DNA of 64,000 bases. Origin: an uncultured bacterium (GTDB lineage Bacteria; Patescibacteriota; Minisyncoccia; Moranbacterales; GWC2-37-73). Each line of letters starts with the position of its first letter. Positions within the stretch are counted from its first letter, which is position 1. Of the stretch, positions 1 to 64,000 are shown in pieces. The translations under genes were made by a program, and so were the position numbers. Under the pieces are notes generated by a model. The model was not told the DNA's origin. It did no database searches and saw only the letters and a program-made list of their open reading frames with translations. The stretch covers positions 13,136 through 77,135 of the forward strand of contig CAINNK010000008.1 in assembly GCA_903851135.1 (NCBI GenBank). The letters are read 5' to 3'.

Positions 1-2
1 TT

Positions 3-1379
3 TCTTCATATTTTAGAGGTTATAAAACCGATGCGAATATACGAATTGATGCGAATCTGCGAATAAAACATTTAGAACAAGTTGAACATTTACAACACCT
101 AGAACATAATTTCGTGCCTGGGCGGAGTGAGTGGATTGGGTCGATGATGCCGTTGGTGGAAGAGGTTGAATTTGAGCAAACGGATTCAGTGCTGGAAGCT
201 TTGATCTTAGAAAGCAATCTCATCAAAAAACATCAGCCAAAATATAACACCCTGGAAAAAGATGACAAAAGTTTTGCCTATTTTGTGATCACCAAAGAAG
301 AATTCCCAAAGGTGTTGATAATGCGCAAGACGGATATTGAAAAAGTTCACAATTCACAGTTGTTGGTTCATAGAAAAAAAGCAATCAAAAAAAGGCCTGT
401 TGACGGTGAACTAGTAACTAAGAACATTTACGGGCCTTATACGAGCAAGCAGCAGATGCAGATTGCGCTGAAAATCATGCGGCGGATTTTTCCGTTCCAC
501 GGCGGCAAGCAGAAAACCGAGAAGGGCTGTTTGGATTTTCAATTGGGATTGTGTCCGGGGCCGTATGCTGGTGCAATCTCCAAAGAAGACTACAAGAAAA
601 ATATTGATGGCATCAAGCTGATTTTGAGCGGCAAGAAAAAAAGACTGCTTTCCGGCTTAGAAAAAGAAATGAAAATTTTGGCCAAGCAAAATGAATTTGA
701 AAAAGCGGCGCAGGTTCGGAACAAGATTTTTGCCTTGCAGCACATTCGCGATGTGGCACTCATCACACGTGATATGGAATCATCGTCAACAGTTCACAGT
801 TCACATTTCACAGATGCGAACGAATTATCGAGGGGGATAGGAACTGTGAACCGTGAACCAAGAACTATCCGAATCGAGGCGTATGACATTTCGAATATTT
901 CCGGCACTGATGCAGTGGGTTCGATGGTGGTTTTTGAAAATGGTGAGTCGAATAAAAGTCAGTATCGCAAGTTTAAAATCAAAACCGTTGATGGTAGCAA
1001 TGACGTGGCTATGATGAAAGAAGTTTTACTCAGGCGTTTCAAAAATGATTGGGCGATGCCGGATTTGATTTTGCTTGATGGTGGAATTGGTCACGTTAAT
1101 ATGGCTGAAAAATTGTTGCGTCAAGAGCTGGGCTTGGACGTTGCGATTGTTGGGGTGGCAAAAGGACCAACGAGGAAAAATCTCAAATTACAAATGGCAA
1201 ATTCTCACCCAAAGGGTGATCAGCCTTTGGCTGACAATAAAGTTCCAATGACTCAATTTCCAAAACAGTTGCAGAATTTTTTGAATGATAAGAATTTGGT
1301 CAAAAGTATTATGGATGAGGCGCATCGTTTTGCGATTACGTTTCACAGGAAACTGAGAGGGAAGAATGCACTAAAATAA
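3..1379 (+). CDS. uvrC: Excinuclease ABC subunit C (UvrC), 5'-partial; reading frame is open from nt 3, so the N-terminus lies upstream of the window
   Basis: End of the GIY-YIG domain (ALILESNLIKKHQPKYN), UVR-domain-like FEKAAQVRNKIFALQHI, UvrC endonuclease domain motifs RIEAYDISNISG...VGSMVVF, DLILLDGGIGHV, EAHRFAITFHR. No C-terminal HhH region before the stop. Frame 3 has no stop between nt 3 and the annotated ATG at 114. Confidence 0.8.
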   Translation, partial: SSYFRGYKTDANIRIDANLRIKHLEQVEHLQHLEHNFVPGRSEWIGSMMPLVEEVEFEQTDSVLEALILESNLIKKHQPKYNTLEKDDKSFAYFVITKEEFPKVLIMRKTDIEKVHNSQLLVHRKKAIKKRPVDGELVTKNIYGPYTSKQQMQIALKIMRRIFPFHGGKQKTEKGCLDFQLGLCPGPYAGAISKEDYKKNIDGIKLILSGKKKRLLSGLEKEMKILAKQNEFEKAAQVRNKIFALQHIRDVALITRDMESSSTVHSSHFTDANELSRGIGTVNREPRTIRIEAYDISNISGTDAVGSMVVFENGESNKSQYRKFKIKTVDGSNDVAMMKEVLLRRFKNDWAMPDLILLDGGIGHVNMAEKLLRQELGLDVAIVGVAKGPTRKNLKLQMANSHPKGDQPLADNKVPMTQFPKQLQNFLNDKNLVKSIMDEAHRFAITFHRKLRGKNALK

Positions 1380-1424
1380 TATATGATACTTTGCGTATTT
1401 AGAGAGTGAGGGTATAATTAAATT

Positions 1425-1817
1425 ATGCGAAAAATATTGAGAAAATATTTAACGGGTTTAATGCTGGCGGCCATCGTCTTGGTGGTTGGTGGTTTTTGCA
1501 GTGCGCCGATGGCGGGCGCTTCTTCGTCTGAGATGAACGGAATGACTGAGATTAGTGATGTTCATTGTGGGTCGGCTGACCACCTTGCGAAACATAAGGC
1601 TCCGATTAGCGACGCAATGATGCCGTGCTGCGTGGAAAAACATGACAATTCGTCAGTTTTCACGCCAGTTGCGCCAAATGAAAAAATCAGATTCGAGCAA
1701 GTTTCGATTGCTGAGCAATCGGTTTTGCTAGTTCAAACGATAAATCAAAAAACTTATGCTTCTTCGTCGTCTCCTCCGGAGCCTGACCTTCTTTTTTCTA
1801 GCGTGCGACTAGAATGA
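1425..1817 (+). CDS. Secreted Cys/His/Met-rich small protein, putative metal-binding (adjacent to copper-transport genes)
   Basis: N-terminal signal/TM segment (LMLAAIVLVVGGFCSAPMAGA). Motifs HCGSADHLAKHK and MMPCCVEKHD. Lies immediately upstream of the HMA/CopA genes. No specific family recognised. Confidence 0.45.
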   Translation: MRKILRKYLTGLMLAAIVLVVGGFCSAPMAGASSSEMNGMTEISDVHCGSADHLAKHKAPISDAMMPCCVEKHDNSSVFTPVAPNEKIRFEQVSIAEQSVLLVQTINQKTYASSSSPPEPDLLFSSVRLE

Positions 1818-2026
1818 AAAAATCTTTAACCTTGTTTTGAGGCAAGGTTGTTTGTGGTGGGCGATACATTGCAACACTTCGCTCGCATACGTTTTTGTTT
1901 TTATCCTAGTGAAAGTTTTTTTTGACTATTGGAAATTTTGACGCCAAGGTAAATCACTTTCAAACGAAAAAACAAAAAGTATGTTCGCTCGCTTCGTATG
2001 GTTCAGAGAAAAATGCAGAAGTGTGA

Positions 2027-2067
2027 AATTCTAAAATCTAGAATCTAAAATCTAGAATCTAAAATCT
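2027..2067. repeat. Heptamer tandem repeat (AATCTAA/AATCTAG)n
   Basis: Directly visible: ttctaaaatctagaatctaaaatctagaatctaaaatctg. The same family recurs at 18764-18794, 44796-44825, 58624-58660, 60007-60040 and 61670-61696, and inside rlmN near 40316-40352. Confidence 0.9.
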
Positions 2068-2114
2068 GCTCTCGTGTATTCGTAGGTTTATTAAAAATAT
2101 AAAAAATTATAGAT

Positions 2115-3569
2115 ATGAATAATAAAATAATTGTTCCGATTGCCGGCATGCATTGCCGCAGCTGCGAACTTTTGGTTGAGGACAGTTTGTCAGAAGTTAC
2201 AGGCGTTCGGCGCAGTGTGGTTAATTTCAAAAAGGGCACGGCTGAAATTAATTTTGACGGGCAAAAACCTAATGAGGTTGAAATTGAAAAAGCAATTCGC
2301 GGTGCTGGGTATAGCCTTGGCAGTGACAAACCAAAAACTTGGCTGAGCAAAAATCCCGAGGATTATAAAGATTTGGCAGTGGCTGGAATTTTTTTGGTTG
2401 GTTTGTTTATTGTTGCGAAAAATCTCGGGCTGACAAATGTCAATCTTGGTGGCGTTTCAAATCCATCTAGTTTGGGCGTGGTTTTTTTGGTGGGAATTAC
2501 GGCTGGGCTTTCAACTTGCATGGCCTTGGTGGGTGGGCTGATTTTGGGAATTGCGGCCAGGCATAATGAGAAACATCCTGAGGCGAGCGCAATGCAAAAA
2601 TTCAGGCCGCATTTGTTTTTTAATCTCGGAAGAATTGGTGGCTATGCATTTTTCGGAGCAATTCTTGGCTCACTTGGCTCAGCCTTGCAAATGTCAGGTC
2701 TAGTTTTGGGAATTTTGACTATTGCAGTTGGGCTGGTGATGTTGGCGCTGGGAGTTAAATTGTTGGGAATTTTTCCGCGTTTGGAAAATGCTGCCATTTC
2801 TTTGCCAACAAGTGTGGCTAAATTCTTTGGAATCAAAAAAGAAGTTAAAGAATATAGTCATTGCGGTTCAATGCTCACGGGCGCCCTGACATTTTTTCTG
2901 CCTTGCGGTTTCACCCAGGCGATGCAACTTTTTGCAGTGAGCTCTGGCAGTCCTGTTCAAGGGGGTTTGATTATGGGCATTTTTGCTCTTGGAACGGCGC
3001 CAGGTTTGCTTGGGGTGGGCGCTATCACTTCAGTTGTGAAAGGAATTTTTGCTAAACGTTTTTTCAAGTTTGCAGGAGTCCTGGTGATCATCTTGGCATT
3101 CTTCAATATTGCCAATGGCTTTAATTTGGCAGGCTGGCAGAATCCAACAGTTAACAGTTCACAGTCAACAGTTCATAGTCAAAGTGTTGATCCGAATGTG
3201 AAGATGGAAAATGGGGCGCAGGTAGTTAGTATGGTTGAGGCTGGCAGTGGATATTCACCGAACAAGTTTACTATCAAAAAAGGTGTGCCAGTGCGCTGGG
3301 TGATTGATGCTCAAGCTCCAAATTCTTGTGCTAGCAGTATTTTGGTTTCAAGTTTGAATATTCGAAAAACTTTAACAGCAGGACAAAACGTGATTGAATT
3401 TACGCCAAAGGAGGTTGGCAAAATTCCATTTTCTTGCGGCATGGGGATGTATACTGGTGTTTTCAATGTGGTGGATGACCAAGGCAATGGCGCTGGCGCA
3501 GTTGATGAAAAAGCTCCGGGCGCTAATATTCCTAGTGGAGTCTGCACTGTTAACGGATGTGGGAATTAA
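2115..3569 (+). CDS. Heavy-metal-associated (HMA) domain membrane protein (DsbD_2/TauE-like polytopic core) with C-terminal cupredoxin-like domain
   Basis: N-terminal HMA fold with GMHCRSCE (CxxC). About 8 hydrophobic helices including LPCGFTQAM. C-terminal soluble domain with FSCGMGMY, reminiscent of cupredoxin_1/EfeO-like copper sites. Contains an in-frame low-complexity insert NPTVNSSQSTVHSQSV (3141-3180). Confidence 0.7.
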   Translation: MNNKIIVPIAGMHCRSCELLVEDSLSEVTGVRRSVVNFKKGTAEINFDGQKPNEVEIEKAIRGAGYSLGSDKPKTWLSKNPEDYKDLAVAGIFLVGLFIVAKNLGLTNVNLGGVSNPSSLGVVFLVGITAGLSTCMALVGGLILGIAARHNEKHPEASAMQKFRPHLFFNLGRIGGYAFFGAILGSLGSALQMSGLVLGILTIAVGLVMLALGVKLLGIFPRLENAAISLPTSVAKFFGIKKEVKEYSHCGSMLTGALTFFLPCGFTQAMQLFAVSSGSPVQGGLIMGIFALGTAPGLLGVGAITSVVKGIFAKRFFKFAGVLVIILAFFNIANGFNLAGWQNPTVNSSQSTVHSQSVDPNVKMENGAQVVSMVEAGSGYSPNKFTIKKGVPVRWVIDAQAPNSCASSILVSSLNIRKTLTAGQNVIEFTPKEVGKIPFSCGMGMYTGVFNVVDDQGNGAGAVDEKAPGANIPSGVCTVNGCGN

Positions 3570-3718
3570 GTTTTTAAAACCGATACGAAACTACGAAACA
3601 AATCCGAATCTACGAACAGGTTTTGATGAATAGAAATGTTTTTGTATATTAGTATATTCGTAAGAGATTAGTAATTTAGTGGGGCAAGGGTAGTTTTAAA
3701 TTCTAAAACTTAGTTATT

Positions 3719-6139
3719 ATGAAAAGAATAAATTTATCCCTTTCTGGCATGCATTGCACTTCGTGCGCAATGTTGGTCGAGAGAACGCTTGGAAAAACGC
3801 CTGGCGTCCAAAAAGCTAGTGTGAATTTTCCGGCTGAAAAAGTTTTGGTTGATTTTGATGAGCAGATAACTGATGTGCAAAAAATCATCGCAGCCATTGG
3901 GCGGGGTGGTTATGGTGCGCAAGAAGTTGATGCTAAAGATAGTGAGTTTGAAGGCAAGAAAATAGCCAAAGAAGTTTCTGATTATTTCAGTAGGTTTATT
4001 TTCAGTGCAATTTTGAGCTCTCCAATGCTGTATTTCATGCTGCTGGATTTTTTCAAGTGGCTGCCTGGTGAAAAAGGCCTGGCACCATACGTGGGAATTT
4101 TCTCGCTGCTGCTGACGATTCCGGTGCAGTTTGTGGTTGGCAAAGATTTTTATAAAGGCATGTGGGCGGCACTGAAAATGAAAACTTTCAACATGGATAG
4201 CTTGATTGCAATTGGGACTTCGACGGCTTTTTTCTATAGTTCGTATAATTTTGCAACTTATGCAATTGCCAACAAGTCTGTGATTGGAGCGGGCGGAGCG
4301 AAAATTCCAGATCTCTATTTCGAAACCGCTGCCTATTTGATAACCTTCGTTATTTTGGGAAAGTGGTTGGAAATTCGCACTAAGGGAAAAACTTCTGATG
4401 CTATCAAAAAGTTGATGGGAATGCAGGCTAAGACTGCACGTGTCCTTCGGCAGGCTCAAGATAAAATTATCGAGATTGATATTCCGATTGAAGAAGTTGT
4501 GCATGGTGACATTATTCTTGTGCGTCCGGGAGAAAAAGTTCCAGTGGATGGAAAAATGACCAAAGGCGCATCTTCAGTGGATGAGTCCATGCTTACTGGG
4601 GAAAGTTTACCGGTAGAAAAAAGTGTCGGTAGCTTCGTGGTTGGAGGAACAATCAACAAGACTGGAAGTTTTGAATTTGAGGCCACAAAAATTGGCTCAG
4701 AAACGACGTTGGCTCAGATTATCCGCCTGATTGAAGAGGCTCAGGGATCAAAAGCACCGATTCAAAATTTTGCTGACAAAATTGCAGCTTGGTTTGTGCC
4801 AGCTGTAATTGGGCTTGCAATACTAACGTTTCTTGCTTGGTTCTTCGTGCTTGGCGGAACTTTGGCATTTTCACTTATGGCTTTCACTTCAGTGATTGTG
4901 ATTGCCTGCCCTTGTGCGTTGGGATTGGCCACGCCAACTTCCTTAATGGTGGGAACTGGCAAGGGTGCTGAGTATGGAGTGCTCGTGAAAGGTGGAGAAG
5001 CGCTTGAAGCAGCCAGTAATATTTCAGCGGTAATCTTTGACAAAACTGGAACACTTACTCATGGGAAACCGCAGGTGACGGATATCATGTCAATTGGCGA
5101 CATGGACGAGGATGAGATATTGGCAGTTTCCGCAAGTCTGGAAAAGCTTTCTGAACATCCCTTGGCGGAAGCGATTTATACGCATGCTCAAGAAAAAAAT
5201 ATCAACTTAAAAAATGTTGATGATTTCAATTCGATTCCTGGCCATGGTGTCAAAGGTAGTATTGGCGGAGTTGTTTATCATTTTGGCAATCGCAAGTTGG
5301 CGAGTGATTTGAGAATTAGTTTTGAGCATGTTAATGCTGAGCTGGAAAAGTTGGAGAATGAAGGCAAGACAGCGATGATTTTGACCGATGAAAAAAATGT
5401 TTTGGCCATCATTGCAGTGGCGGACACTGTGAAAGAAACTTCGCGCGAAGCTGTGGCAAAATTAAAAATGATGGGCATTGAAGTTTTCATGATTACTGGT
5501 GATAATTTGCGAACTGCTAAAGCGATTGCAAAACTTGTTGGCATTGACGAGCAGCATGTTTTGGCTGAGGTTTTACCTGAGGACAAAGCTAATGTGGTTA
5601 AGGCCTTGCAAGAAAATAATGTAAAAAAGCTTTCCGAATTATTTGGAAATTGGAAATTGGAAATTGGAAATTCTCGCCAAAGGCGAGCTGTGGCTATGGT
5701 TGGTGATGGCATTAATGATGCTCCGGCTTTAGCACAGGCTAATGTGGGCATTGCGATGGGCACAGGAACTGACGTGGCGATGGAGGCAGGCGATATTGTG
5801 ATTATGAAAAGTGATTTGAATGATGTGGTGACTTCACTGCAACTTTCCAAAGAAACCATGGGCAAGATTCGGCAGAATATGTTCTTTGCTTTGTTTTATA
5901 ACGTGATTGGCATTCCGATTGCGGCTCGGGTTTTCTTTGCGTTTGGATTGATTTTAAAACCGGAATTAGCAGGCTTGGCGATGGCGATGAGTTCGATTTC
6001 GGTGGTAGGAAATTCCTTGTTGCTGCGATTATTCAAACCTGGCAAAAAGAATTATATTTCAATGATTGCTCCAGTATTCATGGTCGTTGTTTTCACTTTT
6101 GGATTTGTGTTGTTTGCCAAGTTGAGTAGTGGTATGTAG
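3719..6139 (+). CDS. copA: Copper-translocating P1B-type ATPase (CopA family)
   Basis: N-terminal HMA with [13 protein letters not shown] motif ([11 protein letters not shown]). Phosphorylation site DKTGTLT. Motifs TGDN and [11 protein letters not shown]. 806 aa. In-frame repeat insert [20 protein letters not shown] (about 5630-5690) encoded by ttggaaattggaaattggaaatt. Confidence 0.92.
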
Positions 6140-6184
6140 TGAAATATTCTTGCAAAATTGACGTATTAATTAACGCCTTAATTT

Positions 6185-6289
6185 GTCATCCTAAATTTAT
6201 TTCAGGATCTTGGTTGGAGGAGGTTTTGTGAGGTGGAGAAAGCAGATTCTGAAACCCTCCAGAGGCGGACAGGCAAGTTCAGAATGACA
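6185..6289. promoter_or_regulatory. Paired hairpin motif (GTCATCCTAAATTTATTTCAGGATC ... GATTCTGAAAC-N19-AAGTTCAGAATGACA), the same family as at 46265-46349; candidate operator of a metalloregulator
   Basis: Each arm is an internal palindrome (ATCCT..AGGAT and ATTCTGAA..TTCAGAAT). Both variants recur upstream of the CsoR-family gene at 46265-46349. Located between the copA stop and the SHOCT gene. Confidence 0.35.
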
Positions 6290-6302
6290 GGAGTGTATTA
6301 CT

Positions 6303-6338
6303 ATTTGTAGATTTGTAGCAGATTTGTATATTTGTAGG
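6303..6338. repeat. Tandem repeat (ATTTGTAG)n
   Basis: atttgtagatttgtagcagatttgtatatttgtagg. The same family occurs at 18721-18755 and 29041-29068 (directly upstream of the leuS start) and 25800-25815 (start of the ABC permease gene). Confidence 0.85.
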
Positions 6339-6367
6339 GTGTAATTTTTAATTAATTCAAAAAACAT

Positions 6368-6640
6368 ATGATGTATGGATATGGCGTAAGTCATGGCGTG
6401 GGTTTGTTTGGGGAAATTTTTTCGTTGATTTTCTGGGCGGCGATAATTTGGCTTATTATAACCCTGGTGCGCGGCGGTCATCAACATGGCAAAAGTTGTT
6501 GTGGCGGGCATGGCGACGAGCAAAGGCCTGATAACGCCACGGAAATTTTGCGCCAGCGCTTTGCCAAAGGTGAAATTTCCAAGGAAGAATTTGAAAGCAG
6601 AAGCGCCGTGCTTGAAGGCAAAAAAGTGGAGGAAAAATAA
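6368..6640 (+). CDS. SHOCT-domain small membrane protein, His/Cys-rich
   Basis: N-terminal TM helix. HGGHQHGKSCCGGHGDEQ segment. C-terminal LRQRFAKGEISKEEFESRSAVLEG matches the SHOCT (short C-terminal) domain pattern. Follows the copper ATPase. Confidence 0.6.
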   Translation: MMYGYGVSHGVGLFGEIFSLIFWAAIIWLIITLVRGGHQHGKSCCGGHGDEQRPDNATEILRQRFAKGEISKEEFESRSAVLEGKKVEEK

Positions 6641-6659
6641 GGTTTATCTGAAAAGAAAA

Positions 6660-6687
6660 ATCAGAGTCTAGGCTCTGATTTTTTTAA
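6660..6687 (+). terminator. Rho-independent terminator
   Basis: atcagag-tctagg-ctctgat hairpin followed by an 8-T run, immediately after the SHOCT gene stop. Confidence 0.7.
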
Positions 6688-6717
6688 TGTCTCAAGTTTT
6701 ATACCCTACATTCAATA

Positions 6718-6746
6718 TTGACAGAAAAATAATTTATTGATAGCAT
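6718..6746 (+). promoter_or_regulatory. Sigma70-like promoter TTGACA-17-TAGCAT
   Basis: TTGACA at 6718-6723, 17-nt spacer, TAGCAT at 6741-6746. A good SD (AAGGGAG) lies 9 nt before the ATG at 6824. Confidence 0.35.
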
Positions 6747-6823
6747 CATATATCCACCTTAATAAACAATCATAACTATGATTTATAACTTTAACTGAAG
6801 ACTAACTAAGGGAGATACAAGCC

Positions 6824-7228
6824 ATGCTGGAAAATGCAAGAGAAATCGCCGTTGAGCGATGTGTTACGCAGCTCATTGAAGATAGTTTTTACAAGGGCTA
6901 CTTGAAAATTGGTGGTATGCAAATTGATTATGAGGCGACGTTCTTGATACCAGTTTCCAAACTCCATACTTCTGGCTGGAAATCTCTCAAGTGTATCGCA
7001 GAGGTTCGCAAGATTTTCCAGCTAACCTTGAGCAGTAAAGATAGTAATTTTATTGAAATGAGTGATGACGAAGCTGGTTTTTTCATTGGCATGCTCTTCT
7101 CTTTTATCATTGAAAACTTTAGTGAATCAGTATTTACTGTTAGTATAATTCACAATAGCAAAATTTACGTTAAGGATGATAAACTGATCAACATTTTGAG
7201 TGACAAAAAATATGGCTGTAAATTTTAA
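6824..7228 (+). CDS. Hypothetical protein (134 aa), orphan, with own promoter and SD
   Basis: Clean ORF with strong RBS. No recognisable motif. Flanked by AT-rich non-coding DNA (6688-6823 and 7229-7537). Confidence 0.5.
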   Translation: MLENAREIAVERCVTQLIEDSFYKGYLKIGGMQIDYEATFLIPVSKLHTSGWKSLKCIAEVRKIFQLTLSSKDSNFIEMSDDEAGFFIGMLFSFIIENFSESVFTVSIIHNSKIYVKDDKLINILSDKKYGCKF

Positions 7229-7537
7229 GAAAGAATGCAGCCGCAATTGACCGTTCAAGAGAAGGCTTCCCTTGGGCGGTCTTCTTTTATTTATTTTTAA
7301 GTTAATAGTGAAATTTAATAGTTGCTGTTTAATTCAACCCTTTACATATTCCCATTTTTCTGATACCATTTTTAATTAGCAAATACTTGAACTGTAGAAT
7401 GTATTTTGTATTAGGTATAATGTATTTGGTATGAAATATTACATCATATAGCAGGTGATTTTGCGAAACAAATTTATACATTATACATCATACCTGCCTA
7501 TCGGACAGGCAGGCAAGATACTAAATACATAAATACT

Positions 7538-10330
7538 ATGGCTTCCAAAAAAACAACTTCAAACAATGTGCGGGACATTGTTATTAAGGGTGCGCGGGTG
7601 AACAATTTGAAAAACATTGATGTCACAATTCCGCGCGACAAATTTGTGGTCATCACTGGGCTTTCTGGGTCTGGAAAATCCTCACTGGCTTTTGATACGA
7701 TTTATGCTGAAGGAAATCGCAGGTATATGGAAGGACTTTCTTCTTATGCACGCAATTTCTTGGATCCTTCAGTCAAGCCCGACGTCGATAAAATTGAAAA
7801 TCTTTCGCCGCCGATTTCGATTGACCAAAAAAGCATCTCACGCTCTCCACGTTCAACTGTGGGAACACTGACGGAAGTGTATGATTATTTGCGCATTTTG
7901 TATGCCAAAGTTGGCATCATTCATTGTCCGGAGTGTGGCACTTCCATGCAAAAAAGAAGCAATCGTGAAATTTTGGATGAGATTTTGACTTTTTCTCATC
8001 ACACGCAAATTGCTATCTTGGCCAAACCGAAAGATGCTTCAACTGGCAAAGAACTTTTGCGCCACATTCAACGGTTGGGTTATGCACGGGTGCGCTTTGG
8101 CGAGAAAATGTACACCATCACGGATGCACTTTCTTTGGATGAAACTGAAATTATCGGTGAAATTGAAATGGTGATTGATCGTGTGGTGTTGGACAAGAAA
8201 AACCCTGACAATGAACGGATGTTAGATTCAATCGAAACGGCCATGAAAATGGGCAACAATTCGATGAAAATTTTGTTTGATAATGTGGAGGAACGCAGTT
8301 ATAATCAAGATTTTTTTTGCAGCAAATGCGGAATCAAAATTAAGGAAGTGACGCCGCGTCATTTTTCTTTCAACTCTCCAGAAGGAGCTTGTGACACTTG
8401 TAGTGGTCTGGGGTATACCTTGAAAGTCAATCAAGAGTTGGTGGTTCCAAACAAAAATCTTTCTATTTTAGAGGGAGCAATTCTTCCTTGGAGCAAGTCA
8501 GGCGGAAAAATCAATGGACAAAATAGTCAACTGCTTTTACTTAAAGAAGTTGCCAAAAAACACAAATTTTCTTTGAGTGTGCCGATGAAAAAACTTTCCA
8601 AGAAACAATGGGACGTGGTTCTTTTTGGTGGTGAAGGTTTTGAGGGCGTGATTCCAGCCTTGGAGAAAAAATATTTTGAAACAAAATCGGAATATTTGCG
8701 CAGTGAAATTGAGAAATATATGACCGGCCGTACTTGCGAGACTTGTCAGGGAAAAAGACTCAAGAAAGAATTTTTGGCCGTTGAAATCAATGGGAAAACT
8801 ATTGATGATTTGGTTTGTTTGAGCATCACTCATCTGCGAGAATTTTTTGAAAAGGCTGGCATCTGGAGTCAGACAACTCAAGAAAAAGAAATTGAGCGAC
8901 CGGTTTTTCGAGAAATTTTGCAGCGTCTCAAGGCATTGGAAAATGTTGGTTTGGAATATTTGAATTTGGGGCGCAGTGCGCAAACAATTTCTGGCGGCGA
9001 AGCGCAGCGTATTCGTTTGGCGGCGCAACTTAATTCTCAACTAATGGGAATTGTCTATGTTTTGGATGAGCCTTCTATTGGCCTGCATAGTCGCGATACG
9101 GAAAAATTGATTGCCACGATGCGTCAGCTGCAAAATGTGGGTAATTCTTTGATCGTGGTTGAACATGACGAAAGTATTATTAGGGCGGCTGATTGGATTG
9201 TGGACATGGGACCTGGCGCCGGAGAAGAAGGCGGCATCGTGGTTTTTGAGGGTGACTACAAGAAACTCATCAAAAGCAAAAATCTGACGGCGCAATATAT
9301 TTCCAAAAAGAAAAAAGTTTCTGACAAGAAAAAATATCGAACTGGTAATGGCAAGCAAATTGAAATCATCGGTGCCACGGAGCACAACCTTAAAAACATT
9401 GATGTGGCTATTCCATTGCACAAGTTCGTGGCTATTTGCGGCGTGTCCGGCTCTGGGAAATCAACTTTGGTCAAGGACATTTTGTCCAAAGCTTTGTCAC
9501 GACATTTTTATGGCAACAAAGATTTGCCAGGCAAACACAAAAAAATCAAAGGTTTTGAAAACGTCAAAAAAGTCATTAGCATTAATCAAAATCCAATCGG
9601 ACGCACACCGCGTTCTAATGCCGCGACCTATACGGGCGTGTTCTCGCACATTCGTGATCTTTTTGCTAGCGTGGAAGAAGCCAAGGCTCGCAACTATACG
9701 GCTAGTCGTTTTAGTTTTAACATGAAAGGCGGACGCTGCGAAGTTTGTCAGGGAGATGGTTCGCGAAAAATTGAAATGCATTTACTGCCGGATGTGTATG
9801 TGAAATGTGAAGCTTGTGACGGTACGCGTTTTTCCAAAAAGACTTTGGAAATTGAATATAAAGGATTTAACATCGCGCAAATTTTGGATATGGATGTGCG
9901 CTTGGCGCTACGATTTTTTGCCAGGCACCCGCTGATTGCCGAGAAACTTAAAACTATGGAAGATGTAGGTCTGGGCTATTTGAAACTCGGGCAAAGTGCC
10001 ACCAATCTTTCCGGCGGCGAAGCGCAGCGCATCAAATTAGCCACAGAGCTTGCTCGCAAATCAACTGGCAATACTTTGTATATTTTGGATGAACCGACAG
10101 CAGGACTTCATTTCGATGACATTCGCAAATTGCTCACTGTGCTTAACGCCTTAGTAGACAAGGGTAACACTGTCATCGTGGTTGAACATAATCTCGACGT
10201 AGTCAGGGATGCTGATTGGGTGATTGAGCTTGGTCCGGATGGTGGAGATTTGGGAGGCTTTCTTAATTTTGAAGGCACGCCGGAGAAATTAAAGAAGGAT
10301 AAGAAGAGTTGGACCGCGAAATATTTATGA
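7538..10330 (+). CDS. uvrA: Excinuclease ABC subunit A (UvrA)
   Basis: Two ABC ATPase modules: Walker [20 protein letters not shown] and [10 protein letters not shown], signature LSGGEAQRI twice, zinc-finger Cys clusters. 930 aa. Confidence 0.95.
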
Positions 10331-10467
10331 TTTTTTTGAGAAAAAACATAAATATTTCTAAATTGAAAAATCAAAAATCAAAATGGAAAATGGTATTTTC
10401 AAAATAGAATTCTAAATTATTTTGAATTTTTAATTGTCATTTTAATTTTTGAGATTTGCATTTTGCA

Positions 10468-10974
10468 TTAAAAAAGCAGCAAGATGATTATTGCTATTAT
10501 TGAGAAAATAATGTCATTCAGGTTGTTTCGCAGGTTCCAATCATAACGTTTGTCACCTTTGGGATAGGGATGGACCCAGCCGTGGAAATCGTAGATTTTT
10601 TTGAGAAAGTTGAAATTAAGTTTCCAATACAAGACAGTTAGTAAATCTGGGAGTAGGGAGAAAAAAGTTCCAGTGAAAATATTTTTTGCAGTTTCAATTG
10701 AAGCGTGTGAGAACTTTAGGTAAACAATGATGATAGCAAGGCCCGCAAAAAGATCAAGCGCTACTTTCCAGGCTGTATTTTTGAAAGTTGATCGGCGATT
10801 AAGATATTCTCCATGACGAAAAGTGTCGAGACAATAATGCAGCGCAATAGCCAGGGGTGCTATAATAAAAGGGTTTCTGATTTGTTTGCCCAGGGCGGCA
10901 CCGACCAGGGCGTGAGTGATTAGAATCATAAAACAATTTGAAATTTTTAATTTGAAATTTGAAATGAAATCCAA
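10468..10974 (-). CDS. Polytopic membrane protein, possibly DUF457/YdjM-like metal-dependent hydrolase; true start may be the internal Met at 10929 (MILITHALVG)
   Basis: Hydrophobic helices with conserved His/Asp (ITHALVGAALG, HYCLDTFRHGEY, LLPDLL, FHGWVH). The first 15 codons overlap a ttcaaat tandem repeat and are probably not coding. Confidence 0.4.
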   Translation of the reverse strand: MDFISNFKLKISNCFMILITHALVGAALGKQIRNPFIIAPLAIALHYCLDTFRHGEYLNRRSTFKNTAWKVALDLFAGLAIIIVYLKFSHASIETAKNIFTGTFFSLLPDLLTVLYWKLNFNFLKKIYDFHGWVHPYPKGDKRYDWNLRNNLNDIIFSIIAIIILLLF

Positions 10975-11069
10975 ATGACAAAATGTTTTTAGAGTTTAAG
11001 TTATTTGGAAATTAAAAATTGAGAGTTAATTTTATTTCAGAAATTTATATTTTAACTTAAATTTTCTAT

Positions 11070-11768
11070 ATGGAAAAAAACGGAACCCTTTTTATTATTG
11101 CTACGCCGATTGGAAATTTGGAGGACATTACTTTGCGGGCATTGCGCGTCTTGAAAGAAGTTGAGGCGATTGCTTGCGAGGACACGCGGGTGACTAGCAG
11201 GCTGCTTTCACATTATAACATATCCAAACCGCTACTTTCTCTGCACCAGCATAGTGGCGAGATTCAATTTGGAAAAATTCTGACTTTGTTGGCTGATGGC
11301 AAAAGCGTGGCGTATGCCAGCGATGCTGGCACGCCAGGAGTTTCTGATCCTGGAAACAAATTGGTTGCCCAAGCTCTTGCTCAGGATTTTGCGGTAGTTC
11401 CGATTCCAGGTGCGTCCGCCTTGGCAACCTTGATCAGTGTCAGCGGGATTGATATGCAGGTTTTTTCTTTTCTGGGTTTTCCGCCCCACAAAAAGGGACG
11501 TGAAACTTTTTTCAAAAATGTTTTAGCAAACAAAATTCCAATTGTTTACTATGATTCTCCGCATCGGGTAATCAAAAATTTGAAATTATTGGAATCATTG
11601 GAGAAGTTGGAATCAGACGCTGATGTTTCAATAAAGCAAATTATCATCGGCCGCGAACTGACTAAAATGTTTGAAGAAGTTGTTCGTGGAGATATTGCAG
11701 AAATTGAAACTTATTTTTCACAGCATCCGGAAAAGATGAAAGGCGAATTTTCGGTTATTGTTTTTTAG
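11070..11768 (+). CDS. rsmI: 16S rRNA (cytidine1402-2'-O)-methyltransferase RsmI (tetrapyrrole-methylase fold)
   Basis: N-terminus GTLFIIATPIGNLEDITLRALRVLKEVEAIACEDTR is diagnostic for RsmI. Confidence 0.85.
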   Translation: MEKNGTLFIIATPIGNLEDITLRALRVLKEVEAIACEDTRVTSRLLSHYNISKPLLSLHQHSGEIQFGKILTLLADGKSVAYASDAGTPGVSDPGNKLVAQALAQDFAVVPIPGASALATLISVSGIDMQVFSFLGFPPHKKGRETFFKNVLANKIPIVYYDSPHRVIKNLKLLESLEKLESDADVSIKQIIIGRELTKMFEEVVRGDIAEIETYFSQHPEKMKGEFSVIVF

Positions 11769-11904
11769 TTGATAAAATAGTTATGATGTGGGTATAATAA
11801 GGATATGAATCCAGTAGCGATAATTTGAAAAAAGATTACACTGATAGCTATTGGATTAATGAGATGATACTTTACGTAATTTTATTGAGAAATAGAGGTT
11901 TAAT

Positions 11905-13650
11905 TTGGGCAAAGCCCATTCAAATTTCTGCTACTGGATGAAAAAACAAATTCAAAAAATTATCGAAGATGCCTTGTTTAAGGTAAAAAATACCAATAAA
12001 TGGGTGGATTTTGAGATGCCTGAAATCATCATTGATTATCCAAAAAGTGAGCAATTTGGGGACTATTCTTCAAATATCGCCATGGTGTTGGCCAAAAAAA
12101 TTGGGAAAAGTCCAATGGAAATTGCAAGCCAAATTGTTATATTGTTAAATTGCTACATTGCTGAAAGGGAATTGAGTAAAACTTTTAAAAAGGTAGAGGT
12201 TGCAGCGCCAGGCTATTTGAATTTTTATTTGTCGAAAAAATATTTGCAGGATTTAGTTTTAAAAATAAATACTGAGAATGATAGTTTTGGAAACGGTGGA
12301 AAGAAAAAAGAAAAAGTGATGGTGGAATTTTCTCAACCAAACACACACAAAGAATTTCACATTGGTCATTTGCGCAATGTTTTTGTTGGTGATTCGCTCG
12401 TTAAGGTTATTAGAAAAGCTGGTAGCCAAGTGATTGGCGCAAACTACATTGGTGATACTGGATCTCACATTGCAAAATGTTTGTGGGGTATCACCAAATT
12501 TCACAGCCAAGAGAACCTTGATGAAATTTCAAATAAGGCTGAATTTTTGGGAAAGGTTTACACTCAAGCTGTGCAAGCGATTGCGGAAAATGCTGAATTT
12601 GAAAATGAATTTAAAAACATTCAAAATGAATTTGAAAATGGCGATCCAAAGTTGGTTGATTTGTGGCAAAAAACCAAGCAATGGTCTTTGGATGATTTTC
12701 AAAAAATTTATGATCAGTTGAGTGTGTTTTTTGACGTGTATTTTTGGGAAAGTGAAGAGGAACTTGAAGGCAAGAAAATGCTCAAGGAATTGCTGAAAGT
12801 TTCTTGCATCAAAGAAAGTCAGGGCGCTATTGTGGCTGATTTGGAAGAATACGGATTGGGCGTGCTTGTTTTGGTCAGAAAAGATGGGAGCGCGCTTTAT
12901 GGACTCAAGGACATTTCCTTGGCGGTGAAAAAATTCAGAGAATTTGAAATTGACCGAAGCGTGATTGTGGTTGATTTGCGTCAGAGTTTGTATTTCAAGC
13001 AATTGTTCAAAGTGCTTGAGTGTATGGGTTTTCACAAGAATATGCAGCATGTCGGCTATGAATTTGTTTCCTTGAAGGGAAGTGAGATGATGTCTTCCAG
13101 AAAAGGAAATATTATTCCGGCAACCTATTTGATTCAAGAAACTATTAAGAGAGTGAAGGAAAAATTTCCAGAAACTGATGTGGCTGAGCAAATTGCAATC
13201 GGGGCTTTGAAATTCTATATGCTGAAATATTCTTCGCAATCAAAAATTGAATATGACATTGAAGAATCTGTGAAGCTAGATGGAGCAACCGGACCGTATG
13301 TGCAATACGCACATGCCAGAATCTGTAGTATTTTAAAGAAGGCAGAAGACTTAAAGTATGACGAAAATTTGGCATTACTGGTGAATGAAAAAGAGTTAAG
13401 TTTAATCAAAGAACTTAATAATTTTCCACAACTAGTGGAGTTGGTGGCTGAAACTTATGAGGTTAATAAGCTTGCTCATTATGCTATTAAATTGGCGGAT
13501 AAATTTCATTCTTTTTATGGTGCTTACAAGGTTATTGATGAGCAAAATCCGCAGCTTTCGGGCGCTAGACTTGCTTTGATAAATGCGGTTAAAATTGTGC
13601 TAGCCGAGACGTTGGCCCTGATTGGAGTTGAAGCGCCAGAGAAAATGTAA
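11905..13650 (+). CDS. argS: Arginyl-tRNA synthetase
   Basis: Class I HIGH variant (EFHIGHLRN). C-terminal DALR anticodon-binding-like region. The protein ends ...GVEAPEKM, the terminal-Met signature of ArgRS. TTG start with AGAGG SD. 581 aa. Confidence 0.85.
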   Translation: MGKAHSNFCYWMKKQIQKIIEDALFKVKNTNKWVDFEMPEIIIDYPKSEQFGDYSSNIAMVLAKKIGKSPMEIASQIVILLNCYIAERELSKTFKKVEVAAPGYLNFYLSKKYLQDLVLKINTENDSFGNGGKKKEKVMVEFSQPNTHKEFHIGHLRNVFVGDSLVKVIRKAGSQVIGANYIGDTGSHIAKCLWGITKFHSQENLDEISNKAEFLGKVYTQAVQAIAENAEFENEFKNIQNEFENGDPKLVDLWQKTKQWSLDDFQKIYDQLSVFFDVYFWESEEELEGKKMLKELLKVSCIKESQGAIVADLEEYGLGVLVLVRKDGSALYGLKDISLAVKKFREFEIDRSVIVVDLRQSLYFKQLFKVLECMGFHKNMQHVGYEFVSLKGSEMMSSRKGNIIPATYLIQETIKRVKEKFPETDVAEQIAIGALKFYMLKYSSQSKIEYDIEESVKLDGATGPYVQYAHARICSILKKAEDLKYDENLALLVNEKELSLIKELNNFPQLVELVAETYEVNKLAHYAIKLADKFHSFYGAYKVIDEQNPQLSGARLALINAVKIVLAETLALIGVEAPEKM

Positions 13651-13720
13651 AAACCTATGAAATTATTATAAAAAAATCGATTTATATACAAATTAGGGTT
13701 TTGAGAAACTAAGTTAGGAA

Positions 13721-13835
13721 TTTTTACTTCCCTTGTTTACTTTTTAGGACACGCTCTTGGTCAGGAATTATAACCAATCGCTCAGAATTCGCTGTCGCTC
13801 ATAATGGTCTAAAAAGTAAACAAGGGAAGTAAAAA
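13721..13835. repeat. Long inverted repeat (27-bp perfect arms, about 61-nt spacer) in the argS-glycosyltransferase intergenic region
   Basis: TTTTTACTTCCCTTGTTTACTTTTTAG ... CTAAAAAGTAAACAAGGGAAGTAAAAA, a perfect reverse complement. Confidence 0.9.
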
Positions 13836-13889
13836 TCTAGAGATAATTTTTAGTTGGAATCATGAATTACTTATGATTCAAAAAATCAT

Positions 13890-15053
13890 ATGAAAATTGG
13901 AATTGATGCGAGATCTATTTTAAACCCAGCTAAGGGCGATGCAATTGGAGTGGGTCACTACACCTATCAGCTTATTCGACACTTGCTGGAAATCGACACA
14001 GAAAATGAATATGTACTTTTCTTTGATTTTCGAGTGCGGGAAAAAGATGTGAAGAAATTTTCCAAGCCGAATGTTCAAATCAGGTTTTATCCTTTTTCGG
14101 ATTACAAAAAATATTTGCCGGGAGCTTATAGCGAAATTTTGGGAACGGCCACTTTGCAAAAAGAAAACTTGGATGTGCTGCATTCAACTTCAGCGCTCAA
14201 TCGCATTCCAATGGGCTATCAAGGCAAAACCATTGTGACTTTTCATGACATGGCGGCTTTTGAGATTCCTCAGTATTTGCCAGCTGTTGGCCGAACCAGG
14301 GACAAAGCAATTTCCAATATCATGGCCGCCAAGGCAGTTAAAATCATTGCCGTTTCAAATTCGGTCAAAGCGGAACTCAAAAAACATTTGAAAATTGTCG
14401 AGGAAAAAATGGAAGTTATTTATAGTGGTCTGGACGGACGATTTTTTCAAGAGCCGGAAACGAGTGGGGCCAAAATTTTGAGCAAATATGATATCAGCAA
14501 GAAATACATTTTGTTTTTGGGAACCTTGGAACCGTCAAAAAATATTGCGCAACTTTTGGAAGCTTTTGCAAAATTCAAAAATCTGCAGAAAAAACAAAAC
14601 GGTGGCAAATTTGATTTTCAATTGGTGTTGGCTGGTAAGCGTGGTTGGATGTCAAAAGCTTATCCTCAAATTATCAAGGATTTGGGTTTGATTAAGGATG
14701 TGATTTTCACGGGCTATATCATTGGCGACGAGCTGGTGCCACTGTTTCGTGGGGCTGAGTTTTTCGTGATGCCATCTTTTCATGAAGGTTTTGGGATGAC
14801 GGTGTTGGAAGCATTTGCCACGCAGACCCCGGCGATTGTTTCCAATGTGGCATCATTGCCAGAAATTGCTGGCGATGCAGCACTGTTTGTTGATCCGATG
14901 AGCGTTGAAGAAATTACCAAAGCAATGAGCACGCTGGCTAACGACCCAGCTCTTTGCGCTGAGCTTCGCAACAAAGGTTTGGAGCAAGCCAAAAAATTTG
15001 ATTGGAAAAAAACCGCCCAGCAGACGTTGGAGATTTACAAAAGTTTAAAATAG
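13890..15053 (+). CDS. Glycosyltransferase family 4 (GT-B fold)
   Basis: C-terminal E-x7-E region PSFHEGFGMTVLEAFATQTPAIVSNVASLPEIAGDAALFVDP typical of GT4 glycosyl transferases. Confidence 0.85.
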   Translation: MKIGIDARSILNPAKGDAIGVGHYTYQLIRHLLEIDTENEYVLFFDFRVREKDVKKFSKPNVQIRFYPFSDYKKYLPGAYSEILGTATLQKENLDVLHSTSALNRIPMGYQGKTIVTFHDMAAFEIPQYLPAVGRTRDKAISNIMAAKAVKIIAVSNSVKAELKKHLKIVEEKMEVIYSGLDGRFFQEPETSGAKILSKYDISKKYILFLGTLEPSKNIAQLLEAFAKFKNLQKKQNGGKFDFQLVLAGKRGWMSKAYPQIIKDLGLIKDVIFTGYIIGDELVPLFRGAEFFVMPSFHEGFGMTVLEAFATQTPAIVSNVASLPEIAGDAALFVDPMSVEEITKAMSTLANDPALCAELRNKGLEQAKKFDWKKTAQQTLEIYKSLK

Positions 15054-15059
15054 GAATAA

Positions 15060-15340
15060 AATAGATTTAAAGGCAATGAGGGAGCTATCACTCTCTCGCC
15101 CAGGTGAAATTTTCGCTTTGCGAATTTCACTGGGCAGGCCATGCGAAGAAAATCGCCAAGGAGGCGGAAAGTAGAACGCGTCGGGTAGGCCCGTAACAGC
15201 TTGAAAAGAGGGCTTTAGCTTCATTAGCTTCGTTAGTTTTTAGGAAAATGAATTTTTTCTATAAGCTATAAGCTATAAGCTATAAGCTAAACTAAGGTGG
15301 TACCACGAATCATTTCGTCCTTATGCATTTTTTGCGTAGG
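15060..15340 (+). promoter_or_regulatory. T-box riboswitch-like leader of ileS (GC-rich structured 5' region with antiterminator T-box sequence)
   Basis: AAGGUGGUACCACG at 15294-15307 matches the T-box consensus AGGGUGGNACCGCG. Helix A1 AAGG/CCUU, 7-nt bulge UGGUACC (UGGU matches the tRNA-Ile NCCA end with discriminator A) and helix A2 ACG/CGU are all present. The GC-rich island 15085-15200 contains an AUCA triplet in a hairpin loop. ileS is a classic T-box-regulated gene. Confidence 0.45.
15262..15287. repeat. Heptamer tandem repeat (ATAAGCT)4
   Basis: ctataagctataagctataagctataagcta, directly 5' of the T-box motif. Confidence 0.9.
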
Positions 15341-15546
15341 GATTTTTGTTTATTCTCTACGAATTACGAATTTTTACGAATGTACGAAAAATTTAACTCC
15401 TCCCTTTAGAAAAGGGAGGTTGGGAGGGATTTGAAAAATTTTCTTTGCAAATATAGTTTTTCAAATCCACCTTAATCCTCTTTTTCTAAAGGAGGAAAAA
15501 ATAAATTTGTAGGATTTAAGATATTAATAATTTTAGATAAAAACAT

Positions 15547-18500
15547 ATGAATTTTAAGAAGGTTGATGTCAAACAAAGTTTTCCGAAGATGGAGGAAGAG
15601 ATTTTGAAATTTTGGGAAACTGAAAAAATTTTTGAAAAATCTTTGGAAAAAACCAAGGGTGGGAAGCCCTACACTTTTTTTGATGGGCCACCTTTTGCGA
15701 CGGGCACGCCTCATCATGGGCATATTGTGGGCAGTGTGATGAAAGATGTGGTGCCGAGATTTTGGACAATGAAAGGACGACATGTGGAAAGAAAATGGGG
15801 TTGGGATTGCCATGGGCTGCCGATTGAAAACATTGCTGAAAAAGAATTGGGTTTCAAGCACAAGAAAGATATCGAGGAATATGGTGTTGATAAGTTCAAC
15901 GAGTTTTGTCGCAGCAAAGTTTTGGGTTATGTGGATGATTGGAAAAAAGTAATCAACCGATTGGGCCGCTGGGCTGACATGGAAAATGCCTACAAGACCA
16001 TGGATTTGAAGTATATGGAATCAGTTTGGTGGGTTTTCAAAGAATTGTGGGACAAAGGCTTGATTTATGAAGGTTATCGTTCCATGCACATTTGCACTCG
16101 CTGCGAAACCACCCTTTCTCAACAGGAAGTTTCGGAAGGATACAAGGATATCAAGGATTTATCAGTGGTTGCAAAGTTTGAGTTGCTCTCTACGAATTAC
16201 CTGCCTACCGGACAGGCAGGCGAATCTGATACGAATGTACGAAAAGAAGACGAAGCCAAGACTTATATTTTGGCGTGGACAACGACGCCTTGGACTTTGA
16301 TTGGAAATGTGGCGCTGGCAGTGGGGAAGGATATTGAATATGAATATTTACAAATAGATGCTAGTGATAGCGCTAAATTCAATAAGGGCGATATTTATAT
16401 TGTAGGTTTGGAAAAAATTAAAAATGTATCAGGAGGAACTTTAGCTGTTTATGATTGGGGATACAATGTTAATTTTGCAAATGAGGGTAACGTTTCTTTT
16501 AAGCGAATAAAGACCATAAAGGGTTCTGATCTGATTGGTAAAACCTACAAGCCGCTTTTTGATTATTATCAGACTCCGGATTTGGAAAATGCAGAAAATG
16601 GCTGGAAAATTTATGCGGGTGATTTTGTGACGACGGAAGATGGAGTGGGTGTGGTGCATATCGCGCCGGCTTTTGGGGAGGATGATATGAATTTGGGAAA
16701 GGAAAACAATTTGCCTTTCATTCAGCATGTGAAAATGGATGGAACCATTAAAGAGCAAGCGACTGACTTTGCTGGGATGAATGTAAAATCCTTGGAAGAT
16801 CATATGCAGACTGACATTGAAATTATCAAATATCTGGCAAAGCATGGCACGCTTTTTTCCAAAGAAAAATATGAGCACAGTTATCCGCATTGTTGGCGCT
16901 GCGATACACCGTTAATCAACTACGCAACCACTTCTTGGTTTGTCAGTGTTGGCAAAGTGAAGCAGCGAGCGCTTGAGCTAGCCAAGGAAATCACTTGGTT
17001 TCCGGCGCATATCAAAGATGGACGTTTCGGAAAATGGTTGGAAGGCGCTCGTGATTGGTCAATTTCCCGTCAGCGTTTTTGGGCGTCAGTGATGCCGATT
17101 TGGCGCTGTGAATGCGGCGAGATGAAAGTTTTTGGCTCAGTAGCTGACTTGGAAAAAGTTTCAGGTGAAAAAATATCAGACTTGCATAAACACATTGTCG
17201 ACAAAATAACTGTGCCATGTGAAAAGTGTGGAAAACAAATGCACCGCGTGCCGGATGTTTTGGACACTTGGTTTGACTCTGGTTCGATGCCATATGCTCA
17301 GCAGCACTATCCATTTGAAAATCAAGAAAAATTTGAAGACGGTTTTCCAGCTGAATTCATCGCAGAGGGCGTGGATCAAACTCGCGCTTGGTTTTATTAT
17401 TTGCATTTGATTGCCACGGCCATCAAAGATAAAAATGCTTTCAACAATGTCATCGTTAATGGAATCGTGTTGGCGGAAGATGGCAAGAAAATGTCCAAGC
17501 GGCTGCAGAATTATCCAGATCCGACTTATCTTTTTGACAAATATGGAGCTGATGCTCTCAGATTTTATTTGATGTCTTCGCCAGTGGTGGCTGCGGACAA
17601 TTTGAATTTCAAAGAAAGCGATGTTTCTGATTTGGTGCGCGGAATGTTTCGCATGCTTTGGAATTCGTATTCGTTTTTTGCACTTTACGCCAACATTGAT
17701 GGCTTTGATTCAAAAAAGAAAAATGAAAAATCCGAAAATCTTTTGGACAAATGGATTTTGTCAGAACTGCATATTCTCATCAAAGAAGTCAATGAAAATA
17801 TGGAAAAATATGATTTGGCACGCACAGCCAGACTGTTTCCAAAATTTATCGACAATCTTTCCAATTGGTACATTCGCCGCTCTCGCAAAAGATTTTGGAA
17901 ATCTGAAAATGATGCTGACAAGGATTTTGCTTATCAAACTCTGCACACCGTGTTGGTTGAACTTTCAAAATTGATGGCACCATTCACGCCGTTCATGTCG
18001 GAAGAAATTTACAGGAATTTGGTTAGCAGTTCACAGTCAACAGTTCACGGCGAAGAGAGTGTTCATCTTGCTGATTTTCCAGTGGCGGATGAGAGTTTGA
18101 TTGATGAAAAGTTGAATGAAGACATGGAATTGGTAAGATTTATTGTTACGGAGGGGCTTAGAAGTCGTGCTGAGCATAAAATAAAAGTAAGGCAACCATT
18201 GAAATCTGTAACTGCAAGACCAATAAGAATTGAATTGCAAGAAATGGTAAAAGAAGAACTTAATGTTAAAGAATATAATAGTGATGGTTTTAAAGATGGC
18301 GAAGAAGGATTTTTTAATATGTTAGATCTTTCTATTACTCCCGAACTTAAACTCGAAGGTCAAGCTCGTGAAATTGTGCGTTTCATTCAGGAAATGCGTA
18401 AGCAGGCAGGTTATGAAGTTGAAAATCATATCAGCGTTCAATTCGAAGGTCTTGATGAAGTTTTTGAAAAGTTTTCAGATTTGATTGCCAAGGAAACTTT

Positions 18501-18597
18501 ATCGGATTCAATTGAAAAAGGTGCTGGCGAAGATTTTGATTTGAAGAAGGAATTGGAGGTGGATGGAAAAAAAATATTAATAGCTGTGAAGAAATAG
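15547..18597 (+). CDS. ileS: Isoleucyl-tRNA synthetase
   Basis: HIGH motif PPFATGTPHHGHIVGS, KMSKS motif KMSKRLQN, editing-domain sequences. 1016 aa. In-frame repeat inserts at about 16190-16240 (YLPTGQAGESDTNVRKED from ctacgaat/cctgcctaccggacaggcagg/tacgaatgtacgaa modules) and 18028-18055 (SSSQSTVHGEES). Confidence 0.95.
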   Translation: MNFKKVDVKQSFPKMEEEILKFWETEKIFEKSLEKTKGGKPYTFFDGPPFATGTPHHGHIVGSVMKDVVPRFWTMKGRHVERKWGWDCHGLPIENIAEKELGFKHKKDIEEYGVDKFNEFCRSKVLGYVDDWKKVINRLGRWADMENAYKTMDLKYMESVWWVFKELWDKGLIYEGYRSMHICTRCETTLSQQEVSEGYKDIKDLSVVAKFELLSTNYLPTGQAGESDTNVRKEDEAKTYILAWTTTPWTLIGNVALAVGKDIEYEYLQIDASDSAKFNKGDIYIVGLEKIKNVSGGTLAVYDWGYNVNFANEGNVSFKRIKTIKGSDLIGKTYKPLFDYYQTPDLENAENGWKIYAGDFVTTEDGVGVVHIAPAFGEDDMNLGKENNLPFIQHVKMDGTIKEQATDFAGMNVKSLEDHMQTDIEIIKYLAKHGTLFSKEKYEHSYPHCWRCDTPLINYATTSWFVSVGKVKQRALELAKEITWFPAHIKDGRFGKWLEGARDWSISRQRFWASVMPIWRCECGEMKVFGSVADLEKVSGEKISDLHKHIVDKITVPCEKCGKQMHRVPDVLDTWFDSGSMPYAQQHYPFENQEKFEDGFPAEFIAEGVDQTRAWFYYLHLIATAIKDKNAFNNVIVNGIVLAEDGKKMSKRLQNYPDPTYLFDKYGADALRFYLMSSPVVAADNLNFKESDVSDLVRGMFRMLWNSYSFFALYANIDGFDSKKKNEKSENLLDKWILSELHILIKEVNENMEKYDLARTARLFPKFIDNLSNWYIRRSRKRFWKSENDADKDFAYQTLHTVLVELSKLMAPFTPFMSEEIYRNLVSSSQSTVHGEESVHLADFPVADESLIDEKLNEDMELVRFIVTEGLRSRAEHKIKVRQPLKSVTARPIRIELQEMVKEELNVKEYNSDGFKDGEEGFFNMLDLSITPELKLEGQAREIVRFIQEMRKQAGYEVENHISVQFEGLDEVFEKFSDLIAKETLSDSIEKGAGEDFDLKKELEVDGKKILIAVKK

Positions 18598-18803
18598 TAT
18601 TCTTCAATGAAGTCTTTGCGAGCATGTAATCATGCGAAGTAATCCAGGGCTCTGTAAAATCCTGGATCGCCACAGATTTCGAGTACAAAATCTTCGCGAT
18701 GATGAGGGGGAATAAAATTTATTTGTAGATTTGTAGCTGATTTGCAGATTTGTGGGTCTTTTTCTAAAATCCAGAATCAAGAATCTAAAATCTGTCCCAA
18801 AAA

Positions 18804-19520
18804 ATGGAATACAAATACACTGCAATCATTTTAAACAAACGCAATGTGGGGGAAACGGATCGCATTTGCACGATGTACTCTCTTGAAGGTGGCAAAATAA
18901 AGTCAGTGGCCAAGGGCGTGCGCAAACCGCAGGCGAAGTTGGCGGCTTCCTTGGAAAGTATCACCTTGGCGGATGTCACGATTGTGCGCAGTCGCGGGCT
19001 GGGAAAAATCACTGGTTCAATTGTGGAGAACAATTTTACGGCCATCAAAAAAGATGAGCAAGCCTTGCTGAATGTTTTTGCGGTTTTTCATTTGTTCGAC
19101 AAACTGGTTGATTTTGAAAATCCAGATCAAGGTGTTTTCGAGTTGCTGCAAAAATATCTCGAGAGCATGGAGAAAGCTGTCGGTGGTGGCGACGAGCAAA
19201 AATATCTGATTTTTCGTTATGGTTTTATAGTGAAACTGCTGGATGCGCTTGGTTATGCCATTGGGGTTGATGTTTGCGCTGCCTGTGGCTGCGAGCTGAC
19301 TCCGGCTAAGATTTGTTTTTCTTCGCAGCAAGGTGGAGTTTTGTGCGAGCAGTGTGCCAAACAAGACAAGGATGCAATTTTGGTCAGTGTTAATGCGGTC
19401 AAAATGCTGCGACTTTTTTTGAAAAATGACCTGCCAACTTTTGCAAAGATCCAAGCCTTCCGACAAGATTTTGACAGCATGCGGCTGGCGGTGGATGATT
19501 TTTTGAGATGGAACCTATAG
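18804..19520 (+). CDS. recO: DNA repair protein RecO
   Basis: N-terminal OB-fold pattern (AIILNKRNVGETDRICTMYSLEGGKIKSVAKGVRK) and C-terminal Cys4 zinc motif (CAACGCE...CEQC). 238 aa. Confidence 0.8.
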   Translation: MEYKYTAIILNKRNVGETDRICTMYSLEGGKIKSVAKGVRKPQAKLAASLESITLADVTIVRSRGLGKITGSIVENNFTAIKKDEQALLNVFAVFHLFDKLVDFENPDQGVFELLQKYLESMEKAVGGGDEQKYLIFRYGFIVKLLDALGYAIGVDVCAACGCELTPAKICFSSQQGGVLCEQCAKQDKDAILVSVNAVKMLRLFLKNDLPTFAKIQAFRQDFDSMRLAVDDFLRWNL

Positions 19521-19613
19521 GGTTCAAATTGTTATATTGTTACATTGCTAAATTGTTGAAAATTTTTAAAAGATTTACTTTTCCTTTGAGTTTTTTTACT
19601 CTATAATATCCAT

Positions 19614-20915
19614 ATGCGTACAAACATTGTGCATGAGGGGGCTGACGAACTGACTTATGAAATTCGGGGAATCGTTCGGGTGGCTCAGCAATTGCAAAAA
19701 CTAGGCGTGGAGATCGTGTGGGAAAATATTGGCGACCCAATTGCCAAAGGAGAAACAGTTCCGCAGTGGATCAAAGACATTGTCGCCGCCACAATGCGTG
19801 AGGATAAGTCTTTTGGCTATTCGCCGACCAAAGGGGTTGTCAGCGCAAGAGAATTTATTGCAGCCGAGCGTTTGCGCCAGTCGAATATCATTCTTAATCC
19901 GGAAGACATTCTTTTTTTCAACGGTTTGGGGGATGCGATTTCCAAGGTTTACACCTATCTGCGTCACAGTGCTCGCATTATAGGACCATGTCCAGCTTAT
20001 CCAACTCATTCTTCAGCTGAAGCCGCACATGCTGGGGCTCCACATATCACCTATACACTTGATCATCACAAAAATTGGTATCCGAATTTGGAAGATATTC
20101 GCAATAAAGTAAAATATAATCCACTGGTGGCTGGAATTTTGATTATCAACCCTGACAATCCGACGGGGATGGTTTATCCAAAAAGAGTTTTGGAGGAGAT
20201 CGTTTCAATTGCCAGGCAGTATGGACTTTTTTTGATTGCTGATGAAACTTATGCGCAGCTTTCCTATGGCCGCGAAAAAATGACGCCGCTTTATGAAGTG
20301 CTTGGCAATGATGTGCCGGCGATTGTGATGCGCGGACTTTCCAAGGAAATACCTTGGCCTGGTTCACGTTGCGGCTGGATTGAAATATACAACAAGGATA
20401 ACGACCCGATGTTTGCTCGTTATGCCAAGACCTTGGTGGATGCCAAGATGTTGGAAGTTTGCTCGACGACTTTGCCGCAATTGGCTTTGCCAAAAATTAT
20501 GAGCGACCAGCGTTTTGTTGGGCATGTGCAAGCGCGGGCTGAAAATTATCGCAAAAAAGCGGACATTGCAAGAGCTATTTTTTCTAGCCTTGGTGAAGTG
20601 ATTGCGCCATGTCCGGAAAGTTCTTTTTATTATTCCGTCGTTTTTGAAGAGGGCGTTTTGAATGGTGAGCAATCTTTGCTGATTGCTGATCAGGCAGTTC
20701 GAGAATATATTGAAACTGAAGTTGAAGGCGTTGCTCCAGACAAAAGATTTGTGTTGTATTTAATGGCTGCCACGGGAGTTTGTGTGGTGCCACTTTCTGG
20801 CTTTAACACTGATTTGCCAGGCTTCCGCATGACCTTGCTTGAAACTGACGAAGAAAAATTCAAGCAAACAGTGGAAAAAATTGCCCAGGCGATTCGAACT
20901 TACGTGAAAGCATAA
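19614..20915 (+). CDS. Class I/II PLP aminotransferase, AlaA (glutamate-pyruvate aminotransferase)-like
   Basis: N-terminus YEIRGIVRVAQQLQKLGVEIVWENIGDPIAKG parallels the AlaA YDIRGPV...LNIGNPA region. SKE..WPGSRCGW PLP-lysine region. 433 aa. Confidence 0.7.
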   Translation: MRTNIVHEGADELTYEIRGIVRVAQQLQKLGVEIVWENIGDPIAKGETVPQWIKDIVAATMREDKSFGYSPTKGVVSAREFIAAERLRQSNIILNPEDILFFNGLGDAISKVYTYLRHSARIIGPCPAYPTHSSAEAAHAGAPHITYTLDHHKNWYPNLEDIRNKVKYNPLVAGILIINPDNPTGMVYPKRVLEEIVSIARQYGLFLIADETYAQLSYGREKMTPLYEVLGNDVPAIVMRGLSKEIPWPGSRCGWIEIYNKDNDPMFARYAKTLVDAKMLEVCSTTLPQLALPKIMSDQRFVGHVQARAENYRKKADIARAIFSSLGEVIAPCPESSFYYSVVFEEGVLNGEQSLLIADQAVREYIETEVEGVAPDKRFVLYLMAATGVCVVPLSGFNTDLPGFRMTLLETDEEKFKQTVEKIAQAIRTYVKA

Positions 20916-20999
20916 CATTTCTGTTTTTTTACTTTTATTGGTATAATAAAATTAATGTAGTAATTGGAAAAAATAAGCGTAATATAAAAATAAAAAAAT

Positions 21000-22907
21000 A
21001 TGCCACTTGAAGATTTAAATAAAGATTTGCATAGTTTTAGTGACGGGAGCAATTCTTTTCATGCTCATGAAAAAAGTCAGTATGATCCTGTGCTAGGCGC
21101 CTCGGCGGTTAGTCCTTTTGATGAAAAATTGGAATGGGAGAAGGCTCGCAGGGAACTTAATCCTTTTCAAAAGAGAGTTTTGAAAATTTCTTTGGGAGTT
21201 TTGTTTTTGGTTGTTTTAGCCGTAGGCTGGTTCGTTTATTCAGCTTGGTGGCAAAAAAATGCTTTCCATCAGGACAGAGTTGCAATTTCTTTTGAGGGTC
21301 CAAGTGCTGCTGATAGCACAAAAGTAGTGAAGTATATCATTCATTACAAGAATGACAATCAAGTGACGCTGAAAAATTCTGAAATTGCCTTGAGTTATTC
21401 GGAAAATTTTCAACCGACTGACAATGTAAATGTGAAATATATCAGCCCAACCTCTAGTCGGATTTTTGTTGGTGACATTAAACCTCGAAGTGAAGGCTCG
21501 GTTGAAGTCAAGGGTATTTTTTACGCGCCCAAAGATGCGCCGGTTTATTTGCATGGAACGATAAATTTCACGCCTTCCAATGGACAGACGCAACTTTCGA
21601 TGGAAACGCAAATCAGTGTGAACATTACAACTGCGCCCGTTCTCTTGGATGTTAGTGCTCCTACTCAGGTGATGGATGGAGACAAAGTCGAATATGTTAT
21701 TGATTATAAAAATTTGGATGTTAGGATTTTAAACAATGTGCAAATTCGAGTTGAATTTCCCAATGGTTTTCAGTTTAGTGATTCGCAGCCTACTCCTTCA
21801 CAAAATGGCTCTTATTGGACTGTTGGTAATCTTGATTCTAATCAGGGTGGCAAAATCAGGATTAGTGGTATCATGCACGGCACTGACAATGAGAGCAAGA
21901 ATATTCTTGTTTCTCTGGGGCAACTTGGAAATGATGGACAGTTGGCTGTTTTCAACAAGCGAGAAATGAGCATGAGAATTATTGCTCCAGTTTTGACGGT
22001 TTCTCAAAGTCTTGATAATGCCACTAGTGATATCGTTAATGCTGGAGATGTGCTAAAATATACCGTTACTTATCACAATGGTAGCACAAATGGTCTGCGT
22101 GATGCGGTTGTTACAGTCGAACTACAAGGAAAAATACTGGATTTTTCAAAAATTGCAGTCGAAAACGGTTTCTTCGATGGAGTCAAAAATATTATCACCT
22201 GGAAAGCTTCCGATGTGCCAGCTTTGGCTAACATCAATCCTAATGATGGTGGTAAGTTTCGCTTTTCAATTCCTGTGAAGGAAATTATCCCGGTTGAAAA
22301 TAAAAATGACAAAAATTTTATGGTCACAACAGTTGCTAAAATAGACAGTCCGGATATTCCAACCCCGATAAATTCAAATAAAATAATCGGCAGCAATACG
22401 CTTCAGTTGAAGCTCGCCTCAAAGGTCTTGTTAAACACTTTGGGTTATAATGCAGATGTTCAAATCCACAATTCTGGTCCGATTCCGATGCAGGTTGGCA
22501 AGGAAACACTGTTTGCTATTCATTGGTCATTGGTTAATATTTCAAATGATTTGGTTAACGGAAAAATTGTTTCCTCTCTCCCGGCCGGGCTGCGTTGGAC
22601 TGGTATGACGTATCCTAATAACGAAAAGATTTCATATAGTACTCAGTCTAACCAATTAATTTGGGATATTGGAAACGTGGCTGCCGGAGCAGGAACAATT
22701 TTGCCTGTTAGAGAGGTAGAATTTCAGGTTGGAATAACTCCGCAAATAAACCAAGTTGATCAGCCGCTTAAATTACTTAATGGTTCAATTTTCACCGGCA
22801 GTGATGCTTTTACAGGAAAGGACATAACTGTCACAAATCCTGAAAAAACCACGCAGTTGCGTGAGGATCCAACTGTTGGATATGTAAATGGAAAGGTTGC
22901 GAAATAG
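21000..22907 (+). CDS. Membrane-anchored cell-surface protein with DUF11-like beta-sandwich repeats
   Basis: About 60-aa cytoplasmic N-terminus, one TM (ISLGVLFLVVLAVGWFVYSAW), then 4-5 repeats of the DUF11 pattern (VKYIIHYKNDN..., VEYVIDYKNLD..., LKYTVTYHNGSTNGLRDAVVTVEL...). Confidence 0.5.
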   Translation: MPLEDLNKDLHSFSDGSNSFHAHEKSQYDPVLGASAVSPFDEKLEWEKARRELNPFQKRVLKISLGVLFLVVLAVGWFVYSAWWQKNAFHQDRVAISFEGPSAADSTKVVKYIIHYKNDNQVTLKNSEIALSYSENFQPTDNVNVKYISPTSSRIFVGDIKPRSEGSVEVKGIFYAPKDAPVYLHGTINFTPSNGQTQLSMETQISVNITTAPVLLDVSAPTQVMDGDKVEYVIDYKNLDVRILNNVQIRVEFPNGFQFSDSQPTPSQNGSYWTVGNLDSNQGGKIRISGIMHGTDNESKNILVSLGQLGNDGQLAVFNKREMSMRIIAPVLTVSQSLDNATSDIVNAGDVLKYTVTYHNGSTNGLRDAVVTVELQGKILDFSKIAVENGFFDGVKNIITWKASDVPALANINPNDGGKFRFSIPVKEIIPVENKNDKNFMVTTVAKIDSPDIPTPINSNKIIGSNTLQLKLASKVLLNTLGYNADVQIHNSGPIPMQVGKETLFAIHWSLVNISNDLVNGKIVSSLPAGLRWTGMTYPNNEKISYSTQSNQLIWDIGNVAAGAGTILPVREVEFQVGITPQINQVDQPLKLLNGSIFTGSDAFTGKDITVTNPEKTTQLREDPTVGYVNGKVAK

Positions 22908-22970
22908 GCAATTCAAGAGGAAGCCTTCTTGGTATTACTTGCCTAAATAGCTGGGTGAAGGTATGCTTTT

Positions 22971-24155
22971 ATGACCTTTGAATTGCTCAAAAAACAAAAT
23001 AATTGGCGTGTGGGTAAACTTCACACAAAAAGCGGAGAAATAAACACTCCGTTTTTTATGCCTATTGCAACAAAAGGCGCTGTAAAAAATATCTCGCCGG
23101 AGGATCTTGAAAAAATAGGTGCGGAAATAATCTTGGGCAATACCTATCATCTTTGGCTCAGACCAGGGGATGAACTTATTGCGCGCGCTGGAGGATTGCA
23201 TGAATTTATGCACTGGCCAAAAGCTATCTTGACCGATTCTGGGGGTTATCAAGTTTTTTCACTTGGCGCCCGGGCCAAGGAAAAATTTGGTACCAGTGGG
23301 GTTAAAATCTCAGAAGAAGGGGTTAAATTCACGGACCCGGTTGATGGCAGTAATTACTTTATGTCTCCCGAAAAATCAATTGAGATTCAACTCAATCTTG
23401 GTTCTGATATTATTATGGTTTTTGATGAATGTCCGCCTTTTCCGTGTTCTCATGTGCAGGCCCAAAAATCTATGGAGTTGACTCTGCGTTGGGCTAAGCG
23501 CTGCTTTGAATATTTTCATGCAAGAGTCGAGCAGGACTTGCAAAAATATAAAAACGGTAGACCACTTTTGTTTTGCATTGTGCAAGGTAGTGTTTATGAG
23601 GACTTGCGCAAAGAGTGTACTGAAAAACTGATTGAAATTGGGCTTACTGCTAAGGGAGGAGAAAATTGCGGTTGGGATGGTTATGCGATTGGCGGAGTTG
23701 CGGTCGGTGAGCCGCGCAAGCACTTATATGAAATTTTGGAGTGGGTGGTGCCACTTTTGCCAGCTGAGAAACCGCGTTATTTGATGGGGTTAGGTAAACC
23801 TGAAGAATTGGTTAGGGCTGTTTCTGGCGGTATGGATATGTTTGATTGTGTTATCCCAACCAGAGAGGGCAGACATGGTCGGCTTTTTGTGATGAAAAAA
23901 AATGAAAGTCTTGAAAAATATCTTGAAAATTTTGATAACTTGTTTTATGAAACAATCAACATTGGCAATGAAAAATTCAAAGAAGACTTCACGCCGATTG
24001 ACGCTGATTGCCGATGTGAAACTTGTCAGAATTTCACGCGAGCTTATCTTAATCACTTACTCAGAACTAATGAACCGCTTTACCTGAAGCTGGCTTCGGT
24101 TCACAATTTGCATTTCTATCTTTCCTTGATGAAAAAGATGCGAGAAAGTTTTTAG
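22971..24155 (+). CDS. tgt: Queuine tRNA-ribosyltransferase (tRNA-guanine transglycosylase)
   Basis: N-terminus FELLKKQNNWRVGKLHTKSGEINTPFFMPIATKGAVKN, catalytic Asp region, zinc site CRCETC...H. 394 aa. Confidence 0.9.
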   Translation: MTFELLKKQNNWRVGKLHTKSGEINTPFFMPIATKGAVKNISPEDLEKIGAEIILGNTYHLWLRPGDELIARAGGLHEFMHWPKAILTDSGGYQVFSLGARAKEKFGTSGVKISEEGVKFTDPVDGSNYFMSPEKSIEIQLNLGSDIIMVFDECPPFPCSHVQAQKSMELTLRWAKRCFEYFHARVEQDLQKYKNGRPLLFCIVQGSVYEDLRKECTEKLIEIGLTAKGGENCGWDGYAIGGVAVGEPRKHLYEILEWVVPLLPAEKPRYLMGLGKPEELVRAVSGGMDMFDCVIPTREGRHGRLFVMKKNESLEKYLENFDNLFYETINIGNEKFKEDFTPIDADCRCETCQNFTRAYLNHLLRTNEPLYLKLASVHNLHFYLSLMKKMRESF

Positions 24156-24354
24156 GCCAATTGATGCTTCTTGGAAGCCAGAGAAGATATTTTTTCATTG
24201 GTTTGCGAAAAAAGTTAAAACCCAAAATTTTCGCTTGAGTTTCATTTTATGCAATATTGAAAAATATATGCTATAATAAAAATAATTATTGGGTTTCTTG
24301 AGAAAAAAGGCAAAAGAAAAATAAAAGGGTAATTGTTTTTAAAGAAAATAAAAA

Positions 24355-25746
24355 ATGTCGCAAGCATTGATCAGTGTAGATCAACTTAGGGTTATCTACA
24401 ACCAGGGAAAATCCAATGAAGTTCGTTCTCTTGATGGAGTTAGCGTTGAGATATATGCCGAAGAATATGTCATTATCTATGGACCTTCCGGCTGTGGCAA
24501 GTCAACGCTGCTTTATGGTATTTCCGGACTGCAAGCTCCGACCTATGGGGATGTTTTTGTCGATGGAAAAAATCTTGCCAAGATGACAAAGAGAGAAAAG
24601 GTGCAATTTCATCAGACCAGTATCGGCATGGTTTTTCAAGCTTTTTACCTTATCGACACTTTGACAGTTCTCGACAATGTCTGTTTGCCGAAAGTTTTTC
24701 GCGGAGAAAGTTTGGTGCAGCGTCAAGAAGCGGCTATGCGATTGTTGCAACGTTTTGGAATTAGCACTCAAGCTGACAGATTTCCAAGTCAACTTTCTGG
24801 TGGTCAAAAACAAAGAGTCTCAATTGCGCGGGCACTTGTTAATAACCCCAAAATAATCTTGGCCGATGAGCCAACTGGTGCTTTAGACAGTGAATCTGCT
24901 CAGAATGTGTTGGATATTTTCAAAGACATTAATAGTACAGACAAAAAGACTTTAATAATGGTGACGCATAATCCTGAGCATCTTGTTTACGCTGATAGGG
25001 TTATTCATATGAAAGATGGCAAGAAAGTCAGAGAAGACATTAACAAGGACAAGCGTCCGATGGAGATTTTGAAAAAGGAAGGTGATAAGGCGGGAAATAA
25101 AGAAGGCTTACAAGAAGGCGTTGCGGGTGCGCTTGAAACAAGTAGTCCAAAAGGTGAACTCACAGACGCTCCAGAAAAAATTTCAACCGAGCTGCGCTTG
25201 TTGATGCGAACTTTCAAAGATCTTTCTTTGAAGCAGGTTGGTGTATTGCTTATTCCGTTTAAGGCTAAACAGTTGTTGATGCACATTCTTTCTGAATTGA
25301 CAGAGGAACAAACTTCTTCTGCTGAAAGTCTATTGAAGGAATTTTTGTTCAAAAATATTGATAATAACATCTTGAAGACAAAACTTGATTTGGATATGGA
25401 AAAAGGCGGAGCCGGCTGGAACAAGTTAAGAGCTATTTCTTTTGCTGATAGGGCTCAAGAAATTATCAAACATGCTGAGGGTGTTGGTAAAAATGATGAA
25501 GCTTCCTTGCTCTCAGTTACAAATTATCTTATCAGGATATACCATTTGAAGCTGGAAGATGATGAGACCTTGCTGCGTTTTCGTGCCTTTGTGAAATTGC
25601 GAATGGAAAATAAGATTGATCGGTTCGGTCTTCAACAGCGGCTTGATGTTCCGCGGCAACTTGGCGGAGTTGGTCTTTATAAGGGAACGGCTGAAAAAGT
25701 GGTTCGTGAAATGGAAATGATAATGTTGCTCAGCTATTCGGCCTAA
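24355..25746 (+). CDS. ABC transporter ATP-binding protein (MacB/LolD-type) with about 230-aa C-terminal extension of unknown function
   Basis: Walker A GPSGCGKST, signature LSGGQKQRVSIARAL, Walker B ILADEPTGALD in the first about 230 aa. Remaining about 230 aa (EDINKDKRP...MLLSYSA) has no recognisable domain. Confidence 0.85.
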   Translation: MSQALISVDQLRVIYNQGKSNEVRSLDGVSVEIYAEEYVIIYGPSGCGKSTLLYGISGLQAPTYGDVFVDGKNLAKMTKREKVQFHQTSIGMVFQAFYLIDTLTVLDNVCLPKVFRGESLVQRQEAAMRLLQRFGISTQADRFPSQLSGGQKQRVSIARALVNNPKIILADEPTGALDSESAQNVLDIFKDINSTDKKTLIMVTHNPEHLVYADRVIHMKDGKKVREDINKDKRPMEILKKEGDKAGNKEGLQEGVAGALETSSPKGELTDAPEKISTELRLLMRTFKDLSLKQVGVLLIPFKAKQLLMHILSELTEEQTSSAESLLKEFLFKNIDNNILKTKLDLDMEKGGAGWNKLRAISFADRAQEIIKHAEGVGKNDEASLLSVTNYLIRIYHLKLEDDETLLRFRAFVKLRMENKIDRFGLQQRLDVPRQLGGVGLYKGTAEKVVREMEMIMLLSYSA

Positions 25747-25793
25747 AATTAACATAAAATATTTGTTGTATAAAAAGTTTTTAAAGAAATAAC

Positions 25794-27017
25794 ATGAGAT
25801 TTGTAGATTTATTCAGTTTATCCACTAGAATGTTTAAGGCGAGAACTTCTCGTACGCTTTTGACGGTGCTTGGTATGAGTATTGGTATTGGGGCTATTTT
25901 GTTTTTGGTTTCACTGGGCTATGGTTTGCAAAAAACTTTACTGGAACGTATTACTACTTCTGATTCTCTTTTGACTCTGGATGTTTCTGAAGCAAAATCC
26001 GGAGTGGTAACGCTTAATCGAGACATGGTTAAGAAAATTAGTGAAATGCCAGGCGTAGATGATGTCAGTCCAGCTTTTCAGATAACAACACAGGGCCATA
26101 TTGATGATTTGTCTGCCGATTTGGTGACAATGGGTTCCAAAGCTTCATTCTTGAAGTTAGGTGGCGTTAAGCCAATGTTAGGAACGCTGCTTTCTGATAA
26201 TAATGAAAACGGGGTTGTGATTAGTTCTGCAATTGCTCAAGTTTTTGGCAAATCGGTTGATGAGATGATGGGCAAAGAAATATCCTTTTCATTTTTCATT
26301 CCAGTGCCTGTTGATCCTGATGAACCCGCACCTTCAAATCAAGCTCAACAAGCAGAGCTCAAAAGAGTTGATAGTGATCGTAAGTTTACAATTATCGGAG
26401 TTATCGACGGACCGGATAATGTTGTTTATCTAAATTCCTTGTCTTTGGAAAGTCTTAATATTGATAGGTATGGACAAGCTAAGGTTAAGTGTCGAACAAA
26501 TGCTGAGATGGGAGTTGTGCGTGATAAAATTTTGGAATTTGGGTTGCTAGTTTCTTCACTTTCTGAAACTGTTGATCAAGCTAATCAAATTTTTCGAGTG
26601 GTTCAGTTGGTGTTGATGCTTTTTGGAATCATCGCCTTGTTTGTTTCGGCAATCGGGATGTTTAATACTATGACAATTACTTTGCTTGAAAGAACAGAGG
26701 AAATTGGAATTATGAAATCAATTGGCGCTTCGGACATGGGAATTTCAGTAATGTTTTTCATGGAGTCGGCGATCATGGGTTTTTTGGGAGGAGTTTCTGG
26801 GGTTTCCATTGGATGGCTGGGTGGAGCTTTGTTTAATACGGTTATTAATATGGTAGCGGTACGTTTTGGCGGTCAAAAAGTCAGTTTGTTTTATAGCCCG
26901 CTCTGGTTTGTGATTTCAATTATCATTTTTTCAACGGTAGTTGGATTTTTCACTGGGCTGGTTCCGGCTCGCCGAGCTAGCAAGATTGACCCGCTGGACG
27001 CTTTAAGATACAAGTAG
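25794..27017 (+). CDS. ABC transporter permease, FtsX/MacB family
   Basis: N-terminal TM then large periplasmic domain. C-terminal FtsX-like 3-TM bundle (TITLLERTEEIGIMKSIGAS...LVPARRASKIDPLDALRYK). Confidence 0.8.
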   Translation: MRFVDLFSLSTRMFKARTSRTLLTVLGMSIGIGAILFLVSLGYGLQKTLLERITTSDSLLTLDVSEAKSGVVTLNRDMVKKISEMPGVDDVSPAFQITTQGHIDDLSADLVTMGSKASFLKLGGVKPMLGTLLSDNNENGVVISSAIAQVFGKSVDEMMGKEISFSFFIPVPVDPDEPAPSNQAQQAELKRVDSDRKFTIIGVIDGPDNVVYLNSLSLESLNIDRYGQAKVKCRTNAEMGVVRDKILEFGLLVSSLSETVDQANQIFRVVQLVLMLFGIIALFVSAIGMFNTMTITLLERTEEIGIMKSIGASDMGISVMFFMESAIMGFLGGVSGVSIGWLGGALFNTVINMVAVRFGGQKVSLFYSPLWFVISIIIFSTVVGFFTGLVPARRASKIDPLDALRYK

Positions 27018-27140
27018 AATGTAGAATGTATTATGTAGAATGTATGATACAAAATACAAAATACAAGTAGAATGTAGAAATGCTTTATACATAATACATA
27101 CCACATACTACATCATACTTAATACTTAATACTTAATACA
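27011..27140. repeat. Composite heptamer tandem repeats (GTAGAAT)n, (ATACAAA)n, (CTTAATA)n
   Basis: gtagaatgtagaatgta...atacaaaatacaaaatacaagtagaatgtagaa...cttaatacttaatacttaatac. A related gtattttgtat family lies inside miaB (61020-61090) and upstream of uvrA (7395-7415). Confidence 0.9.
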
Positions 27141-27208
27141 GGGCATCATGGGTTGCTCTTTTTTGTTTTTCATGGCTATAATATGAAAAGAATCTAAATT
27201 AGAAAAAT

Positions 27209-28042
27209 ATGAAATTACTTCACGGTGGACCTATCGCAGAAAAAATTTTAGCCGCTCTCAAAGCGGAAATTTCGATTAGCGAAGAAAAACCAGGCTTGGC
27301 GGTGGTTTTAATTGGCGCAAATAAAGCTTCGCAAATATACGTAGCCCTTAAAGAAAAGAAAGCCAAAGAAATTGGGATGAATTTTTTTCTTTTTAATTTC
27401 GTTGAAAGTTCTTCCGAAGAGGAAATTCTGAAATGCATTGAGCGGCTGAATAATGATAAAAAAATAAATGGAATTATCGTGCAACTTCCTTTGCCAAAAG
27501 GTTTTGACACAGAAAAAATAATCACTGCAATTGACGCAAAAAAAGATGTAGACGGCTTTCATAGTGAAAATGCGAAAAAGTTTTTGCAAGGCACAGGTGA
27601 GATTTATCCAGTTTTTCCGCACGCGATTGTGAAATTGCTCGAAAGCGCTGGCGAAAATTTGGAAGGCAAAAAGGCTGTGGTGCTTGGAAATTCTCAAGAA
27701 TTTAGTCAACTTATGCAGCTGGCACTTGAACAAAAAGGACTTTTGACAGATTTTGTCTTGGCCGGGCAGCTTTCTTTGAATCTTGGGAAAATCAAAGAAG
27801 CGGACGTTGTGGTGAGCGCTGTGGGCCTCCCTGGGCTACTGAAGGGTCAAATGTTCAAAGACGGCGCTATCATTATTGATGGCGGGATTGAAAAGGTGGG
27901 CGAAAAGGTTTTCGGCGACGTCGACTTTGGCTCAACCAAGGATTTAAATGGTTTTATCACTCCAGTTCCCGGCGGCGTCGGCCCCGTGACAATTGCGTGT
28001 TTGCTGGAAAACACCTATTTGGCTTTTAGGGCTCAAAAGTAG
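27209..28042 (+). CDS. folD: Bifunctional 5,10-methylenetetrahydrofolate dehydrogenase/cyclohydrolase
   Basis: Motifs GANKASQIYVALKEK and GIIVQLPLP, Rossmann motif in the C-terminal half. 277 aa. Confidence 0.9.
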   Translation: MKLLHGGPIAEKILAALKAEISISEEKPGLAVVLIGANKASQIYVALKEKKAKEIGMNFFLFNFVESSSEEEILKCIERLNNDKKINGIIVQLPLPKGFDTEKIITAIDAKKDVDGFHSENAKKFLQGTGEIYPVFPHAIVKLLESAGENLEGKKAVVLGNSQEFSQLMQLALEQKGLLTDFVLAGQLSLNLGKIKEADVVVSAVGLPGLLKGQMFKDGAIIIDGGIEKVGEKVFGDVDFGSTKDLNGFITPVPGGVGPVTIACLLENTYLAFRAQK

Positions 28043-28239
28043 CTCAAAATTGTTATATTGCTGCATTGTTAAACTGTCGCCTAAGAGCGACTTTTTTGCT
28101 TGACAAAACCCAGTTTAGGTATATGATATTAAATTAGTTCGTTAATATTTATAGTTGTTAGGAAATTTTAAAAGTGTTTTTTAGCTATGGTCATATATCC
28201 CAAATATTTATAACAATAACAGTATTTCAAGGAGTTATC

Positions 28240-28779
28240 ATGAATAAATCGAACACGATTCAACCAGAGCAGGAAGCGTTTATATATTGCAAGCGGCTTC
28301 CGCCAACCGATGGCACAACTGGAGTTCAGTGGGTTGAGCGCCTTGAAGGAAAGGGGGTTAGGCTAGCTCCTCATGTTGTAAAGCTTTTAAACTCTCAAGA
28401 ATTTGTTCCAACAACGGGCGTTATATATGAAGTCGCCCTTTTTAGGGGAAATTTTTGGGAAAATGACTTTCACAGAACTGTAGAAAATGCCCTAATAGAG
28501 GGTAAGTTGAGAGGTCTTGATGAAATAAATATTGAGGCTACTTGCCTCAGTCTCGAAAATCTTTTTCTTAATGATATGTTGGGTTGCATGTGGATTATTG
28601 TTATGCAGAAGCCATTCGAAGGATATAGTCTCTTTTGCTATGCTATTGATGATAGTAAATGTTTCAAGCAACATCAAAAAACGAATTTCGAAAAGTACAC
28701 AGCATTAAATGCTAACCTTTCTTTTTCGAAGCTGAAAAAGAACGATGGATTTTTATTTTTAAAGAATAAGAATCCATGA
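28240..28779 (+). CDS. Hypothetical protein (179 aa from the SD-preceded ATG; the ORF-track start at 28174 is probably too early)
   Basis: Candidate TTGACA-like promoter at about 28101 and AAGGAG SD 7 nt before ATG 28240. No recognisable domain. GC appears somewhat higher than the neighbours. Own terminator. Confidence 0.45.
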   Translation: MNKSNTIQPEQEAFIYCKRLPPTDGTTGVQWVERLEGKGVRLAPHVVKLLNSQEFVPTTGVIYEVALFRGNFWENDFHRTVENALIEGKLRGLDEINIEATCLSLENLFLNDMLGCMWIIVMQKPFEGYSLFCYAIDDSKCFKQHQKTNFEKYTALNANLSFSKLKKNDGFLFLKNKNP

Positions 28780-28786
28780 AAAATAA

Positions 28787-28823
28787 AGAGTCCCTCGCTA
28801 AATTTTCGTGCGGGACTCTTTTA
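28787..28823 (+). terminator. Rho-independent terminator
   Basis: agagtccctcgc ... gcgggactct hairpin followed by TTTT. Confidence 0.55.
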
Positions 28824-29070
28824 ATTTAAGTCTCTTTTGGGCTCAAAAATAAGGAATTTTCTATTGCCAGAATGCCCAAATGCCACTAAAATGAAGATAG
28901 TGGCTTTTTTGTTATTCAGAATTGGATAGAAGTTGTCATCGCGAAGATTTTTGTACTCGAAAATCTGTGGCGATCCAGGGATTGGTAACACGCTGGATTG
29001 CTTCGGATGAGTACATCCTCGCAAAGACAAAATAGAAAGAATTTTTGTAAATTTGTATATTTGTAGGTTT

Positions 29071-31653
29071 ATGGAAAAATATCAGCCAAAAGAAATTGAA
29101 AAAAAATGGCAGGAACGCTGGGAAAGTGCCGGTCTGTATAAAGATTACAGTCGAGCAAAGAAATTCTATGCGCTGGATATGTTTCCGTATCCTTCAGGCG
29201 CAGGCCTTCATGTGGGACATCCGAAGGGCTATATTGCCACGGATGTGTTTAGTCGTTTCAAAATGTTGCAAGGATACAGCGTGCTTCATCCAATGGGTTG
29301 GGATGCTTTTGGGTTGCCGGCGGAAAATTATGCGATCAAAAACAAAGTGCATCCAAGCGTAGCCACTGAAAAAAATATTGCCACTTTCAAAAAACAATTG
29401 GAGGCTTTTGGTTTCACCTATGATTGGGATCGCGAAATCAACACGACTGATCCGGTTTATTACAAATGGACCCAGTGGATTTTTTTGAAGATGTTCGAAA
29501 AAGGTTTAGCATATGAATCCAATGAACCGGTCAATTGGTGTCCAAGTTGCAAAACGGTGCTTTCCAATGAAGATTTGGAGGGCGGTCTTTGTGAACGCTG
29601 CGGCACACAAGTGGTGCAAAAAAGATTGCGTCAATGGGTTTTGAGAATGACCGACTATGCCGACCGCTTGCTGGCTGATTTGGATAGTCCAGAAATAAAT
29701 TGGGAAGAATCAATCAAAGAGCAACAAAGAAATTGGATTGGTAAAAGCCAGGGCGCTCAATTTAAAATGTCGGTGGTGATAAATGGAGGCTCGACCTCCA
29801 TAATGGAGGTCGAGCCTCCAACGCTGGCTGAGGGAAATTATATTGAGGTTTATACAACTAGACTTGATACAGTTTTCGGTATGACTTATGCAGTGGTGGC
29901 GCCGGAACATAAAGTCATTGAACAATTAAAAGCTCAAATTTCAAATTACGACGAAGTTGAAAAATATGTAATTGCTTCGCAAAACAAAACCATTCTGGAG
30001 CGCACGGAATTGCAAAAAGAAAAAACGGGCGTGAAGTTGGAAGGAGTTGAAGTTGTAAATCCCTTTAATAATGAATCTGTGCCGCTTTTTGTGGCGGACT
30101 ATGTTTTGGGCGGTTACGGAACTGGCGCCGTGATGGCCGTGCCAGCGCATGACGAGAGAGATTTTGAATTTGCCAAGAAATATGACTTGCCGATCAGAAT
30201 TGTGATTGTAAAATCAATGGGAAGTACAGCTATTGATACAAGCGCACTACCAGAAGATGAATATATAGCATATCGTATAAATGAAATTCAAGAAATGCTC
30301 GATAATAAGGAAGCTTTTGCAGATTATGGAAATATTGTAAATTCAACGTCTGAATATAATCGCTTAACTTCACAGCAGGCGCGCGAAAAAATGACGGCGT
30401 GGTTGGAAGAAAATAAACTCGGCCAGAAAAAAATAAATTTCAAAATGCGGGATTGGATTTTTTCAAGGCAACGTTATTGGGGTGAACCGATTCCGATTGT
30501 GCATTGCGAAAAATGCGGAGCGGTCGGAGTGCCGGAAGAGCAATTGCCAGTGCGTCTTCCAGAGGTTGAAAAATATGAGCCGACTGGCACGGGCGAATCT
30601 CCTTTGGCTAATATTGCTGATTGGGTCAATACTACTTGTCCAAAATGCGGTGGACCAGCCAAAAGAGAAACCAACACGATGCCCCAGTGGGCTGGTTCGT
30701 CTTGGTATTATTTGCGTTATATCGATCCAAAAAATGAGAAATTTCTTATTGATCAGCAATTAGAAAAGGATTGGATGCCAGTTGACTTATACGTTGGTGG
30801 AGCAGAACACGCCACAAGGCATTTACTATACGCACGTTTTTGGCACAAATTTCTGTTTGACATCGGAGTGGTTACCACCATTGAGCCTTTCAAGAAGTTG
30901 ATGCATGTTGGACTTATCCTAGCAGAAGATGGACGCAAAATGAGCAAGCGTTGGAATAATGTGATCAATCCCGATGAGGTGATTGGTCAGTTTGGAGCAG
31001 ATTCGATGCGACTTTATGAAATGTTTATGGGACCGTTTTCTCAGAGCATTTCTTGGAACACTAATGGCGTCGTCGGAATGCGAAAGTTTTTGGAAAAAGT
31101 TTGGAAATTATCGGCACAGATAAACACAGAAGAAGGACGGATAAACACGGAAACACAGAACAATAAAAAAATCCAAACTTTATTGCATAAGACGATTAAA
31201 AAAGTTACTGAAGATATTGAAAATTTCAGATTTAACACGGCACTTTCACAGTTGATGATTTTGGTTAATGCCATGGAGAAAGAGTATGCGAAAAGCGCAA
31301 CTACGAAAGCGCACATGCGAAAAGAAGATTATGAAAAATTACTTTTGATTCTCTCACCTTTCGCGCCACATCTTGCCGAAGAGCTTTGGCAGAAATTGGG
31401 AAATGAGAATTCAATCTTTTTGCAAACGTGGCCAGTTGCTGATGAAAAATATCTGAAGGACGAAGAAATTGAAATGGTGGTGCAAGTCAATGGAAAAGTT
31501 CGTGAGCGTTTGTTGGTGGCGATTGATGTGACGGAAGATGAAGTCAAGGAAACTGCTTTAGAGAACGAAAAGGTTAAGATTTTTACGGATGGAAAAGAGA
31601 TTAAAAAAATTATTTTTGTGCCAGAAAAATTGATTAATATCGTGGTAAACTAA
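29071..31653 (+). CDS. leuS: Leucyl-tRNA synthetase
   Basis: HIGH motif PYPSGAGLHVGHPKGY, KMSKS motif KMSKRWNN, CP1 editing domain. About 860 aa. Start taken at MEKYQPKEIEKKW (ATG 29071). The upstream ATG at 29053 lies in an (ATTTGTAG)n repeat. Confidence 0.93.
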   Translation: MEKYQPKEIEKKWQERWESAGLYKDYSRAKKFYALDMFPYPSGAGLHVGHPKGYIATDVFSRFKMLQGYSVLHPMGWDAFGLPAENYAIKNKVHPSVATEKNIATFKKQLEAFGFTYDWDREINTTDPVYYKWTQWIFLKMFEKGLAYESNEPVNWCPSCKTVLSNEDLEGGLCERCGTQVVQKRLRQWVLRMTDYADRLLADLDSPEINWEESIKEQQRNWIGKSQGAQFKMSVVINGGSTSIMEVEPPTLAEGNYIEVYTTRLDTVFGMTYAVVAPEHKVIEQLKAQISNYDEVEKYVIASQNKTILERTELQKEKTGVKLEGVEVVNPFNNESVPLFVADYVLGGYGTGAVMAVPAHDERDFEFAKKYDLPIRIVIVKSMGSTAIDTSALPEDEYIAYRINEIQEMLDNKEAFADYGNIVNSTSEYNRLTSQQAREKMTAWLEENKLGQKKINFKMRDWIFSRQRYWGEPIPIVHCEKCGAVGVPEEQLPVRLPEVEKYEPTGTGESPLANIADWVNTTCPKCGGPAKRETNTMPQWAGSSWYYLRYIDPKNEKFLIDQQLEKDWMPVDLYVGGAEHATRHLLYARFWHKFLFDIGVVTTIEPFKKLMHVGLILAEDGRKMSKRWNNVINPDEVIGQFGADSMRLYEMFMGPFSQSISWNTNGVVGMRKFLEKVWKLSAQINTEEGRINTETQNNKKIQTLLHKTIKKVTEDIENFRFNTALSQLMILVNAMEKEYAKSATTKAHMRKEDYEKLLLILSPFAPHLAEELWQKLGNENSIFLQTWPVADEKYLKDEEIEMVVQVNGKVRERLLVAIDVTEDEVKETALENEKVKIFTDGKEIKKIIFVPEKLINIVVN
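29785..29819. repeat. Perfect 15-bp inverted repeat with 5-nt loop embedded in-frame in leuS (GGAGGCTCGACCTCC-ataat-GGAGGTCGAGCCTCC)
   Basis: The arms are exact reverse complements. Translated in leuS as GGSTSIMEVEPP within a LeuRS insertion region. Confidence 0.9.
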
Positions 31654-31658
31654 ATAAT

Positions 31659-32342
31659 ATGCAAATCGTGATACCTACTGCCGGAAGAGGAACTCGGATG
31701 AAGAATTTGACAGACAATGTTCCGAAAAATATGCTTCTGATAAAAGGCAAACCGATTTTAGCATGGAAACTGGAAGCATTGCCGACTGAAATTGATGAAG
31801 TGATTTTCATTATTGGTTATTTGGGTCAGCAGATTAAAGATTATTTTGGAAATTCTTACGATGGCAAAAAAATTTCTTATTCAGTGCAAGAGAAATTGAA
31901 TGGTTCTGGCGGGGCTCTTCATTTGGTTAAAGGCTTGGTTGAGAATGATTTTTTGGTGATGAATGGTGATGATTTATATTTGAAAAAAGATGTTGAAAAT
32001 ATTTTGAAATACGACTTAGCAATGTTAGGCTTAGAAATAAATGCCTCGGACAAATTTGGAGTTATTAGCTTTGATGAAAATGGAAACCTGAAAGAAATAA
32101 TTGAAAAAGGAAAAGTTGTTGGCTCCGCGCTTGCTAATGTTGGACTTTATAAATTAAATAAAAAGTTTTTTGATTATCCTTTAGTCCCGATTGGAAATGA
32201 AGAGTTTGGCCTGCCGCAAACTTTGGTTTTGATGGCTAAGGAATTTCCGGTTCATGTTGAAAAAGCCACTGACTGGTTTGCGATTGGAGACCCGGAGCAG
32301 TTGGAAAAAGCCCAGGAAATTATTGATAAGTTTACTAACTAA
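31659..32342 (+). CDS. Sugar-phosphate nucleotidyltransferase (NTP_transferase family)
   Basis: N-terminus MQIVIPTAGRGTRMKNLTDNVPKNMLLIKGKPIL (GxGxR signature), GDDLY region. 227 aa. Confidence 0.75.
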   Translation: MQIVIPTAGRGTRMKNLTDNVPKNMLLIKGKPILAWKLEALPTEIDEVIFIIGYLGQQIKDYFGNSYDGKKISYSVQEKLNGSGGALHLVKGLVENDFLVMNGDDLYLKKDVENILKYDLAMLGLEINASDKFGVISFDENGNLKEIIEKGKVVGSALANVGLYKLNKKFFDYPLVPIGNEEFGLPQTLVLMAKEFPVHVEKATDWFAIGDPEQLEKAQEIIDKFTN

Positions 32343-32477
32343 TAAACACGGATTTATAACGGATTCATGCGGATCACGGATTAAAAAAAGGAATAAATTT
32401 GTGATTAGTAAAAATCTGTAATTGATTAGTGATTAGTGAAAATCCGTAAATAATCCGTATAAATTAGTTTTATTGCT

Positions 32478-33506
32478 ATGGAGAGAAAAAAAATTGTGAC
32501 AATTGGTGGTGGAAATGGGAGCTTCACTCTATTGAATGGATTGAAAAAATATTCCGTGGATTTGACAGCGATTGTTTCAATGACTGATAACGGTGGGGCA
32601 AGTGGAGTTTTGCGAGATGAGTTGGGTGTGCTTCCACCAGGAGATGTGAGACAATGCTTGGTGGCGCTTAGTGATTCTTCTGAAATGCTACGAAAATTGA
32701 TGAATTATCGTTTTGAAGAAGGCGGGCTCAAGGGTCATAGTTTTGGCAACTTGCTTCTTTCGGCGTTGGAAAAAATCAATGGAAGTTTTGCCAAAGGTGT
32801 TGAAGAGGCAGTTAATATCTTGAATGTGAAAGGCGAGGTGGTTCCAGTGCTGGAGCGAGACACAAACATTTTGTTTGAACTTAAAAATGGTGAAAAAATA
32901 TCAGGCGTGGTTAATGTGGATCATAGCTTTGATTTGACTAAGGTTGGGCTTAAGAAAGCTTCTCTTTTTCCAAAAGCAAAAGCCAGCAAGAAAGCGATTG
33001 AAAGACTTTTGGAGGCGGATATGATTGTGATTGGTCCAGGGCATCATTATTGCAGCATTATTCCGAATTTACTGGCAGATGGAATTCCGCAGGCAATTAG
33101 GGATTCAAAAGCAGTGGTGGTTTATAATTGCAATTTGGTGAACAAGCAAGGCCATACAGATGGTTTTTCTTTGGATGATTATGTGGCTGATATTAATAAA
33201 TATCTGGGAGGAGAGAGGATAAATTTCGTTACCTTCAACAGTCAAAAACCAGCCGCTTATTTGATTAAAAAATATGCAGACCAAAAAGAATTGTTGGTGA
33301 ATTTTGCAAAAGAAGAAAAAACTGACAGGAATTATAAAATTGTGAAAGCTGATTTGGTTAGTGGAGAAAAACCAAATTATAGTAAAGTTGATGTGTTTGC
33401 AAGTCGTCGAGCTTTCATCCGCCATGACAGCAATAAATTAGCCAAAGTTTTAATGATGATTCTGGAAATGGGCGATCGTGAAAATATCATTAAAGAAATT
33501 ATTTAA
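32478..33506 (+). CDS. YvcK/CofD-family protein (UPF0052, gluconeogenesis factor-like)
   Basis: IGGGNGSFTLLNGLKK...TAIVSMTDNGGASGVLRDELGVLPPGDVRQCLVAL matches the YvcK/CofD core. Confidence 0.85.
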   Translation: MERKKIVTIGGGNGSFTLLNGLKKYSVDLTAIVSMTDNGGASGVLRDELGVLPPGDVRQCLVALSDSSEMLRKLMNYRFEEGGLKGHSFGNLLLSALEKINGSFAKGVEEAVNILNVKGEVVPVLERDTNILFELKNGEKISGVVNVDHSFDLTKVGLKKASLFPKAKASKKAIERLLEADMIVIGPGHHYCSIIPNLLADGIPQAIRDSKAVVVYNCNLVNKQGHTDGFSLDDYVADINKYLGGERINFVTFNSQKPAAYLIKKYADQKELLVNFAKEEKTDRNYKIVKADLVSGEKPNYSKVDVFASRRAFIRHDSNKLAKVLMMILEMGDRENIIKEII

Positions 33507-33615
33507 ATAACGAATAAGGGCAGATTAATAACAGATTAAAACGGATCACGGATTAGTAGTTGATTAATAATTAGTATGAGCGATTAAACAAAAAATTCGT
33601 GATTAGTGAAAATTC

Positions 33616-35091
33616 GTGAAAATTTGTAATTCTATGGAAAAACAAAATCAAACAAATCAAAATGATTCTCAGGTGAAATTGCTTTCGCTTTCGCAGTTTC
33701 GGCGCGAGTTGGGGATCCCTCTTATTTTGGCAAAAAAATTGATTGTTTGGGGTGAGATTGAGTCAGTGAAAGCGCTGGATGGAACGCTGCGAATTGCTGC
33801 GCCAGAAATTGCGGTGGCAAAAAAACTCATTGGCACGCCAATCGGCAAGGCAAGGCTTTTTATTAAAGCGCTTGGGCCGGGTTTAATCACGGGCGCTTCA
33901 GATGACGATCCTTCTGGAATTGGAACTTATTCAGCCGTTGGTGCTACATTTGGTCTTTCAATTTTGTGGATGGCAGTTTGGCTTCTGCCAATTGTTACAG
34001 CTATCCAAGAAGCTTGCGCTCGAATTGGAGTAGTTACTAATAAGGGTTTGGCTGAGGTAATCAAGCAACATTACAGTCGCAAAATTTTGCTTGGGGCAAT
34101 CAGCTTGTTAATCATTGCCAATGTAGTTAATATTGGGGCCGATCTTGGGGCGATGGCGGCGGCAATTGGAATGTTTAGCAATCTTAATACTTATCTGGTT
34201 ATTATCTTACTGACTGTTGGTATAACGTTGTTGGAGATTTTTGTGCAGTATCATTTCTATGTGAAGTTTTTGAAGTTCCTGGCTCTTTCAGTGGTGGCCT
34301 ACGTTATTACTGGCTTTTTGATTCATCCGGATTGGCTGAATGTTTTCAAGAATTCTTTCATTCCAAACATACAATTTAGCAGCCAGTATTTGTTTGCAAT
34401 GGTGGCGGTCTTTGGCACGACAATCACACCTTATCTTTTTTTCTGGCAAGCTTCAGAAGAAGTTGAGGAAGGTAAGCTGCTTGAATATAAATATAAGACA
34501 AAAAAAAGACTGATCGATCGGATGGCTCACATGCGAATGGATGTTTATACGGGTATGCTTTTGGCAAATGTAGTTTTTTATTTTATCGTTCTGACAACAG
34601 CTCAAGTGCTTTTTTCGCATGGAGTCACTAGTATCAATACCGCAGCTGATGCGGCCAAAGCCTTGGCTCCACTGGCTGGAAAAAATGCGGCGGCGCTTTT
34701 TGCTTTTGGTATTATTGGGACTGGGCTGCTGGCAATCCCGGTGCTGGCTGGCAGTGGAGCATATGCGCTCTCGGAAGTTTTGAGTTGGAATGAAGGATTG
34801 GAGTTTAAATTTTTACAAGCTAAAGGCTTTTATTTAATCATCATTCTTTCGATTGTCTTTGGCGCTTTGTTTAATTTTCTGCAAATCAACCCGATTACGG
34901 CGCTCTATTACGCTGCCTTTTTGAATGGGATTATCGCTATTCCACTTTTGTATTTGATTATGAAAATTGGAGATAGGCAGGATATTATGGGAGATGAACG
35001 TCATCCAAAATGGGTGAAATTTTTCGGTTGGTTTGCAGTTGTAGCCATGACTATTGCAATTGTGGTGATGATTGTGATGAATTTTGTTTAG
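33616..35091 (+). CDS. Nramp-family divalent metal transporter with N-terminal HTH_17 (excisionase-like) extension; likely start at Met 33631
   Basis: Nramp consensus region LGPGLITGASDDDPSGIGTYSAVGATFGLSILW plus about 11 TM helices. The preceding 65 aa (LLSLSQFRRELGIPLILAKKLIVWGEIESVKALDGTLRI) look like an excisionase/MerR-type HTH. Confidence 0.7.
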   Translation: MKICNSMEKQNQTNQNDSQVKLLSLSQFRRELGIPLILAKKLIVWGEIESVKALDGTLRIAAPEIAVAKKLIGTPIGKARLFIKALGPGLITGASDDDPSGIGTYSAVGATFGLSILWMAVWLLPIVTAIQEACARIGVVTNKGLAEVIKQHYSRKILLGAISLLIIANVVNIGADLGAMAAAIGMFSNLNTYLVIILLTVGITLLEIFVQYHFYVKFLKFLALSVVAYVITGFLIHPDWLNVFKNSFIPNIQFSSQYLFAMVAVFGTTITPYLFFWQASEEVEEGKLLEYKYKTKKRLIDRMAHMRMDVYTGMLLANVVFYFIVLTTAQVLFSHGVTSINTAADAAKALAPLAGKNAAALFAFGIIGTGLLAIPVLAGSGAYALSEVLSWNEGLEFKFLQAKGFYLIIILSIVFGALFNFLQINPITALYYAAFLNGIIAIPLLYLIMKIGDRQDIMGDERHPKWVKFFGWFAVVAMTIAIVVMIVMNFV

Positions 35092-35100
35092 GGAGATTTT

Positions 35101-35248
35101 TTAACATAAGTATAATTTTTCTGCGAATTAAACTCAAAACTTTTTATTGTAGCTAAAATTTTCCCTCAATCAACGCGGCCAATGGAAAATTTTAGACAAT
35201 AAAAAGTTTTTCAAACAGTAATTCTTAGAAAAATTATACTTATATCAA
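35101..35248. repeat. Long nested imperfect palindrome (about 150 bp) between the Nramp and PAP2 genes
   Basis: Outer arms ATAAGTATAATTTTTCT / AGAAAAATTATACTTAT (17-bp perfect). Inner arms AAACTTTTTATTGTAGCTAAAATTTTCC / GGAAAATTTTAGACAATAAAAAGTTTTT (one 2-nt indel). Confidence 0.85.
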
Positions 35249-35329
35249 AAAATGAATTTATCTGAACCTAACATTGGATATTAAGCATTGAAAATTAAGT
35301 ATTTTTTCATGTTCAATGTAGTATGATTT

Positions 35330-35890
35330 GTGCTGTATGATAACCCTATGGATAAATTTGAAATTAAAATTGTAAAATATTTCAATCAAATCGGTTCAAA
35401 AAAAATTGATAAATTTTTGGGCGCAGTTAATGCGGTCAGCTTCTTGGCCTTCTTTTGGGTGACGCTTACGGTTATAGCTGTCACAACCCATCCAACTATT
35501 ACGCAAAAATTTGTAGTGGCCGTGCTGATTGTTTGTGTGCTTCATTTTAGTATTACGGAAGGAATCATCAAGCATTTTTTGACTCGTTTTTTTCCCAAGC
35601 GCAAGCGCCCCTATGTCGCTTATCCGGACTCGATAAAATCAGTCGGCAAAAAATTCAGTGATTCATCTTTTCCTTCCAGTCATATGGCTACAACTGTAGC
35701 GATGTTGGTGGTGATTGTTAGTTTTTATCCATCCCTGCTTGCTTTGTCAATCTTGATGATTGTTTTGATGGCTTTTTCCCGCTTGCATAACGGCATGCAT
35801 TATCCCAGTGATGTGCTTGTTGGAATTTGTTTGGGTTTTAGTTATGGTTGGGTGGCGATGCAAATTGTGAGAACATTTTTTTTAATTTAA
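35330..35890 (+). CDS. PAP2-family phosphatase (phosphatidic acid phosphatase type 2 / undecaprenyl-PP phosphatase-like)
   Basis: PAP2 motifs KR-x6-P, PSSH (SFPSSHMATT) and SRLHNGMHYPSDV. Membrane helices. Confidence 0.8.
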   Translation: MLYDNPMDKFEIKIVKYFNQIGSKKIDKFLGAVNAVSFLAFFWVTLTVIAVTTHPTITQKFVVAVLIVCVLHFSITEGIIKHFLTRFFPKRKRPYVAYPDSIKSVGKKFSDSSFPSSHMATTVAMLVVIVSFYPSLLALSILMIVLMAFSRLHNGMHYPSDVLVGICLGFSYGWVAMQIVRTFFLI

Positions 35891-36044
35891 TTATTGTGAT
35901 TTACCCCGTTAAATAATTTTAAATTTTAGTAAAAATTTAAAATTAAGATTTGAGAGTATGGGGATAAATCTTAGAAAAATATTTAAGAATTATTAATATC
36001 AAGGTTTTTTCTTTCATAGAAAGACTCAAATCTTATTTAACAGG

Positions 36045-36683
36045 GTGAAAATTTTTATCGATTTTGACGACGTGCTTTTTAATACGAAAGATTTCAGTGC
36101 CTATTTGCGAGAGTTTTATGCGGCCAACGGCATCAGTCAAGAACTTGTGCAAAAATATTATTATAATCCAGGCACCGAAAGTCAGCTGAAATTATTTGAC
36201 CCAGAGGGCTTGTTTTCGCGGCTGGAAGAACATGAAAAAATCGATGTCAGCAAATTACGTGAAGGCTTTGTAGCGCAATTAAAAAATCTTTCCAGATTCG
36301 TTTTTGGAGATGTGGAGGATTTTTTGACTCAAATTGGCAAAAAAAATGTGTATTTGGTTTCTTTTGGCTTGCCATCTTTTCAGAACGAAAAAATTATTGG
36401 AAGCGGGATAAACAACTTGGTCAGTGGCTGCGTAGTGACCAAGAATTTGAAAGCGCAAGCAATTGGCCAGGTGATGGAAAAAATGCAAATTAGTCGTGAA
36501 GAAAAAATATTTTTTATTGACGATCGCGTCCAGCAAATTGAGGATGTTAAAAAAGTTTTTCCGCAGGTGCTCACAATCTTTCTTTGTCGCCAAGAAGGAC
36601 GTTACTGTGATCAGAAAAATGAATTTTGCGATTTTGAAATTCATAATTTGCAGGAAGCCCAGGAAATAATTTCTAAATTATAG
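36045..36683 (+). CDS. HAD-superfamily hydrolase-like protein
   Basis: N-terminal FIDFDDVLFNT (DxD motif I) and FFIDDR (motif IV-like). 212 aa. Weak assignment. Confidence 0.4.
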   Translation: MKIFIDFDDVLFNTKDFSAYLREFYAANGISQELVQKYYYNPGTESQLKLFDPEGLFSRLEEHEKIDVSKLREGFVAQLKNLSRFVFGDVEDFLTQIGKKNVYLVSFGLPSFQNEKIIGSGINNLVSGCVVTKNLKAQAIGQVMEKMQISREEKIFFIDDRVQQIEDVKKVFPQVLTIFLCRQEGRYCDQKNEFCDFEIHNLQEAQEIISKL

Positions 36684-36687
36684 TAAT

Positions 36688-37794
36688 ATGGCAAGTAATA
36701 AAATCAGGGTCGGGCTTATTTTTGGTGGTAGAAGTGGCGAGCATGAGGTTTCACTCATTTCAGCTTGGAACATTTTTCATGGTTTGGATAGGAAGAAATA
36801 TGAAGTTTCATTGCTGGGCATTGATAGACAGGGAACTTGGCATTTTGGAAAAAAACAAAATTTTTGGGTGAATCCCGAGGATTCAAAAAAAGTTAGGCTA
36901 AATTCTGATGCTTTGGCAGTTACAATTGTGCGCAAAAGAAGTGAAATCTGTGTCATTGACTTGAAAGATGGAAAAAATGTTGCCAAAATCGATGTTTTTT
37001 TCCCAATCACCCATGGAACTTTTGGCGAAGATGGCTGCTTGCAGGGAATGTTGGAAATGTTGGATGCGCCTTTTGTTGGACCAGGCGTGCTTGGTAGTGC
37101 TGTTGGCATGGATAAGGATGTGGCCAAGAAGCTTTTACTTCAAGCTGGACTTAGTATTTCAAAATTTCACACTTTGCGCCTTGGGCAGGACACTGCTAGA
37201 AAAATATCAGAAATTATTGCTGATTTAAAATTTCCAATTTTTGTAAAACCAGCAAATCTTGGTTCTTCAGTTGGAATTTCAAAGGCGGAAAACAAAAAGC
37301 AGTTGCTGTCGGCAATTAAATTGGCTTTTCAATATGATACCAAAATTGTGCTTGAGCAGACAGTGGTTGGCAGAGAAATTGAATGTAGTGTATTGGGCAA
37401 TGAAAGACCGCTAGCCTCAACTCCGGGTGAAATCAAACTCGCAAAAGGTTTTTATTCTTATGCGGCTAAATATTTCGAAGTTGATGTTGCTATGCCGATT
37501 GTGAAAGCGCAGTTATCGAAAGCAACTGTAAAAAAAATTCAAAAATTGGCTGTGGAAGTTTTCCAAGTTCTGCAATGTGAAGGCATGGGACGCGTTGATT
37601 TTTTTCTGACCAAGGAAGACAAAATTTTCGTCAACGAGATTAACACCTTGCCAGGCTTTACTGGTATCAGTATGTATCCAAAAATGCTGGAACAAACCGG
37701 CATCAAATATCAAGACTTGCTTGATAGGTTAATTAGCTTAGCTTTGAAAAGAAAGGAGAATCAGAGAAAATTAAAGCGCGATTTTAAAGCTTAG
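36688..37794 (+). CDS. ddl: D-alanine--D-alanine ligase
   Basis: N-terminus KIRVGLIFGGRSGEHEVSL, ATP-grasp motifs (FVKPANLGSSVGISKA, EIECSVLG, GMGRVDFFL...VNEINTLPGFT). 368 aa. Confidence 0.85.
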   Translation: MASNKIRVGLIFGGRSGEHEVSLISAWNIFHGLDRKKYEVSLLGIDRQGTWHFGKKQNFWVNPEDSKKVRLNSDALAVTIVRKRSEICVIDLKDGKNVAKIDVFFPITHGTFGEDGCLQGMLEMLDAPFVGPGVLGSAVGMDKDVAKKLLLQAGLSISKFHTLRLGQDTARKISEIIADLKFPIFVKPANLGSSVGISKAENKKQLLSAIKLAFQYDTKIVLEQTVVGREIECSVLGNERPLASTPGEIKLAKGFYSYAAKYFEVDVAMPIVKAQLSKATVKKIQKLAVEVFQVLQCEGMGRVDFFLTKEDKIFVNEINTLPGFTGISMYPKMLEQTGIKYQDLLDRLISLALKRKENQRKLKRDFKA

Positions 37795-37947
37795 TTGAGC
37801 CTCTTTAGGCGGGATTATGCAGAAGTTTATAAATAGGAGAATATGAAACTGTTGACATTTATTCAAAAGATGTTAAGCTTTTTTGTTGTCCTTTTGATTT
37901 TAAATAGTTTTTTCGTTAACCACAATTCATAAAAAAGTGAGGATATT

Positions 37948-38391
37948 ATGCAGGAAAAAGGGAATAAAGTAATTGCCACATTAATTTTTATTTTAGTGGC
38001 AGGCTTTTTGTTGGTAAGTGGAAACACTTACCATAGAATAAAAGTGGAGAAATCCATTTTCCTTAACAAGGAATATCTTAAAATAAGAAAAGAGTTTAAA
38101 GAAACGTCTTTCTGGGATACCCCAGGGGGATACATACAAGACTATAAAGGTGGCGTTCAAAGAGCTGTAGACAAGAGGCGAGCTTTTATGAAAAAAAATT
38201 TCCCAAAAGTTAAAGAAGAAACTTATTGGGAGGTGAGGGCGGTTCGCAACACCATCTATGGAGACCGCGATGAGCATAACTGCCATGAAGCAGTGGTGAT
38301 CCAGTTTGGTTGGGAATTCCCACCTTTCCCATGGGAGAAGGGGAAGTGGAAATCGTATAAGGAGTATCCTCCGTACTCCGAAGAAAAGTAA
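37948..38391 (+). CDS. Hypothetical membrane-anchored protein
   Basis: SD (AAGTGAGGA) then ATG. One N-terminal TM (VIATLIFILVAGFLLV). No domain recognised. Confidence 0.5.
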   Translation: MQEKGNKVIATLIFILVAGFLLVSGNTYHRIKVEKSIFLNKEYLKIRKEFKETSFWDTPGGYIQDYKGGVQRAVDKRRAFMKKNFPKVKEETYWEVRAVRNTIYGDRDEHNCHEAVVIQFGWEFPPFPWEKGKWKSYKEYPPYSEEK

Positions 38392-38462
38392 GTGCTATTT
38401 GCCTTGGACTAGCTGACAGTTTAACTAACTTGTCAGTTGCTCCAAGGCTTTTTTCATTTGCC

Positions 38463-38491
38463 TTGACTTTTTACTTTTGGTCGACTATATT
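38463..38491 (+). promoter_or_regulatory. Near-consensus sigma70 promoter TTGACT-17-TATATT
   Basis: TTGACT at 38463-38468, 17-nt spacer, TATATT at 38486-38491. The downstream gene-poor region has strong hairpins. Confidence 0.45.
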
Positions 38492-38588
38492 TTTAAGCAG
38501 AATGAAAGACCTCTTGCTACTCCTTTTTTCAGGCCAAAGTGGTCGTCCAACTTTATTGCGAAAGCATGAAGTTGAATTAAAGGAGTAT

Positions 38589-38693
38589 ATGAAACCCCGT
38601 CTTTCCTTTTCCGTGCCATCCAGTAATCGCTGGTTGCTGGTTTCTTTTCTCTGTTCTTTGTTAATCTTAGAAAGTAGGTGTAGTGCATGGTAA
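38589..38693 (+). CDS. Possible small hydrophobic peptide (34 aa: MKPRLSFSVPSSNRWLLVSFLCSLLILESRCSAW)
   Basis: AAAGGAG SD 5 nt upstream of the ATG, about 100 nt downstream of the consensus promoter. Speculative. Confidence 0.25.
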   Translation: MKPRLSFSVPSSNRWLLVSFLCSLLILESRCSAW

Positions 38694-38872
38694 GTTAGGG
38701 AGGCTGTAAAACTTCAAACCCACAACATGTACGGGGTGAAGCAAACTTCAAACCTTAAGTGTGGCACTGAAAAGTGCCTCGTGTTTCAAAAAATGCGCAA
38801 TATGCCTATTTTATGCCCCCAACTTTCAGCAGACTATCTGCGAATAAGAAGCTTGGGGGCATTTTATTTAGC

Positions 38873-38902
38873 TTGACTTTTCTTGCCAAAATAGGGTATA
38901 TT
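38873..38902 (+). promoter_or_regulatory. Sigma70-like promoter TTGACT-17/18-(G)TATATT upstream of the IMP cyclohydrolase gene
   Basis: TTGACT at 38873-38878. Same -35/-10 pattern as the promoter at 38463. Confidence 0.4.
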
Positions 38903-39001
38903 GGAGCCAAATGTTAAAGGCTTTTTAGTTTTGAGTCTTTATGTTTTTGTTGCTCCTTAAATCAATCTTTCAAATGCTTTTTAAACAAAAGGACTACTGC
39001 T

Positions 39002-39673
39002 ATGAATCCTACCATTAAGCGGGCGCTGGTTTCTGTTTCTGACAAGACCGGTGTTGTTGATTTTTGTCGTCAACTGAGTTCAATGGGCGTTATTATTTAT
39101 TCAACTGGTGGAACTTTGAAAACATTACAGGATGAAGAAATTGAGGTCCGTTCAGTTTCTGAAATTACTGGATTCCCTGAGATTATGGATGGTCGAGTCA
39201 AAACTCTCCACCCAAAAATTCATGGTGGATTGCTGGCTGACAGGAATAAACCTAATCACATTGAACAAGCAAGGGCGAATCAGATTGAATTGATTGACCT
39301 GGTAGTGGTGAATCTTTATCCTTTTAAGAAGACAGTTGCCAAGCGGGGAGTTTCATTTGATGAGGCCATTGAGAACATTGATATCGGTGGACCCTCGATG
39401 CTTCGTAGCGCTGCCAAGAATCATAATTCAGTAACAGTAATAACTGATCGTGCTGACTATGCGCTTGTCTTAGAAGAGATGCGAGCAAATAATGGCGCTA
39501 CGGAAAATTCTACTCGCTTTAAACTTGCGCTGAAAGTTTTTGACCTTACTGCTCGTTACGACCGCACTATTACAACCTATCTCAAAAAGATAGAGAAAGC
39601 TAGAGAAAATACCGACGTAAAAACCTTTATGGGACGGTATGAACAACATGAGTTAGATGAGTTGGGTATTTAA
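39002..39673 (+). CDS. Standalone IMP cyclohydrolase domain (PurH N-terminal MGS-like domain) without the AICAR transformylase domain
   Basis: [20 protein letters not shown]...STGGT...[29 protein letters not shown] matches the PurH IMPCH domain. The ORF ends at 223 aa. Confidence 0.8.
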
Positions 39674-39688
39674 ACTAATCAGATAGAG

Positions 39689-39736
39689 ACAGGAGGATTC
39701 ATTGCATTTGCAATGACCTCCTGTTTTATTTTTTTA
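39689..39736 (+). terminator. Rho-independent terminator
   Basis: acaggaggattcattgca-ttt-gcaatgacctcctgt hairpin followed by a T-rich run. Confidence 0.7.
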
Positions 39737-39785
39737 TTGATTTTTTATTTGCCTTAAAAAACTTTTTACGTTAAGGTAAAGATAT

Positions 39786-41006
39786 ATGAACAATCAAAAA
39801 TTGGAACAATTTTTGCAAGATAATAATTTGCCCAAGTTTCGCTTGGGACAAATTCAAAAAGCCATCTTTCAAGACGGAGCTACTTCGTTTGGGGAAATTA
39901 CAACCCTTTCAAAAGATTTGCGAGAAAAAATGGAAAAGGAAATGAGAATCCTTTCTTTTGAGGTTGAAAAAGTTTTGGTGGCCGGTCCTGCCCGCAATGC
40001 TACGCGTAATGTTGCGAATGGCTTTGCTAATAATAACATTTCTTTGTCTCAACAATCTGAAGATAATAACGAGCATAGCGTTGCAGGCGGGGACGGTCAA
40101 TCAATTAAGGCGCTTTTGAAACTTGTTGATGGAAACCTGATTGAAACCGTCCTGATTTCACCCAAGCCGGGCACTTGGTCAGCATGCATTTCTTGCCAGG
40201 TTGGTTGCGCGATGGGTTGCCGCTTTTGCGCCACTGGCAAAATGGGTTTCAAGCGAAATCTGACCGCCGAAGAAATCACCGATCAGATTCTTTTTTGGAA
40301 ACAATACCTTTCTAAAAATCTAAAATCTAAAATCCTAAATCCTAAAACGGATGTTGCTGAAAATAATAAAAAAAATAATTCTGAGCCTTTTGGAATTTGT
40401 AATTTAGAATTTGGAAATTACAATATTGTAAACAATATTGTCTATATGGGTATGGGTGAGCCTTTTAATAATTGGGAAAATGTTTCCCAAAGCATCAATG
40501 ATTTGACAAATGAAAAATTGTTTGGCTTTGGATCGCGCAGTCTTTCGGTTTCAACTTCCGGGATTGCTAGTGGCATTGAAAAAATGTCCAAAGAGTTTCC
40601 GCAAGTAAATCTGGCCATTTCTCTGCATTTTGCCAGTGACGAAAAACGTGACCGTTATATGCCGGTCAACAAAGTTGACAATCTGGAGAATCTAAAAAAA
40701 GCTTTGCAAGAATATTTTCAGGTGACAAAACGAAAAGTTTTTTTGGAATATATTATGCTCGATGGAGTCAATGACACCGCCTTGGATGCCAAAATGCTGG
40801 CGCAGTATTTGCACAGTGTTGGCAATGCACATCTTTTGCATGTGAATTTAATTCGCTATAATGCGACCAGTGTAGATCTGAAACCTTCCTCAAAAAACAG
40901 AACGCAACTTTTCAAAAAAGAATTGGAAAAATATTTCATCAACGCCACCATCCGCAAAAGTTTAGGTGAGGAGATCAAAGGAGCTTGCGGGCAATTGGCC
41001 TCTTAA
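39786..41006 (+). CDS. rlmN: 23S rRNA (A2503-C2)/tRNA methyltransferase RlmN (radical SAM)
   Basis: N-terminus LPKFRLGQIQKAIFQDGATSFGEITTLSKDLREKM. Radical-SAM CQVGCAMGCRFC. C-terminal GACGQL. Contains an about 45-aa in-frame low-complexity insert (NLKSKILNPKTDVAENNKKNNSEPFGICNLEFGNYNIVNN) encoded by (CTAAAAT)n and tttggaatttg repeats at 40316-40440. Confidence 0.9.
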   Translation: MNNQKLEQFLQDNNLPKFRLGQIQKAIFQDGATSFGEITTLSKDLREKMEKEMRILSFEVEKVLVAGPARNATRNVANGFANNNISLSQQSEDNNEHSVAGGDGQSIKALLKLVDGNLIETVLISPKPGTWSACISCQVGCAMGCRFCATGKMGFKRNLTAEEITDQILFWKQYLSKNLKSKILNPKTDVAENNKKNNSEPFGICNLEFGNYNIVNNIVYMGMGEPFNNWENVSQSINDLTNEKLFGFGSRSLSVSTSGIASGIEKMSKEFPQVNLAISLHFASDEKRDRYMPVNKVDNLENLKKALQEYFQVTKRKVFLEYIMLDGVNDTALDAKMLAQYLHSVGNAHLLHVNLIRYNATSVDLKPSSKNRTQLFKKELEKYFINATIRKSLGEEIKGACGQLAS

Positions 41007-41049
41007 ATACAAAATGTTTATTATTCGATAATTTTTTAAAAAATAATAA

Positions 41050-41374
41050 AATGGGAAAACAAGAATTGCTGCCTCAATATAACAAAAAGGAATCAAGTCC
41101 TGTAATTAGAATAAAAACAATAGAACAAATAAATAAAGAAATTTTATGGGGAGAGGACACCAAAAATGTGGTAGGCTTTGGGGTAACGTTGTCAATTAAG
41201 GCTAGAAAGGTGATGGTTGCATTTCCTGATAAATATTCTTGGCAATATGGTGTATTTTATCCGGATGGTTCTGTCAATGTAGGCCCTGCTAAATATAAAG
41301 ATAAAGAGGAGGCATTGAATGATGGTGTCGATATTGCAGAGATAGAGATTAGAACTTTGCTACAAGAAGATTAG
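41050..41374 (+). CDS. Hypothetical protein (about 108 aa)
   Basis: ORF with ATG at 41050. No motif recognised. Confidence 0.4.
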
Positions 41375-41379
41375 TTCTT

Positions 41380-41778
41380 TTATTTCAAGAATCTAAAATG
41401 TTTCAAAGTTGGAAGAATATTGGGTGCCAAATCTTCGCTAGAAAGTTCTTCAATCGGAATCCATTTCCATTGTTTGATTTCAGCGCCAGGGGAAACTTCA
41501 CCAATTCTTTTAGCGAGATAGTGCACCAAAATGACATCGCAGTCGCCGTCTTCATTTTGCTTGAAAGTGTGCATGAGAAAAGGAGTTGAATTCAAAATTT
41601 CAATTTCAATTCCCATTTCTTCTTTGGCTTTTCTTTTGGCAGTTTCAACAAGAGTTGTTTCTTTGTTTTCAACTCTGCCGCCGCAAAATTTCCAGAAAGG
41701 CGTGTCACCGTGCTGATCAAGCAAAACTTTGCCGTTTTCAACAATAACTGGTCCCGAGGCGATAATTATTTTTGGCAT
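41380..41778 (-). CDS. NUDIX hydrolase
   Basis: Nudix box GGRVENKETTLVETAKRKAKEEMGI (GX5EX7REUXEEXGU pattern). 132 aa. Confidence 0.8.
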   Translation of the reverse strand: MPKIIIASGPVIVENGKVLLDQHGDTPFWKFCGGRVENKETTLVETAKRKAKEEMGIEIEILNSTPFLMHTFKQNEDGDCDVILVHYLAKRIGEVSPGAEIKQWKWIPIEELSSEDLAPNILPTLKHFRFLK

Positions 41779-41839
41779 ATATTTTTCATTTAAACATTTA
41801 AGTCTTTAAATATTCAAACAATTAGAACAATTATAACAT

Positions 41840-43480
41840 CTATAACTTTTTCACTAAATACGTGTCCTTTAATTTGTATCCAGCTTTTCGATAATAATTT
41901 CGCACGCCGATGCCGGAGATGACGACAATTTTTTTCAGGCCATATTCTTCTTTGGCGATACGCTCAGCTTCGAGCAGCAGTTTTTTCCCCAGGCCGATAT
42001 GCTGTGGCGATTTGGAATCCTTTTCATCAATTTGGGTCATTTTACCATAGGTGTGAACTTCGCGGATGATAGCTGCGTTTTGAAGAACAGGCAACATTTT
42101 ATACATTTTGTCATTCCCACAGGAACTTGGAATTCGCAAACGCAAAAGGGCAAAAAGTTTTTTCTTGTCTGGGCTGACATATTGCAGAAAAATTTCGCGG
42201 CCATCGGAAGCAGTGTAGTCAATTCGATCCAAAACAATTGATTCTTTGATGGTGTAACCTTCGCGGACTTCACGGCAACGAATGCAGGGACAATTTGACT
42301 GGGGAATAATGATCTGACGTAGATTAGAAACTGTCGGACCAGCGATGATTGAGCAGGTCGGCACATCTCGAATCAGACGAGCAATGCGAACATAGGGAAC
42401 AATCGCCTCATTTTTGATTTTCAAAACCAATTTTTCAAAAATCTTATTCGTCAGTGGTTTGTAGTTTCCATTTTTCCAGATTTTATAGAGTAAGCTGTTT
42501 TTTAAAACGACAGTTGGATAAATTTTGAGCATGTCGGGTTGAAATTGTTGATTTTCAAAGAGGGTCTTAAACATCTCAAAATCCCGCTTGGGGGTTGATC
42601 CTGGCAGTCCTGGCATCATGTGATAGTTGATCTTGAAACCGGCATCCTTGAGCAATTTGGTTGCTTGGATTGTGCTTTGGATAAGATGTCCGCGTTTATT
42701 GAAAACCAAAACATCGTCATAAATGCTTTGCACGCCAAGTTCCACTCGGGTGCAGCCAAGCTCTCGAAAATTGAGAATTTCTTTTTCATTGATATAGTCC
42801 GGCCTGGTTTCCAAAGTTAGCCCAATAATCCGATGTTTAGTCTTCTCATTTTTCTTCTGCTGGATTTCCATTTTATCATTTGCACTTAGCGTTCCACGTT
42901 CCACGTTTTGCATTTTACGTTCACGTTCCACGTTCCACGTTCCACGCTTCGCGTATTCATTGCACGCCTGAAAACACCTCGTGATAAATTTTTTCTGATA
43001 AGCTTTGGGCAGATAGGAAAAAGTTCCGCCCATCACAATCAATTCGATTTTGTCGGTTTTGTGACCATTAAGTTCCAGTGAGCGCAAGCGACTTTGGACT
43101 TGCAAATATGGGTCGAAATGCGAATCAATGGCCCGCATCACGGCCGGCTCATTGGAGAGATAGCTTTTCGGCATTTCTTTTTCACTGGGGCAATAAATGC
43201 ATTTGCCTGGACAAGGATATGATTTGGTTAGCACTGCCACCACAGCCACGCCTGATTGGGTGCGGATGCGACGACTGAGCAGAATTTTTTCGAAAGCGGG
43301 GTTGGGCTTGACGATGTTTTCCAAAACCAAATCATTGTAGCGATCGCGCAAGTCAGCATTGGTTGGAATTGGAAGTTTGTATTGTTTGGAAAGTTTTTTC
43401 TTGAGCTGCAAAAACTCCTCCTGGGTTTCAGGAAGCTCTTCAATTGCCGAGATGATGAAATTGTCGTAAGCTGAATTCAT
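41840..43480 (-). CDS. Elp3-family radical SAM / GNAT acetyltransferase (tRNA U34 carboxymethyl-type modification enzyme homolog)
   Basis: Elp3 hallmarks SYPCPGKCIYCP (radical SAM cluster) and a C-terminal GNAT region (HIGLGKKLLLEAERIAKEEYGLKKIVVISGIGVRNYYRKAGY). 546 aa. Carries an in-frame (GTTCCAC)n-derived insert AKRGTWNVERERKMQNVERGTL (plus-strand 42884-42950). Confidence 0.85.
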   Translation of the reverse strand: MNSAYDNFIISAIEELPETQEEFLQLKKKLSKQYKLPIPTNADLRDRYNDLVLENIVKPNPAFEKILLSRRIRTQSGVAVVAVLTKSYPCPGKCIYCPSEKEMPKSYLSNEPAVMRAIDSHFDPYLQVQSRLRSLELNGHKTDKIELIVMGGTFSYLPKAYQKKFITRCFQACNEYAKRGTWNVERERKMQNVERGTLSANDKMEIQQKKNEKTKHRIIGLTLETRPDYINEKEILNFRELGCTRVELGVQSIYDDVLVFNKRGHLIQSTIQATKLLKDAGFKINYHMMPGLPGSTPKRDFEMFKTLFENQQFQPDMLKIYPTVVLKNSLLYKIWKNGNYKPLTNKIFEKLVLKIKNEAIVPYVRIARLIRDVPTCSIIAGPTVSNLRQIIIPQSNCPCIRCREVREGYTIKESIVLDRIDYTASDGREIFLQYVSPDKKKLFALLRLRIPSSCGNDKMYKMLPVLQNAAIIREVHTYGKMTQIDEKDSKSPQHIGLGKKLLLEAERIAKEEYGLKKIVVISGIGVRNYYRKAGYKLKDTYLVKKL

Positions 43481-44185
43481 ATGAAAAAAGAAATTGCAGA
43501 AAAAATATTAAAGGAAACTGAGATTGGCTATGACTTGATCTCTCAGAAATTTTCTCAAACCAGAAAACATTTTTGGCGCGGTTTGGAGTTCATAAAGGAT
43601 TATACGCACGAAGGCGATAAAGTTTTGGATTTTGGCTGTGGCAACGGGCGTTTGCTTGAATTGCTTGGAGAAAATAGTGCTGAATATTATGGCGTTGATG
43701 TCTCCCAGGCTTTGATTGATTTTGCCAAGCAAAAATATCCCAAAGCTTACTTTTTCAAGATGAACCCCAGTCAAACAAGCTTAGCATTCGAAGCTGAATT
43801 TTTCAATACCATTTATAGTATTGCGGTTTTTCATCATTTTCCTTCTCAAAAATATCGTCAGGATGTCGTAAAGGAACTTTACAATAAAACGAAAAATGGT
43901 GGTCGAATTATTGTCACCGTCTGGTATCTTTTTCAAGAGAGGTACTTCAAAAATATTTTGCAAAATTGGTTTGCAAAATTGCAAGGCAACAGCCAGTTGG
44001 ATTGGAATGATTGCGAAATTTCTTTCACAGATAATCAAGGCAAACGTTTTTGGCGTTTTCACCACGCTTTCACCAAAAGAGAACTGCAGAAACTTTTCCA
44101 AGAGGCTGGCTTTGAAATTGAAAAATGTGAGATTGTGGGCGGGCGAAACATATTGCTGATTGGTAGAAGGGCAGATTCTGGATGA
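43481..44185 (+). CDS. Class I SAM-dependent methyltransferase, Trm9-like (tRNA U34 carboxymethyl methyl-esterifying family)
   Basis: ISQKFSQTRKHFW...FI and VLDFGCGNGRLL parallel Trm9 IAPHFSQTRYKPW...FL and IDVGCGNGKYL. YSIAVFHHFPS...GGRIIVTVWYLFQ parallels Trm9 ISIAVVHHWST...GGQALIYCWALEQ. Start codon abuts the elp3 start (CATATG). Confidence 0.7.
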   Translation: MKKEIAEKILKETEIGYDLISQKFSQTRKHFWRGLEFIKDYTHEGDKVLDFGCGNGRLLELLGENSAEYYGVDVSQALIDFAKQKYPKAYFFKMNPSQTSLAFEAEFFNTIYSIAVFHHFPSQKYRQDVVKELYNKTKNGGRIIVTVWYLFQERYFKNILQNWFAKLQGNSQLDWNDCEISFTDNQGKRFWRFHHAFTKRELQKLFQEAGFEIEKCEIVGGRNILLIGRRADSG

Positions 44186-44395
44186 TAGATTTTAGATTTT
44201 AGAATAAATACGGGTAAGTAGATTCTGGATGATAGATTTTAGATTTTAGAATAAATACGGGTAAGTAGATTCTGGATGATAGATTTTAGATTTTAGAATA
44301 AATACGGGTAAGTAGATTCTGGATTTTAGATTTTAGAATAAATACGGGTAAGTAGATTCTAGATGATAGATTTTAGATTTTAGAAATGATATTAT
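44173..44395. repeat. Tandem repeat array, about 47-bp unit x about 4.5 copies
   Basis: Unit AGATTCTGGATGATAGATTTTAGATTTTAGAATAAATACGGGTAAGT repeated head-to-tail. The 4th copy lacks 7 nt and the 5th is partial. Overlaps the 3' end of the methyltransferase gene. No unique spacers. Confidence 0.85.
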
Positions 44396-44401
44396 AAAAG
44401 C

Positions 44402-44788
44402 ATGGAAAAAATAAAAAAATTTACAGATTTAGTTGTTTGGCAAGAAGGTCATAAATTGGTTATTCTTATCTATGATATAACTAAAAAATTTCCCAAGGAA
44501 GAGTGATATTCTTTAACTGATCAAATGCGAAGAGCTGCAACCTCTGTTACTTCAAATATAGCCGAAGGTTTTGGTAGGCAAGGTTATAAGGAAAAGATTC
44601 AATTTTATCACTTAGCACTCGGATCTTTGACTGAATTAGAAAATCAGATTTTTATCGCAAGGGATGTCACGTATTTAAATTCTTCTGATTTTGAAATTTT
44701 AATGAATAAAGCCAGTGATGCTCATAGATTATTAAATGGAATCATAAAAAAATCTAAAGAGTATCTTAATTTAAAATCTAAGTTATAG
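44402..44788 (+). pseudogene. Four-helix-bundle protein (23S rRNA intervening-sequence protein family) interrupted by an in-frame TGA at 44504-44506
   Basis: MEKIKKFTDLVVWQEGHKLVILIYDITKKFPKEE-[TGA]-YSLTDQMRRAATSVTSNIAEGFGRQ matches the family consensus (FPKEEK/RYGLTSQLRRAAVSI). The stop replaces an expected AAR/AGA codon. The downstream 87-aa ORF (44525-44788) is in the same frame. Confidence 0.6.
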
Positions 44789-44831
44789 AAATATATTCTA
44801 AAATCTAGAATCTAAAATCTATATTCTATTA

Positions 44832-45647
44832 ATGAACATTTTTCAATCAATCATACTTGGTATCTTGCAGGGTTTGGGTGAGTTTTTGCCGATTTCGTCG
44901 ACGGCGCATTTGATTTTGGCGCCGTGGTTTTTTGGTTGGAGTGATCCAGGCCTTTCTTTTGACGTGGCGCTTCATCTGGGAACCCTGATTGCTGTGGTTG
45001 GATTTTTTTGGCGAGATTGGCTTATTATTTTTCAGCTTGCGCTTCAAAAAATTTCAAATTTCAAATTTCAAATTTCAAATTCTGCGGAGAAGTATCCTTC
45101 ACAGCTGCTTTGGCTCTTGGTCATCGCTTCTGTTCCGGGCGCAATTTTCGGAATGCTTTTTGACAGCAAGGCGGAAGCGACTTTTCGCAATCCGCTTTTG
45201 ATTGCTTTTACTTTGAGTGTGGTCGGGTTGATTTTGTTTTTGGTAGATAAATATGCCGCCCATCGCAAGGAGCTTGGCAAGCTGACAAAACTGGACGCAT
45301 TTTGGATTGGTCTTTCTCAGGCCGTGGCCATTATTCCGGGCGTATCACGCTCTGGGGCCACAATGACCACGGGACTTTTCTTGGGACTCTCACGCCAGCA
45401 AGCAGCCCGTTTTTCTTTTTTGCTTTCTACCCCAATCATTTTTGGGGCGGCCATTGTGAAAGTCCCGCATCTCTTGAAAGATGGAATCAGTATGGCAATT
45501 CTTTTTGGCATTTTAGCCTCGGCCATTACTGGTTATTTGGCCATCAAATTCATGCTTCGCTTCATTCAAAAAGTTGGCTACGCCCCATTTTTTTGGTATC
45601 GCTTGGCCTTGGCTGCGGTTGTGGTGATGGTATATTTTTTGAGGTAA
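44832..45647 (+). CDS. uppP: Undecaprenyl-diphosphatase (UppP/BacA)
   Basis: N-terminus ILGILQGLGEFLPISSTAHLILAPWFFGWSDPG...FDVALHLGT. Second conserved block GVSRSGATMTTGLFLG. In-frame (TTCAAAT)3 insert KISNFKFQISNS at 45050-45080. Confidence 0.9.
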   Translation: MNIFQSIILGILQGLGEFLPISSTAHLILAPWFFGWSDPGLSFDVALHLGTLIAVVGFFWRDWLIIFQLALQKISNFKFQISNSAEKYPSQLLWLLVIASVPGAIFGMLFDSKAEATFRNPLLIAFTLSVVGLILFLVDKYAAHRKELGKLTKLDAFWIGLSQAVAIIPGVSRSGATMTTGLFLGLSRQQAARFSFLLSTPIIFGAAIVKVPHLLKDGISMAILFGILASAITGYLAIKFMLRFIQKVGYAPFFWYRLALAAVVVMVYFLR

Positions 45648-45772
45648 CTGAGCTAGTAGTTGAGATTCTTTTAAGTATGCCTATTGCACCTTTTATTTAT
45701 TTATGATTAGATAGTGTGCAATAGAATAGTGAATAGTTTTTTTGTCAAACTTTTTTATCAAGGGAGGAGTTT

Positions 45773-46150
45773 ATGTGTTCGAAAGATTTTTGTTATGTGC
45801 TTATCGGAAAAGATAACAAATACATGATCCTTTGTCGTCAAGAGGATTATGATTTGAATTTGATCCGTGAAGCCATCAGGCATGCGTTTCCCGCACTACC
45901 AAATGATGTGGAGATCTTGGTTCGCGATTGTCATAAGATGTTCTCCAGTCAATTCGAATGCCAAGTTAGGCCCCTGGAAGCAAGTAATTGGGGCAGTATC
46001 CGTTTTATTGCTCTCCAGATAGTTGAGAAAGATAACGTAACTTATTGCTGCAGGGCAAAGTTTTTTGGAAATTTCAGTATTCTTCCTAAAAGGAAATTAA
46101 AATTATTAGGTTTTCTTCATACTAAACCCAAAATTTTACAGAAAGATTAG
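45773..46150 (+). CDS. Hypothetical Cys-rich protein (125 aa)
   Basis: Strong SD GGGAGGAG 4-5 nt before the ATG. 7 Cys. No family recognised. Confidence 0.5.
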   Translation: MCSKDFCYVLIGKDNKYMILCRQEDYDLNLIREAIRHAFPALPNDVEILVRDCHKMFSSQFECQVRPLEASNWGSIRFIALQIVEKDNVTYCCRAKFFGNFSILPKRKLKLLGFLHTKPKILQKD

Positions 46151-46264
46151 TTTGGTGAGGTTAAAAACTGGTGGTACCAATGGGTAGCCAGTTTTTTTAT
46201 TTTCAAAATTTGACGCATTTCATTTTTATGTTAAAATACCCCTAGGAGGTATACAAATAAAAAT

Positions 46265-46349
46265 GTCATTCTGAACTTGTTTCAGAATCTACTTTCTTTA
46301 TTTAACAATACTGCCTGTAATCGAGATCCTGAAACAAGTTCAGGATGAC
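46265..46349. promoter_or_regulatory. Paired hairpin motif (GTCATTCTGAACTTGTTTCAGAATC ... GATCCTGAAACAAGTTCAGGATGAC) upstream of csoR; same family as 6185-6289
   Basis: Two 25-bp internally palindromic arms in inverted orientation, about 35 bp apart, 45-130 bp upstream of the CsoR-family gene. Confidence 0.35.
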
Positions 46350-46392
46350 ACAAAAGAATATTCCTAATTCTTAAAGGATAACTCCTAAACAT

Positions 46393-46680
46393 ATGGCGAC
46401 TAAAAAAATAGTTTCTCAAAAAGACAAAGAAATTGTCAAAGAAAAAATTCTCAATCGGATTTCGAGAGTGGAAGGACAACTCAAGGGAATTCGCAGGATG
46501 GTCCAGGAGCAAAAAGAATGTATCGACATTATCACGCAAATCACAGCCATCCGGGAGGCGGTTTCAATGTTGGGCATTGAGTTGCTGAAGAATGATTTTG
46601 TTTGCAATTGGGAAGGTGGCAAGAAAAAAATTGACGAAAAATATTTGAAGAGTTTGTTTAAGATGTCAGCCGGAGGCTGA
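46393..46680 (+). CDS. CsoR/RcnR/FrmR-family metal-sensing transcriptional repressor
   Basis: LNRISRVEGQLKGIRRMVQEQKECIDIITQITAIREAVSMLGIELL matches the DUF156/CsoR helix-bundle pattern (R-x-EGQ-x-G, the C in ECIDI, the H/C ligand positions). 95 aa. Confidence 0.8.
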   Translation: MATKKIVSQKDKEIVKEKILNRISRVEGQLKGIRRMVQEQKECIDIITQITAIREAVSMLGIELLKNDFVCNWEGGKKKIDEKYLKSLFKMSAGG

Positions 46681-46745
46681 TCAGCCTTTGGCTGAAAATT
46701 TTAAAGAACTTTATAATTTTATAACTTTAAAAACTTTATAACTTT

Positions 46746-47663
46746 ATGACCTTATTTGATTTAGCTATTATCGGTTCAGGCCCGGCTGGACTTTCAGCTT
46801 CGGTGTATGCTTCGCGTTATGGAATTAAGAATGTGGTGATTGGTGGGATTGCTGGAGGACTCACTACTCAGACACATGAAATTGGCAATTGGCTTGGCAC
46901 AGAAAAAATTACCGGTTTTGAGTTTGCGATGAAAGCCAGTGCTCATGCGGAAAGCTATGGCACCAAGAACATTGTGGCTTTGGTGGATGCAATTGAAAGC
47001 AAGGATGAAAAATATATTCTGCTATTGAGTAACGGTGAAAAATTGGAGGCTAAAGCAATTTTGCTAGCCATGGGAACCAAGCATCGACGTCTTGGAGTCG
47101 TTGGCGAAAAAGAATTTACTGGTAAAGGTGTTTCATATTGCGCGACTTGCGATGGATTTTTTTATCGCGGCAAAACGGTGGCGGTGGTGGGTGGCAATGA
47201 TAGCGCAGCGGGCGCAGCGGTTTATCTTGGGGATATTGCAGAGAAGGTTTTCGTAATTTATCGTGGAGAAAAAATACGTTGCGAATCTTTTTGGGCCACG
47301 GCTTTGGAAAAAAATCCAAAGATTGAAATTTTGTATAACACTAATGTTAAAGAAATCAAAGGCGAAGGCAAAGTGCAGGAACTTTTGCTGGATAGTCCTT
47401 TTAATAATTCAGACACTTTGAAAGTCGACGGTGTGTTCGTGGAAATTGGCTCTGACCCAAATGTGGAATTGGTCAAAAATTTGGAAATTGAAACTGATGA
47501 GAATGGATATCTTAAAATTGATCCTAGTGGCAAGACCAGCCGCAAAGGCATCTGGGCCGCTGGCGACATCACGACCGGCTCTGATAAATTCAAACAAATT
47601 GTGACAGCTGCTGCTGAAGGTGCTGTTGCTGCGCATAGTATCCATGGGTATTTGAAGAGATAA
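46746..47663 (+). CDS. trxB: Thioredoxin-disulfide reductase
   Basis: FAD motif AIIGSGPAG, redox-active CATCDG, NADPH motif VVGGNDSA. 305 aa. Confidence 0.9.
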   Translation: MTLFDLAIIGSGPAGLSASVYASRYGIKNVVIGGIAGGLTTQTHEIGNWLGTEKITGFEFAMKASAHAESYGTKNIVALVDAIESKDEKYILLLSNGEKLEAKAILLAMGTKHRRLGVVGEKEFTGKGVSYCATCDGFFYRGKTVAVVGGNDSAAGAAVYLGDIAEKVFVIYRGEKIRCESFWATALEKNPKIEILYNTNVKEIKGEGKVQELLLDSPFNNSDTLKVDGVFVEIGSDPNVELVKNLEIETDENGYLKIDPSGKTSRKGIWAAGDITTGSDKFKQIVTAAAEGAVAAHSIHGYLKR

Positions 47664-47676
47664 AACCTTTTTAAAA

Positions 47677-47720
47677 GTGTGACAGAAGTCTGCGACCGCA
47701 GACTTCTGTCACACTTTTTT
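47677..47720. terminator. Bidirectional Rho-independent terminator (18-bp perfect stem)
   Basis: gtgtgacagaagtctgcg-accg-cgcagacttctgtcacac followed by TTTTTT. Sits between convergent trxB and the minus-strand two-gene operon. Confidence 0.85.
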
Positions 47721-47777
47721 GGGTAAGTAAAAACCTACAAGAGCAGATTTTTACTTGTAGGTTTTATTTTGTAGTTT

Positions 47778-48146
47778 CTATTGTCTGGGAAGAGCAAGTG
47801 CTTTCTCTTTGTCCCAAAGTGGAGCAAAAGAAGACATGATAGATAAGCCCCTTGCGGCCTCCTTATCTTTCGGATATAAAGCGTCGAGCACGATTTGAAA
47901 AGCATCAGGATCTTCACAGGGCGTGCATATTCCAGGACTGAAACTCTCTTTATCCAAGTGGATGTCGTTTATTTTAAAGGTTCTATGAACGCCTAAGGCG
48001 TTCATTATCACAACTGCTGTCGCTGCAACTTTTTTGGCGCCTGCATCGTTTTCTGCAGGAAGAAAGCAATGTCCACAGGAACTTTCACCCTTGCTGAGAT
48101 TTTCTCCCGCCCCAAGCTTGTTAAAGCAAAACTTGTAATCAGGCAT
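47778..48146 (-). CDS. Hypothetical Cys-rich protein with two CxxC motifs (SCGHC, CTPC)
   Basis: Strong SD AAGGAGG 6 nt upstream of the ATG. 122 aa. No family assigned. Confidence 0.55.
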   Translation of the reverse strand: MPDYKFCFNKLGAGENLSKGESSCGHCFLPAENDAGAKKVAATAVVIMNALGVHRTFKINDIHLDKESFSPGICTPCEDPDAFQIVLDALYPKDKEAARGLSIMSSFAPLWDKEKALALPRQ

Positions 48147-48170
48147 GGTGCCCTCCTTTTTTTGGGATTA

Positions 48171-48428
48171 TTAGGTAATTTCTGGTTGAAGTTGATTTTC
48201 AGTGAGAAAATTTTCAAACTTTCTTTCAATCCTCTCAAGTGCCAAACGAAACTCCTCGGTAATCATTTCTTCGAGTGCGCTTACTTGGTCTTCTGACAAA
48301 ACTATGCGTTTAGTCTTTTTATTTTTCTTAAACCAAGCACTGTTCGCACGATGAAGTACTTTTATTTCTAATTTATGAGTAGGCGTTTCGATAGAAGTCA
48401 GCGTGCTAGTATTCCCGTTGGTAGTCAT
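48171..48428 (-). CDS. Small protein (85 aa), possible ribbon-helix-helix-type regulator
   Basis: SD AGGAG 7 nt upstream of the ATG. KRIVLSEDQVSALEEMITEEFRLALERIER resembles RHH/CopG-like segments. Weak assignment. First gene of a two-gene minus-strand operon. Confidence 0.45.
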   Translation of the reverse strand: MTTNGNTSTLTSIETPTHKLEIKVLHRANSAWFKKNKKTKRIVLSEDQVSALEEMITEEFRLALERIERKFENFLTENQLQPEIT

Positions 48429-48522
48429 TGTATACTCCTGATTCAGGGTTAGTTTTTTCTTTTCTAAAATTTTTAAAAAACAAAAAATCCATGAGAGGAT
48501 TTTTGATCTTTTGGTTTTTGGG

Positions 48523-48597
48523 GTGGGCGTGCCTAGATTCGAACTGGGGACCTCGTCATTATCAGTGACGCGCTCTAACCAACTGAGCTACACGCCC
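48523..48597 (-). tRNA. tRNA-Ile (anticodon GAU)
   Basis: Minus-strand sequence GGGCGTGTAGCTCAGTTGGTTAGAGCGCGTCACTGATAATGACGAGGTCCCCAGTTCGAATCTAGGCACGCCCA gives a cloverleaf with a 7-bp acceptor stem and anticodon loop CUGAUAA. One C-A mismatch in the T-stem. Confidence 0.8.
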
Positions 48598-48726
48598 GTA
48601 TGTGGACCGGACAGGACATTTTACGTCGCTTTCGTTCCTTGGAAACCCATGGTTTCCAAAACCTTCCTCCAACGGAAAACTCCCGTTTTCCGACCCTTTC
48701 CCGTTCAAGTTGAAAAAAGAGTTTTG

Positions 48727-48799
48727 TGGACCGGACAGGACTTGAACCCGCTACCTCCTCAGTGCAAATGAGGCGCTCTACCAGGTGAGCTACCGGCCC
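48727..48799 (-). tRNA. tRNA-Ala (anticodon UGC)
   Basis: GGGCCGGTAGCTCACCTGGTAGAGCGCCTCATTTGCACTGAGGAGGTAGCGGGTTCAAGTCCTGTCCGGTCCA. Canonical cloverleaf, G3:U70-type Ala acceptor, anticodon loop UUUGCAC. Confidence 0.9.
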
Positions 48800-48804
48800 A
48801 TATA

Positions 48805-48895
48805 TATAATGGGGACTTATGAACCAGCACCTCCTCAGTGTAAGAGATTGAGAGAAAGCGAGCAATCTCCGCTCTCAGGTGAGCTACCGGCCCAT
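48805..48895 (-). other. Degenerate tRNA-Ala-like fragment (5' half and T-loop remnants, extra about 30 nt in the anticodon region, no acceptor 3' strand)
   Basis: Shares GGGCCGGTAGCTCACCTG, CACTGAGGAGGT and GGTTCA-AAGTCC blocks with the adjacent tRNA-Ala but cannot fold into a complete tRNA. Confidence 0.4.
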
Positions 48896-49045
48896 ATTTT
48901 GCTTTTTAAAGCATAAAATTAACAACTAGATTTCATTATACAGAAAAGAAAATATTTGTCCATAGCTGTTGTTGACAGAAAACCCGAGATAGTGTACATT
49001 AGATATATAAGAAAGCCCCAAGGGCTTTTTAAAAAACCCAAAAAT

Positions 49046-49231
49046 ATGAATAAGGCTGTACAATTTTTTCAGGAAGCAAAAGTTGAACTTATCAAGGTGA
49101 ATTGGCCGACCAAAAAGCAGACTATTAACTACACCGCTTTGGTGGTTGCAGTCAGCATTGCAGTTGCTCTTTTCCTTGGTGGACTCGACTCTGTTTTTAG
49201 TTATATTTTGAAGACATATATTATTAAGTAA
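49046..49231 (+). CDS. secE: Preprotein translocase subunit SecE
   Basis: 61-aa protein MNKAVQFFQEAKVELIKVNWPTKKQTINYTALVVAVSIAVALFLGGLD with a single C-terminal TM helix. Immediately upstream of nusG. Confidence 0.8.
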   Translation: MNKAVQFFQEAKVELIKVNWPTKKQTINYTALVVAVSIAVALFLGGLDSVFSYILKTYIIK

Positions 49232-49334
49232 CATACAGATAAACACTGATGAAAAACTGATCAGCGCAGATCACGGATAATCTGTGATTAGTGAAAATCC
49301 GTTATTCATCCGTGAGAATCAGTAATTAACAAAA

Positions 49335-49880
49335 ATGGCGAAGCAGACACAACATCATGGATTAGCCTGGTATGTGATCCACACATATTCGGGATACGAA
49401 GACAATGTGGCGCGAAATCTCAAACAGCGCATCGAATCAATGGATATGCAAGACTTGATTTTTGATGTGATGGTTCCAACAGAAAACAAGATTAAGATTA
49501 AAAACGGAAAGCGAACAGTGGTGGAGGAGAGAATCTATCCTGGCTATGTGTTGGTGCAGATGATGGTGACTGATGCTTCATGGTATGTGGTTCGCAACAC
49601 GCCGAATGTGACTGGCTTTATCGGCCTTGGCACAACGCCAACCCCAGTTGATCCTCGCGAAATTGAAATGCTCAAAAAGCGTATGGGTGTCTCTGAACCG
49701 AAATACAAAATGGATATCAAAGCCGGAGATGCAATCAAAATCAATGACGGACCATTCAAGGATTTTGATGGCAAGGTTCAAGAGTTTGATGAAGAAAAAG
49801 GAAAAGTTAAGGTGTTGGTTTCAATGTTTGGACGCGAAACTCCAGTAGAATTGGACTTTTTGCAAATTAAGAAAATCTAA
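49335..49880 (+). CDS. nusG: Transcription termination/antitermination factor NusG
   Basis: NGN domain WYVIHTYSGYEDNVARNLKQRIE and C-terminal KOW (GDAIKINDGPFKDFDGKVQEFD). Confidence 0.9.
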   Translation: MAKQTQHHGLAWYVIHTYSGYEDNVARNLKQRIESMDMQDLIFDVMVPTENKIKIKNGKRTVVEERIYPGYVLVQMMVTDASWYVVRNTPNVTGFIGLGTTPTPVDPREIEMLKKRMGVSEPKYKMDIKAGDAIKINDGPFKDFDGKVQEFDEEKGKVKVLVSMFGRETPVELDFLQIKKI

Positions 49881-49956
49881 AGTAAAAACTTTTAATTTTC
49901 CTGTGTCTTTGACAGCTTCTCTGGAAGATTAAAATTTAGGAGAAATTTTATAGATA

Positions 49957-50031
49957 TTGTTATATTGCTAAATTGTTATATTGCTAAAATGCATGATTAA
50001 CAATATAGCAATATGGCAATATAACAATTTA
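49957..50031. promoter_or_regulatory. Palindromic TTGTTATATTGCTAAA module (tandem and inverted copies) forming the rplK upstream region; near-identical copy upstream of the gene at 52099
   Basis: ttgttatattgctaaattgttatattgctaaaatgcatgattaacaatatagcaatatggcaatataacaatttaaatttATGG. The 52018-52098 copy ends caatttaaattATGG. Single arms lie at 19527-19563 and 28047-28075. Confidence 0.5.
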
Positions 50032-50036
50032 AATTT

Positions 50037-50462
50037 ATGGCAAAGAAAATCAAGACAGTTATCAAGCTCCAAATTGTTGGAGGCAAGGCAAATCCAGCGC
50101 CGCCAGTCGGACCGGTTTTGGGACAGCATGGTGTGGCAATTCAGGAATTTTGTATGCGCTTTAATGATGCAACCAAAGATAAGATGGGAGAGGTTGTGCC
50201 AGTTGAAATCACAATCTTTGAAGACCGAACTTTTGATTTCATCATGAAGACTGCTCCAGCTGCAGAACTTTTGAAAAAAGCTGCTGGTGCTGCCAAAGGT
50301 GCAGCTAATCCGCTTAAGGAAAAAGTTGGTACAGTGACCAAGGCTCAGCTCGAAGAAATTGCCAAGGCTAAAATGGTTGATTTGAATGCTAATGACGTAG
50401 AAGGTGCAATGCAAATCGTAGCAGGTTCAGCCAGATCAATGGGAATTAAGATAGAAGGATAA
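50037..50462 (+). CDS. rplK: 50S ribosomal protein L11
   Basis: [38 protein letters not shown] is the canonical L11 N-terminus. 141 aa. Confidence 0.95.
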
Positions 50463-50625
50463 CTAATCAATGCGGATTGATAACGGATTAGCACAGATCG
50501 CAGATTAGAATAAAAAATTCGTGATTAGTGAAAATCCGTAATTAATTAGTGTAAATCAGTTTTATTTAAATATGTGGGAGGACTGAGCAACTATTGCGTA
50601 GTCTGTTATTACCACAACAAACGTT

Positions 50626-51303
50626 ATGAAACACGGAAAAAAGTATCGCGCAGTGGTTGAGACCATGGACTTGAAAAAAGTTTATGCTATCGAAGAGGCA
50701 CTCAAGCTTGTGCACGCTGGCAAAGTTGCAAAATTTGATGAATCTGTTGAGGTGCATGTGAAACTTAATATTGACCCAAAAAAAGGTGATGAACAGGTTC
50801 GCGCAGCAGTTGTACTGCCGCATGGAACTGGAAAAACTTTGAAAATTGCGGTGGTGACTTCTACCAAGACCAAAGATGCTCAGGAAGCTGGGGCTGATTT
50901 GGTTGGGGGAGAAGAATTGATTGAAAAAATCAAAATTGGCAAAGCTGAAGCCTTTGATGTTTTGTTAGCGACACCTGAAATGATGCCAAAATTGGCAGCT
51001 GTGGCTAAAATCCTTGGACCCCGTGGGCTTATGCCAAGTCCAAAGACTGAAACTGTGACTGACAAAATCAAAGAAGCGGTGGAAATGCTGAAAAAAGGAA
51101 AAGCATCATTCAAAAATGACAACACCGGAAATGTGCATCAAGTGATTGGAAAACTTTCTTTCGATGAAATTAAATTGAAAGAAAATTACGAAGCTTTTAT
51201 TGATGCTATTGCTAAAGCGCGACCAACTGGAGTGAAAGGAAAATATCTGATTTCAATCTCAATTTGTTCAACTATGGGACCGGGACTGAAAATTAGCTTA
51301 TAG
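50626..51303 (+). CDS. rplA: 50S ribosomal protein L1
   Basis: MKHGKKYRAVVE...FDESVEVHVKLNIDPKKGDEQVRAAVVLPHGTGK canonical L1. 225 aa. Confidence 0.95.
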   Translation: MKHGKKYRAVVETMDLKKVYAIEEALKLVHAGKVAKFDESVEVHVKLNIDPKKGDEQVRAAVVLPHGTGKTLKIAVVTSTKTKDAQEAGADLVGGEELIEKIKIGKAEAFDVLLATPEMMPKLAAVAKILGPRGLMPSPKTETVTDKIKEAVEMLKKGKASFKNDNTGNVHQVIGKLSFDEIKLKENYEAFIDAIAKARPTGVKGKYLISISICSTMGPGLKISL

Positions 51304-51344
51304 CTTCATTAGCTTTTAGCTTTTAGGGAAATGCAAATACTTAA

Positions 51345-51372
51345 AAAAGGCACCTGCGGGTGCCTTTTTTTG
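51345..51372 (+). terminator. Rho-independent terminator
   Basis: aggcacc-tgcg-ggtgcct hairpin followed by TTTTTTT, 40 nt after the rplA stop. Confidence 0.85.
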
Positions 51373-51455
51373 TGGTGTAGTATACTCTTTACGAGAGCCA
51401 ATTTAATGTATACAATAAAGAAACAGAGGTTAAATTTTAATGCCATATTCATTAT

Positions 51456-51950
51456 ATGACAGAGGAAAAAAAATACGTGCGGCCGTCCTGGGATCAATAC
51501 TTTTTGGATATTATTAAAGTTATTGGTGAACGTGGTTCTTGCGACCGGGGTAGGTCTGGTTGCGTGATTGCCAAAGAAAAAAGAATTCTTTCAACTGGTT
51601 ATGTTGGTTCTCCAATTGGTACGGCTCATTGCGATGAAGTTGGTCACGAAATGCACACAGTTAAACATGAGGATGGACATGAGAGTCGCCATTGCATTCG
51701 TACGGCGCATGCTGAACAAAATGCCATCGTAGCCGCCGCTCGTTTTGGAGTGGCCCTGGAAGGTTCAACGCTTTATTGCCATATGACGCCATGTTACGCT
51801 TGCGCAAAAATGATTATTAACGCCGGCATTAAAAAGGTTGTTTGTCAGTTTGATTATCATGCCGGTGAGCGTAGTAAAGAAATTTTCAAAGAAGCAAGAG
51901 TAGCATATGAATTGGTGCAAGACCAAATGCAGAAATATGCAGATATGTAG
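51456..51950 (+). CDS. dCMP deaminase (ComEB/CMP-dCMP deaminase zinc-binding family)
   Basis: HAEQNAI...(zinc His/Glu) and TPCYACAKMIINAGIKKV (PCxxC) motifs. 164 aa. Confidence 0.85.
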   Translation: MTEEKKYVRPSWDQYFLDIIKVIGERGSCDRGRSGCVIAKEKRILSTGYVGSPIGTAHCDEVGHEMHTVKHEDGHESRHCIRTAHAEQNAIVAAARFGVALEGSTLYCHMTPCYACAKMIINAGIKKVVCQFDYHAGERSKEIFKEARVAYELVQDQMQKYADM

Positions 51951-52098
51951 GTTTAGAGTTTCCTTGTTTACTTGTAATTTCTCTAGAAAATTAAAATTTA
52001 AGTAGAACTTTTATAGAAATTGTTATATTGCTAAATTGTTATATTGCTAGAATGCATTATTAACAATATGACAATATAACAATGTAGCAATTTAAATT

Positions 52099-52650
52099 AT
52101 GGCGAAACTAATTTTGGGTGTGACAGGGGAAATGGGCTCTGGAAAAGGAACTGTGGCAAAACATGTGATTGCTGAGCGGGGTGGCAGCGCGCATCGGTTT
52201 TCTACAATTTTAAGGGACGTTTTGGATCGCTTGTATTTGGATCAATCACGCGACAATATTCAAGTTCTTTCGATGATTTTGAGAAAAAATTTCGGGGAAG
52301 ATATTATGGCTAAAGGCATGTATCATGATGTTCAAAATGACGAGCATGATATTGTGATTGTCGATGGTGTGCGTAGAATGGCTGATATTATGTATTTGCG
52401 CGAACTGCCTCATTTTAAGTTGGTTTATGTTGAAGCTGAAATGCAAAATAGGTATGAAAGAATTTTGAAGAGAGGTGAAAACACTGATGATGCAAACAAA
52501 ACCTTTGAGCAGTTTAAAGCTGAACATGAGGCTGATTCAGAATTGCAGATTCGTGATTTGAAAAACTATGCCAATTATGTGATGAATAACGATGGCACTT
52601 ATGTTGATTTGTACAAACAATTAGACGAGATAATCACTCAGAATCTTTAA
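52099..52650 (+). CDS. P-loop NTPase, putative (deoxy)nucleotide kinase
   Basis: Walker A LGVTGEMGSGKGT at the N-terminus. Size 183 aa. Embedded in the thymidylate-metabolism cluster. Family not resolved (CoaE/dNMP-kinase-like). Confidence 0.5.
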   Translation: MAKLILGVTGEMGSGKGTVAKHVIAERGGSAHRFSTILRDVLDRLYLDQSRDNIQVLSMILRKNFGEDIMAKGMYHDVQNDEHDIVIVDGVRRMADIMYLRELPHFKLVYVEAEMQNRYERILKRGENTDDANKTFEQFKAEHEADSELQIRDLKNYANYVMNNDGTYVDLYKQLDEIITQNL

Positions 52651-52688
52651 TAATTGCAATTTTAATATTAATTTAATATTTTATCTTT

Positions 52689-53600
52689 ATGAAACAATAT
52701 CTTGATTTATTGCAACACATTATGGATAATGGTGTTCAGAAAGATGATCGTACCGGCGTAGGAACAAAAAGTGTTTTTGGTTATCAGATGAGATTTGACC
52801 TACAAAAAGGATTTCCATTGCTGACAACTAAAAAAGTTTTTCTCAAAGGAATTATCCATGAACTGATCTGGTTTCTGAAGGGTGATTCGAATATTAAATA
52901 CTTGGTTGATAATGATGTGCATATTTGGAATGATTGGCCATTTCAAAAATATCTTGAAGAAAATGGATTAGCTGAGGAGTTCCCAAAATATTCCGAGCAA
53001 TGGCATGGGAAAATGAAGGAATATATTGAAAATATAAAGACTGATGATGAATTTGCAAAAAAATGGGGAGATCTTGGTCCTGTTTATGGTGTCCAATGGC
53101 GAAAATGGAAGACTATTGATGGCAGAGAAATTGATCAAATTTCTCAAATTATTGATACCATAAAAAACAATCCTGATTCAAGAAGAATTATTTTGTCTGC
53201 TTGGAATGTTGGAGAAATTGAGAAAATGGCTATTCCTCCCTGTCATTTACTTTTTCAATTTAATGTTGCTAATGGAAAACTTTCTTGTCAGCTTTATCAG
53301 AGAAGTGCCGATACTCTCTTGGGTGTGCCGTTTAATATAGCGTCATACGCGCTTTTGACCATGATGATTGCTCAGGCTTGCGGTCTTGAGGCTGGGGAGT
53401 TTGTGCATACCTTGGGAGATACGCATATTTATAATTTTCATTTTGAACAAGTCGCTGAGCAGCTCTCTCGCACTCCAAGACAGCTCCCGATAATGAAAAT
53501 AAATTCCCAGGTGAAAAATATTTTTGATTTCAAATATGAAGATTTTACTTTAGAGAATTATAATCCGTATCCAGCCATCAAGGCACCAATTGCAGTGTAA
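52689..53600 (+). CDS. thyA: Thymidylate synthase (long ThyA form, about 303 aa)
   Basis: N-terminus [38 protein letters not shown]. Catalytic PPCH ([11 protein letters not shown]). Motifs [11 protein letters not shown] and Q...[19 protein letters not shown]. Confidence 0.95.
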
Positions 53601-54087
53601 AATGAATAATCCAAAAATTAGTCTCATTTGTGCCATAGCAGAAAATAGGGCGATTGGAAAAAACAATCAGCTGCTTTGGCATATCCCAGAAGATTTCAAA
53701 TATTTTAAGGAAAAAACCATTGGTCATGTAATTATAATGGGACAAAAAACTTATGAATCAATTGGTAAACCTTTGCCAAATCGGACAACTGTTGTTTTGT
53801 CTAATGATCAAAATTTTAATGAGGATGGAGTTGTTCTGGCGAGAACATTTGAGGAAGTTTTTCAGAAAGCTCGTGAACTCGAAAAGGATGAAGTGTTTAT
53901 TTGTGGGGGTGGTAGCGTGTATGCGCAGACGATTGACCTGGCCGACAAGCTATATTTGACCGTGGTTGAGGGGAATTTCGAGGCTGATGTTTTCTTTCCT
54001 GAATATGAAGAATTTACAAAGATTGTTTCGCAGAGAAAAAGTAGCGATGAAAATTTTAAATATACTTTTTTGGAATTGGAGAAATAG
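53590..54087 (+). CDS. folA: Dihydrofolate reductase
   Basis: [50 protein letters not shown]. Overlaps the thyA end by 11 nt. Confidence 0.9.
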
Positions 54088-54089
54088 TT

Positions 54090-54455
54090 ATGAAAAAAAT
54101 CTACGTTATTCATGGCACGAATTTTGATTTTGAGAGAGAATTGTATGCTCCACTGAAAAAGATTGTTGAATTTGAATTTATTTTTCCGCATGTTGGAGAA
54201 AATGAAGTAATTGATTCGAAAGAGTTGATAAAGAATGCCAATCTTGTTTTGGCGGAAGTCAGCTATCCCAGCACGGGGTCTGGCATAGAACTTGGCAGGG
54301 CAGAGTGTGTCAGTGTCCCAATTGTGGCAATCTTCAAAAAAGGCAGCAATGTTTCATCTTCGATAAAATTTTTAACGAATGATATTATTGAGTATAAAAA
54401 TCTCAGTGACGATTTAGAAATAATTAAAGAATGCATAATTGAGAAGATGAAATAA
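54090..54455 (+). CDS. Nucleoside 2-deoxyribosyltransferase-like / dNMP N-glycosidase-like protein
   Basis: EVSYPSTGSGIELGRAE resembles the D/E-x-S-x-G-T-x-F-E-x-G-Y-A catalytic region of the NDT/Rcl family. 121 aa. Start 3 nt after the folA stop. Confidence 0.5.
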   Translation: MKKIYVIHGTNFDFERELYAPLKKIVEFEFIFPHVGENEVIDSKELIKNANLVLAEVSYPSTGSGIELGRAECVSVPIVAIFKKGSNVSSSIKFLTNDIIEYKNLSDDLEIIKECIIEKMK

Positions 54456-54456
54456 T

Positions 54457-55053
54457 ATGTCAAAGGGAAAATTTATTGCTATTTATGGGATCAACGGAAT
54501 TGGGAAAACAACCCAGGTTGATTTGCTAGTGGAATATCTAAAAGGCAAAGGCAAAAATGCTTCGCGGTTAAAGTATCCGGTCTATGATTTGGAGCCAGAA
54601 GGTCCTTTTATCTATAAATATTTACGAGACCCGCAGTTTCGGAGTAAAAATGAACTTTCCACTCATAAGCTGCAAAAAAAATATGCAGAAAACAGAAGGC
54701 GATATGAACCAACTTTGAGAGAAAGGTTAGCGAAGGGTGAGTGGATTGTGGCTGAGGATTATAAGGGAACAGGAATTTCGTGGGGATTGACTTGGGGTGG
54801 AGAACTTGATTATTTGGAAGATATTAATGAAGATTTGCTCAAGCCTGATTTGGAAATTTTGATGCACGGCAGTCGATTCTTATCGGCCATTGAAAAAGAT
54901 CATCGTAATGAAATGGATGGCGAGCGCATTACAATTTGCAAAAACTTTCATGAATTATTGGCTGATCGTTATAGTTGGATAAAAATTGACGCAAATCAAA
55001 AAATCGAGAAAGTTGAAACTGATATTGTTGAGAAAATTTCTGTTTTGATGTAA
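54457..55053 (+). CDS. Thymidylate kinase-like P-loop kinase
   Basis: GKFIAIYGINGIGKTTQVDLLVEYLKGKG parallels the Tmk N-terminus (GxFIxxEGxxGxGKxTQ). 198 aa. Start overlaps the preceding stop. Confidence 0.65.
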   Translation: MSKGKFIAIYGINGIGKTTQVDLLVEYLKGKGKNASRLKYPVYDLEPEGPFIYKYLRDPQFRSKNELSTHKLQKKYAENRRRYEPTLRERLAKGEWIVAEDYKGTGISWGLTWGGELDYLEDINEDLLKPDLEILMHGSRFLSAIEKDHRNEMDGERITICKNFHELLADRYSWIKIDANQKIEKVETDIVEKISVLM

Positions 55054-55084
55054 TGGTTTCTTTATCTATTAAGAATTAAAAATT

Positions 55085-55906
55085 ATGAGTTCAAGTTCGC
55101 TTTTATATTTGAATAAAAAAACAATCGCTAGTAATGAAATTAAAAATGACGTTGATTTTTTGCTGGACTTGCTTTATCAAGAAGGGTCAAAAAGAAAACG
55201 TTGGGAAATATATTTGAGTGAAAATGACGCTAACTTCGAAGATGAAAATGTCCACTCGCATTCCTTGTTGCTGGAATATTTGGCTTATCGGGAGGCAATG
55301 ATTGAGGGACTAAATGAAGAAAAGGCTCTTTTGCTGATGTGGACAGCTCGTTTTCACAAGCTTGGAGAAATCGAAAATGGCGATATTTTGTATAATTTAA
55401 AAAAGGAAAATGACAGACTTGAAAAATCAAGTTATGCCAGGAAACATATTTACAGTAAGCTTCGGAGTGATTATGCTAAAAACATGCTTGAGAAAGTGTT
55501 AACCATATCATTGGATAGGAGAAATCTGACTGATGAAGAATTTGATTTTGTGAGTTTTTTTGATTCCTTGAAGGGCCGAGGGCATATCAATACGGCGCTT
55601 AAAATGATTGAAAAAAAATCAATCTCACAATGGGAAGTGTTGGCAGCTAATGTGCTTTTCAATCAACTTGTTCCACTTGTTGAGCATGGAAAAAAATATC
55701 GCAGCGTGCGAGTTTATTTGCAAAAAAATGCCAAAAAAATATCCCATGCTTTGGAAAATCACCTAACTCAAGAGCAGCTTATTCGAGGTTTTGAAAAAAT
55801 TTATGGACAGAATAATTTCGAAGAAAAGAAAAAGTTTTTGGATATTTCTCCGGAAAAAGTGGCGCAAATAAAGAGTGTCTGGCTAACTTTTGTAGATGAA
55901 AATTAA
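55085..55906 (+). CDS. Hypothetical protein, possibly divergent YfbR-like HD-domain (5'-deoxynucleotidase) family with HD->HK
   Basis: RKRW...ENVHSHSLLLEYLA and ARFHKLGEIENGDI resemble the YfbR motifs (RW...ESVAEHS; HDLGEA.TGD) but the HD Asp is Lys. Weak. Confidence 0.35.
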   Translation: MSSSSLLYLNKKTIASNEIKNDVDFLLDLLYQEGSKRKRWEIYLSENDANFEDENVHSHSLLLEYLAYREAMIEGLNEEKALLLMWTARFHKLGEIENGDILYNLKKENDRLEKSSYARKHIYSKLRSDYAKNMLEKVLTISLDRRNLTDEEFDFVSFFDSLKGRGHINTALKMIEKKSISQWEVLAANVLFNQLVPLVEHGKKYRSVRVYLQKNAKKISHALENHLTQEQLIRGFEKIYGQNNFEEKKKFLDISPEKVAQIKSVWLTFVDEN

Positions 55907-55925
55907 AAATATTTTTTAAAAAATA

Positions 55926-56351
55926 ATGAAAATTCAAATCAAGAAAATTCATCCAGATGCAAAAATCCCACACTTTTCTTTGGAGGGTGATGTGGGCATG
56001 GATTTGTATTCAGTGCAGGATATTGTCATGAAAGCTGGTGAAAGAATTTCTTGTAAAACTGGAATTGCGATTAAAATTCCAAGAGGTTATGCGGGTTTAA
56101 TTTGGGACAAAAGTGGACCTTCGCACAAATTTGGCATAAAAACATTAGGAGGTGTTATGGATAGTAATTATGTCGGAGAATATTTGATAGGCCTGGTAAA
56201 TCTAGGGCAAGAAGATTTCATGATTGAAAAAGGTCAGAAGATTGCACAGGTTATTTTTCAAAAAATTGAAATTCCGGAAATTGAGGAAGTGGATGAGTTG
56301 GAAGAAACAAACCGAGGTGACGGAGGTTTCGGAAGTACGGGCTTAAACTAA
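55926..56351 (+). CDS. dut: dUTP diphosphatase
   Basis: Motifs GDVGMDLYS, RSG-like IKIPRGYAGLIWDKSG and GVMDSNYVGE. 141 aa. Confidence 0.9.
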   Translation: MKIQIKKIHPDAKIPHFSLEGDVGMDLYSVQDIVMKAGERISCKTGIAIKIPRGYAGLIWDKSGPSHKFGIKTLGGVMDSNYVGEYLIGLVNLGQEDFMIEKGQKIAQVIFQKIEIPEIEEVDELEETNRGDGGFGSTGLN

Positions 56352-56453
56352 AAGAGTTGCTACTCTTTTGCTATCGTCGCTCGCTCGGAAATGAAAGAGC
56401 ACTTTCATTTCTCTCGCTTCGCTAGATAATAAATTTTTATTTTTTAATATACT

Positions 56454-56993
56454 ATGAAACAGAAAAATATTGAAGCAGAAATTAGAAGTTTTGTTTCGGA
56501 AGATCAGTATAAAAAACTTTTAAGATTTTTTAAAAAAGAAGGAAAGTTTTTGGGAGTGGAGAATCAAATCTCTTATTATTTTTCTGGGGATCGAGATTTG
56601 AGAATTCAAAAAAGCGATAAAAGTGCTAAGATTTGGCTCAAAAAAGGTGAAATGCATGCTGACTCACGAGAAGAAATTGAAGTCAAGTTTGATGTCAGTC
56701 AATTTGAAAATGCTGAGAATTTGTTTAAGGTGCTTGGTTACGAAGTTAAGATTAAATGGTTTCGCAAGCGCAGCACTTTTTCTTGGAAAGGTATTAGTGT
56801 AATGTTGGATGATACGAAAGGGTATGGTCGTATTATTGAATTGGAAAAAATGTGCAAAGAAAATGAAAAAGAAAAAATAATTGGAATGTTGAAAAATAAG
56901 CTAGCATTGTTAAAAATAGCTGAAACTCAGAAATCTGAATTTGGTGAAAAATTTGAGTATTACAAAAAGAATTGGAAAAAATTAACAAAATAA
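56454..56993 (+). CDS. CYTH-domain protein (class IV adenylyl cyclase / triphosphatase fold)
   Basis: EIE-x-K N-terminus (EAEIRSF), DRDLRIQK, REEIEVKF and GRIIELE glutamate/arginine pattern typical of the CYTH triphosphate tunnel. Confidence 0.6.
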   Translation: MKQKNIEAEIRSFVSEDQYKKLLRFFKKEGKFLGVENQISYYFSGDRDLRIQKSDKSAKIWLKKGEMHADSREEIEVKFDVSQFENAENLFKVLGYEVKIKWFRKRSTFSWKGISVMLDDTKGYGRIIELEKMCKENEKEKIIGMLKNKLALLKIAETQKSEFGEKFEYYKKNWKKLTK

Positions 56994-57127
56994 AAAATTT
57001 ATTTTGTTAGGGTATTTTTGAGAATTTAAAAATCATTGGAAATTAGGATTTGGAAATTTGAGCGCTAAAATAGCATTGAAAATATCGCTTAAAGGTGAGG
57101 CATAATAAGTATAAAAAATATAATTTT

Positions 57128-58621
57128 ATGACTAAATATATTCCCGTCATCGGCATGGAGGTTCATGTGGAATTGAAGACCAAATCAAAGATGTTTTGTG
57201 GTTGCAAAAATGGACTTGGACAAGAAAGTGCGCCAAACATCCATGTTTGCCCAGTTTGCACTGGTCAACCTGGCACTTTGCCAGTGCCGAATCAGCAGGC
57301 GATTGAATTTGTGCAGTTGGCTGGTTTGGCGCTCAATTGTGAGCTTAATTTGAAGTCAAAATTTGACCGAAAAAATTATTTTTATCCTGATTTGCCGAAG
57401 GGTTATCAAATCTCACAATATGATCAACCGCTTTGTGGACTGGGCAAAATGAATGTTGTCATCAGCAATAACCAAGAAACAATAACCAAGTCAATAGGAA
57501 TCACGCGAATTCATCTTGAAGAGGACACTGGTAAGCTTGTGCATCCAACCGGGGCTAGCTATACCCTGGTTGATTTTAATCGTGCTTGCGTGCCATTGAT
57601 GGAACTGGTGACTGAGCCGGATATTGAAAATGGTGAGCAGGCTCGCTTGTTTTGCACCAAATTGCAGCAAATTTGTCGTTACCTTGGAATCTCAGATGCA
57701 GACATGGAGAAAGGCAATATGCGCTGTGAAGTCAATTTGTCGCTGCACAAAGAAAATGAAGAAAAACTTTCTGGCACTAAGGTTGAAGTGAAAAACATCA
57801 ATTCTTTTCGCTATGTGGAAAAAGCCATCAACTATGAAATTGAAAGGCAAACAAAACTCTTGGATGAGGGTGAGAAGATTGTGCAAGAAACGCGAGGTTG
57901 GGACAGTGTGAAAAACGTGACGGTTTCGCAACGCAAAAAAGAATCTGCGCATGATTATCGCTATTTTCCAGAGCCAGATATTCCACCGATGGAATTTTCT
58001 CAAAGCTATGTTGATCAATTGCGCTTGAAATTGCCAGAACTTCCTGCTGCTAAGGAAAAAAGATTTGCCGGTGAGTATGGTTTAAAAGCGGATGATATTG
58101 CCGTGCTTACTGCTGCTCAAGATTTGGCGCAGTATTTTGAAAATATCATGAGCGAACTTCGGGAAAAAATTACTTCCCATGAAATTCAAGCTTCAGAGGA
58201 AAAGGCAACAAAATTGGCTGTTAATTATCTTATTTCCGAACTGCGAAAACACTTGGCTGAAAACAAACATGATGTGAGGGATTTGAAAATCAGTTCCGAA
58301 AATTATGCGGAACTGATTGGGATTGTGGCAGATGGGAAAATAAACTCTAGTGCTGCTCAGATCGTACTTAAAGAGATGTATCATACGGGTGGCGATCCAT
58401 CTCAGATTATTGCCGAAAAAAATCTTGGGCAAATGGAGGACGCCGGCGAGTTGGAAAGCGCGGTGGAAAAAGTGCTAGCTGACAATCAAAAATCGGTGGA
58501 TGATTTTAAAGCTGGTAAAGAAAATGCCCTCAAGTTTTTGATGGGACAGGTGATGAAGGAGACTGGCGGCAAAGCGAATCCGCAAGTGGTGCTGGAGATG
58601 TTGAAAAAGAAAATAAGCTAA
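57128..58621 (+). CDS. gatB: Asp-tRNA(Asn)/Glu-tRNA(Gln) amidotransferase subunit B
   Basis: MTKYIPVIGMEVHVELKTKSKMFCGC canonical GatB start. C-terminal GatB/YqeY domain. Start chosen at ATG 57128 rather than the ORF-track 57095. Confidence 0.9.
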   Translation: MTKYIPVIGMEVHVELKTKSKMFCGCKNGLGQESAPNIHVCPVCTGQPGTLPVPNQQAIEFVQLAGLALNCELNLKSKFDRKNYFYPDLPKGYQISQYDQPLCGLGKMNVVISNNQETITKSIGITRIHLEEDTGKLVHPTGASYTLVDFNRACVPLMELVTEPDIENGEQARLFCTKLQQICRYLGISDADMEKGNMRCEVNLSLHKENEEKLSGTKVEVKNINSFRYVEKAINYEIERQTKLLDEGEKIVQETRGWDSVKNVTVSQRKKESAHDYRYFPEPDIPPMEFSQSYVDQLRLKLPELPAAKEKRFAGEYGLKADDIAVLTAAQDLAQYFENIMSELREKITSHEIQASEEKATKLAVNYLISELRKHLAENKHDVRDLKISSENYAELIGIVADGKINSSAAQIVLKEMYHTGGDPSQIIAEKNLGQMEDAGELESAVEKVLADNQKSVDDFKAGKENALKFLMGQVMKETGGKANPQVVLEMLKKKIS

Positions 58622-58666
58622 ACAGATTCTAGAATCTGGATTCTTGATTTTAGTATCTGCGGAAAG

Positions 58667-59659
58667 TTATTCAAGAAATTTTTGCACTTCTTTTCGGATA
58701 CTCTTATAATCACTGCACCAAATGATGTTCGGATTTCTTTGAAGCCAAGTCATTTGTCTCTTGGCGTAGTGAATGATGGCAAAATATAGTTTTTCGCGTG
58801 CACCCGAGGCGCATCCGCCTTGGGCGGACATTTCTCCTAATTCTATTTTTCCTTGCAAGAATCTGGAAATCCAGCGATATTCCAAGCCGATTCTTTCTAG
58901 CCATTCCCATGAAACTCCCTGTTTATGCAGTTTTTCCACTTCGGCAGTCATACCTTCTTTGAATCGCTCATCTAGGCGGATTTGGATTTTTTCATTTAAA
59001 ATTTCCCTTGAAACCCTGATCCCAATTTCCAAGAAATTGTATTTTACTGTGAACTGTGAACTAGTAACAGTGAACTGTGCTGGCACCTTTCCAATCGCTT
59101 GGCAAATTTCAATGGCTCTGATTAGGCGCACTTTATTTTGACTATCGATATTTTTGGCGCGCTCGGGATCAAGTTTTTCAAGTTTTGCAAACAATTCTTC
59201 TGTGGTTTCCAGGGCAAGTTGCCCGCGCAGAATTTCATCTGGCGGAACTTCCGGCAGGTTCAAATCTTTGGTTAGCGCATCAATCCAAAAAGCCGTTCCG
59301 CCGCAAATAATGGGAATTTTTTTGCGACTGAGAATCTCCTTGATTTTCTCTTCGGCCATTTTTTTGAAATGCGAAACGTTGAAATCTTCTTGGGGTTTGG
59401 CTACGTCAATCAAATGATGTCGGATGCCTTTGGAAAAGAAACCTTCCCTTGGTTGGAAAATTGAAAATTTGAAATTGAAAAATCCCGTGAAATCTTTTCT
59501 GACTTTACCGGTTCCGATGTTTAGACCTTTGTATATTTGTCGGCTGTCAGCCGAAATGATTTCGCCACCGAATTTCTTGGCAAGCTTAATAGCCACATCT
59601 GATTTTCCAGAGGCTGTGGGGCCCATGATGACTATTATTTTCGGCTTATCTTTCGACAT
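58667..59659 (-). CDS. miaA: tRNA dimethylallyltransferase
   Basis: P-loop IIVIMGPTASGKS and ISADSRQIYKGLNIGTGK. Two in-frame repeat-derived inserts (KDFTGFFNFKFSIFQPREGFFSKG from the ttggaaa repeat at 59455-59480; QFTVTSSQFTV from the cagttcacagt repeat at 59037-59075). Confidence 0.9.
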   Translation of the reverse strand: MSKDKPKIIVIMGPTASGKSDVAIKLAKKFGGEIISADSRQIYKGLNIGTGKVRKDFTGFFNFKFSIFQPREGFFSKGIRHHLIDVAKPQEDFNVSHFKKMAEEKIKEILSRKKIPIICGGTAFWIDALTKDLNLPEVPPDEILRGQLALETTEELFAKLEKLDPERAKNIDSQNKVRLIRAIEICQAIGKVPAQFTVTSSQFTVKYNFLEIGIRVSREILNEKIQIRLDERFKEGMTAEVEKLHKQGVSWEWLERIGLEYRWISRFLQGKIELGEMSAQGGCASGAREKLYFAIIHYAKRQMTWLQRNPNIIWCSDYKSIRKEVQKFLE

Positions 59660-60037
59660 ATATTTTTTGAATTCAGGGTTAACCTCTCTTTAGGAAATAA
59701 AAATTACAAAAAGGAAAAACTTTTATTTCCACATTTCTTTTTTCCGCAAAAAGAAACCTGGAGGAAAGAAAAACTCGCACCGGATGAAGATACTGGGGCA
59801 AAAACTGCGCTCTTCGCTAGCACCCTCCAGGTATATATTGTCTGGACAAAATTATAGATTTTGAAAGCCAATTGATTTTACACTTCGCTCCTACGTCTGC
59901 TGACGGTCGCTACGTTTCAAAATTTTTTAACGCTCATCGTTTGTTTTTTGCCTACGTACTTCATATGGTGTAGGAGAAATACAAGATGCAAATACAAAAT
60001 GCGAAAATTCTAAAATCTGAAATCAAGAATCTAAAAT

Positions 60038-61441
60038 CTATTTTAATATCATGCCTTCTAAATTCCAAACGTTGGCCTTGGTGATTTTGACTTTCAAAAT
60101 TTTTCCGAGCAAATCTTTTTTGGTGCTACTGATCTTTACGTTTTTGAGCGTTCGAGTTTTGCCGAAATAAAAATCACCTTTCTTCTGATCTACTAAAACT
60201 TCAATAATTTTGCCAAGATATTTTTGATTATTTTCAAATGCGGTTTTCTTGAGAATTTCATTTAGATATTGTTCGCGGCGAGCTTTTTCTTTTTGGGAAA
60301 CGTTGTCTTTCATTTTCCAAGCGGCAGTTTCTGGTCGGGGTGAAAATTGTCCGAAGAACACCATATCAAATTTTGATTTTTCCATCAAGAATGCGGATTG
60401 CAAAAATTGTTTGCGAGTTTCGCCAGGAAAACCAACGATGATGTCGGAAGAAATGGAAAAAAGTTTTTCAGGTTTGTTTCTTTTGAAAGCAAGGTTTATT
60501 TTTTTAATGAGATCTAAATAATGCTTCTGAGTATAGCGACGATTCATGCGTCTGAGAATTTCGTCGTCGCCAGCTTGAACTGGCAAGTGCACATTTTCGC
60601 AAACTTTTTGGCATTTGGTCATCGTTTCAATCAGCTGCTCACTCATGTCTTTTGGGTGTGAAGAAACAAATTGAATCCAAAATTTCCCCGGAATAGCGTT
60701 TATTTTTTTCAGTAATTCTGGAAAAGTTACAATTTTTTCTTTAGCTTTTGCATTTAACGCTCCACGCTCCACGCTCCACGTTCCACGATATGAATTTACA
60801 TTCTGGCCGAGCAAAATGATGTTTTTATAGCCCCTGACAACAAGGTCTTTGACTTCAGCAATGATTTCCTTGGCTGGACGCGAAACTTCACGGCCGCGAG
60901 CGTTTGGCACCACGCAATAGGCGCAAAAATTATTGCAACCAGTCATGATGGGAACATAAGCTTCGAAAGAGTTTCTGTATTTTGGTTGAATGCTTAAATA
61001 ATCTAAATCTTCTTTATTATATGGATTTTTTGTAGGATGTATTTTGTATGATGTATTTTGTATTTTTGAATTTATACAAGATACATTATACAAAATACCT
61101 GCTACAGCTTCTGGGAAGTTTTTGATTTCGCAAAATAAATCAACTTTTGTCTTCATTCTTTTTTGCACATCTGAACGATTGGCCAGGCATCCAGTTAAAA
61201 CTATTGCTATTGACTGTGAACCAGAGGTTGTTAACTCTTTTTTTCGCAGATTATTAATCAGGCTATAGGCTCGATTCTCGGCGGTTTGTTTGATGCCGCA
61301 GGTATTGAAAATAATCAAATTGGCAGTTTCGATTTCATTGCTCGGCGAAAAACCTTGCTGCTCTAAAAAAGCTGAAATACGCTCGCTGTCGCTAACGTTC
61401 ATTTGACAACCGAAAGTCTTAATAAAATATGTTTTTGGCAT
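60038..61441 (-). CDS. miaB: tRNA methylthiotransferase MiaB family (UPF0004 + radical SAM + TRAM)
   Basis: N-terminus YFIKTFGCQMNVSDSE. Radical SAM CNNFCAYC. C-terminal TRAM. Adjacent to miaA. In-frame inserts from (CGCTCCA/GTTCCAC)n at 60757-60790 and from the gtattttgtat family at 61020-61090. Confidence 0.85.
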   Translation of the reverse strand: MPKTYFIKTFGCQMNVSDSERISAFLEQQGFSPSNEIETANLIIFNTCGIKQTAENRAYSLINNLRKKELTTSGSQSIAIVLTGCLANRSDVQKRMKTKVDLFCEIKNFPEAVAGILYNVSCINSKIQNTSYKIHPTKNPYNKEDLDYLSIQPKYRNSFEAYVPIMTGCNNFCAYCVVPNARGREVSRPAKEIIAEVKDLVVRGYKNIILLGQNVNSYRGTWSVERGALNAKAKEKIVTFPELLKKINAIPGKFWIQFVSSHPKDMSEQLIETMTKCQKVCENVHLPVQAGDDEILRRMNRRYTQKHYLDLIKKINLAFKRNKPEKLFSISSDIIVGFPGETRKQFLQSAFLMEKSKFDMVFFGQFSPRPETAAWKMKDNVSQKEKARREQYLNEILKKTAFENNQKYLGKIIEVLVDQKKGDFYFGKTRTLKNVKISSTKKDLLGKILKVKITKANVWNLEGMILK

Positions 61442-61711
61442 ATTCTTGGATAGCTTTTTAGTTTTTTAAATTCAGGATTAACTTTTCTTTTTAGGAAAGA
61501 AAAGTTACAAAAGAAAATCGCGCCTACCTCGCGCTGTCAAAATTCTAGCACTTCTTCGCTAAAATTTACACGCAGCTTTTTCTACTGAAAAAGCTGCGTT
61601 TCAAAATTTTTTAACGCTCATCCGTTTGAATTTTGAAACGCGCTTCGTAATGGCGCACCAAAGAAATGCGGGATGAAGATTTTAGAATCTAGAATCTTAA
61701 ATCTGCCCAAC

Positions 61712-63472
61712 CTATTTCTTCTCTTTTATTTCCTTGATAATTTTTTCAATAAATTCATCCAGTGGCAAAGTTTGTTGCTCTTTGACTCCGCGGGTGCGGA
61801 TGGCGACGGTTTTGTCGGCAACTTCTTTTTCGCCAACTACGATGATATAGGGCGCTTTCTGTTTTTCAGTTTCAGAGATTCTTTTTCCAAGGGATTCAGC
61901 CTTGTCATTCATTTCGACGCGGATGTCATTTGCTAAAAGTTTACGTTTAACTTCATCGGCATACTGCGCAAATTTTTCTGAGATTGGCAAAATAGCAACT
62001 TGCACGGGTGAAAGCCAAAGGGGAAAAGCGCCGGCAAAATGTTCAATCAAAAGCATGATGAATCTTTCATATGAACCAAGGATAGCGCGATGCACCATCA
62101 CTGGATGAGATTTGCCACCTTCATTGTTGGTGTATTCCAATTCAAATCTTTTTGGAGTGGCGAAATCAAGTTGCACGGTTGGAATTTGAATTTCCTTGCC
62201 AAGGGCGTCGCAAAACATGAAATCCAATTTTGGACCATAGAGAGCTGCTTCACCTTCGTGTTTGATGGCTTGCAGGCCCATTTCATCGGAAATGTCCTGA
62301 AGCATTTTTTCGCAAAGATCCCAATCTTCTGGTTGACCAATATATTTTTCCGGGTGCTCATAATCCCTGACTGAAAGGGAAACGGTGTGATTGTCCCACA
62401 TGCCCAGTGAAGTATAAAAATTTTGAATAATTTCCACCATGTTTTTCACCTCTTGTTTGACTTGATCAACGGTGCAAAAAGAGTGACCATCTTCAACGGT
62501 GATGGCAATCACACGCTGCAAACCTCCGATTTCGCCTGGCTTTTCATCGCGATATTGTTTTTCTGATTCCATGTAGCGAATCGGCAGGTCGCGATAAGAG
62601 CGAGCCTTGGAAGCGAAAATTTGAGTTTGATGAGGACACTGCACGGGTTTCAGAACGTAGTTTTGTTTGTAGTGAGAAGTCACTTGAAAAAGTTCTTCGC
62701 CGAATTTTTGGGCGTGACCAGATTTTTCATAGAGCTCGATTTTGGCCAGATGGGGAGTGGAAACTTTTTGAAAACCATAGCTGCGGCAAACTTTTTCAAT
62801 ATGTTTTTGCAGTTCATCTTTGATGATGGTTCCATTGGGAGTGAAAAGTGGCAGACCTGGTCCGACCAAATCTGAAAAGCAAAATAAATCCAATTCTTTG
62901 CCAAGTTTGCGGTGGTCTCTTTTGGCAGCTTCTTCAATCAAGTTAAAATAATTTTTTAGTCCTTCTTTATCCTCAAAAACCACGCCATAAATTCTTTGCA
63001 GTTGTTGATTTTTTTCGTCGCCTTTCCAATAGGCGCCGGAAATTTTGGTTAGGGCAAAAGCTTTGAAATTGATTTCGCCAGTCGAAGTCAGATGCGGGCC
63101 GGCGCAAAGATCAACCAAATTACCTGATTTATAAATCGTGACTGTTTCGTTGCCAGCTTTTTGCAGGTCACTGATAAGTTCCAGTTTAAGCGGCTGACTA
63201 ACTTTTCCAAAATGCTCAAGCGCTTCTTTGATTGAAATTTCAGCTTTTTCAAATGGATGTTTAGCCTTGATAATTTCTCGCATTTTTTCTTCCAGTAGTG
63301 GCAAATCCTCAGGGATCAAAGTGCGTGGCAGTTCAAAATCATAATAGAAACCATTTTCAATGGCCGGCCCAATGCCAAGTTTGGCTTCTGGAAACATTTC
63401 TAAAACAGCGCCAGCCAGGACGTGAGCGGTGGAATGACGAAGTGTTTCAATTTTATTAGTTTCATTTTTCAT
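61712..63472 (-). CDS. thrS: Threonyl-tRNA synthetase (lacking the N-terminal TGS domain)
   Basis: Begins in the N2 domain (RHSTAHVLAGAV...GFYYDFE). Class II motifs and C-terminal anticodon-binding domain. 586 aa. Confidence 0.9.
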   Translation of the reverse strand: MKNETNKIETLRHSTAHVLAGAVLEMFPEAKLGIGPAIENGFYYDFELPRTLIPEDLPLLEEKMREIIKAKHPFEKAEISIKEALEHFGKVSQPLKLELISDLQKAGNETVTIYKSGNLVDLCAGPHLTSTGEINFKAFALTKISGAYWKGDEKNQQLQRIYGVVFEDKEGLKNYFNLIEEAAKRDHRKLGKELDLFCFSDLVGPGLPLFTPNGTIIKDELQKHIEKVCRSYGFQKVSTPHLAKIELYEKSGHAQKFGEELFQVTSHYKQNYVLKPVQCPHQTQIFASKARSYRDLPIRYMESEKQYRDEKPGEIGGLQRVIAITVEDGHSFCTVDQVKQEVKNMVEIIQNFYTSLGMWDNHTVSLSVRDYEHPEKYIGQPEDWDLCEKMLQDISDEMGLQAIKHEGEAALYGPKLDFMFCDALGKEIQIPTVQLDFATPKRFELEYTNNEGGKSHPVMVHRAILGSYERFIMLLIEHFAGAFPLWLSPVQVAILPISEKFAQYADEVKRKLLANDIRVEMNDKAESLGKRISETEKQKAPYIIVVGEKEVADKTVAIRTRGVKEQQTLPLDEFIEKIIKEIKEKK

Positions 63473-63898
63473 ATAATTTTTTTAGATAAAATAATTAGAA
63501 TAAAAACATTAAATAAATCCTAATTTCTAAATCCCAATTTCTCACTCAGAGGGTGATCAGCCTCTGGCTGACAATTTCCAGTAAAACTTTAAATCCTAAT
63601 TTTTGACATTTGGACTTAAGATTTTATTAGTCATTGGAAATTTAGATTTTGGATTTCTGAGTTATTTATAAATAAAAGCCTCAAACAAAATAGGATAGGA
63701 AATAGTCTTTCCTGCATCGAGTCCACGACTTTCGTCAAGGAGGTTCCACTCGATTTCCCGGATTATTTGGGCACTTTGGGCGCTTGTTCGCAAGCTGCTG
63801 AAGCGGAGATTTTGTCTTAAGACTTTGCCAGTTGGTGGCCGGCAATCTCATTAAATTGTCTTTCTAATATAAGCCTATTTGGATTATATGGCAAGATT

Positions 63899-63931
63899 GA
63901 CAATTTTGCAATTTGGGTGTTAAATGTCTTA
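63899..63931 (+). promoter_or_regulatory. Sigma70-like promoter TTGACA-17-TTAAAT reading toward the window end
   Basis: ttgacaattttgcaatttgggtgttaaat. Preceded by a GC-rich structured region (63690-63870). Confidence 0.3.
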
Positions 63932-64000
63932 TTGGTTGTAATTCAATCAATGATTGAAATTTTTAAGCAGTACATTGAAAAACTAAAAAAGAAAAAGGAA

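What the first reader, a model, noticed from the sequence alone, without database searches (positions are those of the whole stretch)
785..59075. Same CAGTTCACAGT micro-repeat inserted in-frame, same sense, in four unrelated conserved genes
The module (A)CAGTTCACAGT(T/C)(A/C)ACAGTTCA occurs at 785-815 (uvrC), 3141-3180 (HMA transporter), 18028-18055 (ileS) and, as its reverse complement on the plus strand, at 59037-59075 inside minus-strand miaA. In every case it is read in the same sense and frame, giving S-S-Q-S-T-V-H-S-like peptides: SSSTVHSSHF, SSQSTVHSQSV, SSSQSTVHGEES, TVTSSQFTV. Each sits at a position where homologous proteins lack this insertion, as judged from memory of uvrC, ileS and miaA homologues, not from an alignment. 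This looks like a short insertion module that has colonised coding sequence, with selection retaining only frame-preserving, tolerated copies.
Basis: seen in the sequence. Interest (0 to 1): 0.75.

Follow-up and report, generated by a model that had tools for sequence, protein, structure and literature searches.

The report
Heptamer repeats inside Moranbacteria housekeeping genes
The "module" is one family of 7-base tandem repeats, of the kind known from cyanobacteria, that pepper this candidate-phylum (Moranbacteria) genome; they survive inside essential genes only in floppy loops and only in the stop-free orientation. The repeat is real and mildly novel, but its "same sense, same frame" pattern is mostly an automatic consequence.

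Summary
CAGTTCACAGT (up to 1 mismatch) occurs 11 times against 0.78 expected, at the four stated genes.

It is a heptanucleotide tandem repeat (unit CAGTTCA, variant CAGTCAA). There are two more degenerate copies in uvrC, and one of them is antisense.

The window comes from a Candidatus Moranbacteria (CPR) genome. Period-7 arrays are strongly over-represented there: 22, against 0-2 for periods 5, 6 and 8-11. At least 10 genes carry in-frame arrays of several unit families.

"Same frame" is largely automatic, because 3 x 7 = 21 nt reads all three phases. "Same sense" is forced, because the reverse complement TGAACTG puts TGA in every phase.

Only ileS is a clean lineage-specific insertion (+24 nt; relatives at 83-92% identity have the empty site). 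In miaA, the DsbD/HMA gene and uvrC the repeat fills loops or linkers that exist in all orthologues, and relatives fill them with other heptamer families.

A copy-paste component is suggested. The ileS and HMA arrays are 25/26 identical, and the same module sits at the same ileS codon in a second clade.

Closest known: cyanobacterial STRRs, heptanucleotide long simple sequence repeats, and TAACTGA repeats.

Verdict: a new member of a known kind, of moderate interest.

The parts
785..812 (+). CAGTTCA-family heptamer array in the uvrC interdomain linker (GTCAACA GTTCACA GTTCACA TTTCACA; peptide SSTVHSSHFT)
   Evidence: D12; host gene identified
839..866 (+). Degenerate antisense copy of the same family in uvrC (GAACTGT GAACCGT GAACCAA GAACTAT; peptide GTVNREPRT). 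The in-frame TGA of a perfect antisense array is absent here (CCA AGA in its place).
   Evidence: weak hairpin with 785-812 as DNA (-12.5 kcal/mol, z = -2.87)
345..370 (+). Degenerate fifth copy of the family in a second uvrC hot spot (GTTCACAATTCACAGTTGTTGGTTCA; peptide VHNSQLLVH)
   Evidence: D12, 73% to the reference copy; hot spot visible in alignment A2
3146..3182 (+). Array in the linker between the DsbD_2 membrane domain and the cupredoxin domain of the HMA protein (GTTAACA GTTCACA GTCAACA GTTCATA GTCAAAG; peptide TVNSSQSTVHSQS)
   Evidence: orthologue linkers
18022..18048 (+). 27-nt array in ileS (GTTAGCA GTTCACA GTCAACA GTTCAC; peptide VSSSQSTVH). Net +24 nt relative to the empty site TTG ACT GGG of close relatives. 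25/26 identical to 3150-3175.
59046..59079 (-). Array in miaA, read on the minus strand (GTTCACT GTTACTA GTTCACA GTTCACA; peptide AQFTVTSSQFTV). It lies in a coil loop with pLDDT below 50.
59456..59481 (-). Second heptamer array in miaA, of another family (AATTTTC/AATTTCA; peptide FFNFKFSIF). It accounts for about 18 extra residues relative to solved MiaA structures and lies in a segment with pLDDT below 50.
5643..5672 (+). Perfect (TTGGAAA)x4.3 array in the P-type ATPase gene (GNWKLEIGN). The same 30-nt-long TTGGAAA array with the same peptide occurs in an ATPase gene of relative L088; orthology of the two genes was not tested.
40315..40346 (+). AAAATCT-type array (a stop-containing unit) inside the RlmN-like gene. 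It is kept open by one 8-nt unit that shifts TAA out of frame (KNLKSKILNPK).
42890..42946 (-). CGTGGAA arrays in a radical-SAM gene (RGTWNVERE...NVERGT)
   Evidence: D11, D15
45049..45081 (+). Perfect (AAATTTC)x4.7 array in the BacA/UppP gene (KISNFKFQISN)
60757..60787 (-). CGTGGAG array in miaB (RGTWSVERGA). It shares a 34-nt module with 42872-42905.
   Evidence: D11
2026..2067 (.). Example of the intergenic AAAATCT/TCTAGAA family, whose unit has stops in both orientations. Other copies: 18763-18793, 44173-44385 (within a 47-nt higher-order array), 44792-44829, 60005-60040.
   Evidence: D3, D6
15259..15289 (.). Intergenic perfect (CTATAAG)x4.4 array, whose unit has stops in both orientations

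Best explanation
The CAGTTCA 'module' is one family of heptanucleotide tandem repeats, that is, long simple sequence repeats of the kind called STRRs in cyanobacteria. These are abundant in this Candidatus Moranbacteria lineage. Inferred mechanism: arrays are generated and remodelled by replication slippage or unequal alignment with a lineage-specific preference for 7-nt steps. They are occasionally seeded at new places by short templated copying from an existing array. Shown: selection then filters them. Arrays whose unit contains a stop in both orientations persist only between genes. Arrays open in one orientation persist in genes only in that orientation, and only where the net length change is a multiple of 3 and the protein tolerates extra residues, such as disordered loops and interdomain linkers. 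The encoded S/T/Q/V/H peptides are by-products that act at most as neutral flexible filler. 'Same sense' follows from TGA in the antisense unit. 'Same frame' follows from 7 and 3 being coprime.
For: Period-7 excess: 22 arrays against 0-2 for periods 5, 6 and 8-11 in the window. The same holds in close relatives L084, L085 and L087 (8, 3 and 4 arrays against 0-1 for every other period tested, 5, 6 and 8-10) and, more weakly, over 1.04 Mb of Moranbacteria-like loci (59 for period 7 against 3 for period 8). Many unit families occur, and some are shared between genomes at non-orthologous places (AAAATCT, AAATTTC, AAATTGG, ACGCTCC). At least 10 window genes carry in-frame arrays. Stop filter: 18 of 28 intergenic arrays have units closed in both orientations, against 27% expected. 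Among 33 genic arrays, 27 are sense-open, and 9 are sense-open/antisense-closed against 1 of the opposite type. The reverse complement of the uvrC array has TGA in all three phases (read directly from the sequence). The both-ways-open family AAATTGG is translated in both orientations. Tolerant sites: the MiaA model has pLDDT below 50 at exactly 57-70 and 197-204, the two arrays. The IleRS insert aligns to a gap between segments of solved structure 8c8u. The uvrC and HMA sites are interdomain linkers. Turnover: orthologous loops hold different heptamer peptides in relatives. Perfect arrays encode three of these in MiaA loop 1 of L084, L085 and L087 (RGAWSVE, IQDTRYK, PISNFQF). The corresponding uvrC and HMA fillings of L088 (NFQFPIS, QQSTIN) were read from translations. 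New seeding: the ileS empty site in 83-92% relatives has no proto-repeat, and the inserted 26 nt is 25/26 identical to the HMA array. Published precedent: heptamers are the most over-represented long SSRs in many bacteria, and a polymerase-slippage explanation was proposed (as summarised in PMC4692102 and PMC4679880). Orientation-dependent stops and reverse-strand translation are described for TAACTGA repeats (PMC4679880).
Against: Slippage alone does not explain why 7 nt is preferred, nor the de novo appearance of a 24-nt insert with no local seed. Arrays show no copy-number variation among strain-level variants at 90% identity or more. The 30-nt TTGGAAA array has the same length in the ATPase genes of the window and of L088. 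Present-day slippage rates must therefore be low. The same module at the same ileS codon in a second clade, without similar flanks, is awkward for a purely random process plus selection. No enzyme was identified.
Confidence: 0.6

Rival explanations
1. A genuinely mobile mini-element: a module of about 26-27 nt (GTTANCA GTTCACA GTCAACA GTTCAY) spreads by an active copy-and-paste or site-specific mechanism. It would resemble the small dispersed repeats of cyanobacteria or REP/RAYT-type elements, with the tandem heptamer structure secondary.
For: 25/26-nt identity between the ileS and HMA copies, including the same variant middle unit (D12). The ileS empty site lacks any seed. The same module with the same +8 aa boundaries sits at the same ileS codon in a separate clade (P0270, P0305, P0309, P0348), with 20 nt identical in L171 and flanks not unusually similar. 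Other arrays also share compound modules with flanks (42872/60740, D11; TCTAAAATCTAGAA at 2030 and 44797).
Against: No target-site duplication, no terminal inverted repeats and no conserved ends. The uvrC and miaA copies differ in unit order and length. No exact CAGTTCACAGTTCA 14-mer in the 87 related loci then held. A later regex over all about 2.45 Mb of loci found the ACAGTTCACAG 11-mer only in the window and in same-organism loci L001-L003, and the CAGTCAACAGT 11-mer only in the window and in L171/L172. No associated transposase was seen in the window, and none was searched for systematically. (CAGTTCA)n arrays also occur in unrelated viral contigs of 36-61% GC, mostly without a long open frame in any phase at the site, consistent with recurrent origin.
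Confidence: 0.2
2. The repeats are retained because the encoded hydrophilic S/T/Q/H-rich peptides are useful flexible linkers. On this view selection for protein function, not tolerance, explains their presence and their sense orientation.
For: They sit in linkers and loops. The ileS, uvrC and miaA copies are invariant, and the HMA protein keeps its length, among strain-level variants. The TTGGAAA array has the same length and peptide in L088.
Against: Relatives at 83-92% identity function with an empty ileS site. The same loops hold chemically unrelated fillings in relatives, including hydrophobic NFQFPIS/FFNFKFSIF and GC-rich hairpin elements. The DNA is periodic at every codon position, as expected for a DNA-level process rather than selection on amino acids.
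Confidence: 0.1
3. They are contingency loci: 7-nt units shift the frame by slippage and switch these genes on and off (phase variation).
For: The unit length is not a multiple of 3. Some arrays are perfect and 4-5 units long.
Against: The hosts are essential single-copy housekeeping genes. No length variant at any array was seen among cluster members or among at least 18 independent contigs carrying the identical MiaA. The CAGTTCA arrays are short and imperfect.
Confidence: 0.03
4. Assembly or sequencing artefact, or chance low-complexity coding sequence.
For: The source is metagenomic.
Against: Identical proteins were recovered from many independent assemblies and sources (ENA, JGI, NCBI, Logan). 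11 matches against 0.78 expected.
Confidence: 0.01

Closest known systems
STRR (short tandemly repeated repetitive) heptanucleotide sequences of heterocystous cyanobacteria (Mazel et al. 1990; unit sequences CCCCAGT, TTGGTCA, CAACAGT recalled from memory, not checked here)
   Same: 7-nt units in short head-to-tail arrays. Several unit families per genome. Copies are dispersed at many loci, both intergenic and translated within ORFs. The variant unit here, CAGTCAA/GTCAACA, is a rotation of CAACAGT (STRR3, from memory).
   Different: The host is a CPR bacterium (Moranbacteria), not a cyanobacterium. The main unit CAGTTCA is different. Here the arrays are documented inside essential housekeeping enzymes, with filled and empty sites among close relatives.
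Over-representation of heptanucleotide long SSRs in prokaryotic genomes (Mrazek et al. 2007, as summarised in PMC4692102 and PMC4679880); GGGNATC repeats of Xanthomonas and Nostoc (PMC4692102)
   Same: A specific excess of period 7 over neighbouring periods. Enrichment in intergenic DNA. Under-representation in coding DNA. The proposed link to polymerase slippage.
   Different: Those repeats are G-rich, G-quadruplex-forming and mostly intergenic. Here the units are AT-rich and varied, and about half of the arrays are in genes.
TAACTGA heptamer direct repeats of Beggiatoaceae, cyanobacteria and Bacteroidetes (MacGregor 2015, PMC4679880)
   Same: A heptamer that gives stop codons in all three frames in one orientation and is translatable in the other (LSVISYQ there, QFTVHSS here). 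Patchy phylogenetic distribution. Some copies lie inside ORFs. The reverse complement TCAGTTA resembles the AACAGTT/CAGTTAA variant at 3146.
   Different: TAACTGA repeats are mainly just upstream of start codons, and a regulatory role was proposed. Here the family studied is mainly intragenic and no positional link to start codons was seen.
Rickettsia palindromic elements (RPE) and other MITE-like repeats inserted in frame in protein genes (Ogata et al. 2000, from memory; review PMC3184786, seen only as a title and abstract, not read for this point)
   Same: Selfish repeat DNA tolerated in frame in conserved, even essential, proteins at surface sites.
   Different: From memory, RPEs are about 100-150 bp palindromic elements. 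The CAGTTCA arrays are 24-37 nt direct heptamer repeats without inverted termini. True small hairpin elements do co-occur in this window (ileS 16201-16221; uvrC 1178-1238), but they are separate families.
Small dispersed repeats (SDR) of Nostoc/Anabaena (Elhai et al. 2008, from memory; cited by PMC3116915 and PMC2884548)
   Same: Elements of about 21-27 nt that appear copied to many sites, including genes and heptamer arrays.
   Different: SDRs have defined conserved sequences and ends. Here only two or three copies share a 26-nt module.
Borg tandem repeats that create intrinsically disordered regions in proteins (PMC9879509)
   Same: Rapidly evolving tandem DNA repeats that add disordered peptide segments to proteins.
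   Different: From my recollection of the paper (only its abstract was seen here), Borg units within ORFs are multiples of 3 nt and arise locally. Here the unit is 7 nt, so frame is kept only by the total length, and one DNA unit yields a 7-residue peptide period.

Membership tests
Heptanucleotide LSSR / STRR-like tandem repeats | Repeat unit of 7 nt in head-to-tail arrays of at least 2-3 copies | tested here: met
   Tandem Repeats Finder gives period 7 at 789-813, 3146-3173 and 59046-59079. The ileS array is 4 units.
Heptanucleotide LSSR / STRR-like tandem repeats | Period 7 over-represented relative to neighbouring periods in the genome | tested here: met
   22 arrays against 0-2 for periods 5, 6 and 8-11 in the window. 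Exact runs: 21 against 0 for periods 8-12. Close relatives: 8, 3 and 4 arrays against 0-1 for every other period tested, 5, 6 and 8-10.
Heptanucleotide LSSR / STRR-like tandem repeats | The same unit recurs at many dispersed loci | tested here: met
   The CAGTTCA family occurs at 6 places in 4 genes. The AAAATCT family occurs at 6 or more intergenic places.
Heptanucleotide LSSR / STRR-like tandem repeats | Enrichment in non-coding DNA | tested here: met
   28 of 61 arrays lie in the roughly 13-36% non-coding part (19% in the window) of the window and close relatives.
Cyanobacterial STRR in the strict sense | Host is a (heterocystous) cyanobacterium; units are STRR1-3 | tested here: not met
   Homologues carry source names of Candidatus Moranbacteria / Moraniibacteriota. 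The main unit is CAGTTCA. Only the variant unit equals a rotation of CAACAGT (unit sequences from memory).
MITE / RPE-type in-frame palindromic element | Terminal inverted repeats or a palindromic fold, with a defined length of about 100-150 bp | tested here: not met
   Arrays are 24-37 nt direct repeats. Only uvrC has an inverted partner, with a weak fold (-12.5 kcal/mol, z = -2.87).
MITE / RPE-type in-frame palindromic element | Target-site duplication at filled versus empty sites | tested here: not met
   ileS filled versus empty alignment shows no duplication.
MITE / RPE-type in-frame palindromic element | In-frame presence in conserved proteins at tolerant sites | tested here: met
Phase-variable contingency SSR | Copy number varies among closely related strains | tested here: not met
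   No array-length variants among members of the 90% clusters or among at least 18 contigs with identical MiaA.
Small dispersed repeats (mobile mini-elements) | Copies share a defined sequence and ends and appear at new sites without a local precursor | tested here: inconclusive
   The ileS and HMA copies are 25/26 identical and the ileS empty site has no seed. The same module occurs at the same site in a second clade. The uvrC and miaA copies do not share ends.
Small dispersed repeats (mobile mini-elements) | An associated enzyme that moves them | not tested
   No systematic search for a transposase or recombinase was made. A co-occurrence analysis across whole genomes is needed.

The most novel reading that the evidence does not exclude
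The roughly 26-nt compound module GTTANCAGTTCACAGTCAACAGTTCAY is an actively copied mini-element with site preference. It has inserted independently at the same IleRS codon in two Moranbacteria clades and into other genes. If so, these CPR genomes would have an unknown short-patch, template-driven insertion mechanism that continually writes new peptide segments into essential proteins.
Probability: 0.2. Interest if true: 0.7.

Novelty: new member of a known kind. Interest (0 to 1): 0.45.

Why it matters
The finding extends the poorly understood heptanucleotide-repeat phenomenon (STRRs, long SSRs) to the Candidate Phyla Radiation.

It also gives an unusually clean natural experiment. In small genomes with few genes, essential enzymes (IleRS, UvrC, MiaA, MiaB, RlmN, UppP, a P-type ATPase) carry these repeats in frame. 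Closely related metagenomic lineages show empty, filled and differently filled states of the same loops.

That makes two open questions tractable by comparative genomics: why 7 nt is favoured, and whether arrays spread by copying.

It also explains much of the striking length variation of Moranbacteria orthologues (UvrC ranges from 391 to 688 aa). And it warns annotators that low-complexity 7-residue-period inserts in CPR proteins derive from repeat DNA.

Tried and rejected
(1) 'Same frame' as evidence. Rejected: any in-frame reading of (CAGTTCA)n gives a cyclic permutation of QFTVHSS.

(2) Sense bias as evidence of directional insertion. Rejected: antisense has TGA in all phases; a degenerate antisense copy survives in uvrC where the stop is mutated; and a both-ways-open family occurs in both orientations.

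(3) Import of the ileS module by homologous recombination from the second clade. Sliding identity around the module shows no patch of raised similarity to L171.

(4) Hairpin or MITE structure at uvrC. The fold is only weakly better than shuffles.

(5) Strain-level copy-number variation. None found.

It served only as a background for period statistics.

(7) Three encoding-contig look-ups returned no DNA.

(8) Literature searches. Two full-text searches combining a CPR term ('Candidate Phyla Radiation' or 'Patescibacteria') with repeat or insertion terms listed no paper on heptamer repeats in CPR among the titles shown. A search for the STRR unit sequences was swamped by primer sequences. Two searches failed on term length.

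(9) Viral-contig scans. (CAGTTCA)3 occurs in 4 unrelated viral contigs, mostly without a long open frame in any phase at the site. The 18-mer of the compound module gave one hit, which I estimate to be at chance level.

(10) Not used: the representatives search, fold search, RNA-family tools and the second structure job. They were not needed for the question.


Full report
OBSERVATION. The four sites are present as described. CAGTTCACAGT with up to one mismatch matches 11 times in the window, against 0.78 +/- 0.76 in dinucleotide-preserving shuffles, and no shuffle reached 11.

Tandem Repeats Finder reports the sites as period-7 arrays. So the 'module' is a heptanucleotide tandem repeat with unit CAGTTCA and variants CAGTCAA, CAGTTAA and CATTTCA.

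Two further degenerate copies lie in uvrC. One is at 345-370 (VHNSQLLVH, family D12). The other, at 839-866, is in antisense orientation.

Pfam confirms the host genes: UvrC; a DsbD_2 membrane protein with HMA and cupredoxin domains; and IleRS. MiaA is confirmed.

CONTEXT: A GENOME FULL OF HEPTAMER ARRAYS. Source names of the closest homologues place the window in Candidatus Moranbacteria/Moraniibacteriota, in the Candidate Phyla Radiation.

The window has 22 period-7 arrays, against 1, 2, 0, 0, 0 and 0 for periods 5, 6, 8, 9, 10 and 11. Exact runs give 21 against 0 for periods 8-12.

The units are diverse. Intergenic arrays include AAAATCT, CTATAAG and ATACTTA. In-gene arrays include:
- TTGGAAA in the P-type ATPase;
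- AAATTTC in BacA/UppP;
- CGTGGAA in a radical-SAM gene;
- CGTGGAG in MiaB;
- AATTTTC at a second site in MiaA;
- AAAATCT in the RlmN-like gene.

Syntenic relatives at 64-70% MiaA identity show the same period-7 excess (L084: 8, L085: 3, L087: 4 arrays, against 0-1 for every other period tested, 5, 6 and 8-10). They share unit families with the window at non-orthologous positions.

Over 1.04 Mb of more distant Moranbacteria-like loci, period 7 still exceeds period 8 (59 against 3). However, 51 of 80 loci have no period-7 array, and most other Patescibacteria loci have none either. The trait is therefore lineage-specific and patchy.

WHY 'SAME SENSE, SAME FRAME' IS NOT INFORMATIVE. Because 7 and 3 are coprime, three units (21 nt) present the unit in all three phases. 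Any in-frame reading of (CAGTTCA)n is a cyclic permutation of Q-F-T-V-H-S-S.

The reverse complement TGAACTG contains TGA. In the reverse complement of the uvrC array the TGAs fall in all three phases (read directly from the sequence). An antisense array of three or more units is therefore always closed.

The one antisense copy, uvrC 839-866, is degenerate precisely where a perfect array would give the in-frame stop: CCA AGA stands in place of CTG TGA.

I quantified this over the window and six close relatives:
- 18 of 28 intergenic arrays have units with stops in both orientations, against 27% expected from base composition.
- 27 of 33 genic arrays have sense-open units.
- One-way-open units are in the open orientation 9 times and in the closed orientation once.

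As a control, the family AAATTGG is open both ways. It is translated both ways: GNWKLEI in the ATPase, NFQFPIS in UvrC and MiaA of relatives.

The RlmN-like gene carries a stop-containing AAAATCT array. It is kept open by a single 8-nt unit that moves TAA out of frame.

ARE THEY LINEAGE-SPECIFIC INSERTIONS? The answer differs by gene.

ileS: yes.
- Against solved IleRS 8c8u the query has 8 extra residues.
- 80 of 120 Moranbacteria IleRS have the 4-residue state TGE[ET].
- The relatives at 92% and 90% identity over conserved columns (P0242, P0243) have the empty DNA site TTG ACT GGG. The window has TTG GTT AGC AGT TCA CAG TCA ACA GTT CAC GGC, a net gain of 24 nt.
- A 96%-identical variant already has the insert, so the gain is recent.

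miaA: no net insertion.
- The loop is as long in solved MiaA structures.
- Among Moranbacteria it is hypervariable and carries different 7-residue-period peptides: IQDTRYK, QSSVISH, TWNMEHG, KLQVTSN.

HMA gene.
- The array fills a linker that exists in all 80 orthologues, with variable length.
- The 87% relative L088 has QQSTINQQ-type filling instead; a 17-nt CAACAAT array lies in its linker.

uvrC.
- The array lies in the linker before the RNase H-like endonuclease domain.
- Short orthologues have KSSVISHQSS or TSSVTSQQST there.
- The 81% relative has unrelated filling (HNVERITWNTEHKIQDTRYNNQ).
- Orthologue lengths range from 391 to 688 aa, with at least six such hot spots.

In relatives, perfect heptamer arrays lie in the first MiaA loop, the one that holds the AATTTTC array in the window (L084 CGTGGAG x4, L085 AAGATAC x3.3, L087 CCAATTT x4.6).

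STRUCTURAL LOCATION. An AlphaFold2 model of MiaA built from the 40-sequence alignment has mean pLDDT 81. Confidence falls below 50 in four stretches: 47-51, 57-70 (the AATTTTC array), 197-204 (the CAGTTCA array) and 281-283 (a separate GC-rich insert). All of them are coil between well-predicted elements.

STABILITY. The identical MiaA occurs on at least 18 contigs from independent assemblies. Members of the 90% clusters show no length variation at any CAGTTCA array. They do differ by presence or absence of other small elements: LPTGQAG in IleRS and SAQGGCASGA in MiaA. An array of the same TTGGAAA unit, the same 30-nt length and the same peptide lies in the ATPase gene of L088. These are therefore not hypermutable contingency loci.

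EVIDENCE FOR COPYING.
- The ileS array (18022-18047) and the HMA array (3150-3175) are 25/26 identical, including the same variant middle unit (D12).
- The ileS empty site has no proto-repeat.
- A separate IleRS clade (P0270, P0305, P0309, P0348) carries the same +8-residue module at the same codon. This clade is 70-72% identical to the window and 83-98% identical within itself.
- In L171 the module DNA is identical over 20 nt, while flanking identity is ordinary: 0.65-0.75 against 0.686 gene-wide.
- That site is also a hot spot for unrelated small elements.

I could not decide between independent site-preferring insertion, very short-patch transfer and old polymorphism.

(CAGTTCA)3 also occurs in four unrelated viral contigs, mostly without a long open frame in any phase at the site. 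This fits recurrent origin of such arrays.

MECHANISM. Two things are shown. The arrays are heptamer tandem repeats with a genome-wide period-7 bias. Their placement and orientation follow a stop-codon, frame and tolerance filter.

The rest is inferred. Arrays probably arise and change by slippage with a 7-nt preference; the polymerase-contact hypothesis of Mrazek et al. is quoted in PMC4692102 and PMC4679880. They are probably sometimes seeded by templated copying from another array. The encoded peptides are probably neutral filler. Confidence is about 0.6.

Rivals:
- an actively mobile 26-nt module (0.2);
- selection for linker function (0.1);
- phase variation (0.03);
- artefact (0.01).

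COMPARISON WITH WHAT IS KNOWN. The closest analogues are:
- cyanobacterial STRRs;
- heptanucleotide long SSRs (PMC4692102);
- TAACTGA repeats, for which the same orientation-dependent stop logic and reverse-strand translation were described (PMC4679880).

In-frame selfish repeats in Rickettsia (RPE) and repeat-generated disordered regions in Borgs (PMC9879509) are analogous in outcome but differ in architecture.

Two full-text searches combining a CPR term with repeat or insertion terms listed no paper on heptamer repeats in CPR or Patescibacteria among the titles shown.

VERDICT. The finding is a new member of a known kind. The headline regularity is explained by simple constraints. The dense, fast-turning-over colonisation of essential CPR proteins and the recurrent ileS module remain worth a focused comparative study. 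Interest 0.45.

Noticed in passing
window 1178-1238, 46639-46699, 63515-63575: A composite double-hairpin element (TCTCACCCAAAGGGTGATCAGCCTTTGGCTGACAAT) occurs twice in what appear, from the ORF list, to be intergenic gaps, and once in frame inside uvrC, where it encodes SHPKGDQPLAD, absent from the orthologues aligned (D4).
   Followed up: partly
window 16201-16221 (ileS): A 21-nt perfect hairpin, CCTGCCTACCGGACAGGCAGG, is inserted in frame (LPTGQAG). It is absent from a 96%-identical IleRS variant. The same peptide occurs in the HMA-gene linker of another genome, L090.
   Followed up: partly
window ~58796-58825 (miaA, minus strand): A 30-nt GC-rich element encodes SAQGGCASGA. It is patchily present among Moranbacteria MiaA and absent from a 93%-identical variant. 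A similar AESALSGRVK/AQSASGG insert sits in the GIY-YIG domain of UvrC.
   Followed up: partly
window 44173-44385: A 47-nt tandem array (4.7 copies, 91% matches) is built around TAGATTT heptamers. It overlaps the last bases of the ORF ending at 44185 and extends towards the BacA gene, with an inverted AAAATCT array at 44792-44829.
   Followed up: no
window 12130-12166, 19517-19561, 28046-28082, 49953-50033, 52016-52095: A family of 8-nt-period repeats (ATTGTTAT/ATTGCTAA), several with inverted partners, lies mostly between genes and may be regulatory (D1, D8, I2, I7, I13).
   Followed up: no
window 32326-32474, 33498-33617, 49223-49329, 50450-50566: Four copies of a roughly 100-150-nt module (ACGGATT-rich, then GTGATTAGTGAAAATCCGT) lie, by the ORF coordinates, just upstream of ORFs at 32478, 33616, 49335 and 50626. 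They could be a shared leader or promoter (D5, D7, D10).
   Followed up: no
window 46264-46350: A palindrome TGTCATTCTGAACTTGTTTCAGAATCT / AGATCCTGAAACAAGTTCAGGATGACA. By my own translation it matches the 'LKQVQHD / LKQVQDD' peptides seen in frame in UvrC, MiaA and IleRS orthologues of other Moranbacteria (I19).
   Followed up: no
window 30-107 (uvrC N-terminal part): 18-nt tandem repeats encode DANIRIDANLRI and KHLEQVEHLQHLEH inside the GIY-YIG region. Orthologues carry other fillings there.
   Followed up: partly
window 42872-42966 and 60740-60800: MiaB and a second radical-SAM gene share a 34-nt module: the heptamer CGTGGAR array plus the flank TTAAATGCAAAA. This gives VERG(A/T)L(N/S)AK in both proteins (D11, D15).
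   Followed up: partly
whole window: GC skew is positive in every 4-kb block and about +0.15 to +0.25 in most of them, dipping to 0.07 at 40-44 kb and 0.03 at 60-64 kb. All long ORFs are on the + strand up to about 41 kb. The CAGTTCA arrays follow gene direction rather than the + strand.
   Followed up: no
L171 7475-7568 and IleRS orthologues: The IleRS site after ..EEIY(K/R)NL is a hot spot for many unrelated small elements in different Moranbacteria, including PHPNPLPEGEG, VETQNFAS-type elements, GQAG and LKQVQHG.
   Followed up: partly

What the first reader, a model, noticed from the sequence alone, without database searches (positions are those of the whole stretch)
1425..6687. Compact copper/heavy-metal homeostasis module with an unusual HMA-polytopic-cupredoxin fusion
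Four consecutive same-strand genes: a secreted Cys/His/Met-rich protein, an HMA(CxxC)-8TM-cupredoxin-like protein, CopA (HMA + CPC + DKTGT), and a His/Cys-rich SHOCT membrane protein, ending in a clean terminator. The HMA + DsbD_2/TauE-like core + C-terminal FSCGMGMY cupredoxin-like domain architecture is uncommon. It suggests a periplasm-facing copper handling or chaperoning step coupled to the ATPase.
Basis: partly seen in the sequence, partly recalled or inferred. Interest (0 to 1): 0.6.

Follow-up and report, generated by a model that had tools for sequence, protein, structure and literature searches.

The report
Copper pump locus with thiol-relay partner
This is an ordinary copper-export locus of an uncultured Moranbacteria-type (CPR) bacterium. 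Its unusual-looking three-domain membrane protein is in fact very common next to copper pumps, wrongly named in databases and never studied, and it probably passes copper ions across the membrane from one sulfur-containing site to the next.

Summary
The four same-strand genes and the terminator are present as described. Pfam confirms HMA, DsbD_2 and Cupredoxin_1 in gene 2, a P1B-1 CopA in gene 3 and SHOCT in gene 4. Three details are wrong. Gene 2 has 7 transmembrane helices, not 8. The locus is not compact, with spacers of 298, 150 and 229 bp. The architecture is not uncommon: more than 4,200 database homologues and at least 590 species genomes, throughout the Patescibacteria.

- **Synteny:** copA follows on the same strand in 60 of 67 informative loci.
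- **C-terminal domain:** it is a CupA-type Cu(I) cupredoxin, not a blue-copper site. It matches pneumococcal CupA (PDB 4F2E) at E 2e-13, and the Cys…CxMxM ligand set is invariant. It is predicted to lie outside the cell.
- **Membrane core:** two cysteines (C135, P263-C264) are invariant from CPR bacteria to Actinobacteria, haloarchaea and Shewanella, and the core recurs beside P1B ATPases.
- **HMA link:** where the HMA domain is not fused, a separate HMA gene follows the core gene.

Best model: a three-station Cu(I) thiolate relay, with cupredoxin outside, a Cys pair in the membrane and HMA inside, working with CopA. The direction of copper movement is unresolved. The main rival is a CcdA-like electron relay.

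I found no paper on this protein. The database name "sulfite exporter TauE/SafE" gets no support from the HMM searches. The locus is ordinary; the accessory protein is moderately interesting.

The parts
1425..1817 (+). Gene 1: a 130-aa exported protein. It has a K/R-rich N-terminus, one hydrophobic helix and an AxA signal-peptidase site. Conserved motifs are HCG, MPCC and a strictly C-terminal SPPEPD..RLE.
   Evidence: ORF; no Pfam or NCBIfam family. It belongs to a small orphan family: 11 close homologues and 36 representatives at E<=1e-3 among 1.84 billion proteins. The Cys-Cys pair, P117 and the terminal Glu are invariant. Recognisable relatives lie just upstream of gene 2 in 5 of the fetched loci, and other CC-motif proteins of about 130 aa sit in the same position in more loci.
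1827..1850 (+). A 10-bp hairpin just after gene 1, a possible weak terminator.
   Evidence: Terminator scan. Fold dG -11.3, z only -0.95.
2020..2114 (+). Conserved stretch upstream of gene 2 that includes the 14-nt tandem repeat TCTAAAATCTAGAA x2.7 (2030-2067). It is a candidate promoter or operator.
   Evidence: Tandem Repeats Finder. These last ~95 nt are nearly identical in a relative whose protein is 95% identical, while sequence further upstream diverges. Function not tested.
2115..3569 (+). Gene 2: a 484-aa membrane protein with HMA, one extra helix, a six-helix DsbD_2 core and a CupA-type cupredoxin. This is the proposed Cu(I) thiolate relay.
   Evidence: Pfam; homologues; AlphaFold model with pLDDT 66; topology.
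2133..2312 (+). Gene 2 HMA domain (residues 7-66) with the motif GMHCRSC. Predicted cytoplasmic.
   Evidence: PF00403 E 5.5e-14. Matches to CopZ, MerP and ATP7B domains in the PDB. C14 and C17 are invariant in 40 homologues.
2367..3131 (+). Gene 2 membrane part: the extra helix (residues 85-103) plus the six-helix DsbD_2 core (residues 120-339). The core carries C135 in helix 1 (STCMA) and P263-C264 in helix 4 (FLPCGFTQAMQ).
   Evidence: PF13386 E 3.5e-31. C135, P263 and C264 are invariant across 13 sequences from CPR bacteria, Clostridia, Chloroflexota, Actinomycetota, Deinococcus, haloarchaea, Paenibacillus and Shewanella. G127-x7-C135 and G256-x7-C264 have the same spacing.
3198..3476 (+). 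Gene 2 CupA-type cupredoxin domain (residues 362-454). The ligand set is C405, C441, M443 and M445. Predicted extracytoplasmic.
   Evidence: phmmer against the PDB: CupA 2MRY/4F2E E 1.9e-13 and pneumococcal CopA metal-binding domain 4F2F E 6.7e-13, with the Cys and CxMxM residues aligned. Foldseek: rmsd 1.4-1.5 A over 92-93 residues. The ligands are invariant in 40 homologues.
3534..3566 (+). Gene 2 C-terminal tail GVCTVNGCGN. It is a Cys-x4-Cys stub of the Gly/Cys-rich linker that, in the ~600-aa homologues, leads to a second cupredoxin domain.
   Evidence: Comparison with P0008, P0019, P0052, P0095 and P0107. The long form occurs in 29 of 77 loci.
3578..3616 (+). Short dispersed repeat (CCGATACGAA..TACGAA type) in the spacer between gene 2 and copA.
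   Evidence: Pattern search found 5 matches at 3 places in the window against 0.06 expected. One place lies in frame inside uvrC at 26-63.
3719..6139 (+). Gene 3: an 806-aa CopA, a P1B-1 Cu(I)/Ag(I)-exporting P-type ATPase with one N-terminal HMA domain.
   Evidence: TIGR01511 E 1.4e-181 and TIGR01525 E 7e-194, both above cut-off. Pfam E1-E2_ATPase, Hydrolase and HMA. The motifs GMHCTSC, CPC, DKTGT, YN and MAMSS are visible.
5630..5692 (+). In-frame insertion of 20-21 aa ([20 protein letters not shown]) in the CopA P-domain. It is encoded by a (TTGGAAA)x4.3 run followed by a small hairpin.
   Evidence: Tandem repeat at 5643-5672. It is present in the L001 and L003 CopA proteins and absent from three other CPR CopAs. 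Heptamer runs also occur in L067 copA and, in the opposite orientation, in L003 uvrC.
6368..6640 (+). Gene 4: a 90-aa protein with one helix, a His/Cys/Gly-rich linker (GGHQHGKSCCGGHG) and a C-terminal SHOCT domain.
   Evidence: PF09851 at 28.1 bits against a cut-off of 27. SHOCT relatives occur in 9 of the fetched loci, and only some of them have the Cys/His linker.
6654..6685 (+). Intrinsic terminator closing the locus.
   Evidence: A 14-bp stem with a U-rich 3' arm, dG -15.3 kcal/mol, z -3.2; 1 of 200 shuffles folds as well.

Best explanation
The locus is a copper-efflux locus: a P1B-1 CopA pump plus three accessory genes.

**Shown.** The accessory protein of interest, gene 2, has three thiol-based metal stations in series across the membrane.
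- A cytoplasmic HMA domain with a CxxC motif.
- Two cysteines at equivalent positions in helix 1 and helix 4 of a pseudo-symmetric six-helix DsbD_2 core, each with a Met nearby.
- An extracytoplasmic CupA-type cupredoxin domain that keeps the Cys, Cys, Met, Met ligand set of CupA's binuclear Cu(I) site.

**Inferred.** The protein passes Cu(I), and possibly other thiol-loving ions, from station to station by ligand exchange. The ion would stay protein-bound throughout, and the protein would link the outer face of the membrane to the cytoplasmic HMA/CopZ/CopA pool.
- The core keeps no charged residue across the family and has no ATPase, so I expect unpowered, downhill transfer.
- The direction is not decided by the data. 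I lean slightly to inward capture and hand-off to the chaperone pool that feeds CopA. The two characterised systems with this layout are both importers that sit in resistance operons: MerP to MerT to the HMA domain of MerA, and CopC with CopD. Known transporters also tend to carry extra binding domains on the entry side.
- Gene 1 (exported, Cys-Cys motif) and gene 4 (SHOCT with a His/Cys linker) are probably further copper-binding accessories.
For: - **Domains and motifs:**
- **CupA homology:** E 1.9e-13 to 2MRY/4F2E with the Cys and CxMxM ligands aligned, and rmsd 1.4 A. The Met ligands are invariant; a pure redox pair would not need them.
- **Topology:** 7 helices with 16 K/R on inner loops and 0 on outer loops. 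In the aligned set, the extra N-terminal helix occurs only in forms with an N-terminal extension, which in all but one (Ca. Chlorohelix) is an HMA domain. That is what connecting a cytoplasmic domain to an N-out core requires.
- **Membrane cysteines:** C135 and P263-C264 are invariant across six bacterial phyla and haloarchaea. Core-only relatives and the Acetoanaerobium homologue have H-C-x-x-M-C-G-G in helix 1, which looks like a metal site.
- **Link to the pump:** copA lies downstream in 60 of 67 CPR loci, with copZ between in 26 and csoR upstream in 24. A P1B ATPase is adjacent in 7 of 11 sampled distant contexts, including ccoI-ccoS in Shewanella and 2-nt spacing in haloarchaea.
- **Gene fusion evidence:** in Tsukamurella, Mycolicibacterium, Streptomyces, Deinococcus and Ca. 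Chlorohelix the core-cupredoxin gene is followed by a separate small gene annotated as HMA-domain protein (in Streptomyces, an 85-aa "cation transporter").
- **Reductases are separate genes:** canonical CcdA plus DsbA- or TlpA-like reductases occur as separate genes in the same islands. This argues that the gene 2 core does something other than supply reductant.
- **Mercury context:** merA directly follows the pair in Tsukamurella, which fits an import role there.
- **Family precedent:** the LysE/DsbD superfamily contains both metal carriers and electron carriers (PMC4608589).
Against: - There are no experimental data for any member, and none of the literature searches run here found a description.
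- An importer in a copper-excess operon looks futile, because CopA returns the copper to the same compartment. The direction is therefore a weak inference by analogy.
- The invariant pattern of one Cys in helix 1 and a Pro-Cys in helix 4 is also the hallmark of the CcdA/DsbD electron carriers.
- The AlphaFold models are mediocre (pLDDT 66 and 56). No coordinates were available, so I could not check that the two membrane cysteines lie close together.
- No solved structure matches the core by sequence profile or fold.
- CPR relatives are closely related to each other, so invariance within them carries little weight. The cross-phylum alignment has only 13 sequences.
Confidence: 0.5

Rival explanations
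1. Electron (disulfide) relay. The DsbD_2 core would work like CcdA/DsbD and shuttle reducing equivalents from the cytoplasm through its two membrane cysteines to the two cysteines of the outer cupredoxin domain. This would keep the external Cu(I) site reduced, or make the domain a catalytic Cu(II) reductase. No metal would cross the membrane through this protein.
For: - The Pfam family is DsbD_2, and the invariant residues are one Cys in helix 1 and Pro-Cys in helix 4 of a 3+3 helix core. That is the CcdA pattern.
- The best local profile match to CPR CcdA-like proteins falls on the PC helix.
- The bis-thiolate site of CupA reduces Cu(II) in vitro (review PMC7558416).
- Copper-linked roles are listed for the DsbD family (PMC4608589).
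- Core-only relatives sit in clusters for maturation of oxidases and N2O reductase, with SCO and FixH proteins, where thiol reduction is needed.
Against: - There is no HMM hit to the CcdA model PF02683, and the profile comparison gives a probability of 1.2%.
- The cytoplasmic partner is an HMA metallochaperone domain, fused or encoded next door, not a thioredoxin.
- Genuine CcdA plus thioredoxin-like reductases are separate genes in the same islands, which would make this role redundant.
- The Met ligands of the cupredoxin, and the His/Met beside the membrane cysteines in core-only forms, point to metal binding.
Confidence: 0.2
2. Outward route or exit-side acceptor. Cu(I) would move from the HMA domain through the membrane cysteines to the outer cupredoxin domain, or the cupredoxin would simply accept Cu(I) released by CopA. 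The outer domains and Cys-rich linkers would buffer the exported copper and stop it re-entering, with oxidation or sulfide outside acting as the sink.
For: - The gene is placed with csoR, copZ and copA, which respond to excess cytoplasmic copper.
- The long forms carry two outer cupredoxin domains and a CGGCGG linker, giving high external binding capacity.
- Gene 1 adds exported Cys-Cys sites.
- The tight association with P1B exporters reaches across Bacteria and Archaea.
Against: - No energy coupling is visible. No charged residue is kept across the family, and there is no ATPase domain.
- Export against the very low free Cu(I) of the cytoplasm needs a driving force.
- No characterised exporter has this layout, and known exporters rarely need exit-side binding domains.
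- If the core were only an anchor, its two cysteines would not be invariant across phyla.
Confidence: 0.2
3. The database name is right: gene 2 is a TauE/SafE-type sulfite or organosulfonate anion exporter that merely sits next to copA.
For: Several sources name the homologues 'sulfite exporter TauE/SafE family protein'.
Against: - No TauE/SafE HMM hit was found, even at E up to 10.
- Two bona fide copper-binding domains are fused to the core.
- The neighbours are consistently heavy-metal genes in several phyla.
Confidence: 0.02

Closest known systems
CupA, the membrane-anchored Cu(I) chaperone of Streptococcus pneumoniae (PDB 4F2E, 2MRY), and the cupredoxin metal-binding domain of pneumococcal CopA (4F2F)
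   Same: The C-terminal domain of gene 2 is homologous to both (E about 1e-13, 34% identity, rmsd 1.4-1.5 A). It keeps the two Cys and the CxMxM methionines that form CupA's binuclear Cu(I) site. Both proteins are encoded next to copA.
   Different: - CupA has a single N-terminal anchor helix and is taken to act on the cytoplasmic side, handing Cu(I) to a cupredoxin domain on CopA (PMC7558416).
- Here the domain follows 7 helices and is predicted to lie outside the cell. It is fused to a DsbD_2 core and an HMA domain, and the neighbouring CopA has an HMA domain rather than a cupredoxin domain.
- The review says CupA occurs in only a few streptococci. This domain type is in fact widespread.
MerP / MerT / N-terminal HMA domain of MerA (mercury import relay)
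   Same: The logic is the same: a Cys pair outside, a Cys pair in the membrane, then a cytoplasmic HMA CxxC acceptor. Both are unpowered and both sit in resistance operons. In Tsukamurella a relative lies directly upstream of merA.
   Different: The membrane parts are not homologous. NCBIfam MerTP and MerT models match only the HMA domain and fall far below cut-off. The outer domain is a cupredoxin rather than an HMA fold. The context here is copper.
CopC/CopD and the CopC-CopD fusion YcnJ (copper uptake; from my own knowledge of the literature)
   Same: An extracytoplasmic beta-sandwich copper-binding domain is joined to a multi-helix membrane protein, and the genes can sit in copper-resistance operons.
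   Different: There are no Pfam CopC or CopD hits. The ligands here are thiol and thioether rather than His and Met, and CopCD has no cytoplasmic HMA domain.
CcdA / DsbD / ScsB transmembrane thiol-disulfide electron carriers
   Same: Both have a six-helix 3+3 core with one essential Cys in helix 1 and one in helix 4, and both belong to the same superfamily (PMC4608589). Copper-tolerance roles are known for the family.
   Different: There is no hit to the CcdA model, and the profile comparison is not significant. Only helix 4 has the Pro-Cys motif. The partners are metal-binding domains rather than thioredoxin folds, and real CcdA genes occur separately in the same islands.
Canonical csoR-copZ-copA operon of Gram-positive bacteria
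   Same: CopA here is a standard P1B-1 pump. Many CPR relatives of this locus carry csoR upstream (24 of 77) or copZ between gene 2 and copA (26 of 60).
   Different: The window has no csoR, copZ or other metal regulator anywhere in its 64 kb. It has the three accessory genes instead.

Membership tests
HMA domain (PF00403) | HMM score above the gathering cut-off and a GMxCxxC metal-binding loop | tested here: met
   Gene 2 scores 52.7 bits against a cut-off of 24.8 and has GMHCRSC. CopA scores 57.7 bits and has GMHCTSC. C14 and C17 are invariant.
DsbD_2 (PF13386) | HMM score above the gathering cut-off over the six-helix core | tested here: met
   109.1 bits against a cut-off of 24.9, covering residues 123-328 and profile positions 2-197 of 199.
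CcdA/DsbD electron carriers (PF02683) | Sequence membership by HMM or profile match | tested here: not met
   No PF02683 hit at E up to 10. hhalign against CcdA-like proteins from the CPR loci gives probability 1.2% over 22 columns. No PDB CcdA or DsbD hit with the profile.
CcdA/DsbD electron carriers (PF02683) | One conserved Cys in helix 1 and one in helix 4 of a 3+3 repeat | tested here: met
   C135 and C264 are invariant across phyla, with G127-x7-C135 matching G256-x7-C264. Only helix 4 has the Pro-Cys motif.
CcdA/DsbD electron carriers (PF02683) | Thiol-disulfide cycling driven by thioredoxin, with a thioredoxin-fold acceptor outside | not testable with these tools
   This needs biochemistry. 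The fused or adjacent partners are HMA and cupredoxin domains, not thioredoxin folds.
TauE/SafE sulfite exporter (PF01925, TSUP) | HMM match to the family | tested here: not met
   No hit at E<=1 for the whole protein or E<=10 for the core. The name exists only as a database label.
CupA-type Cu(I) cupredoxin (within PF13473) | Cupredoxin fold homologous to CupA | tested here: met
   PF13473 scores 35.2 bits against a cut-off of 27. phmmer to 2MRY/4F2E gives E 1.9e-13. Foldseek gives TM-score 0.85 on the target and rmsd 1.4 A.
CupA-type Cu(I) cupredoxin (within PF13473) | Ligand set of the binuclear Cu(I) site: two Cys plus the two Met of CxMxM | tested here: met
   C405 aligns with the first CupA Cys, and C441-G-M443-G-M445 aligns with CupA C-G-M-N-M. 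All four residues are invariant in 40 homologues. Actual Cu(I) binding was not tested.
CupA-type Cu(I) cupredoxin (within PF13473) | Single N-terminal anchor helix, acting on the cytoplasmic side with a cupredoxin domain on CopA | tested here: not met
   The domain follows 7 helices and is predicted to lie outside. The CopA here has an HMA N-terminal domain. CupA properties are taken from PMC7558416.
Type 1 blue-copper cupredoxin | His2-Cys-Met ligand set | tested here: not met
   No His at the ligand positions. The site is Cys, Cys, Met, Met.
P1B-1 copper ATPase (CopA) | Family HMM above cut-off plus the CPC, DKTGT, YN and MxxSS motifs | tested here: met
   TIGR01511 scores 605 bits against a cut-off of 397, and TIGR01525 scores 646 against 346. 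The motifs [21 protein letters not shown] and MAMSSISV are in the translation. The E. coli CopA equivalog model scores below its cut-off (607 against 1316), as expected for a distant organism.
SHOCT (PF09851) | HMM score above the gathering cut-off | tested here: met
   28.1 bits against a cut-off of 27 over residues 59-78, so only marginal. The motif ILRQRFAKGEISKEEFE matches the SHOCT neighbours in other loci.
DUF2946 (suggested for gene 1) | HMM match | tested here: not met
   Gene 1 has no Pfam or NCBIfam family at E<=1.
MerT/MerP mercury transport | Homology of the membrane part to MerT | tested here: not met
   The NCBIfam MerTP_fusion model (45 bits against a cut-off of 180) and the MerT_CopZ model (30 against 375) match only the HMA domain. 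The resemblance is functional only.

The most novel reading that the evidence does not exclude
DsbD_2-core proteins may be a general, so far unrecognised class of thiol-lined Cu(I) conduits, in effect membrane-embedded metallochaperones, that partner P1B copper ATPases across Bacteria and Archaea. This would cover detoxification loci (this CPR fusion, Actinobacteria, haloarchaea) and cuproenzyme assembly clusters (ccoGHIS, nos/SCO, ba3 oxidase). The CPR fusion would show the complete pathway in one polypeptide: HMA inside, Cys pair in the membrane, CupA-type domain outside.
Probability: 0.3. Interest if true: 0.7.

Novelty: new variant of a known kind. Interest (0 to 1): 0.42.

Why it matters
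- **Copper handling outside the cell.** How Cu(I) is handled on the outer face of the membrane is poorly understood in bacteria that lack the periplasmic machinery of Gram-negatives, and it is unknown whether anything besides P-type ATPases carries it across. A widespread, conserved partner of copA with metal stations on both sides and in the membrane is a concrete candidate that can be tested.
- **Annotation.** Thousands of database entries called "sulfite exporter TauE/SafE" in heavy-metal islands are probably misnamed. CupA-type copper domains, which a recent review describes as confined to a few streptococci, are widespread and here face outward.
- **Reduced genomes.** Patescibacteria have very small genomes, so keeping this gene beside copA in so many lineages suggests it matters.
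- **Limits.** The locus as a whole is still a standard copper-resistance locus, and nothing here overturns known principles.

Tried and rejected
- **Solved relative of the membrane core.** A profile search of the PDB gave nothing. A core-only AlphaFold model reached only pLDDT 56.5, and Foldseek then gave no match below E 1. This line is uninformative.
- **Direct tie to CcdA.** hhalign against CcdA-like proteins from the same loci gave probability 1.2%, which is not significant.
- **Literature.** Searches for DsbD_2 with cupredoxin, PF13386, TauE with HMA, cupredoxin and CopA, UreH with DsbD, and ccoS with TauE found no paper on this protein.
- **DUF2946 for gene 1.** No hit.
- **A regulator or copZ elsewhere in the window.** tblastn with csoR, copZ, BlaI/CopY-like, response regulator, CcdA-like and DsbA-like queries found nothing.
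- **RNA elements.** Rfam at gathering threshold found only two tRNAs far away, so no known riboswitch or RNA family.
- **CopY box upstream of gene 4.** The ATTTGTAG copies are direct repeats, not the inverted TACAnnTGTA, so I rejected it (by eye).
- **Lipoprotein reading of gene 1.** Rejected, because the residue before the Cys is Phe and the Cys is not conserved in relatives.

Full report
**1. What is in the sequence**

Between a uvrC-like gene (running in from the window start to 1379) and uvrA (7538-10330) lie four + strand ORFs:
- gene 1, 1425-1817, 130 aa
- gene 2, 2115-3569, 484 aa
- gene 3, 3719-6139, 806 aa
- gene 4, 6368-6640, 90 aa

Pfam gives these results:
- Gene 2 has HMA (residues 7-66, E 5.5e-14), DsbD_2 (123-328, E 3.5e-31) and Cupredoxin_1 (365-449, E 1.3e-8), all above the curated cut-offs.
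- Gene 3 has E1-E2_ATPase, Hydrolase and HMA.
- Gene 4 has SHOCT, just above cut-off (28.1 against 27 bits).
- Gene 1 has nothing.

NCBIfam places gene 3 in the copper P-type ATPases (TIGR01511, E 1.4e-181). Its translation shows GMHCTSC, CPC, DKTGT, YN and MAMSS, the signature of a P1B-1 Cu(I)/Ag(I) exporter.

The terminator after gene 4 is a 14-bp stem at 6654-6685 (dG -15.3, z -3.2).

The spacers are 298, 150 and 229 bp, and a 10-bp hairpin follows gene 1. "Compact" is therefore an overstatement.

**2. The architecture is common, not rare**

- A search of 5.8 billion proteins returned more than 4,211 homologues of gene 2. All but two of the 120 listed have all three domains, and where named they come from Moranbacteria or Patescibacteria and are called "sulfite exporter TauE/SafE family protein".
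Where a lineage is named, the best 80 come from across the CPR: Moran-, Roizman-, Levy-, Berkel-, Gottesman-, Ames-, Magasanik-, Falkow-, Gracili-, Sacchari-, Uhr- and Buchananbacteria and WWE3. About 20 of the 80 carry other taxonomic labels that I could not check.
- The exact protein occurs on at least 17 metagenome contigs with the same gene order.
- Most homologues are about 600 aa. They add a Gly/Cys-rich linker (CGGCGG) and a second cupredoxin domain, and this long form occurs in 29 of 77 loci. The window's copy is the short form, with a C-terminal GVCTVNGCGN stub.

**3. Conserved neighbourhood**

I called and clustered ORFs in the 80 loci.
- copA lies downstream on the same strand in 60 of the 67 loci with enough downstream DNA.
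- The usual CPR layout is csoR (PF02583), a small exported protein of about 130 aa, gene 2, copZ (a 68-aa HMA protein), then copA, which is often 900-1200 aa.
- copZ lies between gene 2 and copA in 26 loci, and csoR lies upstream in 24.
- Other recurrent neighbours are a histidine kinase with a response regulator, a DsbA-like thioredoxin, a canonical CcdA (PF02683), DUF1573, a BlaI/BlaR1-like pair, DUF2933, DUF5676, DUF302 and SHOCT.
- The window has none of csoR, copZ, copY, CcdA or DsbA anywhere in its 64 kb.
- The close Moranbacteria relatives share the window's reduced layout of uvrC, gene 1, gene 2, copA, then SHOCT in some of them.

**4. The C-terminal domain is a CupA-type Cu(I) domain**

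- phmmer against PDB sequences matches residues 362-454 to Streptococcus pneumoniae CupA (2MRY/4F2E, E 1.9e-13) and to the cupredoxin metal-binding domain of pneumococcal CopA (4F2F, E 6.7e-13).
- C405 aligns with the first CupA cysteine. C441-G-M-G-M445 aligns with CupA's C-G-M-N-M.
- The AlphaFold model (pLDDT 66) superposes on 4F2E and 4F2F at 1.4-1.5 A over 92-93 residues. These are the best PDB matches.
- All four ligand residues are invariant in 40 homologues.
- According to the review PMC7558416, CupA holds a binuclear Cu(I) cluster with a high-affinity bis-thiolate site and a Met-rich low-affinity site. [quoted passage not shown]
- The domain here is therefore not a blue-copper electron carrier, and the domain type is much more widespread than that review says.

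**5. Topology**

The AlphaFold secondary structure and hydropathy give seven helices: one extra helix (85-103) followed by a six-helix core (120-339). With this model the loops assigned to the inside carry 16 K/R and those assigned to the outside carry none. The HMA domain is thus cytoplasmic and the cupredoxin domain extracytoplasmic.

An internal check agrees. Relatives without any N-terminal extension (Actinobacteria, Deinococcus, the core-only forms) start directly at core helix 1. The extra helix appears in the forms with an N-terminal HMA domain, and in the Ca. Chlorohelix form, which has an N-terminal extension without HMA.

**6. The membrane core**

- Only PF13386 matches the core. TauE, CcdA (PF02683) and NicO do not, even at E up to 10.
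- A cross-phylum alignment of 13 sequences covers CPR bacteria, Acetoanaerobium, Ca. Chlorohelix, Tsukamurella, Streptomyces, Deinococcus, Halorientalis, Paenibacillus and Shewanella. Its only invariant residues are glycines, one further proline (P296), C135 and P263-C264.
- G127-x7-C135 and G256-x7-C264 have the same spacing. This is the 3+3 pseudo-symmetry described for this superfamily (PMC4608589).
- Core-only relatives and the Acetoanaerobium homologue have H-C-x-x-M-C-G-G in helix 1. The CPR forms have S-T-C-M.
- No charged residue is kept across the family.
- No solved structure is detectably related.

**7. Distant contexts**

A tblastn search of plasmid records found 87 records with a match, and I looked at 11 of them.
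- In Tsukamurella and Mycolicibacterium the order is P-type ATPase, core-cupredoxin gene, then a separate HMA gene. In Tsukamurella this is followed by merA and a multicopper oxidase.
- In Streptomyces, Deinococcus and Ca. Chlorohelix the core-cupredoxin gene is again followed by a small gene: annotated as an HMA-domain protein in Deinococcus and Chlorohelix, and as an 85-aa "cation transporter" in Streptomyces.
- Acetoanaerobium (Clostridia) has the full three-domain fusion, followed by a 752-aa ORF of the size expected for a P-type ATPase, which I did not check by HMM or BLAST.
- In two of the three haloarchaeal contexts I opened (Halorientalis, Halomicrobium) the core alone lies 2 nt upstream of a P-type ATPase, once next to ba3 oxidase genes. 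The third (Haloplanus) has no adjacent ATPase.
- In Shewanella the core follows ccoI-ccoS.
- In Paenibacillus it sits among nos, SCO and FixH genes.

A P1B ATPase is adjacent in 7 of the 11. The fused and split HMA arrangements are classic gene-fusion evidence that the HMA domain and the core work together. Separate CcdA and TlpA-like reductase genes recur in the same islands.

**8. Mechanism**

Three things are shown:
- three thiol-based sites in series: HMA CxxC inside, a Cys pair in the membrane, and Cys2Met2 outside
- tight linkage to copper ATPases
- conservation of every ligand

What I infer is that Cu(I) is handed from site to site by ligand exchange, as in the mercury relay from MerP to MerT to the HMA domain of MerA.

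The direction of movement cannot be read from sequence.
- I lean to inward capture and hand-off. Both characterised systems with this layout (MerP/MerT and CopC/CopD) are importers in resistance operons. Known transporters carry extra binding domains on the entry side. No energy coupling is visible.
- This is an argument by analogy, and an importer beside an exporter looks futile.
- Outward movement or exit-side buffering remains a serious alternative.

The chief rival is a CcdA-like electron relay that keeps the outer cysteines reduced or reduces Cu(II).
- For it: the invariant Cys pattern, and CupA's reductase activity in vitro.
- Against it: the cytoplasmic partner is a metallochaperone fold rather than a thioredoxin, real CcdA systems are encoded separately nearby, and the Met ligands are conserved.

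The database name "sulfite exporter" has no support from these searches.

**9. The small genes**

- **Gene 1** belongs to a small orphan family, with 36 representatives at E<=1e-3 among 1.84 billion proteins. It has an N-terminal signal sequence with an AxA site, an invariant Cys-Cys pair and a strictly C-terminal SPPxPDxLSSVxKxE motif. Divergent proteins with the same features occupy the same position upstream of gene 2 in other CPR loci. It is probably an exported thiol-based copper-binding partner; this is inference.
- **Gene 4** is one of a set of single-helix SHOCT proteins near copA. Only some of them carry the Cys/His linker.

**10. Verdict**

The claim of rarity is wrong. The locus is an ordinary copper-efflux locus of an uncultured Moranbacteria-type organism.

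What deserves attention is the accessory protein. It is common, conserved, mis-annotated and, as far as my searches show, unstudied. It offers a clear, testable model for thiol-mediated copper passage at the membrane.

I rate it a new variant of a known kind, with an interest score of about 0.4.

Noticed in passing
window 5630-5692 (inside copA); L001 9337-9364; L067 9209-9236; L003 5155-5175 (- strand, inside uvrC): The CopA P-domain has an in-frame insertion of 20-21 aa ([20 protein letters not shown]) just before the [12 protein letters not shown] motif. It is encoded by a (TTGGAAA)x4.3 heptamer run followed by the small hairpin CTCGCCAAAGGCGAG. The same peptide is present in CopA of two other Moranbacteria (L001, L003) and absent from three other CPR CopAs. 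A heptamer run also occurs in L067 copA and, in the opposite orientation, in frame inside uvrC of L003 (peptide [10 protein letters not shown]). This looks like a small repeat that coding DNA tolerates.
   Followed up: partly
window 26-63 (inside uvrC, frame 3), 3578-3616 (gene 2-copA spacer), 16224-16243: A short dispersed repeat of the type AACCGATRCGAA..TACGAA gives 5 matches at 3 places against 0.06 expected. At the window start it forms part of an in-frame insertion in UvrC: SYFRG[YKTDANIRIDANLRIKHLEQVEHLQHLEHNF]VPGRSEW. The UvrC proteins of related genomes carry several different insertions at the same and other points. This resembles the palindromic elements of Rickettsia that insert in frame.
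   Followed up: partly
window 2020-2114: A 14-nt tandem repeat, TCTAAAATCTAGAA x2.7 (each unit contains the palindrome TCTAGA), ends 48 nt upstream of the gene 2 start. The last ~95 nt before the ATG are almost identical in a relative whose protein is 95% identical (L089), while sequence further upstream has diverged. It is a candidate operator in a locus that has no linked regulator gene.
   Followed up: partly
window 6303-6337: Four direct copies of ATTTGTAG lie about 30 nt upstream of the SHOCT gene. They are direct repeats, not a CopY-type inverted box.
   Followed up: no
window 1408-1425: A perfect TATAAT lies 7 nt before the gene 1 ATG, so gene 1 may be transcribed as a leaderless or nearly leaderless mRNA. 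By eye, none of the four genes has a Shine-Dalgarno sequence.
   Followed up: no
L059, L069, L070, L073 (between the gene 2 homologue and copA); L095 4154-4531 (Hymenobacter plasmid): Stand-alone cupredoxin proteins of 119-125 aa are encoded directly next to copA in several CPR genomes and in Hymenobacter (PF13473 E 2.5e-26 for L070). CupA-like proteins are therefore not confined to streptococci.
   Followed up: partly
L088 3974-4666 (Shewanella baltica plasmid); L093 3980-4753 (Halomicrobium); L087 3971-4648 (Paenibacillus): Core-only DsbD_2 relatives, with H-C-x-x-M-C-G-G in helix 1, are encoded right after ccoI-ccoS, 2 nt upstream of a P-type ATPase beside ba3 oxidase genes, and inside a nos/SCO/FixH cluster. 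The family therefore looks linked to cuproenzyme assembly as well as to detoxification.
   Followed up: partly
L090 1-739 (same metagenome contig as the window, upstream of the window start): On the public contig that carries the identical gene 2, an rve-family integrase or transposase gene overlaps the 5' end of the called uvrC. That uvrC product has no GIY-YIG domain hit.
   Followed up: no
window 6824-7228: A 134-aa + strand ORF between the terminator and uvrA has no Pfam or NCBIfam family and no relative in the 80 fetched loci.
   Followed up: no

Follow-up and report, generated by a model that had tools for sequence, protein, structure and literature searches.

Heptanucleotide arrays with adjoining hairpins inside conserved protein-coding genes of Candidatus Moranbacteria

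Rickettsia palindromic elements (RPEs), reportedly recognized by Ogata et al. in 2000 as selfish DNA inside protein-coding genes, are 100–150 bp long and carry a conserved family sequence, and the STRR and SDR elements of cyanobacteria are said to have been described by Mazel in 1990 and, for the Nostoc SDR, by Elhai in 2008. Short inverted copies of neighboring sequence, set apart by a small loop and with both arms changed at once, are produced by quasi-palindrome template switching (the Ripley model) and by snap-back insertions in end joining of the Pol-theta type. The genomes of CPR bacteria are tiny and gene-dense. Unusual insertions are a known feature of their proteins and rRNAs, and we know of no explanation for the origin of these insertions. 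According to Mrazek, Guo & Shah (2007), as summarised in PMC4679880, heptanucleotides are the commonest class among prokaryotic repeats with units of 5–11 nt and arise via slippage. For Beggiatoaceae, cyanobacteria and Bacteroidetes, PMC4679880 describes TAACTGA direct repeats in arrays of 2–6 copies that are mostly intergenic and lie just upstream of start codons; inside ORFs, the repeats take only the stop-free orientation and encode the heptad peptide SVISYQL. In the literature that we searched, no report of heptanucleotide SSRs in CPR was found.

The stretch of DNA analyzed here (64,000 nt, hereafter the window) comes from an ultra-small member of Candidatus Moranbacteria (CPR), in which a first-pass annotation had pointed to heptamer tracts in copA, rlmN, uppP, miaA and a membrane-protein gene at 10468–10974. 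All five tracts are present at the positions reported, far above chance expectation. When up to two mismatches are allowed, 27 period-7 tandem tracts are found in the window compared with 0.4 in shuffled sequences, an approximately 70-fold excess, and periods 5, 6 and 8–12 show nothing comparable, longer periods coming nowhere near period 7 within the 64 kb. Exact runs of at least three copies occur six times at period 7 (0.0 in shuffles) and not at all in the window at periods 5, 6 and 8–15. Being over-represented head-to-tail arrays of a 5–11 nt unit, the window tracts qualify as prokaryotic heptanucleotide SSRs (LSSRs). Further coding heptamer tracts that had been missed lie at 785–813, 3145–3182, 42890–42950, 59046–59079 and 60754–60789. 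The excess is specific to period 7 and restricted by lineage: it recurs in almost every low-GC Moranbacteria locus, and control loci from Lachnospiraceae and Bacteroidales contain 0–1 period-7 tracts each. The units are diverse among the Moranbacteria tracts, and it is therefore the period that is special rather than one motif. On the coding strand the unit is free of stop codons in 45 of 59 coding tracts, compared with 17 of 51 and 21 of 51 intergenic tracts.

An assembly artefact was ruled out, as identical RlmN, CopA, UppP and MiaA proteins are encoded on 15–21 independent contigs from several samples and five loci (L001–L005) match the window. Searched with Rfam covariance models, the window yielded only two tRNAs at or above the gathering score, and the tracts match no RNA family. 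A small GC-hairpin motif, CGCCNAAGGCG, has three matches against 0.02 expected, too few to build on. A search with the peptide (GNWKLEI)n retrieved, for the most part, short spurious ORFs that span long arrays, plus a small number of matches with a named source, from Moraxella, Tychonema, Microcoleus and Sumerlaeota; arrays of a similar type thus occur outside CPR as well, but these matches are uninformative on in-gene inserts.

The copA gene (3719..6139, plus strand) encodes an 806-aa Cu+ P-type ATPase (Pfam E1-E2_ATPase, Hydrolase and HMA; PDB CopA 3j09, E = 8.6e-183). After a KxxVKxLQ helix, residues 634–654 form an insert (21 aa = 63 nt; region 5618..5691, plus strand) that corresponds to a gap at residue 596 of A. 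fulgidus CopA, and a 94%-identical copA variant (P0003/L054) lacks exactly these 63 nt, carrying TTTGGGAAAAAG, a possible seed, at the insertion site. Within the insert, a (TTGGAAA)x4.3 array of polymorphic copy number (5643..5672, plus strand; 100% matches) is followed directly on its 3′ side by the hairpin CTCGCC-AAA-GGCGAG (5673..5687, plus strand; DNA folding z = −3.1), the distal arm of which consists of conserved R-V-A host codons. The flanks of the insert are unique, with no dispersed copies in the window. About 25 of 120 Moranbacteria orthologs share the insert, down to 66% identity, and those at 66–74% identity keep a perfect (TTGGAAA)x4 amid diverged flanks and synonymous sites, which argues for a cause at the level of DNA and not of protein. 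Across the orthologs, four different perfect stems occupy the same place 3′ of the array. A contig from another metagenome (L053) aligns to the window over 6828 nt with 0 mismatches and a single 7-nt gap in the copA array; its three TTGGAAA units shift the reading frame and yield a truncated CopA of 668 aa.

The rlmN gene (39786..41006, plus strand; Pfam RlmN_N and Radical_SAM; PDB Cfr/RlmN) encodes a radical-SAM rRNA/tRNA methyltransferase of 406 aa. Its second insert, delimited by ortholog alignment and by a gap in solved homologs, comprises about 43 residues (aa 172–214; 40299..40427, plus strand) between the helix ..ITDQILFW and the strand NIVYMGMGEP, and contains two degenerate tracts. 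The first is of the TCTAAAA/ATCCTAA type (40311..40347, plus strand), where a 92%-identical RlmN ortholog (L006) has the unit AAATTAC instead; the second is composed of TTTGGAA/TTTGTAA/TTTAGAA heptamers and ends in ..GGAAATT (40389..40419, plus strand; tract call to 40431). The junction is a hairpin, ACAATATTGT-AA-ACAATATTGT (40420..40441, plus strand; DNA folding z = −4.8), with a distal arm formed by the codons for N-I-V in the conserved NIVYMGMGEP. In 11 aligned orthologs 97.4% of the cells are paired and three of seven pairs covary in a compensatory manner, a score that none of 500 shuffles reaches; selection on the hairpin or the array for some DNA function would yield equal covariation. 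Within the window, hairpins are significant at copA and rlmN only.

In uppP/bacA (44832..45647, plus strand; 271 aa; Pfam BacA 2.5e-78; PDB 5oon), a (AAATTTC)x4.7 array (45049..45081, plus strand; 100% matches) encodes ISNFKFQISNS in a loop at aa 66–85. The tract replaces a loop and is not a net insertion, since orthologs as well as E. coli UppP have a loop of nearly equal length there. The array is identical in an UppP with 80% amino acid identity (L017) and in 7/7 cluster members. It is followed in the window by only a weak hairpin (z = −1.4), and in L017 by the perfect hairpin TGAGGCG-TACC-CGCCTCA. The tRNA isopentenyltransferase gene miaA (58667..59659; 330 aa; Pfam IPPT 4e-58; PDB 2qgn) also contains the tract assigned to it, with the correction that the gene lies on the minus strand, so that the degenerate heptamers (59453..59483, minus strand), TTGGAAA-like on the plus strand, are read as FFNFKFSIFQ. 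They belong to an insert at aa 57–76 (59432..59491, minus strand) that matches an 18-aa gap in 2qgn, and the array has no significant hairpin (z = +0.6). In homologs this loop measures 10–50 aa and is heptad-periodic. A second miaA tract (59046..59079, minus strand; ACTGTGA on the plus strand) encodes FTVTSSQFTV. AlphaFold models MiaA with a mean pLDDT of 84.6, and values below 50 are confined to repeat-derived segments, namely aa 57–70 and, at this second tract, aa 196–203. The fifth tract, of the AATTTGA/AAATTTC type (10935..10965, minus strand), had been placed at the 5′ end of the 10468–10974 gene. Public calls start that gene at ATG 10929 (10468–10929; 153 aa, 21 contigs) and the 168-aa version starting at TTG is not on public record; by the public CDS call, the tract therefore precedes the start codon and is not part of the gene.

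The copA, rlmN, uppP and miaA tracts all occupy loops that are absent from or different in solved structures, the segments of copA (21 aa), rlmN (~43 aa) and miaA (~18 aa) being missing from solved homologs and that of uppP adding no net length. Conservation of the inserts in distant orthologs, which would have made them ordinary family features, is thus not what is seen. Within Moranbacteria, family alignments show the loops to be hypervariable, with different heptamer-encoded peptides in each lineage, and in all four families one and the same loop is filled with different heptamer units in different lineages. Together, structure gaps and hypervariability bear out the view of the first-pass annotation that the tracts are repeat-derived in-frame inserts. 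As with RPEs, the insertions are in frame, at tolerant sites of conserved proteins, and are missing in orthologs.

Repeat-length heterogeneity, which the first-pass annotation had proposed as a check, was observed by contig comparison at one locus, copA (3 versus 4 units), on one contig; L053 is the one case of whole-unit copy-number polymorphism between close relatives, a hallmark of LSSRs. No repeat-length variation was seen near rlmN in L001–L005, where the lengths of the neighboring radical-SAM gene differ by start-codon calls. Candidate frameshift variants at the ACGCTCC array (60754–60789) were rejected, the truncated cluster members breaking at other places. The copA variant invites comparison with contingency loci, in which heptamer copy number toggles genes adaptively, as in neuO of E. 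coli K1, which PMC13001214 and PMC9659370 describe as phase-variable via heptanucleotide repeats. A unit length that is not a multiple of three would suit such a switch, as would the fact that the natural 3-unit variant frameshifts a conditionally useful metal-efflux gene. However, the arrays are short (about 4 units), only one copA contig in about 17 is in the OFF state, and no array length variants were found among cluster members of uppP, miaA, rlmN and a MiaB-like gene. Moreover, the hosts (rlmN, miaA, uppP, LeuRS and SecA, as well as CarB and UvrD) are not the surface, restriction or conditional genes of contingency loci, and are mostly essential housekeeping genes in which off-switching is harmful. 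Adaptive phase variation is, on these grounds, very unlikely.

The arrays are often polar, with heptamers followed by a short hairpin whose far arm is made of conserved host codons and whose near arm is an inverted copy of them, that is, 5′-(xxAAATT)n - inverted copy of next host bases - 2–5 nt loop - host codons-3′. A scan of metagenomes for (TTGGAAA)3TTC, with a search floor of 24 nt, gave at least 120 contigs, a sample that is biased because the search pattern fixes a single unit and the 3′ TTC. Inside ORFs, in both orientations, lie 115 of 120 copies, and their host genes are unrelated housekeeping genes (CarB, LeuRS, SecA, GT4, DUF2298, a P-type ATPase, UvrD). About half of the 120 copies adjoin a host-derived hairpin; in LeuRS, for example, the distal arm is the LAY codons of the conserved WYYLAY. 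Stems of at least 7 within 8 nt were found downstream of the array in 43/120 cases (36%), upstream in 3/121 (2.5%) and at random positions in 16/600. Among all heptamer tracts of Moranbacteria loci, a hairpin with a stem of at least 6 accompanies 30 of 124, against 11.5% of control sites, and folding of intergenic arrays gave no clear pattern of adjoining hairpins; the hairpin is a non-universal companion of heptamer arrays. A replication-strand polarity of the arrays is weak and inconsistent, TTGGAAA being more often on the C-rich than on the G-rich strand in metagenomic loci (56 versus 26), with the opposite tendency, 24 versus 17, in Moranbacteria loci.

Hairpins are as frequent beside metagenomic TTGGAAA copies in sense genes (22/43) as in antisense genes (33/69), and are therefore not tied to mRNA. 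This weighs against the array and stem-loop being an mRNA signal for attenuation or programmed −1 frameshifting, for which the structure should be on the sense strand of the mRNA; the succession of heptamer and stem-loop does resemble a frameshift site, and A-AAT-TTC fits X-XXY-YYZ, but TTGGAAA in its reading frame is not a slippery site. The related proposal that heptad peptides (GNWKLEI, ISNFKFQ) are selected as protein loops draws on an 11-residue stretch conserved in many CopA orthologs. Against it, the same peptide occurs in unrelated proteins, CopA of the window and RlmN of another locus (L010), the loops are hypervariable and predicted to be disordered, and conservation is at the DNA level, synonymous positions included. 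We consider a role in mRNA or as a selected peptide highly improbable.

Several features suggest a non-autonomous miniature mobile element, a ~30–45 nt array plus hairpin that would be copied by its own enzyme, either an HUH/Y1 transposase as with REPINs or one of a different type, and would survive in genes, like RPEs, by being stop-free on both strands. These are the single unit of near-constant length on at least 120 contigs, the intragenic copies in both orientations and in unrelated housekeeping genes, the presence and absence alleles of copA, and the polar architecture with a structured end. Yet each locus has hairpin arms of its own, of which the distal one is part of the host sequence, so that a sequence-specific enzyme would have nothing conserved to recognise there; by eye, the hairpins have no common tag comparable to the GTAG/CGTC of REP/REPIN. 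Only the ~30-nt array is shared between copies, and not a conserved palindromic consensus of ~100–150 bp as in RPEs. Neither a direct target-site duplication nor a fixed left end was seen, the window contains no second copy of the copA flanks, and arrays with many other units exist. An enzyme-copied element thus appears unlikely.

Alternatively, the tracts might be plain microsatellites, expanded in situ by slippage from chance seeds and filtered by selection for frame and stops, with no role for the hairpin and no copying between loci. Prokaryotic SSRs as reported in PMC4679880 and PMC4692102, with heptanucleotides as the commonest 5–11-nt class and an attribution to polymerase slippage, are in line with this, as are the diversity of units, the one-unit copA polymorphism and the seed in the insert-free copA allele. 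It leaves unexplained the one-sided enrichment of hairpins (36% versus 2.5% on the other side), the host-derived inverted arm, the perfect array kept unchanged by orthologs whose synonymous sites have diverged to saturation, and the narrow length mode: in this pattern-biased sample 89/120 arrays measure 30–33 nt despite the 24-nt floor, instead of the spread that stepwise slippage produces in LSSRs. Uniform length and the recurrence of one identical unit in numerous unrelated genes are more readily explained by a copied element than by slippage at each locus independently, and we regard microsatellites of this simple kind as distinctly unlikely.

To a DNA-level origin we assign about an even chance: the tracts would be a lineage-wide class of Moranbacteria (CPR) heptanucleotide arrays, not selected as peptides, tolerated in loops and later subject to slippage. 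A process acting on nucleic acids would write heptamer arrays into DNA, and in coding DNA these would persist under two conditions. First, since 7 and 3 have no common factor and translation runs through an array in each of the three frames, every frame of the unit must be free of stop codons, as is the case for TTGGAAA and AAATTTC, and for TTGGAAA on both strands. Second, the site must be a loop that accepts any sequence. The module could be born through snap-back priming, in which a 3′ end at a DNA break or at a stalled fork would fold onto its own strand and copy a short piece of host sequence, and the gap might then be filled by copying a heptamer array, either locally via slippage or from another array. 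The array would afterwards turn over via slipped-strand mispairing, the quasi-palindrome would be held perfect by template switching, and the proteins would tolerate the product as disordered surface loops. We infer fold-back priming, gap filling and later turnover, the first of these purely from the anatomy of the junctions. A bolder version, possible but rather doubtful, is that CPR harbor an undescribed, enzyme-independent and coding-compatible selfish repeat, a stop-free heptamer array that spreads via repair of breaks or forks, marks each insertion with a fold-back hairpin copied from the target, builds disordered loops in essential proteins and, by 7-nt slippage, makes housekeeping genes switchable.

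Readable in every frame and on either strand, 7-nt arrays are among the few repeats that can be tolerated inside CPR genes, and they may represent one concrete source of CPR insertions and a route by which new protein loops arise, as well as a hazard or a switch for essential genes. An array joined to a target-derived hairpin is a testable mutational signature. In practice, gene callers and aligners will mis-handle array loops and frameshifted alleles, and the arrays could act as strain markers in metagenomes.

With the prokaryotic heptanucleotide SSRs (PMC4679880, PMC4692102), the Moranbacteria arrays share head-to-tail 7-nt units, unit diversity, a genome-specific excess and length change by slippage; they differ in the large share that lies in frame in housekeeping genes and in the coupling to a host-derived junction hairpin. 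Like the TAACTGA repeats (PMC4679880) and the cyanobacterial STRR/SDR elements, they are short heptamer arrays that in ORFs take a stop-free orientation and encode heptad peptides. TAACTGA, however, is one favored and mostly intergenic unit in that source, whereas here there are many units and 115/120 copies of the TTGGAAA type are intragenic, and a keyword search of PMC4679880 returned no host-derived hairpin adjoining TAACTGA arrays. In neuO of E. coli K1, a 7-nt coding repeat is likewise read in three frames and gain or loss of one unit shifts the frame, as do 3 versus 4 units in copA; the neuO arrays (PMC13001214, PMC9659370) are long and N-terminal, and the gene that contains them is carried by a phage and serves surface modification, in contrast to about 4 units internal to housekeeping genes. 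The tandem repeats of Borgs (PMC9879509) are also recent, fast-evolving and a source of disordered loops in ORFs, but Borgs are extrachromosomal and archaeal, whereas the genes here are chromosomal CPR genes and the 7-nt unit, not being a multiple of 3, is read in all three frames. Template-switch and snap-back products are known as sporadic mutations; they are not known to recur throughout a genome in combination with heptamer arrays, as the hairpins described here do. RPEs are similarly in frame at tolerant surface sites of conserved proteins, variably present, coding-compatible and palindromic, but in the present case it is a ~30-nt array that is conserved, whereas the palindrome is particular to each locus and owes one half to the host. 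The kind is thus known, from heptanucleotide SSRs and from Rickettsia-type in-gene repeats, and the case described here is a variant of it with a host-derived hairpin.

The heptamer tracts of the window are repeat-derived, lineage-specific features of the DNA, lodged in loops that tolerate them. All five tracts pointed out in the first-pass annotation are found at their sites by Tandem Repeats Finder: (TTGGAAA)x4.3 at 5643–5672 in copA and (AAATTTC)x4.7 at 45049–45081 in uppP, both with 100% matches, two degenerate period-7 tracts in rlmN (40311–40347 and 40389–40431), one at 59453–59483 in miaA, a gene that has to be reassigned to the minus strand, and one at 10935–10965. The last of these had been placed inside a membrane-protein gene (10468–10974, minus strand); the public start of that gene is ATG 10929 (153 aa, 21 contigs), which leaves the tract upstream of the public coding sequence, and the longer form of the open reading frame is absent from the public record. 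Further coding tracts lie at 785–813, 3145–3182, 42890–42950, 59046–59079 and 60754–60789. The five belong to a window-wide excess of period 7: exact runs of at least three copies number six at this period and zero at periods 5, 6 and 8–15 (shuffles, 0.0), and with up to two mismatches allowed there are 27 period-7 tracts versus 0.4 expected, three tracts at period 8, and eight at period 6 versus 3.3 expected.

Further repeats also occur in the window. A 47-nt tandem repeat (x4.7, 91% matches; 44173–44385), located between a methyltransferase gene and uppP, carries TAGATTT heptamers in every unit, and an (ACAGTTC)n heptamer tract and its inverted copy (780–802 and 841–863) lie 38 nt apart in the same open reading frame (114–1379). 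Arrays of the 8/16-nt unit AAATTGTTATATTGCT are present at 49954–50028, 52017–52095, 19526–19570 and 12131–12160, the first two as inverted pairs (about 32 nt) with the potential to fold into long hairpins. Intergenic TCTAAAA/TCTAGAA arrays (44797–44829, 18763–18793 and 2026–2067) stop 3, 11 and 48 nt short of start codons, those of uppP and of two further genes; their units contain TAAAAT/TAGAAT, resembling -10 hexamers, and no Shine-Dalgarno sequence is evident upstream of uppP. Genes for tRNA-Ile(GAT) and tRNA-Ala(TGC) are adjacent at 48522–48799, as in a 16S-23S spacer, and no rRNA gene was found within the 64-kb window.

The GC content of the window is 39%, its GC skew is strongly positive, and almost all of its genes lie on the same strand. 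Among species genomes, its RlmN relatives belong to Candidatus Moranbacteria/Moraniibacteriota (Parcubacteria group); a lake MAG (L006, 92%) is the closest of them, and proteins identical to those of the window are found on 15–21 metagenome contigs. One related contig (L003, ERZ18624148 scaffold_1125) is identical to the window until about 43037 and then fully divergent to its end, starting about 90 nt past a CGTTCCA array, which reflects either a rearrangement in that strain or a chimeric end of the contig. Most low-GC Moranbacteria loci have about 1–6.6 period-7 tracts per 10 kb, versus 0–1 per locus in 20 control loci from Lachnospiraceae/Bacteroidales. Moranbacteria sequence totalling 481,552 nt, 87% of it coding, contains 59 coding tracts, 51 intergenic ones and 14 edge tracts, a density per base about 6-fold enriched in intergenic DNA. 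The units are many and different; it is the period, not any single motif, that is special. Long TTGGAAA-like arrays have also been called as short hypothetical proteins (P0278, P0293, P0350, P0392) in Moraxella sp., Tychonema, Microcoleus and a Sumerlaeota MAG.

The proposal that the coding tracts are repeat-derived rather than ordinary family features is borne out by structure comparison and ortholog alignments. Relative to solved structures, CopA has 21 extra residues (634–654) ahead of the GDGINDAP hinge, RlmN about 43 (172–214) together with a second insert at about 66–100, and MiaA shows an 18-residue gap at 57–76. The UppP loop is similar in length and unrelated in sequence, and here the solved structure and the orthologs indicate that loop sequence was replaced, not added. 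The same loops are hypervariable within Moranbacteria, with different heptamers building the loop in lineage after lineage in all four proteins, such as (AAATTTC)n, (TTTTCAA)n or (TTACCGA)n in UppP and AGTCATC x3, KIQDTRY (AAGATAC x3) or no insert at all in MiaA. The canonical 5-residue loop is retained in 56 CopA orthologs, and about 25 have 17–26 residues, some built around FQNSKLKIQNS. When the window MiaA was modelled with AlphaFold from a 73-sequence alignment (mean pLDDT 84.6), values fell below 50 only at 57–70 and 196–203, which are heptamer tracts, and at 281–283, a small GC-hairpin insert.

That last insert (SAQGGCASGA, 9–10 aa; 58795–58830, minus strand, residues ~277–287) is built from a pair of small GC-rich hairpins, TCCGCC-CAA-GGCGGA and GCGCC-TCG-GGTGC, and a MiaA with 93% identity (P0019) lacks it; the window contains the motif CGCCNAAGGCG three times (in the miaA insert, at 5675 and at 47990) versus 0.02 expected. 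The second in-frame insert of rlmN (39981–40085, residues 66–100; 35 aa, AGPARNATRNV...HSVAGG) is present only in the window and in L006, and its ends form an imperfect inverted repeat, CCTGCCCGCAATGCTA / TAGCGTTGCAGGCGGGG. Near this site other Moranbacteria RlmN proteins have unrelated inserts (CHCERISQQ.., CHPELVSGS..IPDQVRND). An intergenic 27-nt inverted repeat at 46264–46350 (TGTCATTCTGAACTTGTTTCAGAATCT / AGATCCTGAAACAAGTTCAGGATGACA) represents a palindrome family whose translation yields the CHPELVSGS / LKQVQDD peptides that are inserted in frame in the RlmN proteins of L015, L016 and L027. Moranbacteria CopA orthologs (P0160–P0277) range from 772 to 1229 aa, many of them thus longer by several hundred residues at other places in the protein.

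Since 7 and 3 share no common factor, all three frames are read in an array of at least three units, and units with TAA, TAG or TGA anywhere in their cycle therefore cannot persist in genes. This filtering for stop-free units is seen in the Moranbacteria loci, where the consensus unit is stop-free on the coding strand in 45 of 59 coding tracts and on the opposite strand in 25, versus 17 and 21 of 51 for the two strands of intergenic tracts. The units that the filter leaves in an AT-rich genome (AAATTTC, AAAATTC, AAATTGG, AATTTCC) are exactly those seen in genes, and TTGGAAA has no stop codon on either strand. Explanations of in-gene tracts by phase variation, by frameshift signals or by functional peptides fit poorly.

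Many tracts are one part of a polar module, in which the array is followed by a hairpin with one half made of host codons. In copA orthologs 66–74% identical, the flanks have diverged at synonymous sites, (TTGGAAA)x4 is perfect or has one mismatch, and directly 3' of the array stands a perfect hairpin of different sequence in each: CTCGCC-AAA-GGCGAG in the window, and CCACCC-GTA-GGGTGG, CCCGTC-CGA-GACGGG and CCACC-CGAAT-GGTGG elsewhere. The insert of the shortest copA allele (L055) can be parsed into a 31-nt array, CCACCC and GT, placed between ancestral G-K and R-V-A, in which case the distal arm GGGTGG would be the R-V-A codons. In 13 of the heptamer-tract rlmN genes the conserved NIVYMGMGEP contributes its N-I-V codons as the distal arm of the hairpin, and the proximal arm is their reverse complement; the hairpin is absent from tract-free orthologs (L014, L021, L022, L025, L030) and also from four with tracts (L017, L018, L023, L027). 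In an 11-sequence rlmN alignment 97.4% of cells pair, three of the seven pairs change on both sides, and the covariation score was reached by none of 500 shuffles. Predicted DNA folds in the window are significant for copA (z = -3.1) and rlmN (z = -4.8); in uppP the hairpin is only a weak one (z = -1.4), and no hairpin is present in miaA (z = +0.6). The uppP of L017 has a perfect hairpin, TGAGGCG-TACC-CGCCTCA, whose distal arm is the Y-P-P-Q codons. Over Moranbacteria tracts as a whole, hairpins are moderately enriched (30/124 versus 11.5% of control sites). Plain slippage in situ, by which an array would simply grow in place, leaves this one-sided, host-derived hairpin unexplained.

The module extends well beyond these genes. 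A scan of metagenome contigs for exact (TTGGAAA)3TTC returned at least 120 stretches, and among the matches listed 115 lie in open reading frames of at least 100 aa, 45 sense (GNWKLEI) and 70 antisense (ISNFQFP), with hosts that include CarB, LeuRS, SecA, a GT4 glycosyltransferase, DUF2298, UvrD and another P-type ATPase, at a site different from that in copA. Among the same matches, 43/120 have a hairpin (stem of at least 7) beginning no more than 8 nt downstream, versus 3/121 upstream and 16/600 at random positions. Sense (22/43) and antisense (33/69) genes have the hairpin at the same rate, which assigns the structure to DNA and not to mRNA. Examples among these matches show orthologous loci retaining the hairpin through paired changes (CCGCC/GGCGG, CCGGC/GCCGG, CGGCG/CGCCG, TCGCC/GGCGA), and the conserved WYYLAY motif of LeuRS supplies the distal arm there with its L-A-Y codons. 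In about a third of the listed copies more degenerate heptamers lie on the far side of the array, and the purest units thus adjoin the hairpin. The perfect array measures 30–33 nt in 89/120 of the matches listed, and such uniformity of unit and length makes a dedicated mobile element a serious rival.

The tracts are subject to turnover, and in at least one of them natural variation by whole units is seen. Over 6828 positions, L053, a 6.9-kb contig of a different assembly, shows no mismatch to the window and a single 7-nt gap, which leaves three TTGGAAA units in copA versus four; its CopA is truncated to 668 residues, without the GDGINDAP hinge. Another CopA (P0003, locus L054), 94% identical to that of the window, lacks exactly 63 nt, and because its flanking residues are EVKKLQ, not VVKALQ, as is typical of short-loop alleles in the ortholog survey, the comparison suggests allele exchange rather than clean deletion. 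In 92%-identical RlmN orthologs the units differ at the same position (AAAATCT vs AAATTAC), a concerted replacement. Other arrays are stable; that of uppP is the same throughout its seven cluster members, and the same again in L017 (UppP 80% identical).

A fold-back origin would link the parts of the module. The 3' end at a break or stalled fork may fold back and copy a few host bases, yielding the inverted arm, and the array would be filler, arising from slippage or copied out of another array. Template switching within the quasi-palindrome would then keep the hairpin perfect, mimicking compensatory evolution.

The classic example of a selfish repeat within genes is the Rickettsia palindromic element. 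For other bacteria, an excess of heptanucleotide simple sequence repeats and its explanation by polymerase slippage are on record (PMC4679880, summarising Mrazek 2007; PMC4692102), with TAACTGA arrays described within open reading frames in the stop-free orientation only (PMC4679880). neuO is presented as a heptanucleotide coding switch (PMC13001214, PMC9659370), and Borg tandem repeats are described as giving rise to disordered protein regions (PMC9879509). The literature searched contained no report of heptamer arrays in CPR bacteria, nor of an array joined to a target-derived hairpin, and on this basis the tracts appear to be a new variation on the known kinds of heptamer simple sequence repeats and in-gene repeats.
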